This document shows, in pieces, positions 1 to 32,763 of a stretch of 32,763 bases of DNA. Origin of the DNA: a virus (Duplodnaviria > Caudoviricetes); IMG/VR virus record IMGVR_UViG_3300005805_000013, positions 1 to 32,763 of that record. One strand, 5' to 3'. Every line of letters begins with the position of its first letter. Positions within the stretch are counted from its first letter, which is position 1. The translations under genes were made by a program, and so were the position numbers. The notes under the pieces were generated by a model, which was not told the DNA's origin, did no database searches, and saw only the letters and a list, made by a program, of their open reading frames with translations.

Positions 1-2
1 CT

Positions 3-30
3 AAAAAAGCACTCTTTGAGTGCTTTTTTT
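3..30 (+). terminator. Intrinsic (possibly bidirectional) terminator ending the last early operon; same site as 32687-32714
   Basis: AAAAAAGCACTC-TTT-GAGTGCTTTTTTT: perfect hairpin plus U-tract. Confidence 0.85.
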
Positions 31-34
31 GTGG

Positions 35-63
35 TTGACTTTTGGCCGAAATGGTGCTATAAT
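35..63 (+). promoter_or_regulatory. Sigma70-type early promoter
   Basis: TTGACT(35-40)-17 bp-TATAAT(58-63), with an extended -10 TG. Confidence 0.9.
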
Positions 64-96
64 AGCTATATTATTAACAACTAAGAAAGGTACAAG

Positions 97-375
97 ATGC
101 GTTATCAAAATCATATATTCGCACATTACGAGTCAGAATTTACGCCCTTGCTACACACTTATAGTGAGCAAGATCAGCATATCAAAGTCCAGTGCGAGGA
201 CTATATCAAGCACGGTAACCAAAAAGGTCTTAGACAAAGCTGTGACTTCATATGGTTTGACATTGACCGTGACAACGGTTGGGTCATTTGCCAGCTGAAT
301 GAGCTAATCCGTTTCCCAATAGCTGACTATCCTTTGCTTGAGCAAATGGTGATGTTTAACCAGCAAAAAGCATAA
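97..375 (+). CDS. Hypothetical early protein (92 aa)
   Basis: ATG with AGAAAGG RBS directly behind a sigma70 promoter. Confidence 0.8.
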   Translation: MRYQNHIFAHYESEFTPLLHTYSEQDQHIKVQCEDYIKHGNQKGLRQSCDFIWFDIDRDNGWVICQLNELIRFPIADYPLLEQMVMFNQQKA

Positions 376-383
376 AAAAACGG

Positions 384-412
384 TTGACTTTTGGTTTGTT
401 TGATGCTATAAT
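384..412 (+). promoter_or_regulatory. Sigma70-type early promoter
   Basis: TTGACT(384-389)-17 bp-TATAAT(407-412), TGn extension. Confidence 0.9.
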
Positions 413-471
413 ATACACATACACTGAAATAATAGGTGTATAACTTATTAACTATATAGAAAGGCAATATT

Positions 472-600
472 ATGAAACTTTGGAGAAAATACGGTTATAG
501 ACAAATGAGTGGTCGAATCGAGGGTGCTAATCGTGCAGTGCTACCCCCAGCTCAACCCAGCAAACTACTTTTGGCTTTACTTAAGAAAGCTGGCGTATAA
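472..600 (+). CDS. Small basic hypothetical protein (42 aa, MKLWRKYGYRQ...LLKKAGV); not in the ORF track
   Basis: AGAAAGG RBS, ATG at 472, TAA at 598-600 overlapping the next ATG (TAATG coupling). Confidence 0.75.
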   Translation: MKLWRKYGYRQMSGRIEGANRAVLPPAQPSKLLLALLKKAGV

Positions 601-1346
601 TGGGACAGGCTAGACTTAGACAGGCTGAGATCGCAAAACTCAAATCAGTTGACCTGGTAGTAGATCTAGATAAGGTTGATATAGACAATATCACAGACAT
701 CAACACTTTTGTCAAATCAGTAAGTGGCTGTGACGACCGTTTCTTAGAACTAATGAAACAGCTGACTGGTAACGATCCTGAAATAGTTCGGGTAGTAGAG
801 TTTGGTGGCAAGCCCTTACAATGTATAGAAAATGCCCATATGCTTAATAATGTCGTTAGGGGTGAATGCGTCCGAGGATGGCAGATATTGTTAAGTACCA
901 ATAAGAAATATGAGCGATTATCTGAATTGAACCCTAGTGATGACCCCAGTTTGGCTAGAACGCAACGAAGATTTGGCTTCCAGGAAATCAATCAGCATAT
1001 GTTGGTTAGAGATCCCGAGTTTGGGCAGTTATGGGATAGCAGTCCATCTATTAGTGCCGGTATGCCCGATCAGTTTAGGATATTCTGGCAGGATGATAAA
1101 CTGCTGACCAAAGATGCCTTAGACTATGAAATGGTTGATGATGTATATACCTGGGGTATGAACTATTGTTATCTGCCCGTGGCTGGCAGAAGTATGTTAA
1201 GACTTAATAATGCGTCCGACATACAGCATATCCAACCAGGTGAACTATGCCCAATCAGACTAGAGCAACCAAAAGGTAGACAGCGTGATGTTGATGAACA
1301 CATTAGACGAAACGGTGTTGCAATGCTACAGCGTTCGTTTGCATAA
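600..1346 (+). CDS. Hypothetical protein with a possible transglutaminase/papain-like Cys-His-Asp core
   Basis: 248-aa ORF; pattern QCIENA...RGWQI...HMLVRD...GQLWDSSP gives spaced C, H, D. The fold call is inference. Confidence 0.6.
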   Translation: MGQARLRQAEIAKLKSVDLVVDLDKVDIDNITDINTFVKSVSGCDDRFLELMKQLTGNDPEIVRVVEFGGKPLQCIENAHMLNNVVRGECVRGWQILLSTNKKYERLSELNPSDDPSLARTQRRFGFQEINQHMLVRDPEFGQLWDSSPSISAGMPDQFRIFWQDDKLLTKDALDYEMVDDVYTWGMNYCYLPVAGRSMLRLNNASDIQHIQPGELCPIRLEQPKGRQRDVDEHIRRNGVAMLQRSFA

Positions 1347-1351
1347 CCTTT

Positions 1352-1464
1352 GCCTAGAGGCTACCTGGGTGATTTGAATAGTATTGATGGCTTTTGCCTA
1401 TTTCCTAAACAATACTATTCAGATCTATAGTTAAAACTTAGTTGCAAAGGTGTAGCCAGCAACC
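1352..1464 (+). ncRNA. Candidate pseudoknotted RNA motif, copy A
   Basis: P1 1352-57/1365-70; 16-bp stem 1371-86/1410-25; GTTGC-N13-GCAAC 1441-63; loop GGCTAC (1359-64) pairs with GTAGCC (1452-57); covaries with the copy at 32609. Confidence 0.7.
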
Positions 1465-1468
1465 AAAT

Positions 1469-1496
1469 AAAGCACTCATTTATGGGTGCTTTTTTT
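1469..1496 (+). terminator. Intrinsic terminator separating early genes from the packaging module
   Basis: AAAGCACTCA-TTTA-TGGGTGCTTTTTTT; paralogous to the terminator at 3-30. Confidence 0.85.
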
Positions 1497-1500
1497 GTGG

Positions 1501-1508
1501 CATAAATA
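1501..1508 (+). promoter_or_regulatory. Putative T4-like late promoter (CATAAATA) for the terminase genes
   Basis: ATAAATA about 20 nt upstream of the terS start, immediately after a terminator; no -35 element seen. Confidence 0.65.
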
Positions 1509-1527
1509 TCTAACATAGGAAATCTAG

Positions 1528-2016
1528 ATGTTAGACGAACAACAAATACAAGACGACCAAGTCGCACCTCCAGAACAACCCAAACAGTCCGGTGAATATC
1601 CCACTTGGCAATATCCAGAACGCCGTGAGCCACAATGGGGACAAGTAACCAAGGAAGGTTTGGTAGTTGGTAGAGGCCCTAACAAAAAGGTTATCCCACC
1701 AGATGAAGTGTATCATCTAGCCAGCCTAGGCTGTAGTGTAACTGAAATGGCCGATTGGTTTGGCGTAAGTCAATCAACGCTGAAGTATAACTTCGGCGAG
1801 TATATCAAAAAGGGCAAGGAGCATATCAAGAATAGGCTCCGTGATGCCCAAATTAAAACTGCCTTAAGTGGTAATGCGGCTATGCTCATATGGTTGGGTA
1901 AGAATATGCTTGGACAGAGCGATATGCCTGTGAACACTGAAGCCAACGAACCCTTACCGTGGACAGACAATGACATACCCAGAGACGAAGTAGGTGCTGT
2001 CCAGGACACTGACTAA
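1528..2016 (+). CDS. terS: Terminase small subunit
   Basis: HTH-like segment (LGCSVTEMADWFGVSQSTL), motif GNAAMLIWLGKNMLGQSD, directly upstream of and coupled to terL. Confidence 0.85.
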   Translation: MLDEQQIQDDQVAPPEQPKQSGEYPTWQYPERREPQWGQVTKEGLVVGRGPNKKVIPPDEVYHLASLGCSVTEMADWFGVSQSTLKYNFGEYIKKGKEHIKNRLRDAQIKTALSGNAAMLIWLGKNMLGQSDMPVNTEANEPLPWTDNDIPRDEVGAVQDTD

Positions 2017-3254
2017 TGTCCTTGAGCAAGACGCAACAGGCAGTTGCCCAAGATAATCATCGGTTTCGTGTGGTCATAGCGGGAAGGCGTTGGGGGAAGA
2101 CGCACCTTTCCATTCGCGAACTAGCCAAGTTCGCCAGCAAACCCAATCAGAAAGTAATGTATGTTGCCCCAAGTTATCGTATGGCCAAAGGTATCGTTTG
2201 GGACAAGCTCAAGTATAAACTAATCGATCTGCGTTGGGTAAAGAAAGTCAATGAAAGTGATCTTACCATAACACTAATAAACGAAACCAAGATATCAATC
2301 CGTGGTGCTGATAATTTTGACAGCCTGCGGGGACTTGAAAATCATTTCATAGTTATGGATGAGTTTGCTATGATAGATCCCCGTGCTTGGACAGAAGTTC
2401 TCCGTGCCACATTATCAAACACACTTGGACACGCATTGTTTATCAGCACCCCAACCGGTAAGAACAATTGGGCATTTGATATGTTTAACAAGCATATCGA
2501 AGATGATAAGAATTGGAGCAGTCACCAATACACAAGTATCGAAGGTGGGCAAATACCTGCAGAAGAAATAGAACAAGCCCGTAGAGATCTTGATGAGCGT
2601 GTGTTCAGACAAGAGTTCGAAGCCAGCTTTGAGTCATATGATGGTACAGTATGCTGGGCCTGGCGTCGTGAAGAGAACATACGCAACCTAGAGGATCCAG
2701 ACACACGCATACTACACATTGGTATCGACTTCAATGTCAGCCCAATCACCGCCGCCATATTTGTCCGCTATGGTGATGATATGTACCAGATAGATGAAGT
2801 GGTAATGCACAATTCAAACACCTTTGAATTGGTAGAAGAGATACAGAACAGATACCCTACCAGCAAGGTATTCGCTTATCCGGACCCAGCAGGTAATCAG
2901 CGTAAGACATCAGCAGGTGGTAATACAGATATCAAGATACTTTCAAACGCTGGATTCGTAGTCAAAGCACCTAGGGCACATAACTTAGTCAAGGATCGTA
3001 TAAATGCTTTTAACAGTAGATTATGTTCAACTGACGGCCAGCGCCATCTTTTTGTGGCTAGTAATTGTAAGCACACCATAGAGTCAATTGAGAAGTTCAG
3101 CTACAAGCCAGGCACTCAAGTACCGGACAAAGATCAAGGTTGGGATCATATGTTTGATGCCGCTAGTTACGCCATAGACTTCTTGTTCCCAATCACCCGT
3201 GAATATCAACTAGACCCTTATGCACCGCAGGTTTGGCGTCACCAGCTAGCATAA
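2016..3254 (+). CDS. terL: Terminase large subunit
   Basis: Walker A (AGRRWGKT), Walker B (IVMDEFA), coupling motif ISTPTG, RNase H-like nuclease residues (IGIDFN, YPDPAG, DHMFDA). Confidence 0.97.
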   Translation: MSLSKTQQAVAQDNHRFRVVIAGRRWGKTHLSIRELAKFASKPNQKVMYVAPSYRMAKGIVWDKLKYKLIDLRWVKKVNESDLTITLINETKISIRGADNFDSLRGLENHFIVMDEFAMIDPRAWTEVLRATLSNTLGHALFISTPTGKNNWAFDMFNKHIEDDKNWSSHQYTSIEGGQIPAEEIEQARRDLDERVFRQEFEASFESYDGTVCWAWRREENIRNLEDPDTRILHIGIDFNVSPITAAIFVRYGDDMYQIDEVVMHNSNTFELVEEIQNRYPTSKVFAYPDPAGNQRKTSAGGNTDIKILSNAGFVVKAPRAHNLVKDRINAFNSRLCSTDGQRHLFVASNCKHTIESIEKFSYKPGTQVPDKDQGWDHMFDAASYAIDFLFPITREYQLDPYAPQVWRHQLA

Positions 3255-3258
3255 ATGG

Positions 3259-3266
3259 CATAAATA
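3259..3266 (+). promoter_or_regulatory. Putative late promoter (CATAAATA) for the portal gene
   Basis: ATAAATA at 3260-3266 in the 49-nt terL-portal gap. Confidence 0.6.
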
Positions 3267-3303
3267 ATAACTATACTATGGCAGCCAAATTGCAGGAAAC
3301 CTT

Positions 3304-4914
3304 ATGAATAACAATCTCCAAGAACTATACAATCAGGTCACCAGCACCAATATCTTATACACAGATAACCAAAAGCGTTGGTTATTCTATCTAGAAAGCT
3401 ATATGGGTGGTGATGAATATCGTCGTGGTAGCCATCTAAACCGTTACCAATTAGAAAGCGATAGAGAATATGCACAACGACTAGCAGTAACCCCATTAGA
3501 TAATCATTGCCGTAGCGTTATCAATGTATATAATAGTTTCTTGTTCCGTGAAGAGCCCGAGCGTGAGTTTGGTGACTTCAAAGATGATCCCATGCTAGCC
3601 GAGTTTCTAGAAGATGCTGATCTAGAAGGCCGTAGCCTAGACGCTGTGATGAAAGATGTAGCCACTTGGACCGCAGTGTTTGGACATACCTATATCCTGT
3701 TAAGCAAACCCAACATTGGTGCCGCAACCCTAGCAGACGAGATCGCCAATGGTGTCCGTCCTTATGTCAGCGTGCTAACACCTTTGGTAGTTTATGATTG
3801 GCAATACCAAAGAGCACCAAATGGTTATTATGAATTAACCTATTTCAAATATGCAGAAGACGACAATAACAAACACACTACAAAAATTATAGAATACTAT
3901 AAAGATCGTATCGTAACTACAGAATTAAACACAGAAAAGAAAAAAGTCCTACAGCAGATCGAAGAACCCAACCAATTAGGTCAGATACCAATCGTTATCG
4001 CTTACAATCAACGCAGTCCTATCCGCGGTTTGGGCGTTAGTGATATTAGTGATATCGCAGATCAACAGAAAGCTATCTACAATGAGCTCAGCGAGATAGA
4101 AGCAAGTATCAGACTAGACAGCCATCCAACATTAGTAACACCTGAGAATGTCAAGCTAGGCAGTGGTGCTGGTGCTATCTGTTATGTACCAGAAACAATG
4201 GATCCTGGACTTAAACCTTATACCTTACAAAACTCAGGTGCGGATATATCAGCTATCTACGCAAGTATAAATGCCCGTATAGCCAGCATAGACAAGATGG
4301 CTAACACTGGTGCAGTGCGTGCCACGGAAGCTAGAACAATGTCAGGCATAGCTATGCAGACAGAATTCCAATTGCTTAATGCACGCCTTAGTGAAAAAGC
4401 AGACAATCTCGAGATCGCAGAAGAACATATGTGGAAGATTTGGTGTGCTTACCAAGGTTATAGTTGGGACGGTGAGATAGATTATCCAGGTAGCTTCAAC
4501 ATACACGACAGCCAAGGTGAGTTTGCACAATTACAAACAGCGATGTCAGCGGCCACAACACCAGAAGCCAAAGCAGTTATTGATTATCGTGTGCGTGAAT
4601 TACTAGACGACCCAAGATGTGACTACGATCTTGACGAAGAAGGCTATGAATTGGCTGAATATCAGGCTGAAATAGACAAATTAAATGCAATAACTGAACA
4701 AATAGCGGCAAATGAACAGGTGCAGGTAATGGAATCAGTGGCGGATGGTGCTGAAACAGAACAACACGCTACCACAACACCTGAAAACAGACAATCACAC
4801 ATACAAGATATGATAATGGAAGGTTATACAGATGAAGAAATACTACAAATCCATATTGAAATCAATCAAGCGGATATTAGATCGGCTAAAGAAGCACTTC
4901 TAAATCTAGGTTAG
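3304..4914 (+). CDS. Portal protein (SPP1-like) with an acidic C-terminal extension
   Basis: Follows terL; 536 aa; motifs NHCRSVINVYNSFLF, NQLGQIPIV, GVSDISDIADQQKAI, SGIAMQ are typical of SPP1 gp6-like portals. Confidence 0.9.
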   Translation: MNNNLQELYNQVTSTNILYTDNQKRWLFYLESYMGGDEYRRGSHLNRYQLESDREYAQRLAVTPLDNHCRSVINVYNSFLFREEPEREFGDFKDDPMLAEFLEDADLEGRSLDAVMKDVATWTAVFGHTYILLSKPNIGAATLADEIANGVRPYVSVLTPLVVYDWQYQRAPNGYYELTYFKYAEDDNNKHTTKIIEYYKDRIVTTELNTEKKKVLQQIEEPNQLGQIPIVIAYNQRSPIRGLGVSDISDIADQQKAIYNELSEIEASIRLDSHPTLVTPENVKLGSGAGAICYVPETMDPGLKPYTLQNSGADISAIYASINARIASIDKMANTGAVRATEARTMSGIAMQTEFQLLNARLSEKADNLEIAEEHMWKIWCAYQGYSWDGEIDYPGSFNIHDSQGEFAQLQTAMSAATTPEAKAVIDYRVRELLDDPRCDYDLDEEGYELAEYQAEIDKLNAITEQIAANEQVQVMESVADGAETEQHATTTPENRQSHIQDMIMEGYTDEEILQIHIEINQADIRSAKEALLNLG

Positions 4915-4917
4915 CAT

Positions 4918-5172
4918 ATGGCAATTACTCGCGGAGGTGTGGTATTTGCAGGCTATAACAAGCCTAAACGCACTCCTTCGCATCCTACTAAAAGCCACGC
5001 AGTATTGGCCAAGGTTGGTGATAAGGTTAGATTGATACGCTTTGGACAACAAGGTGTCAGAGGCGATCGTAAGAACACAGCTAGGGCTCGTGCTTTCCGT
5101 GCAAGACACGCTAAGAACATAGCCAAAGGTCGTTTAAGTGCGGCATATTGGTCAAACAAGGTAAAATGGTAA
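4918..5172 (+). CDS. Small basic phage protein (84 aa), probably virion-associated
   Basis: YNKPKRTPSHPTKSHAVLAK...IRFGQQG...FRARH...SAAYWS pattern, which I recall from aquatic phage head modules. Confidence 0.75.
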   Translation: MAITRGGVVFAGYNKPKRTPSHPTKSHAVLAKVGDKVRLIRFGQQGVRGDRKNTARARAFRARHAKNIAKGRLSAAYWSNKVKW

Positions 5173-5450
5173 TGAAAAAAGTTAAAACATCTGACAGCAA
5201 GACATTTAATTGGAATCCAAACACACGACAGTTTGCACAAGGTGTCAGCACATTCAATGCTAGAACACGAGCGTTTGAAAGTGCACCAGCTGGTAGTGTG
5301 CAGAGATTTAATCCTTCTGCAAGACAATTCCAATTGGCCAAACCTACAGAAGTAAGACAGTTTAATCCTACAACCAAGCAGTTTGAATTTGGCACAGGAA
5401 CCAGAGTATGGAATCCATACAAGAAGCAATTTGAAACACGCAGGGGCTAG
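5172..5450 (+). CDS. Hypothetical repeat protein (92 aa) with five [FW]N-x-x-x-[RK]-x-F repeats
   Basis: TAATG coupling puts the start at 5172; repeats WNPNTRQF, FNARTRAF, FNPSARQF, FNPTTKQF, WNPYKKQF. Confidence 0.75.
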   Translation: MKKVKTSDSKTFNWNPNTRQFAQGVSTFNARTRAFESAPAGSVQRFNPSARQFQLAKPTEVRQFNPTTKQFEFGTGTRVWNPYKKQFETRRG

Positions 5451-5480
5451 ACAGTGAAACTTAAACCAGGAGGAAAGAAA

Positions 5481-5534
5481 ATGCCAGGAAGAGGAAAAGG
5501 TCGTGGAACAGGCAAGAAACCACCAAAGCGTTAA
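5481..5534 (+). CDS. 17-aa basic micropeptide MPGRGKGRGTGKKPPKR
   Basis: Strong AGGAGG RBS before ATG 5481; TAA at 5532-5534. Confidence 0.6.
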   Translation: MPGRGKGRGTGKKPPKR

Positions 5535-5841
5535 TTGGTTGGAATATTTTACCAGCATCAAAACTCAATGTCCTTGGAGTTTAGCCGCATATCTGAAAGG
5601 TGAGTTAGACATCTGTGATTGGACGGGTGAAGTCAAACCCTTAGGCAAGATGCAGGCAAGGATGTATATCTTAGATGCAGAAGATGATGAAGTCAAGCAG
5701 TTAGCAGAACAATTGGATGAAGGTGCGTGCGAATGGTTATATAGCTTTCCAGGCTACGGTCCGTTCGCTACACCAGTCAAGGTGTTGATACAGCAAGATC
5801 GTGCAACACTAGCAAGATTAAGGAAAAGTATTGGGGATTAA
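5503..5841 (+). CDS. Hypothetical protein (up to 112 aa)
   Basis: ORF filling the gap before the scaffold gene; GTG start uncertain. Confidence 0.7.
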   Translation: MEQARNHQSVNWLEYFTSIKTQCPWSLAAYLKGELDICDWTGEVKPLGKMQARMYILDAEDDEVKQLAEQLDEGACEWLYSFPGYGPFATPVKVLIQQDRATLARLRKSIGD

Positions 5842-5847
5842 AACCTA

Positions 5848-5854
5848 ATAAATA
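5848..5854 (+). promoter_or_regulatory. Putative late promoter (ATAAATA) for scaffold/capsid genes
   Basis: Intergenic ATAAATA about 37 nt upstream of the scaffold ATG. Confidence 0.6.
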
Positions 5855-5890
5855 TAGTATTAAAAACACTCTAAAGGAGGCCAGGTTACA

Positions 5891-6589
5891 ATGACCGAAG
5901 AACAAACATTGGCAGGCACTAACGACGCAACTGACGCTCAAGCCACACAAACAAGTCAGGAAACACAAGCAACTAAAGAAGCAAGAACATATACGCAAGA
6001 AGAATTTGACAGCCATATGGCAGGACTAAAAGCCAGCCTACAGAAGAAACTCTTAAAACCATATGAGGATCTCGGTGATGTCAATGAATTGCGTGAACTA
6101 AAAGCTCAAGCACAGAAGAAAGCTCAAGAAGAGCAATTGAAGCGCGGCGAGTTTGATAAGATTATTGCTGATTTGGCTGCTAAAAAGGATGCTGAAATCC
6201 AAAAAAGAGATCGACTTATTGAAGAATTCAAAGTTGAGCAACCACTATTAAGCGTAGCTGGTGAATACCGTTCTGTAAATCCAGAGCAGGTTAAGAAACT
6301 ATTACGCCCTTATGTAAGACTCAACGGTGATGGTGAAGTGGAAGTTACAGATGATAAAGGAACAGTGCGTTACGGTGATGATGGAAAACCATTAGCCGTA
6401 AAAGATTTAGTGAAAAACTTCCTAGCAGAAAATCCTCACTTTGTGCAGGCAACCCCTGCAACGACGAATTCAAGCCATAGCGTAAAAAGCGAAAGCAGTG
6501 GTAAGATCGATGTTACAAAATTGGATATGAGCAATCCTGAAGATCGTGCAGTCTATAGAGAATATCGCAAGACACACGGTGTAATATAA
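5891..6589 (+). CDS. Capsid scaffolding protein
   Basis: AAGGAGG RBS; RTYTQEEFD motif, coiled coil, charged; directly upstream of the capsid gene. Confidence 0.85.
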   Translation: MTEEQTLAGTNDATDAQATQTSQETQATKEARTYTQEEFDSHMAGLKASLQKKLLKPYEDLGDVNELRELKAQAQKKAQEEQLKRGEFDKIIADLAAKKDAEIQKRDRLIEEFKVEQPLLSVAGEYRSVNPEQVKKLLRPYVRLNGDGEVEVTDDKGTVRYGDDGKPLAVKDLVKNFLAENPHFVQATPATTNSSHSVKSESSGKIDVTKLDMSNPEDRAVYREYRKTHGVI

Positions 6590-6615
6590 TTTAATTTAAT
6601 CTTAAGGAGATTGCA

Positions 6616-7479
6616 ATGGCAACAACATTATCATCATTGAGTGCGTTATTACCCTCAATCGTTCAAGAAGCACTTTTCGTTGCTTCAGAAAGAAGTATTA
6701 TGCGTGGTTTGGTAAAGAACTATACATTACCACCAGGCGCAGGTAAAACCGTAAATGTACCAATCTATGGTTTACAAACAGCAGTATCATTAACTGAAGG
6801 TGTAGCATTAACAGACCACACTGTTTCTGGTTATGCGAATGTAACACCATCATCAAAAACATTGACCGTAGCAGAAGTTGGTATCGCAACACAAATCACA
6901 GACATCTCTCGTATCAGCTCAGCAACAAATGTTGTAGCAGATATTGGTCGTCTATTTGGTGAAGCGATTGCTCGTAAGATCGACACTGACCTAACAGCAC
7001 TATTCAGTGGCTTTTCAACAGGCCTAGGTAATGCTAGCGTAACATTAAGCCCAGGCTTAGTATTTGAAGCAGTTGCTAGACTACGCCAAAACGGTGTTCC
7101 TTCAACAGACATCGCTTGTGTGGTAGCTCCAGCAGTAGCATATGACCTAAAAGCAGCACTAACAAACACATATGCAAATCCAAATGCAGGCGTTATCCAA
7201 AATGAAGCTATGCAAATGGGCTATGTAGGTATGTTAGCAGGTGTTCCAATCTATGAAACAGCAAACCTAGCAGACACAGGCACAACAGGTGACTATGTTG
7301 GTGGTGTGTTCCATAGAGAAGCACTTGGCTTGGCTATGATGCAAGACATCAAGATCGAGTCACAAAGAAATGCTCTATTGCGCGGCGACGATTTAATCGC
7401 CACAGCGATGTATGGTGTAGGTGAACTATATGATGCATACGGTGTGAAAATCACTAGTGACAGTTCAATTCTAAACTAA
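6616..7479 (+). CDS. Major capsid protein (HK97 fold)
   Basis: 287 aa; GKTVNVP, AVSLTEG, GEAIARKIDTDL, VGMLAGVPIYET, TAMYGVGEL motifs; follows the scaffold gene. Confidence 0.92.
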   Translation: MATTLSSLSALLPSIVQEALFVASERSIMRGLVKNYTLPPGAGKTVNVPIYGLQTAVSLTEGVALTDHTVSGYANVTPSSKTLTVAEVGIATQITDISRISSATNVVADIGRLFGEAIARKIDTDLTALFSGFSTGLGNASVTLSPGLVFEAVARLRQNGVPSTDIACVVAPAVAYDLKAALTNTYANPNAGVIQNEAMQMGYVGMLAGVPIYETANLADTGTTGDYVGGVFHREALGLAMMQDIKIESQRNALLRGDDLIATAMYGVGELYDAYGVKITSDSSILN

Positions 7480-7505
7480 TTGAATTATTAACAGAGGACA
7501 CGGAA

Positions 7506-8000
7506 ATGGCTTTTATACTATCAGGAACAACAGTAATTAGTTTCGCAGAATATCAAGATGTGGTTGATATAGATCAACGACTTTTTGATGAGAATGAAGG
7601 CCTAACGGATGATATTATAGAAGATATGCTGATCCGCTCTACGGAAAGGATTCTAGCACAATTGAAGAATACAGAGTGGTATAGAACGCTTGCCCAAGCC
7701 TATGGTGCCAGTGCCTTAACTATGCCATCTCTGTCCGGTTCCAAGATCATTAGTAACAAAAATGATTTTACAGATCTATGTGTATATCACGCACTATTTG
7801 AATACATCTTACCTAGGATAGCAGATTTTGGTAATGAGAATAACGCAGAGAAAGTCAAGATAGATTTCTATCGTCAGAAATACTCTGCGTTGTTTGATGA
7901 ACTTATCCGTTATGCCAATTGGTATGATTATGATGGTAGTGGCACGATCGACACAGAAGAAGTAAAAGATACTTTTGTTAACTATCAGAGGATAAGATAA
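7506..8000 (+). CDS. Head-tail connector/adaptor
   Basis: Position after the capsid gene; helical, with C-terminal YDYDGSGTID. Confidence 0.7.
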   Translation: MAFILSGTTVISFAEYQDVVDIDQRLFDENEGLTDDIIEDMLIRSTERILAQLKNTEWYRTLAQAYGASALTMPSLSGSKIISNKNDFTDLCVYHALFEYILPRIADFGNENNAEKVKIDFYRQKYSALFDELIRYANWYDYDGSGTIDTEEVKDTFVNYQRIR

Positions 8001-8395
8001 TGCGTGATGAATTAATCACATATTTGAAAACCTTGGACTTTGGAACTGTTTCAGTCAGCGACGAATTACCTTATACCAAAGATGCGGCACCATTGTATCT
8101 AAGTAACTATAAGAAAATCTATGTGGACCGTCCTTTGTTAAGTCAAGAGCCAGTGTTGAATACCTTTGGCGGCAGTGGTTATGTAAATCAAACTACAACA
8201 ATCACAGCCTACTTGGTACTAGACGCTAAAACACTCGTATCAAATTACAACAGTATCATATCTCAGATGCAGGCCGCTAAGAATGCAATTTCTAATGATG
8301 GAAGAATCAGTAGAACTTGTAGTATTAGTCAATCATATGAGGTTGATGCATTAGTGACTGAATTTACATTCAGCTTTATAGAACTTTTATCATAA
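8000..8395 (+). CDS. Tail terminator/completion-like protein
   Basis: 131 aa, directly before the tail tube gene; translationally coupled. Confidence 0.6.
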   Translation: MRDELITYLKTLDFGTVSVSDELPYTKDAAPLYLSNYKKIYVDRPLLSQEPVLNTFGGSGYVNQTTTITAYLVLDAKTLVSNYNSIISQMQAAKNAISNDGRISRTCSISQSYEVDALVTEFTFSFIELLS

Positions 8396-8407
8396 GGAGC
8401 ATTACAA

Positions 8408-8893
8408 ATGGCTTACATTTATCCAGCTCCAGGTAACACAGACGCAGAAGTAATCTTGAAAGTCGGCATATCAGGTAGTAACCTTGCTAATACTAGCACA
8501 ACACTATCTGTTCCTAGCTTACAAGACATTACAGTTAATTCTGCAAACGATGTATTTACTTGGACACAATTAGACACAGCTTCTAAGAAGCAAGTGGCTA
8601 CAACAGCAACAAACAGTCTAGCAATGAATTTAGTATTAGATCAGGAATCATTCTTTGGTAACGCGGCAGCTACAACTGACAGCGCAAAATTCCAAGGTTT
8701 ATTCGGTCTAAGTTCAAGCAAAGACAAAATTAGCTTTAGCCTTTACTTAGGTGACACAGACACTGGCGGCGCAGGCAAAACCATTACAGGCGCAGGCTAT
8801 GTAACTGGTCTAGCACCAACAGTAAGTGCAGACAGCCCAGTATGGGTATCACCAATCACTATCACAGTGGATGGTGACTACACAGTAGCTTAA
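8408..8893 (+). CDS. Major tail tube protein
   Basis: 161 aa, S/T/G-rich beta protein ending GAGYVTGLAPTVSADSPVWVSPITITVDG; synteny. Confidence 0.8.
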   Translation: MAYIYPAPGNTDAEVILKVGISGSNLANTSTTLSVPSLQDITVNSANDVFTWTQLDTASKKQVATTATNSLAMNLVLDQESFFGNAAATTDSAKFQGLFGLSSSKDKISFSLYLGDTDTGGAGKTITGAGYVTGLAPTVSADSPVWVSPITITVDGDYTVA

Positions 8894-8909
8894 GGCAGTC
8901 AACAAGATA

Positions 8910-8933
8910 AACAGGGCGTTAATGCGCCCTGTT
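8910..8933 (+). terminator. Hairpin (possible terminator or mRNA 3' end) after the tail tube gene
   Basis: AACAGGGCG-TTAATG-CGCCCTGTT inverted repeat; weak U-tract. Confidence 0.55.
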
Positions 8934-8939
8934 GTCTTA

Positions 8940-8947
8940 TATAAATA
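8940..8947 (+). promoter_or_regulatory. Putative late promoter TATAAATA for the tail assembly operon
   Basis: Exact T4 late consensus immediately after the hairpin and 20 nt before ATG 8968. Confidence 0.65.
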
Positions 8948-8967
8948 CAACAAGCGAGGATATACAG

Positions 8968-9141
8968 ATGGAAGTTCTAGAGACCAAAGACCGCAAAGAA
9001 TTATTGCAAAGTGTATTGGCAGAAGTCGCAAAGACAGCCAATGAAGTAAATTGTGCGGCCAAAGATGTGGCCAAAGCACGCAACAGATTAACATTCTTAA
9101 TAGCAGTGGCAAATGAATTGATCAACAGAGAGGAGATATAA
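8968..9141 (+). CDS. Small coiled-coil hypothetical protein (57 aa)
   Basis: GAGGA RBS supports ATG 8968 over the TTG at 8932. Confidence 0.7.
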   Translation: MEVLETKDRKELLQSVLAEVAKTANEVNCAAKDVAKARNRLTFLIAVANELINREEI

Positions 9142-9143
9142 AG

Positions 9144-9482
9144 ATGAAATTAAGCCAATTAGCCGCAAAACCCCAATTAATAGAAATAAAATTAGATGAT
9201 GAAGAAACTCTAGCCAAATATGGTGAAGCAGTTACATTCCATATCTGGGATCGCCAGAGTATGGATACCTTTGTTAAATTAGCAACCATAGATTACAAAG
9301 AGTTTGGTAGTGTTGCAGAATTGATGAAAGCATTGGTATTAGACGAAGAGGGTAAGCCAATCGTTAATGACGAACTAGTATTGCCAACAGATTTACTAAT
9401 GAAAGCAATTACAAAAGTGATTGAAACCTTGGGAAAGTCAGTAACCCCATCTACAGGGACGACGATAGAGAATACCAAGTAA
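9144..9482 (+). CDS. Tail assembly chaperone (gpG-like)
   Basis: Between tube and tape measure genes; contains the G GGA AAG slippery site. Confidence 0.85.
   Translation: MKLSQLAAKPQLIEIKLDDEETLAKYGEAVTFHIWDRQSMDTFVKLATIDYKEFGSVAELMKALVLDEEGKPIVNDELVLPTDLLMKAITKVIETLGKSVTPSTGTTIENTK
9431..9437 (+). other. Programmed -1 ribosomal frameshift site GGGAAAG
   Basis: Same heptamer and phase as the lambda G-T site (G GGA AAG, Gly-Lys); the -1 frame is open from 9431 into ORF 9485..9712. Confidence 0.9.
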
Positions 9483-9712
9483 TATTGATGTTAGATGCAG
9501 TAGCACAACGCTATGGTGTGCTACCAAGTGACTTGTTATTAAGAGGTAATAGTATTGATATCACTATAGCTAATCTAGCACAAGAATATATTAATAGAAA
9601 AACGGCAGAAGCAAACGGGCAACAGATAGCAAAACGAGCACCTAATCTATCACAAGAAGAGATGCAGAATATGATTAAAAAGGTTAAGGATAGAGAAAAT
9701 GTCAGCAAATAA
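9437..9712 (+). CDS. Tail assembly chaperone GT extension (fusion about 189 aa)
   Basis: The -1 frame reads VSNPIYRDDDREYQVILMLDAVAQRYGVLPS...; no clear RBS of its own. Confidence 0.82.
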   Translation, partial: VSNPIYRDDDREYQVILMLDAVAQRYGVLPSDLLLRGNSIDITIANLAQEYINRKTAEANGQQIAKRAPNLSQEEMQNMIKKVKDRENVSK

Positions 9713-9974
9713 CAGAATGACACCATCACTGATGCGTATTGTTAGTAAGTTATCAACTGTACCTAAAAAAGCCTTTGATGTGTTTATTGCCAATACCCCA
9801 GTAGCCAGTGGTAACGCTCGACGGAAAACAAAATTGGTTGGCAATGCAATCCGTGCTGATTATGCTTATGCTACTAGATTAGACGAAGGCTATAGTAGAA
9901 AGCGTCCTGAAGGTATGACTAAACCTACAGAACGATTTCTTAGTGATGAAGTTAAAAAAATAATGAGGAAATAG
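9699..9974 (+). CDS. HK97 gp10-like neck/tail completion protein
   Basis: TPVASGNARR...YAYATRLDEG motif resembles the gp10 family (P-V-x-T/S-G-x-L/A-R...YA...E.G). Confidence 0.65.
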   Translation: MSANNRMTPSLMRIVSKLSTVPKKAFDVFIANTPVASGNARRKTKLVGNAIRADYAYATRLDEGYSRKRPEGMTKPTERFLSDEVKKIMRK

Positions 9975-9976
9975 CG

Positions 9977-12565
9977 ATGGCTGACTTAAATTATACCGTT
10001 GAAGTTAGAATACAACAAGCACAGGCCAACTTAAAACGGGTCGCTGACCAAACCAAAGCAACAGCCGATAGTTTCAGAGGGCTAAACACAGCCATTGCAG
10101 GCATCGCCATAACTAGTTTCATTGGTAGTGCCCTGCGTATGGCAGACACTATCCAAGAAGTTGGTAAAGCCAGCGGCCTAGGTACACAATTTGTCAAAGG
10201 CTTTGCTGATGCTGTAGTTCAATCAGGTGGCGATTTCGAAAATGCAGTTACTGGAATTGCTAGATTCAGCCAGAGTATCAGTGATGCCTTATCTGGCAAC
10301 GATACAATATTAGCTAAGTTTGAACAGCTTGGTATTAGCCTAAAAGATCTAAAAACATTATCTGATCAAGAAATCCTTAGAAAAACAATTGAAGGTCTTG
10401 CAAGGATGCCAGAAGGTGCTACTAAAACAGCATTGGCAATGGATTTACTCAGCAAGAAGTTTGCCACTGTAGATTTCAAAGGACTTAATAATGATTTAGA
10501 TTCATTTGTAGCTAAGGCAGGGTCTAGTGTAAGTGTCTTAGAGGAATCAGCTAGACTACAAGATCAACTAACAGGTGCTGTTAATAATTTACAAGTTGGT
10601 TTATTGAAAGCAATAGAACCGCTAATAAGTTTCTTAGCTAATCTTAAACCAGAACAGATTGAAAGATTTGTTGAAGCAGTAGTAAAAATTGGAACAGCCT
10701 TAACCGCGATCGCGGCATCAACTAAAGTCTTCAATCTAATAGCCGCTGGATTTGGATCCGTGGCAACAGCCGCGCTTTTATTTAAGAAAGGTTTAGGAGA
10801 TATAGCCGGCACAATCCCACGAATCAGCTATCAATTCTCTAGATTTCTTCATCATCTAGGACTAGCAAGCGGTTTATTTTCAAAATTATATGAAGTAGGC
10901 AAATTTGTATTAATCTTCCTTGAAAAGAGAGTCGTCGCATTGTTAATAGGATTTAGTAGAATGACTCCTTTACTAGCAATTATTACTGGTGCATTGTATG
11001 TCTTAAATGAAGTTATCGCTATGGCGTTTGGTGTTGATCTGATAGACAAATTTACTGGTGCCCTAGGCCGCGCATATGATAAATTAAAATCATTTTTCAC
11101 AGGTGATACCGGACAGAAAAAAGCCATTGAAGATGCGTCCAAAGCACAAGAAGCGGCTGATAAAAAGAGAGAAGAAAACACAGCACGACTAGCGGCGATA
11201 CAAGCCAAAGCCTGGATTGCAGAAAAAACAGCACAAGAAGAAGCCGCAAAACTTAGGAATAAAGTTAACGATGCTTACATTAAAGAAGAGCAAGCACTTA
11301 ACAAACAGGTAGCGGCTTTTCAATCAGCAAATGCGGCACAAGTCCAAGCATTAAAAACACAAATAGAATTTACCGGTCTAAGCGATAAACAGAAAGCAGT
11401 CCGTGAAGCAGAGTTAGAATTAGAAAAACGCTACAGTCAAGAAACTGAAGATATGTTGAATAAGCAGATAGAGTTAAATTCAACTATCGCAGATGCTAAA
11501 ACTCGTATAAAGCGAGAAGAAGAACTTGCGGCAATATACGGTAAAGAAGTCAATAAAGAGGTTGTTAAAGGCCTACAAGAACAAATTAAAGTAGCTGAAA
11601 GTCAATTGCCATTAGTTAAGAAAAAAATTAATGAAGTTACAGAAGAATACCAGAAACAGGTGCCAGTAATTAAAGAGGTGGCGGCAACTGCGTATGATGC
11701 GGCAGTATCACAAAGAGAAGCACAATTATTACTGCGTGGTAGTTTAGATCAGCAAATACAACAACAAAATACTATTCTTGACTTACAGAAACAGATGGCA
11801 CAATTAACAATGACTGACATTGAGAAAAAATATTCAGACATTGATGCGGCCGCAAGAGCAAGTGCTAAAGCACAGATTGATTATATCAATACTGAAAGAG
11901 CATTACGCAAAGAAGAACTATTAGACGAACAAACCAAATTACAAATATATGAGCAAGCATTAGAAAAAACTAAAAAAATAAAAGATGCACAAAAAGATTT
12001 GTATGATGAAAGCCGTAAGTTCTCAACAGGTTGGACTAAGGCAATGAAAGATTATGTAGAAGCCGCAACCAATGGAGCAAAACGAGCAGAAGCAGTATTC
12101 ACTACAGCCACACAAAATATGGAAGAAGCCATCGTGCAATTTGCCAAGACTGGTAAGTTTGAATGGCGCAGTTTCGTCAGCACCATTGTTGAAGAATTGT
12201 TACGCCAACAAGTGCGTGAACTTATCGCAACGACATTTGGTGGTATTAGGGCACCAGCCTCAGGAGGAGGCGGAGGTGGTGGTGGCTTATTTGATCTAAT
12301 TGGAGGTTTCTTTAAGGGCTTTGCCAATGGTGGTGTCATTCCGACCAACGGTCCTGTGATAGTTGGTGAACGCGGTCCTGAATTATTGATGGGTGCTGCT
12401 GGTAGAAATGTCATACCAAATAATCAATTGGGTGGAACCAATGTAGTCTATAATATCAATGCTGTTGATGCGATGAGCTTCAAACAGATGATAGCCAGAG
12501 ACCCAAGTTTCATTTATGCAGTAAGTCAGCAGGGTGCTAAAAGCATTCCTAGCACAAGGAGATAA
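9977..12565 (+). CDS. Tape measure protein
   Basis: 862 aa, Ala/Lys/Glu-rich helical; lambda-like C-terminus (GWTKAMKDY...FAKTGKF...FANGG...VGERGPEL). Confidence 0.93.
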   Translation: MADLNYTVEVRIQQAQANLKRVADQTKATADSFRGLNTAIAGIAITSFIGSALRMADTIQEVGKASGLGTQFVKGFADAVVQSGGDFENAVTGIARFSQSISDALSGNDTILAKFEQLGISLKDLKTLSDQEILRKTIEGLARMPEGATKTALAMDLLSKKFATVDFKGLNNDLDSFVAKAGSSVSVLEESARLQDQLTGAVNNLQVGLLKAIEPLISFLANLKPEQIERFVEAVVKIGTALTAIAASTKVFNLIAAGFGSVATAALLFKKGLGDIAGTIPRISYQFSRFLHHLGLASGLFSKLYEVGKFVLIFLEKRVVALLIGFSRMTPLLAIITGALYVLNEVIAMAFGVDLIDKFTGALGRAYDKLKSFFTGDTGQKKAIEDASKAQEAADKKREENTARLAAIQAKAWIAEKTAQEEAAKLRNKVNDAYIKEEQALNKQVAAFQSANAAQVQALKTQIEFTGLSDKQKAVREAELELEKRYSQETEDMLNKQIELNSTIADAKTRIKREEELAAIYGKEVNKEVVKGLQEQIKVAESQLPLVKKKINEVTEEYQKQVPVIKEVAATAYDAAVSQREAQLLLRGSLDQQIQQQNTILDLQKQMAQLTMTDIEKKYSDIDAAARASAKAQIDYINTERALRKEELLDEQTKLQIYEQALEKTKKIKDAQKDLYDESRKFSTGWTKAMKDYVEAATNGAKRAEAVFTTATQNMEEAIVQFAKTGKFEWRSFVSTIVEELLRQQVRELIATTFGGIRAPASGGGGGGGGLFDLIGGFFKGFANGGVIPTNGPVIVGERGPELLMGAAGRNVIPNNQLGGTNVVYNINAVDAMSFKQMIARDPSFIYAVSQQGAKSIPSTRR

Positions 12566-12567
12566 CG

Positions 12568-13191
12568 ATGACCACAGCTTTCCAAACAGTCATTGACTAT
12601 GCTGAAACGATCAGCATCAACAAGAGAGGTGTAGTTAGCCAAACAACCTCAAGAGATCAAACAGTGCGTTCAACTAGCCGTGGTGGACAGGTATGGCGCT
12701 TTGATGTCAAGGTGCCAGATGGTATCCCTTGGCAGACATTGCGCGGTCCAATTGAAGCGATAGAAAATGCAGACCGTTATACATCAGCTAACATCAGTCT
12801 AAACACTACGGGCACACTAGATTGGTTTATGAAATACCAAGGCAATAGTGTCAGCACAACCGGTTTCGTCGGCACGGTAACACAGGGAAATGTAAATCTC
12901 ACATTGACATCAAGTCCAACCACAAGTTCAGGATACAAATTCCGTGCTGGCGATCTTATACAATTAGGCACCGCAGGCAAAGTTTATTCAGTAGTAAGTG
13001 ATGTGGCATTCAATAGTAATGCAGTGCAACTTAACCGTCCAGTTATCGATAGTAGTGGTAGCAAAACCTTAGTAGTAGGTCCCAATGTAGTATTCAAAGT
13101 TATCTGCACCAACTTGCCTAATTGGACTATATTTGCTCGTGATCAAGTCAGCTGGGATGGCACATTTACATTTTATGAAGATTTGACATAA
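12568..13191 (+). CDS. Distal tail protein (Dit-like)
   Basis: Follows the tape measure gene; FRAGDLIQLG and FTFYEDL termini. Confidence 0.7.
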   Translation: MTTAFQTVIDYAETISINKRGVVSQTTSRDQTVRSTSRGGQVWRFDVKVPDGIPWQTLRGPIEAIENADRYTSANISLNTTGTLDWFMKYQGNSVSTTGFVGTVTQGNVNLTLTSSPTTSSGYKFRAGDLIQLGTAGKVYSVVSDVAFNSNAVQLNRPVIDSSGSKTLVVGPNVVFKVICTNLPNWTIFARDQVSWDGTFTFYEDLT

Positions 13192-13769
13192 TGGCAGTCT
13201 TAGATCTCAGTGCATACACCAGCATACAAACTAACTTGTTTGTGCGTTTGGATATACCAGGATACCAAGTCTTGAGGTTTAGTGATTTGGCAATACCTTA
13301 CACTATCAACAGTGAAAGTTACACAGCACTAGGACAATTATTATCAATCAGTGATAGTAGCAGTGAACTCCGTGCTACACCACAAGAAGTCACAGTAGCT
13401 ATCGCAGGTATACCCAATACCAATGTATCAACTATCTTAGCCAATCCAGTCAAAGGCAGTAGCATCAAAATCTATCGTGCATTTTTCAATCCATCAACTG
13501 GCCAATTATTAAGTGTAGCAGGTAACCCCGCACAGAAATTCCAAGGCATAGTTGGTAACTATGATATCACAGACGAATTAGAGATGGGCAGTTTAACTGG
13601 TACAGTCAGTCTTACATTGACCTGCACCAATGTAGTAGAATTACTAAACAATAAAGTAGCAGGACGCAGAACAAATCCAATAGATCAAAAAAGTTTCTAC
13701 GCAACAGACATTAGCTTTGATCGTGTGTTTGCATTGGCAAACAGCAACTTCAATTTTGGGGCGAAATAA
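13191..13769 (+). CDS. Minor tail/hub protein
   Basis: Motifs YTALGQLLSIS, IKIYRAFF, GRRTNPIDQKSFY..D.SFD; synteny. Confidence 0.7.
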   Translation: MAVLDLSAYTSIQTNLFVRLDIPGYQVLRFSDLAIPYTINSESYTALGQLLSISDSSSELRATPQEVTVAIAGIPNTNVSTILANPVKGSSIKIYRAFFNPSTGQLLSVAGNPAQKFQGIVGNYDITDELEMGSLTGTVSLTLTCTNVVELLNNKVAGRRTNPIDQKSFYATDISFDRVFALANSNFNFGAK

Positions 13770-16700
13770 TGAGTTTCTTTGGCGGTATAACAAACATATT
13801 CAGTGGTGGTGGACCTTTAGGTAGCCTCATTCGCACGGTGGCTATGGGTTATATAGTCAAAAAGCTCAGCAATTCAGCAAACAAACAAAATGAAACAGCT
13901 GGTCGTAGTGCAGATCAAAAAACAGCACCTGGCATAGACAACGGTGTCCGACTACAAGTCCCTCCAGCCGCAGATGAAAAGATACCAGTCTTATATGGTA
14001 GTGCTTTCTTTGGTGGTATCATCTCAGAAGCAGTTATGTCAAACAACAATCAAAGGATGCATTATGTCCTTACATTGGCTGAAAAGACAGGCACACTATA
14101 TTCAAACAGTGCAGTAACCAGTTATAGTTTCGGTAGCATCTATTGGAATGATCAGACAATAACATTCAAAGCAGATGGTGTAACTATTGATTATACCACA
14201 GACCGCAGTGGAAATCGCGATGAAAGCCTTAATGATTTAGTCAAGATTTATTGTTATGCAGGTGGTAGTGCCAGTAGTAATCAAAGATTCCCAACAGGCA
14301 CAAGTGGCACAGCCGTAAATGCCTACAGCGTAGTGTCAGGTTGGAATAGCAATCACGCAATGACCAATTTGATCTTTGCAGTAGTTGAAGTCAACTATTC
14401 AGCAGAACGCAATATCAAAGGCATTGGTGATGTCAAGTTCCAAGTCTCATCATCTATGAACAAGCCTGGTGATGTTATCTATGACTACGCTACAAATAAT
14501 CTATATGGTGCTAACATTGCCGCCGCAGAGATTGACACTACAACTATCACAGCCTTAAACAGTTATTCAGCCAACAGCGTAAGTTATATAGATGAAAATG
14601 CAGTTAGCCAAACACTTACTAACAGATATCAGATCAATGGATTGGTAAACACAGACAATCCTGTGATGCAGAATGTAGAAGAACTTACAAGTTCAGCAGG
14701 CAGTTGGTTAAGCTATAGCCTAGTTACAGGCAAATGGAGTGTTATCATTAATCGTGCAGGCACAAGTGTTGCCAGCTTCGATGATACCAATATCTTAGGC
14801 ACTGTAAGTGTTAGTGGTACCGGACTACAAGATCTATATAACAGCGTTAAAACAGAATTCCCCAACAGAGACATCCGTGATGGCACAGATTATGTGCAGT
14901 TAAGTATTGCCGCAGGTGATCGCAATGCCAACGAGCCAAATAACACACTTAATATTAGCTATAACTTCCTAAATGAGCCGGTGCAAGCACAGCTATTAGG
15001 ATTTATTGAACTTAAACAAAGCCGAATTGATTTGGTTATCACTTTCCAAAGTGATTATACTACCTTAAACTTGGTGCCTGGTGATATCATTGATGTAACC
15101 AACTCTACATTAGGCTTTACTAATAAACTATTCCGTATCATAACCATAGCTGAAGTAGAAGGTGATACTGGCTTACAGAGTGAAATCACAGCACTAGAAT
15201 ATGACAGCACAGTCTATAATGAAGACCTAAGCCGCGTGACGAGAACGGTTACTAATGGCTTTACCACAACTGGTAACATTGGACGCCCCGGAACTCCAAC
15301 TATCGCTAAGTTTGAAGATGATGCTAGACCTCGTATCGAAGTCAGCACCACAAGTCCAATTGGCACTGTTGAAGGTATAGAATATTGGCTATCAAATGAT
15401 GTAGCATTAGGAGAAGCACAACGAAACTATAGATTGATTGGCACAAGACAGGCAGTAAATGGTAATGCCAATGTCAGAGGCACATTTACAGTAGGCGAAA
15501 CAGTAACCTTAGACTACGACAATATTGGTACCAGCAACCTAGTGATGAAAACACGAGGTTACAATAGCACCACAGTGGGTCCATTCAGTGCCAATAGTGC
15601 TATAACAACATTCACATCAACACAGACCACAGATGCTATCGGTCCTGAAACACAGGCCTATGATGAACTTGGTGGATTGATGACAGCCTTGTCCGTGGTT
15701 TCATTATTAAATAAATTAGATGGATTGTTTGGTAATAGTGCCACAGGTAGTGGTGGTGTATTCCAGGCTATCAAAGATATTTTATTCCCAGGTAGTAATG
15801 CCGCAGTCAATTCAGCTGAAGCAATATTAAGCCAAAGTAACTCATTCCAAAGCAATATCAATAGTTCAATTAATAGTGCTATACAAGATCCTGCGTTTCT
15901 TAATAATGTAAGTCAATTTACGAGCAACCTAAGTGCATATTCAATTGATAATTTAGCTGATGTTGATACAGCCGATTATACCAAAGTTACAAATAGAAGT
16001 GTGCTTACCTGGGATGGTACAAGATGGCGTCCTGCACTTACCTGTTGTCCTGGTGATTTATCATTTGGTGCTAACACAGTAACCCCACCCACACCACCAA
16101 CAGGACCTGTTTATCTAAACAGATACTACACCTGGCCTAATGATATTACTAACACTTACTCTGAAGAGGTTACCGGCCCTGGCAATGTCGTAGTTACTGC
16201 ACCTACAATATTTGGACAAACCATACACGGAGAATTTGCACCACAGACAGGTAGTTATTATGCTTGGTTTAGAAACACAGGCAATGCGGCAATATATAGC
16301 AATCTTTATGTAGGAAGTGGTAGTGTAAAATTATATAAATCTAATGGCACATTGGTTGAAACCCTATCAGCCGCAAGTTTAGTCATTGACAAAAACCGTG
16401 TAGAGTTTCCTTTTGCAGATAGGGAATTAGGCACTAACTATTATATCCTAATGGACGCCAATGTAGTTTATTATTGTCCAGACAGTCCGGTAGGTAGCCC
16501 AACAATTAGTAGCCCTACTGTATGGAACTTTAACACACCATATTTTGCAGTAGATGCCTACAGCAATGTAACTCCTGGTAGTTTAGATACTTTAAGTAGT
16601 CCTACAGCACCATCTACAGCTGATCTAACCATTACTAATATTAGTTGGGGTAATCTCCTATGTCCAAATGCTAACTTAACAATTACATTCAGCGAAAATA

Positions 16701-17557
16701 TCACAACCAACAGTGGAACCGTAACCATTACAGGTAACAGTGGAGTCGTAGCTACATTAGCAGGTGGTAGTGCGACAATAGTTAGTAATCAGATGAGATT
16801 TGGACAAGTTGGTGCTATGACTTATGGCAATATATTTACAGTCAGCGTCAGCGCAGGCATCGCACAGACAGTTCGTACCACTGCAACCAATTATGCCTGC
16901 GGAGTTTGGTCTAATATTGCCCCTACACAATCACAAAGTATTGCATCTACTAAAGTTGTAGAGACTAAACCTTTACTCGTGGTTTCAAGTTATAGTCTCA
17001 CTGAACAAACACTAACTGGTAATGTTATTACTTCAGCACCTTATACTTCAACCAGTATAGAAAGTTTATTAACAATTAACTTTAATCGCCCAATTTACCG
17101 CACTGGCACAGGAACATTAAATATATCTATATATGAAGCTGACGGGACATTACATCAGGCATTCAATCTAAATAGTAATTTTTCTAGCGACTTTACTAGT
17201 GAAATAGTTTCAATGTCCGACGGCGGAACTAGTATTACACTAAATCCAACTCGTGACTTTAAGACAGACACTAGTTATTATTGTCTAATACCAAACAATG
17301 TATTAAAAGATGATTGTGGTGTTAATTTTACAGGTGTAAGTGACACTAGTGCTATTACTTGGACAACGGTTGGTTGGAATGTTAGCACAATATTCCCACA
17401 GAACAATGCAACAAATACAACAGTAAATAATTCAGGATTGGTATTGTCATTTCCACAAAACATACAACCTGGTACAGGAAGATTAAAAATATACAATAGT
17501 GCTAATGTTATAGTGGCAAATATTAGTTCTACAAACGGTAATGTTATATATAGTTAA
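13769..17557 (+). CDS. Tail tip/host-specificity protein (gpJ-like) with C-terminal Ig-like (Big_5-type) domains
   Basis: KIPVLYG, NKPGDVIYDY, RYQING, LVPGDIIDVT...FRIITI...ITALEYD tip motifs, followed by ~110-aa Ig-like repeats. Confidence 0.85.
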   Translation: MSFFGGITNIFSGGGPLGSLIRTVAMGYIVKKLSNSANKQNETAGRSADQKTAPGIDNGVRLQVPPAADEKIPVLYGSAFFGGIISEAVMSNNNQRMHYVLTLAEKTGTLYSNSAVTSYSFGSIYWNDQTITFKADGVTIDYTTDRSGNRDESLNDLVKIYCYAGGSASSNQRFPTGTSGTAVNAYSVVSGWNSNHAMTNLIFAVVEVNYSAERNIKGIGDVKFQVSSSMNKPGDVIYDYATNNLYGANIAAAEIDTTTITALNSYSANSVSYIDENAVSQTLTNRYQINGLVNTDNPVMQNVEELTSSAGSWLSYSLVTGKWSVIINRAGTSVASFDDTNILGTVSVSGTGLQDLYNSVKTEFPNRDIRDGTDYVQLSIAAGDRNANEPNNTLNISYNFLNEPVQAQLLGFIELKQSRIDLVITFQSDYTTLNLVPGDIIDVTNSTLGFTNKLFRIITIAEVEGDTGLQSEITALEYDSTVYNEDLSRVTRTVTNGFTTTGNIGRPGTPTIAKFEDDARPRIEVSTTSPIGTVEGIEYWLSNDVALGEAQRNYRLIGTRQAVNGNANVRGTFTVGETVTLDYDNIGTSNLVMKTRGYNSTTVGPFSANSAITTFTSTQTTDAIGPETQAYDELGGLMTALSVVSLLNKLDGLFGNSATGSGGVFQAIKDILFPGSNAAVNSAEAILSQSNSFQSNINSSINSAIQDPAFLNNVSQFTSNLSAYSIDNLADVDTADYTKVTNRSVLTWDGTRWRPALTCCPGDLSFGANTVTPPTPPTGPVYLNRYYTWPNDITNTYSEEVTGPGNVVVTAPTIFGQTIHGEFAPQTGSYYAWFRNTGNAAIYSNLYVGSGSVKLYKSNGTLVETLSAASLVIDKNRVEFPFADRELGTNYYILMDANVVYYCPDSPVGSPTISSPTVWNFNTPYFAVDAYSNVTPGSLDTLSSPTAPSTADLTITNISWGNLLCPNANLTITFSENITTNSGTVTITGNSGVVATLAGGSATIVSNQMRFGQVGAMTYGNIFTVSVSAGIAQTVRTTATNYACGVWSNIAPTQSQSIASTKVVETKPLLVVSSYSLTEQTLTGNVITSAPYTSTSIESLLTINFNRPIYRTGTGTLNISIYEADGTLHQAFNLNSNFSSDFTSEIVSMSDGGTSITLNPTRDFKTDTSYYCLIPNNVLKDDCGVNFTGVSDTSAITWTTVGWNVSTIFPQNNATNTTVNNSGLVLSFPQNIQPGTGRLKIYNSANVIVANISSTNGNVIYS

Positions 17558-17568
17558 GAGGTCGAGAG

Positions 17569-20500
17569 ATGGCAAATACAAGTATTAGAGTTGATACCGT
17601 TGGACTAGGCATAAATTGGGCCTTAGGTGAAACCTATCGTGTGCAAATGGATGAAGGATTCATTCGCCAAAGTGACGGACTACAATTACCTATCCGTGGT
17701 AATAATAGTATTATGACTTTCAGCACCCCTGCCAACCCACCGCAGATCGCTAATACCATCCCAACACATACATCTACAGCGCCAATTAACATAACAGACA
17801 TCAGCTTTACTATTGATCGTAGCGTTGGTAATCTAACAGTATTAGGTGGCAATGTCTTTCTAAATAGACAAGGTAGTCCCAATATAGTCGTTAAAACTTT
17901 TGCTGTAAGTAATGCCAGTATCACAGGTAATACTGTAGCATTCAGCGTAATTGGTAATCTAGAAGCCAGCCAAACTTATTTCATTACCAGCAACGCAAAT
18001 ATATTCTTAGATCGTGACGGATTCAAAAACAATGCTATCACCAATAGCAGTTCATTCCGTTTCATTAGTCCTACAGCACCAACAGTCACAGCATTTACAC
18101 CAGGTAATGCTACAGTAGCAAGTCGCAATTTTACTAATGTTGCCATTGACTTCGATAGAACGATTTTTTCTAATTCTGGTAATTTATTCTTACACAATGC
18201 CAATACCAATGCAGTGATTAGACGATATCCAATCTCATCTGGATTGATTAGCAATAACAAAGTTACATTAGATGTCGTTGGTAATATAGCCGGCGATGGT
18301 TATTATTATATTACCAGCAATGCCAATGTGGTTATGGATGTCACACAGATCAAATATCCTGGACTAACCAATGCTTCAACATTCACATTCAAAGCACCTG
18401 TTAGTCCATATTTGGAATCTACAGTGCCAACTAACGCAACAACTTCAGCATCTAGAAGTCTAACCACAGCATCATTTACATTAGACAGAACGGTAACAGC
18501 AGTAAGTGGTAATGTCTATCTATACGAACAATCTAGTCCAAATGTTCTGTTAAAAACTTGGACTATTGGTAGTAATGTGTCATTTAATAATGACAGGACA
18601 TTTAGTGTAACTGTACCACAAGGTATGCTGGCACCAACACAGGCATATTATGTAACTACTGATGCTAACATAGCCAAAGATCTAACACATATTAATTTTC
18701 CTGGCATCAGCACCATTGGTAATACATTTACATTTACCACTGATGTTGCACCACTGATATCTACATTTTCACCAACATATATGGAAGCCATTGATGAAAC
18801 TAACAACACTATCAGTTTCACAATGGATAGAACTGTAAACAAAAATGTTGGCAACATATACCTATATAAAAATGATATAGTTAATGGCAATACTTTAATT
18901 TTTACCTATAATTTAATTTCTAATACCACTCTTACTACCAATACTACAATTAGCGCCAATGTAGCGGGTAAATTATTAGTAATGGAAAAATATTTTGTTA
19001 CTACAGATCCTGATTTACTAAGCGATTTTACCACAGGAGAAAAATTCCAAGGTATATTAAATGCTAATACTTTTGTGTTTACTACAGCAGTAGATAGAGA
19101 ATATTATGCTAACGAGTTTAGGAAATTGTTTCCAAATAATGTACCTCAGATTACAGATGCAAATAGCGCCTCTACATATTCAATTACTATTACAATGTCT
19201 AACAATATTGGACAAATACAACAACTCTCTGAAAACTTTGCAAGTCCAGCCGGTTGGAATTCTGGTACACGAACATATACTATTACCGGCACAAAAACAG
19301 ATTGTAATACTATCCTAGCTAATTTATATTACTTTCCAAATAAAACTGTTACCAGCAATTCAACTATAACTTATAGTCAAAGCAAGGATAGTGTGTTACA
19401 AAAAACACTTACATTTACCTTGTTTGGCCGCAACAGTATTGTTGATTTCTTAACAGGATATAATAATACCTACACTGTAGCAGAAGATAGTAAATTTAAC
19501 TTTATGCAATTTTATATGTATCCACAATGGGATGCAAATGTTGCAGTTATGTTTAAGAGTATAGATTCGGTATCTGGCAATATTGTTACAGAAGCGGGAA
19601 CATTTAATGCAAATACAGCCTCAGGATGGACAGCACCATATGATGGTGTTATACACAAAACATTCAGTCGTCCGGCAAATATTTCAGTTTACAATAGCCA
19701 ATTGGCAGAAATCCGTGATATCTATTATTGGTTAGGCAGTGATTATACATCAAATGTAAAAATAGATGCCCTAGTCGGTATTGAGAGCACAGTAAGTGGA
19801 AATACTTTAATTGGAGGGACTGTTTATAGCGGCTCCAACTATTATACTATTACTCCATCAGGTGAATATAGTTTATTAACATCAGGCACATATTCAGAAG
19901 ATGGAAGTGTATCTATTAGTTTAAGTATAACGGATGCTGATGTTCATCCAACAGTGACCTATAATGTGCAGATGCAACAAATTAGTCCTGATCCTGGATT
20001 AGTTACCGGTGCGTTTACAAGTCCTGGGTATGGTACAAAACAATGGGGTAGTATCAGTGACACACAAGCCAAGAGTGCTTGGAATGCGGTAACCTATTAT
20101 GCACCAGCTGATTATACAGGCAATATTTTAATTGGTGCTACGATAACAAAAATACAACCAGGTCTGGCCAATGTAACATTGGCTAGTAATGTGGCTATAG
20201 AATTAACTAATAGTGTATCACATAATGAATATGTATTAAATTTTACAGGCACGCCGTTTGTTTACACTGCTACCTACGAAGAGGATACCAAAGTTATATT
20301 TGATTATGATATTATTGATCAGGATCCTTCAAATCCTACCTATTATGTAACCTTTAATCAAATTAGTCCTGACCCCTCAACACATCCTATGGATTTCATC
20401 CGCGACGAAACTGTTCCATATAATGACAATTATATATTTTATGGTAACACGCAAAGTATCAGTGGTAGCAAATCATATATTGTTAATGCGGTCAAGGGAT

Positions 20501-22587
20501 TCTATCCTCCAGTAGATTATACAGGTAATATTGTATTTGGATTTACACAGATTAAAAGTTCATACAATGGTAATATCACACAAGCCAGCAATCTTGTGGT
20601 AACTTATACAAATGTTGCATCTCACGATGAATATGCTAATCTAACCACTGCTGGTAGTTATGCAGAAGATATTAATATACCAATAACAGCAAATATCACA
20701 GATACTGACACAAGATTTACATCTTATTATCTAACATTTGATCAGATCAGTCCTGATCCAATAACATATCCTGCTAATGTATTAATTGGGAATACTTATA
20801 TAGGTAGTAATGGTACAATATTTAACACTAGAACATTTCTTAATAGTCAGACTAAACAAATTATTCCTCCTGTAGATTGGACGGGTGATATAACATTTGG
20901 ATTTACACAGAAAAAATCTACAACTTATGGTAATATCACTCAAGCCAGTAATATTGGTATGACATTTAACAATAGCACTACACATTCTGAGTTTAGTTTA
21001 GTTAGTCCTATAATATTAGAAAGTGAAATTGAACAAAACTTTGATAGCATAGTTCAGATTACAGACCAAGCATCTAATAAACAATATTCAGTAACATTTA
21101 CTGCTAATACATTCCCAGGTAATTTATATCTTAACAATGTCTTGCAGTCAAAAACAATCACATTCACAGGAAATAAAAATCAAGTAAATGCTAATATCGC
21201 TAATCTTGCAATAATGGCAGACTTTACATTGTCTAATGCAAGTTCAACTATATTTTATACACAATCTCAGACTACTGATAATTTATCACAGGCTATAGCA
21301 GTACCAATTAATGCAAATATTATTCCTTCAACATATTATACTCTATCAAGTAACATTTTCTTAAAGGAATCATTCCAATTTGGATATACGAACCCGGAGC
21401 TACCATTTGACGGATATACCAACTCATTAGGTAATGTAATTCAAATATCCAATGTCGCTGGAAATGTTAGCGTAACAATTTCACAAACATCAAATATAGG
21501 ACAATTCTTAACAGGATTAGATCGATTTGGAAATGTTGCTCTATCACCGCAAACTGGTAATTCTATTGTTCTTTATGGAAATACTTTAACCGTTTCTGGG
21601 AATGCTTTTAATGTATCAGCTAATTTAGGAACTATTAGATTTGATACCTATACCGGTAGTAATGCTAATATCCAATCAACCACATTTAATTTTGTAGTAA
21701 CAAGTGCAACAAGAGGAAGCAATCATCCTCTTGGAAATGTTATTCTAAATACATCAAGAACATCAACAGTTCAATGTAATTTTGAGATTGGTGATTATGT
21801 GCCAAGTATGGGCGGATATTTCTTCGGATATTATAGAGATCCATTATTTGATGGATTTGGAAATCCAATTAATTACGGACCAATTAGTCATTATTTAATT
21901 TTATCACCTAGCAGTGCTGAATTTGAAGCAAATTTATACACAAGTGGAAATACATTAGTTGGTGCTTCGTATGATTCCTCAATATATAACTATCCTGATA
22001 ATGACTATACTGGTATATATTGGCAAGATGGTAAAAGAATGACTGATTGGTGGTATACAAACTTTGGTAATCTATCACCAGCCGCGGATACAATAAAATC
22101 TACCACGATAAGTGGCTTTAGTGATTGGTATTTGCCAAGTGCTCGTGAACTACTATTAATGTTTAGTTTGTTCAAACCTGTGAGTAATGTATATTCCGAT
22201 TGGGATGTTAGATTTTCAAATGGAGGGTTTGGTGGTTATAGTCCCTCAAACTGGGAAACAAAATTTAGGCTTTTGCCAGATGATGGTGCATTTAGGCAAA
22301 ATAGAGGTGGTGGTGTCGAATGGCCTTGGTGGGTTCATTATGCTACTGACAACACCAATCATTGGGGCTACATACCACAGACTCCTTATCCAGAATTCCA
22401 ATCAGGAAATAGCCAGGCATTTTCTAATAATATAAGCATATACTATGCATCTTGCACTTATATTCCGGGTAGTATGTTTATGCCTTTTATTCAATTAGGT
22501 AGCGGATTCAAAGTTGAAGGATCCCTTCGTCAGAATACTGCAAGTTTCAAATTGAAATGGCGTCCAATACGAAGACATCCAATATAA
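17569..22587 (+). CDS. Large adhesin-like tail protein: four Big_5-type repeats, cadherin-like repeats and a C-terminal DUF1566/Lcl-like domain
   Basis: Repeats P..P..N....F..DR....GN..L...YY.T.DAN..D....G....F.F; repeats ED..I.D.D..Y...QISPDP...P.D(Y/W)TG.I; C-terminal GFSDWYLPSARELLLM...WRPIRR. Confidence 0.8.
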   Translation: MANTSIRVDTVGLGINWALGETYRVQMDEGFIRQSDGLQLPIRGNNSIMTFSTPANPPQIANTIPTHTSTAPINITDISFTIDRSVGNLTVLGGNVFLNRQGSPNIVVKTFAVSNASITGNTVAFSVIGNLEASQTYFITSNANIFLDRDGFKNNAITNSSSFRFISPTAPTVTAFTPGNATVASRNFTNVAIDFDRTIFSNSGNLFLHNANTNAVIRRYPISSGLISNNKVTLDVVGNIAGDGYYYITSNANVVMDVTQIKYPGLTNASTFTFKAPVSPYLESTVPTNATTSASRSLTTASFTLDRTVTAVSGNVYLYEQSSPNVLLKTWTIGSNVSFNNDRTFSVTVPQGMLAPTQAYYVTTDANIAKDLTHINFPGISTIGNTFTFTTDVAPLISTFSPTYMEAIDETNNTISFTMDRTVNKNVGNIYLYKNDIVNGNTLIFTYNLISNTTLTTNTTISANVAGKLLVMEKYFVTTDPDLLSDFTTGEKFQGILNANTFVFTTAVDREYYANEFRKLFPNNVPQITDANSASTYSITITMSNNIGQIQQLSENFASPAGWNSGTRTYTITGTKTDCNTILANLYYFPNKTVTSNSTITYSQSKDSVLQKTLTFTLFGRNSIVDFLTGYNNTYTVAEDSKFNFMQFYMYPQWDANVAVMFKSIDSVSGNIVTEAGTFNANTASGWTAPYDGVIHKTFSRPANISVYNSQLAEIRDIYYWLGSDYTSNVKIDALVGIESTVSGNTLIGGTVYSGSNYYTITPSGEYSLLTSGTYSEDGSVSISLSITDADVHPTVTYNVQMQQISPDPGLVTGAFTSPGYGTKQWGSISDTQAKSAWNAVTYYAPADYTGNILIGATITKIQPGLANVTLASNVAIELTNSVSHNEYVLNFTGTPFVYTATYEEDTKVIFDYDIIDQDPSNPTYYVTFNQISPDPSTHPMDFIRDETVPYNDNYIFYGNTQSISGSKSYIVNAVKGFYPPVDYTGNIVFGFTQIKSSYNGNITQASNLVVTYTNVASHDEYANLTTAGSYAEDINIPITANITDTDTRFTSYYLTFDQISPDPITYPANVLIGNTYIGSNGTIFNTRTFLNSQTKQIIPPVDWTGDITFGFTQKKSTTYGNITQASNIGMTFNNSTTHSEFSLVSPIILESEIEQNFDSIVQITDQASNKQYSVTFTANTFPGNLYLNNVLQSKTITFTGNKNQVNANIANLAIMADFTLSNASSTIFYTQSQTTDNLSQAIAVPINANIIPSTYYTLSSNIFLKESFQFGYTNPELPFDGYTNSLGNVIQISNVAGNVSVTISQTSNIGQFLTGLDRFGNVALSPQTGNSIVLYGNTLTVSGNAFNVSANLGTIRFDTYTGSNANIQSTTFNFVVTSATRGSNHPLGNVILNTSRTSTVQCNFEIGDYVPSMGGYFFGYYRDPLFDGFGNPINYGPISHYLILSPSSAEFEANLYTSGNTLVGASYDSSIYNYPDNDYTGIYWQDGKRMTDWWYTNFGNLSPAADTIKSTTISGFSDWYLPSARELLLMFSLFKPVSNVYSDWDVRFSNGGFGGYSPSNWETKFRLLPDDGAFRQNRGGGVEWPWWVHYATDNTNHWGYIPQTPYPEFQSGNSQAFSNNISIYYASCTYIPGSMFMPFIQLGSGFKVEGSLRQNTASFKLKWRPIRRHPI

Positions 22588-22600
22588 TTATATTTTCAGT

Positions 22601-22645
22601 CATAAATACTACTACAGCAAGCGCCTCAGTGTTTGCTGTATTTTT
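22601..22645 (+). promoter_or_regulatory. Putative late promoter CATAAATA followed by a 12-bp hairpin and U-tract
   Basis: ATAAATA 22602-22608; TACAGCAAGCGC-CTCA-GTGTTTGCTGTA-TTTTT at 22613-22645. Confidence 0.55.
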
Positions 22646-22662
22646 CCTTCAGGAGAGCGACT

Positions 22663-23160
22663 ATGGCAGGCGTCTTAAACTTTGATCAGTACCTTGGCGG
22701 TGCAGATCAACTAAAAATCAAACAAGTATTTCCAAACGATCAAACAACCTTACAATATAGCTATGCACAAAACATAACTGGTTGGGCATTTGATCTACAA
22801 CAACAAACCCTAGTGGTTGATAAGGTAGCATTTAACCGCAACACAGGGCAACCTAATTTTTCAGACAGCACTGTCATTGGATTTTTCCCTGCAACCAATA
22901 TCAGTTCAGGTAATGTTACTGTGGCTAATACAGCTATTGGCACAGTAAATGTAACTCTTCCAAAAAATCTATACACTGGTCCCATTATTCCAGATGCACG
23001 CAAGAATGTACCAATCACGGTAGTCAGCCTAAGTTGGACAGATGATGCTAGTCCACCAGAAGTCCGCACACATCGCTGGGCACTTGTGCAGAGTTGGGAG
23101 CCAGGTGTTACTCCAGGTGATCCTATCGCTAGCACTAATCCGTTATATACGGCACTTTAG
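22663..23160 (+). CDS. Fibre adaptor/baseplate upper-type structural protein (165 aa)
   Basis: AGGAG RBS supports ATG 22663; beta-rich; directly upstream of the fibre gene. Confidence 0.65.
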   Translation: MAGVLNFDQYLGGADQLKIKQVFPNDQTTLQYSYAQNITGWAFDLQQQTLVVDKVAFNRNTGQPNFSDSTVIGFFPATNISSGNVTVANTAIGTVNVTLPKNLYTGPIIPDARKNVPITVVSLSWTDDASPPEVRTHRWALVQSWEPGVTPGDPIASTNPLYTAL

Positions 23161-23169
23161 GAGACTACA

Positions 23170-26145
23170 ATGGGATATACAGTAACCATAACTGAACTAA
23201 GCAGTAATGTCAGTGTCATTTCGGAATCAAATCCAAATATCAATATCAGCACAACAGAATATCCTGTTGAGATCTATTACGACAGTATAACCACACAGGG
23301 CAATATCGGTCCGCAAGGACCAAAAGGTGACACTGGTGCTACAGGCGCAACTGGAGCCACAGGACCCCAAGGCATACAAGGAGTAAAAGGCGATACAGGT
23401 GCTACGGGAGCAACTGGTGTTAGTATTAGTAATGCCGCTGTCAGTGGTGATAATCTAGTCATTACATTTTCAAACAGTGCTGTAATCACAGCAGGTAATG
23501 TTCGCGGACCCCAGGGCCCACAAGGCATTCAAGGGAATGTAGGAGCCACTGGTGCAACTGGTGCTACTGGGGCTACCGGCGCACAGGGGCCACAAGGCAT
23601 ACAAGGAAATGTTGGTGCTACTGGTGCTACTGGAGCTACTGGTGCCCAAGGAGAACAGGGCATACAAGGGATACAAGGCATACAGGGCAATACTGGCCCC
23701 CAGGGCCCACAAGGCATAAAAGGCGATACTGGAGAACAAGGTGCCGCACTAACTATCATTGGCACTGTGGCTAATGTAGCAAGTTTGCCGGGCTCAGGTA
23801 ATATCGGTAATGCTTATATCATCGCAACCACAGCTTCAGAACCTGAAGCTGGTAATCTATATGTATGGAGTGCGACAACTAACACTTGGGCAGATGTTGG
23901 ACAGATAGTAGGACCCCAGGGCCCACAAGGCATACAGGGGATACAGGGCATACAAGGTAATACTGGCCCCCAAGGTGAACAAGGCATTCAAGGCATACAA
24001 GGAATCCAAGGAAATGTGGGTCCACAAGGCGAAACTGGACCGCAAGGACCGCAAGGCATTCAAGGAATTCAAGGAAATGTTGGTGCTACAGGAGCGACTG
24101 GTGCAACTGGTGCAACTGGACCGCAAGGCATACAAGGAAATACTGGTGTTAGTATTAGTAATGCTACAGTAACAGGTGATGACTTAGTAATAACTTTTAG
24201 CAATGCCGCAGTCATTACCGCAGGTAATGTTCGCGGACCCCAGGGCCCACAAGGCATTCAAGGGAATGTAGGAGCCACTGGTGCAACTGGAGCTACTGGT
24301 GCCACGGGCGCGACAGGTGCTACCGGCGCACAAGGACCTGTGTTTGGTCAGGTGTTAAATTACGATACATCTACAGGAACAACCAGTTGGACAGCAGGAA
24401 TATTCCGTTATAGTGGTAATACTCCTTCTACAATTGGCTTTGTCCGCATAGCATTAAACATTGGCAATCCAAGTAGTGTAGCTTGGGTAGGAACTTTAGC
24501 CGCCAGTGATACTATCTATGTAACCACATCGACAGGCAGTATTCAAAACACATTTAAGGTAGTATCTGTCACAGAACAAGGTGATTATTATGATGTAGCG
24601 GTTACATCAGGTAGCGGTAGTGAGCCTACAAATGCCACAAATTATTATCTATGGTATGCAAGAGCTGGTGCTACAGGCGCAACTGGCGCAACTGGAGATA
24701 CTGGTGCTACGGGAGCGACTGGGGCACAAGGCATTCAGGGCCTGCAAGGAAATGTTGGCGTTAGTGTAAGTAATGTCCAAGTAATCAGCAGTAATCTACA
24801 GGTAACTTTCTCAAACGCTACAAGTATTTGGGCAGGCACTGTAGCAGGTAGTGGTCTAACTGATATCATACAAGACACTACACCACAACTTGGTGGTAAC
24901 TTAGATCTAAACGATAAAATTATCACAGGTAATGTATTTGGCAAAGGTATGCGTGTAGAGTTTCCAAGCAACCTAACAACTGCATATTTTGAATTTAATT
25001 CTACTGCTCCTGGATTAGGCTACTACGCGGGTGACAATGAGCAGACCTATGTGCGATTTGTTGCTAATGTTAATAGTGGTGCTAACAATAGTTATGATAT
25101 ATTACGCATACAAAATCTTAACAATGGTGCCAATGCTGAAGCTAGATTAACAATGTTGAATAATGATGGCACCAAACAACTTGTTCTCTATCAATCAAAT
25201 GACAACTATGTCAATAGTGCTATTCCAATAGTCGCAGGTAATGATGGTGGATTAGCCAAACTGGGTGGTGATTTACATCTACAGGCTATCAAATCTAACT
25301 TTAGCACACAAGGCAATATCGTGATGTCAGGTCTGTTTACCAGTAACAAGGCATTTAACTTTAACCTTGAGACTGGAGATTTAACCGCAGGATTTGGTAA
25401 CATCCATTTAGCTTCAGGCAAAGGTGTTTACATTAATGGTGTAGAACTAACTGGTGGTGGAAGTGGAGGTAATTACAGCAATACTAATGTTGCCGCGTAT
25501 CTAACAAGCCAAAGTATAACATCATACGGTAACACTAATGTTGCCGCATACCTAACTGCCAATCCACAACCAGGCACTTATTCAAATACCAATGTAGCCA
25601 GTTACTTGGTGGATAATCCACAACCAGGAACTTATTCAAATACCAATGTAGCCAGTTACTTGGTGGATAATCCACAACCAGGCACTTATAGTAATACGCA
25701 AGTCCAAAGTTATCTAACCACCCAAGGCATCACAGCCTATGGTAACACACAGGTAGCTAGTTATCTCGCAGGCAATGTTACTGTTGGTAATATAGCAGGT
25801 AAGACAAGTGGATTTACTATTGGTTATCTAGAAATGCCACAGGTTGCGGCGGCTAATGTTACACTTGCACTTAGTGACAGTGGTAAGCATTTCTATGATA
25901 CCAGCACAGCACCAATCACGGTTACTATACCAAATAATGCCAATGTGGCATTCCCAATTGGCACAGTGATAACCTTAGTAAATCACAGCACAGGCAATCT
26001 AATAGTTGGTAGAGAAAATGCCGCTAACCTATACTTAGGTGGTAACGCAACTTCAGCAGGTAGGACTATTACCACATTTGGTGTGGCTACTTTACTTAAA
26101 GTAAATACCAATGATTGGTTTATTAATGGTACAGGAGTAGTATAA
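23170..26145 (+). CDS. Tail fibre with collagen-like Gly-X-Y repeats
   Basis: Long GPQ/GAT/GIQ runs, DTTPQLGGNLD motif, YSNTNVASYL repeats, C-terminal T.TIP.NA.VAFPIGT...WFI.G domain. Confidence 0.9.
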   Translation: MGYTVTITELSSNVSVISESNPNINISTTEYPVEIYYDSITTQGNIGPQGPKGDTGATGATGATGPQGIQGVKGDTGATGATGVSISNAAVSGDNLVITFSNSAVITAGNVRGPQGPQGIQGNVGATGATGATGATGAQGPQGIQGNVGATGATGATGAQGEQGIQGIQGIQGNTGPQGPQGIKGDTGEQGAALTIIGTVANVASLPGSGNIGNAYIIATTASEPEAGNLYVWSATTNTWADVGQIVGPQGPQGIQGIQGIQGNTGPQGEQGIQGIQGIQGNVGPQGETGPQGPQGIQGIQGNVGATGATGATGATGPQGIQGNTGVSISNATVTGDDLVITFSNAAVITAGNVRGPQGPQGIQGNVGATGATGATGATGATGATGAQGPVFGQVLNYDTSTGTTSWTAGIFRYSGNTPSTIGFVRIALNIGNPSSVAWVGTLAASDTIYVTTSTGSIQNTFKVVSVTEQGDYYDVAVTSGSGSEPTNATNYYLWYARAGATGATGATGDTGATGATGAQGIQGLQGNVGVSVSNVQVISSNLQVTFSNATSIWAGTVAGSGLTDIIQDTTPQLGGNLDLNDKIITGNVFGKGMRVEFPSNLTTAYFEFNSTAPGLGYYAGDNEQTYVRFVANVNSGANNSYDILRIQNLNNGANAEARLTMLNNDGTKQLVLYQSNDNYVNSAIPIVAGNDGGLAKLGGDLHLQAIKSNFSTQGNIVMSGLFTSNKAFNFNLETGDLTAGFGNIHLASGKGVYINGVELTGGGSGGNYSNTNVAAYLTSQSITSYGNTNVAAYLTANPQPGTYSNTNVASYLVDNPQPGTYSNTNVASYLVDNPQPGTYSNTQVQSYLTTQGITAYGNTQVASYLAGNVTVGNIAGKTSGFTIGYLEMPQVAAANVTLALSDSGKHFYDTSTAPITVTIPNNANVAFPIGTVITLVNHSTGNLIVGRENAANLYLGGNATSAGRTITTFGVATLLKVNTNDWFINGTGVV
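23491..24290 (+). repeat. 71-bp exact direct repeat within the fibre gene (23491-23561 and 24220-24290)
   Basis: GCAGGTAATGTTCGCGGACCCCAGGGCCCACAAGGCATTCAAGGGAATGTAGGAGCCACTGGTGCAACTGG occurs twice. Confidence 0.9.
25561..25689 (+). repeat. 54-bp tandem repeat (about 2.4 copies; NPQPGTYSNTNVASYLVD)
   Basis: Units start at 25561, 25615 and 25669; the first two differ by one base. Confidence 0.9.
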
Positions 26146-27017
26146 TGTCAGGCATTAGCGGAATGATGTTTGCAGGTTTCGCTCCGCCTGCCGCGGCAGT
26201 TGCCAGCGATACCAACACAGTGGTATTATTCCACTTTGATGGTGCCAATGCTTCAACTACTATAACCAATAGTGTCTCAGGCGGTCGCTCCTTTACTAAA
26301 GGTAGTTATGCAGGAACTTTTATTACCACAGCTGATTTCAAATTTGGTAATGCAAGTTATCGTAGCACACAAACAAGTTCATCAGGTGCTAGCAATGCAG
26401 GTATCTATCCCACAACCAAGACACTAGTTGATGGTAGTTGGGTTCCGCGAGATTATTGGTGGGCTAATGACACTACCTGCGAAAGTTGGGTTTACCTGCG
26501 TAGCAACACAGCAGGTGGACAATTTATTATTTGGCACGGACTAGGAACTCCCCGATTCAATGCAGGCTTTTGGAACACTGCCAGTGGTGCTAGTATGAGC
26601 TTTGATGTTGAGATGAGCTTAGGTGGTAGCAGTGCTACCTATTCTGCTGGTAGCAATGGTGTTGGTTATTATTATCTCAAATGGACTATTGGTAACAGCA
26701 TATTAAACACTTGGGCACATATCGCTTTGGTAAGAACAGGCAGTGCCTTAAAATTATTCATTAATGGAACAGATCAGGGCAATGCTTCAGTGACTTCAGG
26801 TACTGGTAGAACATCAGCTAATATATTTGCTACAACCAGTCCTTATGTTGGTACAGGTGCAGGTGTTACTGCTAACTTGGCCATTGGTGACATCGGCGGA
26901 CCTTATACCGATTATGGATTCCGCAACAGTAATATGGATGAATTCCGCTTTAGTAACGGTATAGCTCGTTACACATCAACATTCTCTGTACCAACAGCGG
27001 CATTCCCAGATGTATAG
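26145..27017 (+). CDS. LamG/concanavalin A-like domain protein (probable receptor-binding)
   Basis: NTVVLFHFDG, KFGNAS, TCESWVY, TWAHIALVRTG..LKLFING, MDEFRFSNGIARY, FSVPTAAF. Confidence 0.85.
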   Translation: MSGISGMMFAGFAPPAAAVASDTNTVVLFHFDGANASTTITNSVSGGRSFTKGSYAGTFITTADFKFGNASYRSTQTSSSGASNAGIYPTTKTLVDGSWVPRDYWWANDTTCESWVYLRSNTAGGQFIIWHGLGTPRFNAGFWNTASGASMSFDVEMSLGGSSATYSAGSNGVGYYYLKWTIGNSILNTWAHIALVRTGSALKLFINGTDQGNASVTSGTGRTSANIFATTSPYVGTGAGVTANLAIGDIGGPYTDYGFRNSNMDEFRFSNGIARYTSTFSVPTAAFPDV

Positions 27018-27025
27018 GATAATGT

Positions 27026-27247
27026 ATGTCAACAATTAAAATTAATCTAAATGGTGAAACGGTTGCATTCAATTGTTTCATAGCAGGCGGTGATGTCTGT
27101 CCCGAGATAAGATTAAATCACGATGCTTGGCCAGAATATGTCATAGTAGAAAATGTTTCTAATTATACAGCCTGGCAAGAAGTTATGTTAGATGTATTTG
27201 CACAATGTGGTGCAGATCTGACTAAAATAACTTTTGAAAATATCTAA
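27026..27247 (+). CDS. Hypothetical protein (73 aa)
   Basis: AGGA RBS; last gene of the structural operon. Confidence 0.7.
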   Translation: MSTIKINLNGETVAFNCFIAGGDVCPEIRLNHDAWPEYVIVENVSNYTAWQEVMLDVFAQCGADLTKITFENI

Positions 27248-27642
27248 CCCTTATAGTTAGGATCGTTGTACCAAGCAATCCTTACCTTGTCCTTGCCTTT
27301 TTTGCTATTTTTGTGTAGTAGTTCGCCTGTCTTGGGATCATAGATACGCATACAGGTATGACATTCACAATGCCAAGTTGGAGGTTGATTCCTTACTTGG
27401 ATTTTCTTGTAACTACAGATTTGATGCACTACCTTACCACACCACGCACAAGGAGTGACACAGGCACTATCTTTGTATTTGAGAATACGCGGACCTAATT
27501 GTGGGTTAGGTGTATAGGCTTGGGTAAATTCTTCTTTGCCGTTACTAGGTTTGATTCGTTCAATAGTGTTATCTTGGCTAAGGCTTGGATACACCCATTC
27601 TGCTACTTCACTTAATTTTTGTTCTAATTTTTTTGAATCCAC
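27244..27642 (-). CDS. Putative zinc-finger protein (132 aa)
   Basis: CAWC...CECHTC cysteine pattern; GTG start with AGGA upstream; the only sizeable minus-strand ORF not overlapping a plus-strand gene. Confidence 0.75.
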   Translation of the reverse strand: MDSKKLEQKLSEVAEWVYPSLSQDNTIERIKPSNGKEEFTQAYTPNPQLGPRILKYKDSACVTPCAWCGKVVHQICSYKKIQVRNQPPTWHCECHTCMRIYDPKTGELLHKNSKKGKDKVRIAWYNDPNYKG

Positions 27643-27790
27643 GGCATAGTCCTAATAGATATAACATTGGGTAATTGACAGCACTCCCAATAGCAAGGCA
27701 AAGGCCGCTGACTAATGCTGTGGTACAGGTTACGAACATTGTTATTGGCACCAATATGACCGCAACTGCAAGATATAAAATGTCTTTCAC
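27608..27790 (-). CDS. Possible small membrane protein (60 aa; holin-like candidate)
   Basis: VKDILYLAVAVILVPITMFVTCTTALVSGLCLAIGSAVNYPMLYLLGLCRGFKKIRTKIK: hydrophobic with a basic tail; GTG lies 5 nt after a minus-strand GTAAATA; no RBS. Confidence 0.4.
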   Translation of the reverse strand: MKDILYLAVAVILVPITMFVTCTTALVSGLCLAIGSAVNYPMLYLLGLCRGFKKIRTKIK

Positions 27791-27840
27791 AAATGTATTT
27801 ACTAATTTTAATTTTGGAGGTAAAAAAGAATAAATAATTA

Positions 27841-27968
27841 TGTAGCACAAAGTTCGCCATACTGAGTGTTACAGATTGGCAGGATTTCCTATTTTCTTGT
27901 CATTTCTTATTATTCCCTAAATGAGAGTAGTAACCCAAAAGCCCCATTTCTCCCAAGTGGGGCTTTTT
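27841..27968 (+). ncRNA. Candidate small RNA (about 128 nt) between a late motif and a terminator
   Basis: ATAAATA at 27830-27836, 5' stem TGTAGCAC/GTGTTACA, pyrimidine-rich middle, 3' terminator; no plus-strand ORF. Confidence 0.55.
27937..27968. terminator. Intrinsic, potentially bidirectional terminator
   Basis: AAAAGCCCCATTT-CTCCC-AAGTGGGGCTTTTT. Confidence 0.8.
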
Positions 27969-27992
27969 CTTTGTTGAAAATATTTGTCGTGG

Positions 27993-28011
27993 TATAAATA
28001 AAGTATAAATA
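27993..28011 (+). promoter_or_regulatory. Tandem TATAAATA late-promoter motifs
   Basis: TATAAATA at 27993-28000 and 28004-28011, upstream of ATG 28036. Confidence 0.65.
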
Positions 28012-28035
28012 AAATTAAACAAAGGGAGTCCGAAA

Positions 28036-28437
28036 ATGGCAAAGAAAATATGGAATGATGGCTTAAAAGGCATCAAGACAGCAAGTAATCCAAAAGGTGG
28101 TGGTCGCGTCAAAGGTCGTGACTACAGCTATCTAAATTTGTATCCAGGAGCACAAGCAGAACACAGATTGAGTTACTGTCGTATGCGAGCACAGGCCAAA
28201 TATCGCAATGAAGGTTGGGACATAACTTGGGAACAGTATCAAGAAATCTGGGAAGGCAAGTGGCACCTAAAAGGTCGTGGTAGTGATGACTTATGCTTGA
28301 CTAGGATTGATTGGGCAGGCCCTTGGACTATGGCTAATGTTAATCTAGTATTCCGATTAGACCATCTACGCAGACAAAGCAAGGAAAGACCCAGTAAAAA
28401 AGGTAGGAAGTTGGGTCCAAGGAAACCTAAAGTATGA
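28036..28437 (+). CDS. Degenerate HNH-like (beta-beta-alpha-Me) nuclease or DNA-binding protein
   Basis: AKYRNEGWDITWEQYQEIW...KGRG..DLCLTRIDWAGPWTMANV resembles the phage 'DRID..GY..NV' HNH-like families; the usual catalytic residues look altered. Confidence 0.55.
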   Translation: MAKKIWNDGLKGIKTASNPKGGGRVKGRDYSYLNLYPGAQAEHRLSYCRMRAQAKYRNEGWDITWEQYQEIWEGKWHLKGRGSDDLCLTRIDWAGPWTMANVNLVFRLDHLRRQSKERPSKKGRKLGPRKPKV

Positions 28438-28721
28438 AAATTGAATTTAAGGTATTCTTAAATGAACAAGACTTCCGTAACATTAGGACGCAGTTTGGCT
28501 TCAATGAAGAAATACTTTGGACACACCAAGAAGCAGTTAAATGGTTAGATAATCAAGGATGTACCAGCATATATACATATGATTATAGTATAGCCAAAGA
28601 TGAACAAATCATAATGAAGACTTATGATGTTGATGACGAAACCGTAACTATGTTTAACCTTAAATTTCCAGAAGTATATAAACCAGTAAGAAATTATGAG
28701 GTAGTGACACTAGTAGTATAA
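28434..28721 (+). CDS. Hypothetical protein (95 aa)
   Basis: ATGA overlap with the upstream gene. Confidence 0.75.
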   Translation: MKIEFKVFLNEQDFRNIRTQFGFNEEILWTHQEAVKWLDNQGCTSIYTYDYSIAKDEQIIMKTYDVDDETVTMFNLKFPEVYKPVRNYEVVTLVV

Positions 28722-28729
28722 ATAAATAT

Positions 28730-29175
28730 AACAAACAAGGCTAAGGTTGGCAACCAATAAATGCTAGTGAATCCGTTCTGATGTGAGACGGTAGCTAATT
28801 CCGATTACTTGTTATTGGGCTTTTAAGCACTAACCCTTACTCAAAGGGCGCCTTAAATCAATCCCCGTGGGACTAATGATTTGCTTAATCGTAATGGTAC
28901 AGACATAAAAATGCTTATGTGTAATATTGACACCTGAAAGTTACACTTAAAAATCGCTGTTGGTTGGGTATGGAGCAGAGCCCAAAGCATTGTCAAATAA
29001 TACGAAATCCAACTGTCTAAGTCGGTGAGAGGACTAAGTGAATGGTTGCTAGACACTCAAATGTGGGTGTCTCGCGGCTCAAGGTTCTAGTGAATGCAGT
29101 AATAAAAACTCCAAGTCAAAGTTCAAGCGAAATAGAATATTTCGCGAAGAACAGATGTCGTAAGACATCTTCGCA
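28730..29175 (+). ncRNA. Candidate large structured ncRNA and/or replication origin (about 450 nt)
   Basis: Largest non-coding gap; preceded by TATAAATA (28717-28724); many stems, ending in GCGAAATA-GAA-TATTTCGC and AGATGTC-GTAA-GACATCT. Confidence 0.55.
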
Positions 29176-29176
29176 G

Positions 29177-29221
29177 TTGACATTAGTCAATAACTCAGCT
29201 ATAATATATGTGTGATAAATA
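29177..29221 (+). promoter_or_regulatory. Perfect sigma70 promoter with a palindrome over the -35, plus a downstream ATAAATA
   Basis: TTGACA(29177-82)-17 bp-TATAAT(29200-05); TTGAC-ATTA-GTCAA palindrome; ATAAATA at 29215-29221. Confidence 0.88.
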
Positions 29222-29244
29222 ATTATGTTATAGGAGAATAACAA

Positions 29245-29670
29245 ATGGCAATATTTAGATACAAAAAATCAATTGATATGCCCCCAAAAGAAGGGCAGAA
29301 GTTCGCGACTACTTATTATAGGCAGAGCCCTGATGAATATGATCGTACCAAACAGCATATCATCTTGGTAGCCACTGAGATAATGGAATTCGTTGATAGC
29401 CACCCGGAATGGGATGAGTTCGTCAATCAACCACTCAAGGGCTTTCCTCGTCTGAATGGCTTACCCAACTACTCAATAAATCAAATACTTTCAGACATCT
29501 TAGACCAAACCAAACAGAACAAAGACTTGCCCAGTGGTATGTTGGGTCGTTGGAGTCGCTTGTTCGCAGATACAGAATACGACATAGAGATGCTACAGGA
29601 GTTCACACCAACTACTGTCAGCCCACGGTTGTTTGAAAATCTCTTTGATCAATGGGCAGGAGCTAGATAG
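29245..29670 (+). CDS. Hypothetical protein (141 aa)
   Basis: AGGAG RBS behind the dual promoter. Confidence 0.85.
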   Translation: MAIFRYKKSIDMPPKEGQKFATTYYRQSPDEYDRTKQHIILVATEIMEFVDSHPEWDEFVNQPLKGFPRLNGLPNYSINQILSDILDQTKQNKDLPSGMLGRWSRLFADTEYDIEMLQEFTPTTVSPRLFENLFDQWAGAR

Positions 29671-29876
29671 TGTTTAATAATCCAGATTGGGATCCGCTCA
29701 AGACACTCAACGACTTGACTATAAATCTCGAAGCACAGAGCCACTTGACATTGAGTATAAGCCAGCAGTTGAATCGACTAGCACAGCAGATCAATAATCA
29801 GAACACAGCTATCACACAGATAGTGGAATACTACAATCAACTGAATAGGCGCATAGCTGAATTGGAAAAATCCTAA
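29670..29876 (+). CDS. Small coiled-coil protein (68 aa)
   Basis: TAGTG coupling; Gln/Asn/Leu heptads. Confidence 0.75.
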   Translation: MFNNPDWDPLKTLNDLTINLEAQSHLTLSISQQLNRLAQQINNQNTAITQIVEYYNQLNRRIAELEKS

Positions 29877-29970
29877 TGCCTTGGTTGGCGGGTCGTTCCA
29901 ACCCGTATTCTCCTAATATAAACCAACCAAAAGACTCCTGGGGTAGTTGGGCAAAACCCCAAACTAATTT

Positions 29971-30249
29971 ATGAAAAAACATCTTATCAAAGACTATGTA
30001 ATGATGGAGTTGGCTAACAACGCTATTATAGACATCCATACTGCTACTGACAGCCAAACGCAAACTTGGATGATACTTAAATACAACGCCACAGAATATT
30101 GGTCGTGTGAAGATTGGACGGAACCTTGGAAGATTTTTTGGGAATATGGCGAAGGAGAGGGCATATTCTATGGCACTGACGCTGAGTTTAACCAGTTTAC
30201 ACGATGGGCTGATGCGGAGCTACAAAGCATAATTTCCGACGATTTGTAG
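29971..30249 (+). CDS. Hypothetical acidic, Trp-rich protein (92 aa)
   Basis: ORF fills the gap before the next promoter; RBS weak. Confidence 0.7.
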   Translation: MKKHLIKDYVMMELANNAIIDIHTATDSQTQTWMILKYNATEYWSCEDWTEPWKIFWEYGEGEGIFYGTDAEFNQFTRWADAELQSIISDDL

Positions 30250-30290
30250 CAAAAAAGCCACAAAAACACCTCAAAAACCACAAAAAACCA

Positions 30291-30319
30291 TTGACTTTTG
30301 GTAAAAATCAGCGTATAAT
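30291..30319 (+). promoter_or_regulatory. Sigma70-type early promoter with an A-tract UP element
   Basis: TTGACT(30291-96)-17 bp-TATAAT(30314-19); phased A-tracts upstream. Confidence 0.9.
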
Positions 30320-30352
30320 GCTGTATATTAACTAAGAGAAAGGTGGTACAAA

Positions 30353-31033
30353 GTGGCTTCAACCAAAGAAATGCAAAGACGGGCTAAAGAGCGTCGTGAG
30401 TTCGAAAAACTCTTCAATGCTATTAATACCGAATGCAAGAAGATCAGTGAAACTTCTGAAAAAATCAGTGTTGATATGGACATCAATCCAGTTGACTATC
30501 GTCGAGGCAACTATTGGAATCGATTATGGGCCGATGACTATAACAAGACAGACAAAGGTAACTATGTCGAAGCCACTGAAGAAGAAGAAGGTATCCAGAA
30601 CTTTGAGATCAAATACAAGGGCAAGGCAGTAGGTTGGTTTAATCTAGTGGATATGATTGGCAGAAATCTTCATAGCCAATTTAACAGACGCGAAATGGCG
30701 GCTATTTACATCCAACCCGAATATCGCGGTTTAGGTATAGCTACGGTAGCATACATTTATGCTATGAACGATTTGGGCTGTAATATGATCGAACTTACTT
30801 ATGAACGAGCATTGAGCCGTATCCATTATTGGCAGGCTTTGGGCTTTAAGCGTGTTATGAGCAGATTTGGTCAAAATGGTAGCCGTAAGGCCTTGGCTAT
30901 ATTGATTACAGACCAAAATAACGGATTACCTTTGAACAAGAACAACATCAATCAAATACGCCAAAGATGCGAGGTAGCGGATTGGCACCACGAAGCCAGA
31001 AAGATAGGCTTGCCCATTGACCAAATCCATTAA
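30353..31033 (+). CDS. GNAT-family acetyltransferase
   Basis: Motif A (IYIQPEYRGLGIAT) and motif B (IHYWQALGF). Confidence 0.85.
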   Translation: MASTKEMQRRAKERREFEKLFNAINTECKKISETSEKISVDMDINPVDYRRGNYWNRLWADDYNKTDKGNYVEATEEEEGIQNFEIKYKGKAVGWFNLVDMIGRNLHSQFNRREMAAIYIQPEYRGLGIATVAYIYAMNDLGCNMIELTYERALSRIHYWQALGFKRVMSRFGQNGSRKALAILITDQNNGLPLNKNNINQIRQRCEVADWHHEARKIGLPIDQIH

Positions 31034-31045
31034 AGAGTGTATAAT
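31017..31045 (+). promoter_or_regulatory. Sigma70-type early promoter
   Basis: TTGACC(31017-22)-17 bp-TATAAT(31040-45). Confidence 0.85.
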
Positions 31046-31078
31046 ACACTTATTATTAACAACTAAGAAAGGCAATAA

Positions 31079-31648
31079 ATGACAAGTTATTTGGTAGTAA
31101 AAACTGGTCTTAGCGGTACAAAAGTAAACGACTTATGGCAGTTAGACATTGGTGGTGAGAGGATAGTACCACTACATCGTCTAACAGGCAACTGGCGAAC
31201 TATCATAATCGATGCCTGCAAGCAAAAGGGTGCCACCGGCACTATGAGCGTGTTAGGCTATCAAAGCAAAGAGCAAGTAGATGAGCTAGTCAAAGACTAC
31301 AATAAAAGTCTACTGGCACTGACTAAGAATATCAACTGGCAACCAGTGGCACGCATAGACGCTGATATCGAAACTATCAACAAAAAATCTGTAGAAGCAC
31401 GCCAGAAGGTATGGGAAGAATTAGCTGAATCTGGTAGGATAGTTATCACCCAACGAGACAGACGGAGTGGGCGTGTTAAACGCTATAATCTAATGAATCT
31501 AGATCACCATCGGTACCAGACCGACAAAGACTATAGAGATTGGTACAAGCGAGAGATGGCAGACATCAAACGCAGGGTCAATGCAGGTGGCGTAGATGTA
31601 TTCAAACCTCATATAACTATGATAGATTCTAACGAGGAGACAGCATAA
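31079..31648 (+). CDS. Hypothetical early protein (189 aa)
   Basis: AGAAAGG RBS; leader identical to that of ORF 97. Confidence 0.85.
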   Translation: MTSYLVVKTGLSGTKVNDLWQLDIGGERIVPLHRLTGNWRTIIIDACKQKGATGTMSVLGYQSKEQVDELVKDYNKSLLALTKNINWQPVARIDADIETINKKSVEARQKVWEELAESGRIVITQRDRRSGRVKRYNLMNLDHHRYQTDKDYRDWYKREMADIKRRVNAGGVDVFKPHITMIDSNEETA

Positions 31649-31854
31649 TGAGATCATTGAAGTGTGGTTTAGCATCATACGACCAAAAAGTAGGTAGTTT
31701 GGCAATGCTTGACTCTATCATTGCCCAATGGAATATAAACCAAAAGCGTGGGCTTGGTAATGATGATTTCACAGAATTGCTCGATATGTTTAGGGCTAAT
31801 ACAATTAGTTACTTAGACTTTTTGGATACCTTGATTGAGAAAGGCGCAGAATGA
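31648..31854 (+). CDS. Hypothetical protein (68 aa)
   Basis: GAGGAG RBS, TAATG coupling. Confidence 0.75.
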   Translation: MRSLKCGLASYDQKVGSLAMLDSIIAQWNINQKRGLGNDDFTELLDMFRANTISYLDFLDTLIEKGAE

Positions 31855-32093
31855 ATCTAATGCAAGATTATATTGAACAATGGCAGGCTGATGGGCATAT
31901 TTGGGGACAAGAAGCTGAAGGCACTAATAGCCAAAGACTTCAAGCCGATAGTTTATACCCGTTGGTTGTAGCCAAACTTCACCAGGCTGGTCTGTTAGAA
32001 GAATGCGGTTGTTCGAGACGCATTTGGGATTATTGTATAGGTGATTTCGGCAGTAATGCTGTTGATGAAATCATTGATGAACTAGTTTGTTAA
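31851..32093 (+). CDS. Hypothetical acidic protein (80 aa)
   Basis: ATGA overlap, GAAAGG RBS. Confidence 0.75.
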   Translation: MNLMQDYIEQWQADGHIWGQEAEGTNSQRLQADSLYPLVVAKLHQAGLLEECGCSRRIWDYCIGDFGSNAVDEIIDELVC

Positions 32094-32105
32094 GGAGGCC
32101 GCAGA

Positions 32106-32297
32106 ATGAAAAACTATAGGATTGTTTATCGTGAAGACGATAGCCCTTGGACAAAAAGCCTTATAGTGGAAAGTAATGAAACAGAAACGCAAGTTAGAAA
32201 ATGGTGGACTGATCAGCATAGCACTTATATGGGTCCAGGAGTTACGAGATGCTCTGTAGATGTTATGTCAGTAAAGGAAGTAGAGGCCGCAGAATGA
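32106..32297 (+). CDS. Hypothetical protein (63 aa)
   Basis: TAAGGAGG RBS. Confidence 0.8.
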   Translation: MKNYRIVYREDDSPWTKSLIVESNETETQVRKWWTDQHSTYMGPGVTRCSVDVMSVKEVEAAE

Positions 32298-32509
32298 GGT
32301 TAGTTGGCAATCGGTTAGATAATATCATTGGAAAACATCACGAGATCGATGGTGAAATACTACGAGCCATATGGGGATATGGTAGTGATGATAATGGATT
32401 ACTAATATGGATAGATAAACAACAAAATCCCAAATACAAAGCAGGTGTATGGTTTAATAGCAAAAATACTATTACCAAATGTTATAGTCCTTTTGAAAAG
32501 GTTGTATAA
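32294..32509 (+). CDS. Hypothetical protein (71 aa)
   Basis: ATGA overlap and GAGG RBS favour a start at 32294 over 32249. Confidence 0.72.
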   Translation: MRLVGNRLDNIIGKHHEIDGEILRAIWGYGSDDNGLLIWIDKQQNPKYKAGVWFNSKNTITKCYSPFEKVV

Positions 32510-32601
32510 TGGACGAACTAGAATTCTGGCAAACTTATCAGCAATGGGAAGAATATTTCGCCTCTTTAGTTAAAAATAAACAAAAAGAGCCCCAATCCTA
32601 A
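32509..32601 (+). CDS. 30-aa peptide MDELEFWQTYQQWEEYFASLVKNKQKEPQS
   Basis: TAATG coupling and AAAGG RBS; TAA at 32599-32601. Confidence 0.6.
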   Translation: MDELEFWQTYQQWEEYFASLVKNKQKEPQS

Positions 32602-32608
32602 CTAAAAT

Positions 32609-32685
32609 GCCTCGAAACTGCCGGGGCGGGGTGTATAGTTCCACCCTTCCTTATAGACCTAGTTGCAAGGGTGCAGTTAGCAACC
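32609..32685 (+). ncRNA. Candidate pseudoknotted RNA motif, copy B
   Basis: P1 GCCTCG/CGGGGC (32609-14/32622-27); loop AACTGC (32616-21) pairs with GCAGTT (32673-78) inside GTTGC-N13-GCAAC (32662-84). Confidence 0.7.
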
Positions 32686-32763
32686 TAAAAAAGCACTCTT
32701 TGAGTGCTTTTTTTGTGGTTGACTTTTGGCCGAAATGGTGCTATAATAGCTATATTATTAACA
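32685..32763 (+). repeat. Direct terminal repeat, right copy
   Basis: Identical to 1-79. Confidence 0.95.

Follow-up and report, generated by a model that had tools for sequence, protein, structure and literature searches.

We describe a pseudoknotted RNA motif of a small clade of freshwater phages; it represents a real and apparently uncatalogued RNA family, and its structure is well supported except for one helix, here called S1. The motif was analysed in IMG/VR record IMGVR_UViG_3300005805_000013, a complete circular phage genome whose positions 1-32,763 represent the window (the whole stretch of DNA analysed, 32,763 nt). A previous sequence-only reading had placed two copies at 1352-1496 and 32609-32714, and both sequences and coordinates proved correct; we refer to them as copies A and B (Table 1). 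Since the record is circular, with ends that overlap by 79 nt when the two ends of the window are compared, the copies lie only about 1.4 kb apart. The motif is a candidate gene-independent 3′-UTR processing module, located between the stop codon and the terminator of early transcription units, and a small self-cleaving ribozyme is tentatively our first choice among several readings. The predicted role, in that case, is likely that of cutting or capping the message and freeing a small RNA.

Table 1. Coordinates of the two motif copies and of the features flanking them in the window.
Feature	Position	Strand	Description
248-aa ORF 5′ of copy A	600-1346	+	Stop TAA at 1344-1346; no PHROGs/Pfam family
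Copy A P1 hairpin, 5 bp	1353-1357/1365-1369	+	Loop: A1358 and pseudoknot 5′ strand GGCTAC (1359-1364)
Copy A P2	1371-1425	+	Long variable hairpin directly 3′ of P1
Copy A linker, 15 nt	1426-1440	+	Proposed S1 5′ strand ACYY at 1436-1439
Copy A P3, 5 bp	1441-1445/1459-1463	+	13-nt loop
Copy A P3 loop	1448-1451; 1452-1457; 1458	+	Proposed S1 3′ strand; pseudoknot 3′ strand GTAGCC; A1458
Copy A intrinsic-terminator-like hairpin and T-run	1469-1496	+	Common to relatives without the motif
Late-promoter-like site CATAAATA	1501-1508	+	5′ of terS
Terminase small subunit (terS)	1528-2016	+	
30-aa ORF 5′ of copy B	32509-32601	+	Stop TAA at 32599-32601
Copy B P1 hairpin, 5 bp	32610-32614/32622-32626	+	Loop: A32615 and pseudoknot 5′ strand AACTGC (32616-32621)
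Copy B P2	32628-32647	+	Short hairpin, unrelated in sequence to copy A P2
Copy B linker and P3 region	32648-32684	+	Linker 14-15 nt; proposed S1 5′ strand at 32657-32660
Copy B P3	32662-32666/32680-32684	+	5 bp
Copy B P3 loop	32669-32672; 32673-32678	+	Proposed S1 3′ strand; pseudoknot 3′ strand GCAGTT
Copy B terminator-like hairpin and T-run	32690-32714	+	Recurs at 6-30 via the end overlap
Sigma-70-type promoter-like site, 11/12	32719-32747	+	Directly 3′ of copy B terminator

The copies follow a common plan, in which the P1 loop consists of an A and six bases, P2 comes immediately after P1, and a linker of 14-15 nt leads to a 5-bp P3 whose 13-nt loop is formed by ARRGGU, six further bases and an A. 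The two blocks of six bases were proposed to pair with each other, with three compensatory changes in 6 bp, and this is what we found: all 6 pairs are Watson-Crick in each of copies A and B, and 3 of them differ on both sides between the copies. Pairing of the loop of one copy with that of the other is poor (-1.9 and -2.6 kcal/mol, versus -8.2 and -6.1 kcal/mol within copies). When a third full copy from a close relative (locus L003, positions 4401-4515) was included, 97.8% of the 93 cells of the alignment were paired and 9 of the 34 pairs were altered on both sides; none of 500 shuffles matched this covariation and slid partners were paired at 36-46%, in a control that ignores relatedness and uses a structure drawn from the same sequences. 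The three stretches, terminator included, also fold better than their shuffles (z of -5.25, -2.78 and -3.81), and a sequence-free descriptor, fitted to the copies after the fact, gave 6 matches in 200 one-strand shuffles of the window, never two in the same shuffle.

Covariation across the three full copies, which involves P1, the base of P2, P3 and the loop-loop helix, supports a selected RNA tertiary structure, as had been suggested from two. With only three full sequences, two of them from one genome, the invariant bases are inseparable from shared descent. Two finer points of the sequence-only reading were not borne out. The U-G wobble of P1, described as conserved, is replaced by a C-G pair in the third copy, and conservation does not extend to the outermost pair of P1 either. 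The TATAG string cannot be considered a conserved element, because its register differs between A and B and it reads TAAAG in the third copy; what is conserved in the linker is its length and its 3′ end, ACYYA.

The linker end provides the proposed strand of the fourth helix. Base pairing of its ACYY with the RGGU in the loop of P3 is possible in all three copies, where one change affects both sides of the helix and another a single side. We considered S1 as tentative, because a register of this kind turned up in 6.7% of shuffles of the linker columns. A descriptor requiring S1 had 10 matches in 1.06 Mb, all corresponding to these three copies, and 0 in 200 shuffles. If S1 forms, the fold would tentatively be modelled as a nested double pseudoknot with the strand order P1a, A, PKa, P1b, P2 hairpin, linker, S1a, A, P3a, two bases, S1b, PKb, A, P3b.

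The third copy was found among 28 terL-related loci, five of which (L003 included) have 90-95% identity, and it carries two two-sided changes in P3 besides the P1 change reported above. Contigs from seven sequencing runs supply further variants. One contig, X11, has 26 differences and 5 insertions. All of these insertions fall within P2, together with 23 of the 25 listed substitutions, and P2 can by hand still be folded as a long hairpin. Outside P2, the changes affect the optional outer P1 pair and position 1462 (A1462G, by which a P3 pair passes from U-A to U-G without being lost; X15 and X16 have it too). Single letters of X11 may be errors, because its depth is about 4. Together with the unrelated P2 sequences of A and B, this agrees with the earlier idea of a swappable P2. 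X14 is identical across the compared stretch, and in contigs of X4 and X15 the 3′ half of the motif and the terminator are followed by a different early promoter, which represents a fourth context.

Wider searches were carried out by pattern and by covariance model. The exact core pattern had no match in IMG/VR; a relaxed P3 pattern had 10, of which the one true match was the L003 record; a pattern of P1 plus GGUG had 47 (38 distinct ones scored), with the L003 record again as the one true match. None of 45 matches in JGI metagenomes was true, GTDB genomes gave no match and GenBank phages and plasmids no real match. Among the 60 loci with the terminator pattern the motif was present only in an already known record, and no new motif was seen among 141 of about 470 loci with the promoter pattern. 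The covariance model (R2) recovered only its three seeds among 93 sources, the next match (E 0.037) being a locus preselected by pattern, and among the 50 records scanned out of 87 it found one with the motif. The structure is kept in the third copy, and the covariance-model search brought up no further homologue.

The motif is absent from a complete relative with 94% identity in terL (G004) and from another whose sequence spans the whole early region (G002). Because the wider searches added nothing and these two genomes lack it, the motif is, as far as the compared sequences indicate, rare, limited to one small freshwater phage clade, and dispensable or optional; this narrow distribution limits its general weight. 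Part of positions 1-2100 is present in 20 DNA runs of 9 studies, and the labelled runs among them are lake, freshwater, aquaculture or unspecified metagenomes; two of the runs may correspond to the source sample. Rfam 15 gave no match at the gathering score over the whole window, and at E 10 only below-cut-off matches of weak terminator type or unrelated to the motif, in line with the statement that the motif could not be assigned. No description of it was among the literature titles listed. Short motif words were unmatched in 3 of the 6 supplementary files of a survey of viral candidate RNAs (Fremin 2023, PMC10690425), and the motif may possibly be part of that set as an anonymous candidate.

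The position of the motif relative to genes is very regular. In the three copies the stop codon, always TAA, and the start of P1 are separated by 6, 8 and 5 nt, and P3 ends 6 nt 5′ of the terminator in all of them. The upstream genes are mutually unrelated: the 248-aa ORF in A, the 30-aa ORF in B (a homologous ORF of G002 has no motif behind it) and, in L003, a 140-aa protein with an I-TevI-type DNA-binding domain. As there is no strong promoter directly 5′ of the motif, we infer that it represents the tail of the upstream mRNA. The 248-aa protein has weak YunG/transglutaminase-like look-alikes, and Cys75, His133 and Asp146 are invariant in all 4 sequences available (three other proteins are related to it); it is possibly a papain-fold enzyme.

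The terminator following both copies had been described as paralogous. It is indeed present after both, but it is not specific to the motif: judging from the relatives, it is the generic terminator of the clade and occurs without the motif, as in L001-L004, which have the same terminator and site 5′ of terS. Given three unrelated upstream genes and the absence of the motif at the same terminators in relatives, a gene-agnostic module fits these sequences. Downstream of the terminator there is a sigma-70-type site in B, L003 and X4/X15, and CATAAATA in A. The CATAAATA word precedes several structural genes in this genome and in its relatives, and we take it to resemble the T4 late promoter.

These observations bear on the proposal that the motif controls its terminator, with read-through at copy A entering the terminase genes. 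In such a riboswitch or protein-sensing attenuator, the GGUG of the unfolded knot would pair with the 5′ arm of the terminator and allow read-through. The corresponding duplex can be drawn in B, L003 and A (-10.0, -8.4 and -4.8 kcal/mol, respectively), and for B, if pseudoknots are ignored, a transcript that stops short of the terminator 3′ arm adopts it as its minimum-energy fold; it is not chosen, however, in truncated A or L003, and in full transcripts the terminator has a pairing probability of 1.0 and the antiterminator of at most 0.0001. Moreover, riboswitch control of read-through into the terminase is unlikely because a separate promoter or late-promoter-like site lies behind each terminator, and read-through control would serve little, given that relatives place the same terminator and site before terS with no motif. 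The downstream units have no function in common, the upstream genes are unrelated, and the motif has no consistent position 5′ of functionally related genes as a transcription-attenuating riboswitch would. We consequently regard control of the terminator as quite improbable.

Even less credit can be given to translational recoding, that is, to a pseudoknot that meets the mRNA entry of the ribosome and so promotes stop read-through or frameshifting. The distance of 5-8 nt between stop codon and motif equals the spacer length of known recoding pseudoknots. TAA is, however, the stop codon in all three cases, the read-through frames differ relative to the motif, and the read-through peptides are unrelated and closed after 9-28 codons; on these grounds this reading was rejected.

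A packaging RNA of the phi29 type was also considered. In that RNA two complementary loops covary, as here, and one copy of our motif adjoins a packaging gene; the phi29 RNA has a closing three-way junction, which the motif lacks. The reading was rejected, because this phage has ordinary terS/terL, two of the three copies are not beside terS, and a complete relative is without the motif. Type III antitoxin RNAs consist of tandem pseudoknot repeats followed by a terminator and then by a toxin gene. The motif, unlike these, is a single unit with neither tandem repeats nor toxin gene, and no ToxN/CptN-like match was found among the ORFs scanned, so that this candidate was rejected too.

The closest likenesses are with two self-cleaving ribozymes. 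For the comparison with glmS we take its last strand to be P2b. If S1 forms, the motif would share with glmS a double pseudoknot in which a variable hairpin follows the first strand, and its order read from the pseudoknot 5′ strand would correspond to P2.2a-P1-P2.1a-P2a-P2.1b-P2.2b-P2b (PMC7125110, PMC8495972). The glmS core places P2.2 at 2-7/52-56, P1 at 8-25 and P2.1 at 28-30/43-45 (PMC7125110; see also PMC10810187). Without S1 the glmS-like strand order disappears. The motif differs from glmS in that an extra P1 clamps the 5′ strand and the joining strands are much shorter, it has neither glmS core sequence nor a model match, and it lies in 3′ UTRs of unrelated phage genes and not 5′ of glmS.

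The pistol ribozyme (PMC4604425, PMC8495972) combines P1 and a pseudoknot formed by its loop with a closing stem of 5 bp, and cleaves between P3 and P2. The likeness is given by a 5-bp P1 whose loop pairs inside a downstream 5-bp stem, here through a 6-bp covarying helix, and it extends to the phage setting and to the independence from the neighbouring gene. The motif has no counterpart of pistol P3 and of the two-nucleotide cleavage junction (in all three copies a single A follows the pseudoknot strand), it has an extra variable hairpin after P1, its linkers differ and lack the three conserved adenosines, and the Rfam pistol model gave no match at E 10. Because the P3/cleavage-junction part is missing, we do not consider the motif a pistol ribozyme. 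HDV-like, twister, hatchet, hammerhead and hairpin ribozymes were likewise not among the Rfam 15 matches, either at the gathering score or at E 10. In any case, shared topology is not equal to shared function.

The ribozyme reading would work as follows. The upstream mRNA would carry the motif as its tail; in the fold, P2 and P1 would stack with the loop-loop helix, and the 4-bp S1 (ACYY with RGGU) would pack alongside, so as to form a pocket lined by the unpaired and invariant A1358, A1440, A1446 and A1458. The cut might occur near the motif 5′ end, around G1357-A1358-R1359, a guess drawn from the glmS analogy alone. Once cut, the mRNA would have lost its terminator hairpin and would presumably be shorter-lived; the cut would also free the downstream piece as a stable small RNA of 110-145 nt with a 5′-OH. 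A conserved knotted core with one disposable stem (P2) supports this reading, such a build being usual for small ribozymes. The glmS P1 tolerates deletions (PMC7125110), and self-cleaving ribozymes of bacteria are described in the neighbourhood of phage genes and as able to act from a 3′ UTR (PMC6765202). Against it, the first base of the pseudoknot strand, beside the guessed site, varies (G or A), and the models of known ribozymes have no match even at E 10. It may also be a more specific object, namely a new structural class in which a pistol-like 5′ hairpin sits on a glmS-like double pseudoknot, moves between the cassettes of a probably helper-dependent lake phage and cuts the mRNA just behind the stop, a candidate on which we would place slightly less confidence than on the ribozyme reading in general. 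To our knowledge, self-cleavage assays on new phage RNA motifs have mostly been negative.

Nearly as likely, and still doubtful in itself, is a passive nuclease roadblock or scaffold, which would yield the same product: the knot would stop a host 5′-to-3′ exonuclease, in the manner of xrRNAs, or shield the transcript end, and a stable 3′-UTR small RNA with P2 as a replaceable arm would accumulate. The start of all three copies just past the stop codon, their end at the terminator, the long-range pseudoknot that clamps the 5′-most hairpin and the free exchange of P2 all agree with it. The xrRNAs of flaviviruses and dianthoviruses also have a pseudoknot at the start of the 3′ UTR, occur in more than one copy per genome and leave a stable 3′ RNA, as would result here. 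They have a three-way junction around the 5′ end that is absent from the motif, which moreover has no Rfam match and belongs to a DNA phage of a bacterial host, its resistance being a prediction. Bacterial RNase J1 is blocked in vitro by a flaviviral xrRNA (PMC5760640), which favours the same reading. On the other side, RNase J in the host is an assumption, and the terminator hairpin already guards the 3′ end. The P2 loops have no sequence in common, and the best complement that any copy has in the compared part of its genome measures 10-11 nt, so that no cargo or target is evident; neither the late non-coding region nor the rest of the genome is notably complementary to the motif.

The anatomy of the motif favours ribozyme and scaffold over a decoy. 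In the latter case, the fold itself would be the signal, as a decoy or ligand for a protein of the host or of a helper phage, with two copies raising the dose. We consider this rather improbable, although the early expression context, the independence from the neighbouring gene and a patchy presence typical of arms-race loci are in its favour, together with a phage that may rely on another one. No partner gene travels with the motif, tandem repeats or a toxin gene as in type III antitoxins are missing, and the motif has no promoter of its own.

As for the phage, its nearest isolates have only about 48% identity in terL. The virion module is full (terS, terL, portal, scaffold, capsid, tape measure, tail and fibre genes), and one region is occupied by short early cassettes, all of which have a promoter-like site of sigma-70 type. 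Polymerase, primase, helicase, integrase and a gp55-like sigma were not recognisable among the window ORFs, and because of this lack of replication genes and gp55-like sigma the phage may depend on another phage; possibly it is a satellite of a T4-like jumbo phage. A host search found no prophage or host genome. TAAATA late-promoter-like words occur 5′ of several structural genes, though no gp55-like sigma is recognisable. The early promoter pattern and the terminator style recur in phage records of 290-365 kb, all four of those tested having a weak gp55-like match; among three large records tested, the promoter pattern was present in G059 only.

Other observations concern the regions around the motif. 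The early region (29177-32747 and 33-1496, and its equivalents in L002-L004) consists of promoter-ORF(-terminator) cassettes whose content varies among close relatives, and contigs link a common promoter and terminator to differing neighbours. At 28719-29220, behind a TATAAATA site, there are about 450-500 nt with no convincing ORF, which are 81% identical over 448 nt in G003, appear as patches in L028 and are swapped for a different non-coding stretch in G004; this stretch, with no Rfam match, is in both motif-carrying genomes and is absent from G002 and G004, and is a candidate large non-coding RNA or origin. A TAAATA site, three hairpins and a terminator at 27831-27970 are kept in G004 and G002 with structure-preserving changes and gave no Rfam match above the cut-off; they represent a candidate late small RNA. 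More distant relatives have a different conserved non-coding element 5′ of terS (L005:5320-5559 and L026:4442-4649), with a TAAATA site, hairpins, a terminator and a further structured stretch.

Natural small self-cleaving ribozymes fall into no more than about ten known classes, and their bacterial and phage roles are described as largely open (PMC6765202). The motif is short and offers three natural variants with orthogonal pseudoknot strands, and a test would take days. Should it block RNase J and not cleave, it would be a natural phage counterpart of the xrRNAs of eukaryotic viruses; no such phage counterpart was among the literature titles listed. If it cleaves, it would represent a new ribozyme class and a direct test of 3′-UTR processing in phage gene control.

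Follow-up and report, generated by a model that had tools for sequence, protein, structure and literature searches.

The stretch of DNA analysed here, referred to as the window (32,763 nucleotides), raises the question of how a phage that encodes its own particle has its late genes transcribed and its progeny released when it carries no recognisable gene for either task. The sequence-only reading proposed that it depends on a larger helper phage. The genome is closed, as had been claimed: a 79-bp terminal repeat leaves a unit of 32,684 bp, and IMG/VR classes the record under direct terminal repeats as 100% complete. Its features are as follows.

35..1346, + strand: sigma-70-type early region across the circle join, with ORFs of 92, 42 and 248 aa
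1502..1508, + strand: ATAAATA box before the small terminase gene, directly after a terminator-like hairpin
1528..7479, + strand: head and packaging genes (terS, terL, portal, scaffold, major capsid; phrog_309, phrog_2, phrog_145, phrog_206, phrog_267), with ATAAATA at 3260 and 5848
7506..27247, + strand: neck, tail and fibre genes, with ATAAATA at 8941 and 22602; the fibres are a 1672-aa, a collagen-repeat and a LamG fibre
9977-12565, + strand: tape measure
12568-13191, + strand: distal tail
13191-13769, + strand: tail protein
13769-17557, + strand: hub-like protein
27244..27642, - strand: C4 zinc-finger protein, inverted here, with no fold match
27830..27972, + strand: ATAAATA box and element A, a multi-hairpin small RNA candidate of about 130 nt with a terminator at its end (z -6.6)
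27994..28721, + strand: two ATAAATA boxes, a conserved 133-aa protein (phrog_16521, function unknown) and a 95-aa ORF
28717..29216, + strand: element B1 with tandem ATAAATA boxes (28718, 28722), gene-free, structured and shared with jumbo phages; candidate RNA-primed origin
29177..29876, + strand: sigma-70 promoter (29177) and ATAAATA (29215), a 141-aa protein and a 68-aa coiled-coil ORF
30291..32571, + strand: sigma-70-type early region with a GNAT acetyltransferase (30353-31033), a 189-aa ORF and small ORFs

Searches with PHROGs (39 ORFs) and Pfam (41 ORFs) show a full siphovirus-type particle, with matches for the terminase subunits, portal, scaffold, capsid, tape measure, distal tail, tail and fibre proteins, as well as for the GNAT acetyltransferase. 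Several neck and tube genes were assigned from position only, and from its position 8408-8893 is taken as the tail tube; for the fibre C-terminus a single close small relative was recovered. The claim that a complete virion is encoded without a recognisable sigma factor, clamp, polymerase, helicase, primase, integrase or endolysin is borne out at the sensitivity of these profiles, none of which matched such a gene in the window. Additionally, tblastn found neither a DnaD-type initiator nor an HTVC111P-type lysin there. Lysins of the GH108, SLT, CHAP and M23 types were covered by the Pfam scans of called ORFs only, and a search for GH19 lysins, which returned no match anywhere, controls included, was uninformative. 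Most of the early ORFs belong to no family, and a diverged or novel sigma factor, activator or lysin would escape the profiles; in an Atlas search the 189-aa and 248-aa ORFs matched no named family, the latter giving only weak YunG/transglutaminase-like leads.

The distribution of ATAAATA in the window is strongly polarised. All 11 copies lie on the + strand and none on the - strand; ten are wholly intergenic, where 0.84 would be expected and 5000 shuffles gave a maximum of 5, and the site at 28718 shares bases with a stop codon. No copy falls within the 39 genes in either sense (3.4 expected, P=0.01) or antisense orientation (5.3 expected, P=0.002; synonymous-codon shuffles). The total of 11 is not raised, the two strands together being expected to hold 14.4, and the window genes are just as depleted of other A/T-rich 7-mers. 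The ten sites first listed are thus all present, joined by an eleventh at 28722, and both the lack of plus-strand copies deep in coding sequences and the enrichment between genes hold when counted. Only four of the 11 sites read TATAAATA. Near-consensus sigma-70 promoters are present at 35/32719, 384, 29177, 30291 and 31017, in agreement with the proposal that the early genes use promoters of this type, and they point to a bacterial host. Together with Shine-Dalgarno sites and a 5-nt spacing they led us to reject ATAAATA as an archaeal or eukaryotic TATA box. Calling the motif late was right for the virion operons, which it precedes, but it is not late only: it also stands before two non-coding elements and small non-structural genes.

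As to the factor that might read this box, it fits the Rak2-like jumbo phages (CBB, GAP32, PA5oct), which have ATAAATA as their late motif and a gp55 with an insert, better than it fits T4. In the published sections on phage CBB the motif is given at 35 sites with a free first base, and no gp33 or gp45 homologues are reported there (PMC5259590). The base before ATAAATA is likewise free in the small phages and in the jumbo contigs analysed, and among genes that start no more than 11 nt from the box, a leaderless ATG follows after exactly 5 nt in 11 of 17 from small phages and in 12 of 12 from jumbo contigs. At this spacing the -12..-7 hexamer is ATAAAT; sigma-70 needs a T and an A in that hexamer which ATAAAT does not provide. 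In four jumbo contigs ATAAATA is depleted within genes (13 versus 41.5 expected in sense, 6 versus 53.6 in antisense orientation). The gp55 profile matched three of three jumbo contigs (phrog_12791, E 5e-78) and none of 24 small records. A GIY-YIG gene, a 94-aa protein and fibre modules are common to small phages and jumbo contigs; tetranucleotide likeness did not separate the jumbo phages (0.34-0.51) from the sister phages of the window (0.32-0.41). Of the T4-type late promoters first proposed, a gp55-type late box remains the probable reading, nearer to Rak2-like jumbo phages than to T4 itself.

The layout recurs in related small aquatic phages, 23 in number with the window phage, which is from a lake; when these are pooled, ATAAATA is depleted in their genes (10 versus 53 expected in sense, 3 versus 79 in antisense orientation). 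A sister clade, which includes cultured pelagiphages, lacks the layout, and its four genomes show no depletion (30 versus 26 and 35 versus 24, respectively). Profiles of lysozyme, M15 peptidase and amidase matched none of 22 motif-bearing records, and a lysin together with a DnaD or DUF1376 gene is found in all four sister genomes; this contrast counts as one evolutionary event, since the four motif-less genomes form one clade in an unrooted tree. About half of the relatives have replication-type genes of their own. ATAAATA stands within 900 nt upstream of nine of 11 Rep-like genes, seven of which have no family match and were so called from size and position, while in G009 a primase and a helicase lie downstream of a sigma-70 promoter. 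The capsid or tail protein is encoded in hundreds of IMG/VR stretches, motif-less relatives counted in.

One alternative is a facultative link, in which transcription reading through from host promoters would carry the phage slowly to the end of its cycle, ATAAATA and element B only boosting it under jumbo co-infection. Several relatives encode a primase or helicase, and both promoter kinds occur together at 29177/29215 in the window as well as in G002, G015, G020 and G024. The virion operons, however, have no sigma-70 consensus upstream in a strict scan, a terminator-like hairpin at about 1470-1500 separates the early genes from the terS promoter, and there is no lysin match, so that we hold this explanation to be improbable.

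The small genes between 27244 and 29876 bear on a different alternative, namely an autonomous lytic phage in which an unrecognised small protein of its own redirects host RNA polymerase to ATAAATA, replication is driven by the host, the lysin is novel, and element B and the shared genes stem from chance co-infections. Cultured relatives without a DNA polymerase, of the HTVC111P type, are described in the available text of a preprint (10.1101/2019.12.14.876532), and strong early promoters of the sigma-70 type are present in the window, many of whose ORFs fall into no family. One candidate for such a protein is the C4 zinc finger, found in 15 of 22 clustered motif-bearing genomes; we take its likeness to P2 Ogr to be superficial. 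It is missing from the other seven and is usually the last gene of the tail operon, and its model (pLDDT 71) has no Foldseek match at E<=0.001. Another is the 141-aa protein, which is preceded by a sigma-70 promoter and has about 129 distant relatives; its family, however, was found in only three motif-bearing genomes, and nothing but uncharacterised phage proteins and generic helical bundles resembles its confident model (pLDDT 88; best Z 5.1). The fold comparison that had been suggested for the unknown ORFs, carried out on these two proteins, thus found no sigma, activator or lysin fold. The motif-bearing genomes do not all have any one non-structural protein in common, no upstream activator box was seen around 116 ATAAATA sites, and the motif and its spacing equal those of the jumbo phages; autonomy therefore seems unlikely to us. 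The 133-aa protein of the same region presumably resembles a nuclease.

Element A, the first of the two non-coding elements, has loops that are antisense to start codons or resemble tRNA anticodon loops, and RNA A is a possible anticodon-loop mimic. Its complementarity to start sites beat all 20 shuffles in nine of 12 genomes, the window not being among the nine, and this signal comes from one loop against the commonest start. RNA A of G013 and G017 matches a jumbo gene of L317 over 14 nt, perhaps by chance.

Element B, the second, is a new link between small phages and jumbo phages. In the jumbo phages its position is fixed behind gp55-gp47-gp46, where the uncultured Rak2-like members have B1 or B2 and the cultured ones a gene-poor gap. 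The B profiles had no match in this gap in three cultured jumbo phages, nor did B have a blastn match in cultured phages, and the four ncRNAs listed for PA5oct in the pages concerned (PMC7318152) lie outside it. B1 has 17 matches in IMG/VR, ten in jumbo contigs and seven in small-type contigs; the nearest classified copy to that of the window is in the jumbo contig L395 (66% over 346 columns), and in the B1 tree small and jumbo copies are interleaved, forcing at least four changes. The 80 loci of B2 with flanks comprise 62 jumbo, 11 likely jumbo, four small and three other ones. In G024, whose flanks are 86-96% identical to the window, B2 stands where the window has B1. B1 or B2 is present in only six of the 23 small genomes.

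The 5' part of B1 homologues corresponds to Rfam RF01718, the Polynucleobacter-1 RNA motif, which spans about 140 nt of the approximately 500-nt element; the homologues in L222 and G033 reach the gathering score (78.1 and 38.7 bits), and the window's own copy has no Rfam match. The shared hairpin is 100% paired, with compensatory changes at two of four pairs. The motif is catalogued in a Polynucleobacter chromosome, in table rows that give no function (PMC2864571), and the B1 copy in L426 adjoins bacterial genes, so that B may move on its own. A turn of the GC skew near B in G029 was discarded as a sign of an origin, as it coincides with a switch of gene strand. Element B is our candidate for an RNA-primed replication origin.

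The Polynucleobacter record could be taken to mean that ATAAATA is read by a factor of the host, be it an alternative sigma factor or the product of a gp55-like gene that the host has domesticated. This we consider very unlikely: the sister pelagiphages show no ATAAATA layout, and a scan of GTDB gave seven matches, on MAG contigs of unrelated phyla, none of which, so far as they were inspected, is a prophage-like stretch flanked at either end by host genes; the sole one mapped, L207, has a lone capsid homologue (43%) at the contig end. Furthermore, we know of no bacterial sigma factor with a single-box ATAAATA consensus.

The reading that we prefer, with a probability of roughly 70%, is that the window phage is an autonomous-virion parasite, switched on by the late sigma factor of a co-infecting Rak2-like jumbo phage, from which it would likely borrow lysis and possibly the origin. 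Three independent lines support this dependence, short of showing it: the layout and the absence of gp55 and lysin matches recur throughout the relatives that were searched, lysins and initiators are present in the sister clade, where the layout is missing, and an approximately 500-bp non-coding element is common to the window and gp55-encoding jumbo phages. Shared DNA shows co-infection, not dependence. The larger helper originally proposed is retained, and it would more probably be a Rak2-like jumbo phage than T4 itself. After entry of the DNA, host sigma-70 polymerase would express the variable early genes; helper gp55 would then fire the ATAAATA promoters of the virion operons, small RNA A and element B. 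B, likely a captured RNA-primed origin for the helper replisome, would fill the slot where other members keep Rep-type genes of their own, mostly also behind ATAAATA. The helper lysin would release both phages, and RNA A may dampen helper translation. The phage may meet its helper by riding on the helper particle or by waiting as an episome; no integrase match accounts for its persistence between helpers.

If this is true, the virophage strategy exists in bacteria, and phages that are common in aquatic habitats and at present regarded as ordinary predators might have jumbo phages as their prey. This would account for their being uncultured and show a way of bringing them into culture. By its sequence, element B could serve to match parasites with their helpers, and in aquatic Rak2-like jumbo phages it is a candidate replication origin that can be put to the test. 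A bolder version, which we put forward only tentatively, is that true bacterial virophages form a family widespread in marine and fresh waters: fully self-assembling tailed phages that would copy the Rak2-like late promoter, repeatedly capture the origin RNA, borrow the lysin and direct a small antisense RNA against helper translation. It would also identify the origin of the jumbo phages.

Compared with known systems, the phage is not a member of the Lavidaviridae, virophages with a double jelly-roll capsid, an FtsK-type ATPase and a protist host; its tailed-phage terminase, SPP1-like portal and phrog_267 capsid rule this out. In the virophages Sputnik, Mavirus and Guarani, as far as the excerpts go, the helper's late promoter precedes structural and replication genes (PMC6723459). 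Like them the window phage encodes its whole particle (head, packaging, tape measure, distal tail and fibre matches), has a helper-type late promoter without a reader, at profile sensitivity only, and would have a giant helper; unlike them it has a bacterial host, a Caudoviricetes-type head, a terminase and a long tail. The parallel with Sputnik drawn at the outset thus survives for a small particle-encoding virus with such a promoter, dependence being shown for virophages and only inferred here.

The HTVC111P-type pelagiphages, cultured on SAR11, resemble the window in the capsid (53-54% identical), in the order of head genes and in the lack of a DNA polymerase; they have a DnaD-domain gene and a lysozyme or M15 peptidase, whereas the window has no initiator or lysin match, and they show no ATAAATA polarity at a GC content of 31%, versus 40% in the window. 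Phage DSL-LC06, which is metagenomic only, has a capsid 40% identical to that of the window, polarised ATAAATA (7 versus 1) and no polymerase, primase, helicase or lysin among 44 annotated genes; a family 'Nanhuiviridae' and a Pseudomonadota host have been proposed for it, motif and helper going unmentioned in the relevant sections (PMC10611076). The Rak2-like jumbo phages, as proposed helpers, measure about 290-470 kb in the records seen and have their own sigma factor.

No report of a system like that of the window was found in the literature searched, outside which lay most subscription papers and bioRxiv supplements. The late promoters of P4 are activated by the helper's Ogr. P4, PICIs, cf-PICIs, PLE and I55 are helper-triggered as well, and they integrate and take helper capsids or tails; I55, in the parts of its description at hand, is a jumbo-phage island with a jumbo phage as helper (PMC12772148). 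Unlike P4, PICIs, cf-PICIs and PLE, the window is a closed circle with capsid and tail modules and no integrase match, and what it would borrow is transcription, lysis and possibly replication, so that the inversion of the P4/PICI/PLE strategy seen by the sequence-only reading would stand. The Streptomyces satellite viruses MulchRoom and MiniFlayer, according to the passages on them, have capsid and packaging genes, no replicases and a large virulent helper phage, MiniFlayer also lacking an integrase; no long-tail module of their own is given, MulchRoom being thought to use the helper's tail, and the main text describes no promoter hijack (PMC10690885). The window shares with them capsid and packaging genes and the lack of a replicase match, and differs in its tape measure, distal tail, tail protein and fibre genes; neither is among the eight records matched by the window capsid, in a collection that may lack both. 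Known phage satellites mostly steal particle parts, whereas the window phage, if our reading is true, builds all of them and steals expression and exit.

The window carries 11 copies of ATAAATA, every one on the plus strand. With 14.4 expected on both strands, their total shows no excess over chance; their placement, in contrast, is non-random: ten fall entirely in intergenic sequence (0.84 expected), and no copy lies within a gene (3.4 expected in sense, 5.3 in antisense). The intergenic placement noted in the sequence-only reading is borne out. Other A/T-rich words are similarly depleted within the window's genes, so the weight rests on the surplus of copies between genes and on the bias towards one strand. 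The extended form TATAAATA, described as frequent, accounts for only 4 of the 11 copies. Profile scans of the window recognized a complete head, tail and fibre set plus a GNAT enzyme, and gave no match to a sigma factor, replicase, integrase or lysin, in agreement with the earlier gene inventory. Closure of the genome is confirmed by a 79-bp terminal repeat, leaving a unit of 32,684 bp, and by its IMG/VR grade of complete. Near-consensus sigma-70 promoters serve another gene block, made up of small variable genes, as had been proposed for the early genes. The features concerned are:

600–1346: sigma-70-driven gene of a 248-aa protein; widespread unnamed family, weak transglutaminase/YunG-like leads
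25500–25720: direct peptide repeats, C-terminal part of the collagen fibre (read from the translation)
27244–27642 (−): C4 zinc finger
27244–27860 (−): zinc-finger gene region, inverted relative to most relatives; upstream, a GTAAATA variant at 27802 and a hairpin with an element-A-like loop word
27830–27972: element A, small RNA candidate; its own ATAAATA (27830), then a 130-nt multi-hairpin sequence and terminator (z −6.6)
28717–29216: element B1, structured; no gene between 28722 and 29245, a stretch containing a hairpin also present in G018 and G019
29177–29876: region of the ORF for a 141-aa protein

The 248-aa protein might act early in infection, directed at the host or at the helper. 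About a dozen relatives have an element-A-like unit 3' of their zinc-finger gene; the loops of element A could be antisense to ATGGC-type starts, with anti-Shine-Dalgarno words nearby, or else mimic tRNA-Gly/Asp anticodon loops, which they resemble.

Related IMG/VR stretches numbered 588 by capsid search and 405 by tail-tube search, 80 being kept from each; the longest contigs were compared whole, together with G024, a close relative, and with three records from GenBank. The comparisons did not include G022, G025 and G026, which had also been retrieved. The ATAAATA layout is present in 23 genomes, including the window and the metagenomic small phage DSL-LC06, and absent from four (G010, G011, HTVC111P and HTVC026P), with polarity classes assigned by eye and G023 intermediate. 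Pooled over the 23, in-gene copies come to 10 in sense (53 expected) and 3 in antisense (79 expected); over the four they come to 30 (26 expected) and 35 (24 expected). Each of the four motif-less genomes encodes a lysin as well as a DnaD or DUF1376 protein. They form one clade within an unrooted terminase tree, so they provide one contrast only, and the order of events is not given. HTVC111P-type phages were isolated on SAR11, according to the available text of 10.1101/2019.12.14.876532. Terminases of G024 and the window are 94% identical, yet the G024 capsid protein is of a distant type; capsid modules are exchanged among members of the small-phage group. A 43% capsid homologue (L207:83–859) lies at a contig end, immediately 5' of a ribosomal-protein operon (Smithellaceae MAG).

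In 22 motif-bearing IMG/VR records, of which 15 reach 90% completeness or more, the lysozyme, M15 and amidase profiles had no match; lysin families matched none of 104 non-structural representatives at E ≤ 0.001, and the gp55 profile none of 24 small records. An activator of the phage's own that escaped recognition might read ATAAATA, an unlikely alternative although the strongest of the three considered. Its best candidates are the C4 zinc finger (15 of 22 genomes) and the 141-aa protein (three genomes); the fold check gave no sigma or activator fold for these two ORFs. No non-structural protein common to every motif-bearing genome was found. Sigma-70 region 4 also gave a match to a 64-aa LuxR-type HTH protein of G001.

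Three large B1-bearing contigs encode an insert-type gp55; among cultured phages, PA5oct and the CBB/GAP32/121Q group match it best. Jumbo contigs use the same ATAAATA box as the small phages, with the first base free and A at +6; the gap from box to ATG is exactly 5 nt in 12 of 12 jumbo cases versus 11 of 17 small-phage cases. The accessible part of PMC5259590 gives ATAAATA at 35 sites in CBB and no gp33 or gp45 homologues. That a host factor reads this box seems the least probable of the alternatives. With a probability of roughly 0.7, judged from sequence, early genes would be expressed by the host polymerase, gp55 of a co-infecting Rak2-like jumbo phage would switch on the virion genes, element A and element B, and the helper's lysin would open the cell.

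The B1 hairpin gave 17 matches in IMG/VR (10 large contigs, several near-identical, adjoining gp46 and/or a resolvase-like or GIY-YIG gene, and seven small-type contigs) and 56 in metagenomes, which an automatic rule sorted into 15 jumbo, 14 small, 21 unclassified and 6 mixed, the last being small phages that have genes in common with jumbo contigs. To judge from CheckV completeness, the large contigs are pieces of genomes of roughly 350–430 kb. Pairing in the hairpin is complete, with compensatory changes, in all 14 sequences of a set chosen by a pattern fixing two outer pairs. The 5' parts of B1 homologues match Rfam RF01718; the window's own copy gave no Rfam match to it. Among classified copies, that of jumbo L395 (66% over 346 columns) is closer to the window than any small one, the closest overall being unclassified L426 (72%). 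In a quick tree of 46 copies, labelled partly by eye and leaving out short and duplicate loci, the small/jumbo labels need six changes, four forced by strong branches. Assembly chimerism is ruled out, since contigs from two other studies span B1 with its small-phage flanks. In L426:1–1100, near the contig end, bacterial rimO/HU-like genes, named from their translations, adjoin a small-phage module made up of ATAAATA, element A and B1; this is either a chimera or an integration junction.

Where the window has B1, G024 (flanks 86–96% identical) has a second type, B2, found at 120 loci or more (about 640 estimated); among the 80 with flanks, 62 are jumbo and another 11 likely so, the remainder being 4 small and 3 other. 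The B2 core (L255–L334, G015, G021, G024), several hundred bases long and highly conserved, shows compensatory changes at 19 of 42 predicted pairs, and the G024 copy has no Rfam match; B2 may be a new large non-coding RNA that aquatic jumbo phages carry. DNA common to small and jumbo phages is proof of shared cells, not of dependence. Facultative use of a helper is improbable, more so than an activator of the phage's own.

Rep-like genes occur in 11 relatives examined, occupying or lying close to the slot that follows the tail genes; they are called by family matches in G004, G009 and G020 and otherwise mostly by size and position. ATAAATA lies within 900 nt upstream in nine of the 11, two of these also having a sigma-70 promoter; for the G009 gene the nearest promoter is sigma-70. 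G003 has an AAA gene near its Rep-like gene, and G008 an additional helicase. Downstream of ATAAATA in G001, G005 and G006 lies an unannotated 400–570-aa Rep-like family with no Pfam or PHROG match, one stretch of which resembles a family-A polymerase palm. B1 or B2 is present in 6 of 23 small genomes, none with a recognized Rep gene, and in no small genome with Rep-like genes. Two Rep-less genomes, G016 (7183–8300) and DSL-LC06 (572–1328), share a third gene-free element (49-nt match, E 3e-5). At the position equivalent to B, a gene-poor gap adjoins a resolvase in PA5oct, GAP32 and Phosso, unmatched by B profiles; in Phosso, RNase HI follows (L377, 229758–231159). The 1-kb gene-free gap of Phosso, between Holliday junction resolvase and RNase HI with a promoter-like site ahead, is a putative origin in this cultured jumbo phage. 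The exchange with Rep-like genes, a constant position in jumbo genomes and, in one cultured phage, the neighbouring RNase HI make element B a candidate captured RNA-primed origin, at about even odds, a weaker proposition than the gp55 mechanism.

No report of such a system was found, mainly in openly readable papers without bioRxiv supplements, and the genomic data strongly suggest that the window phage represents a new form of helper-dependent virus. P4, PICIs, PLE and I55 integrate and take particle parts from the helper, as far as described in the available text of PMC12772148 and PMC12822802. The nearest among phage satellites are MulchRoom and MiniFlayer, which, in the accessible portion of PMC10690885, lack the long-tail module. 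Virophages, a family to which the window phage does not belong, have the helper's late promoter ahead of their genes (PMC6723459, as far as its available text goes), the same mode of working as proposed here.
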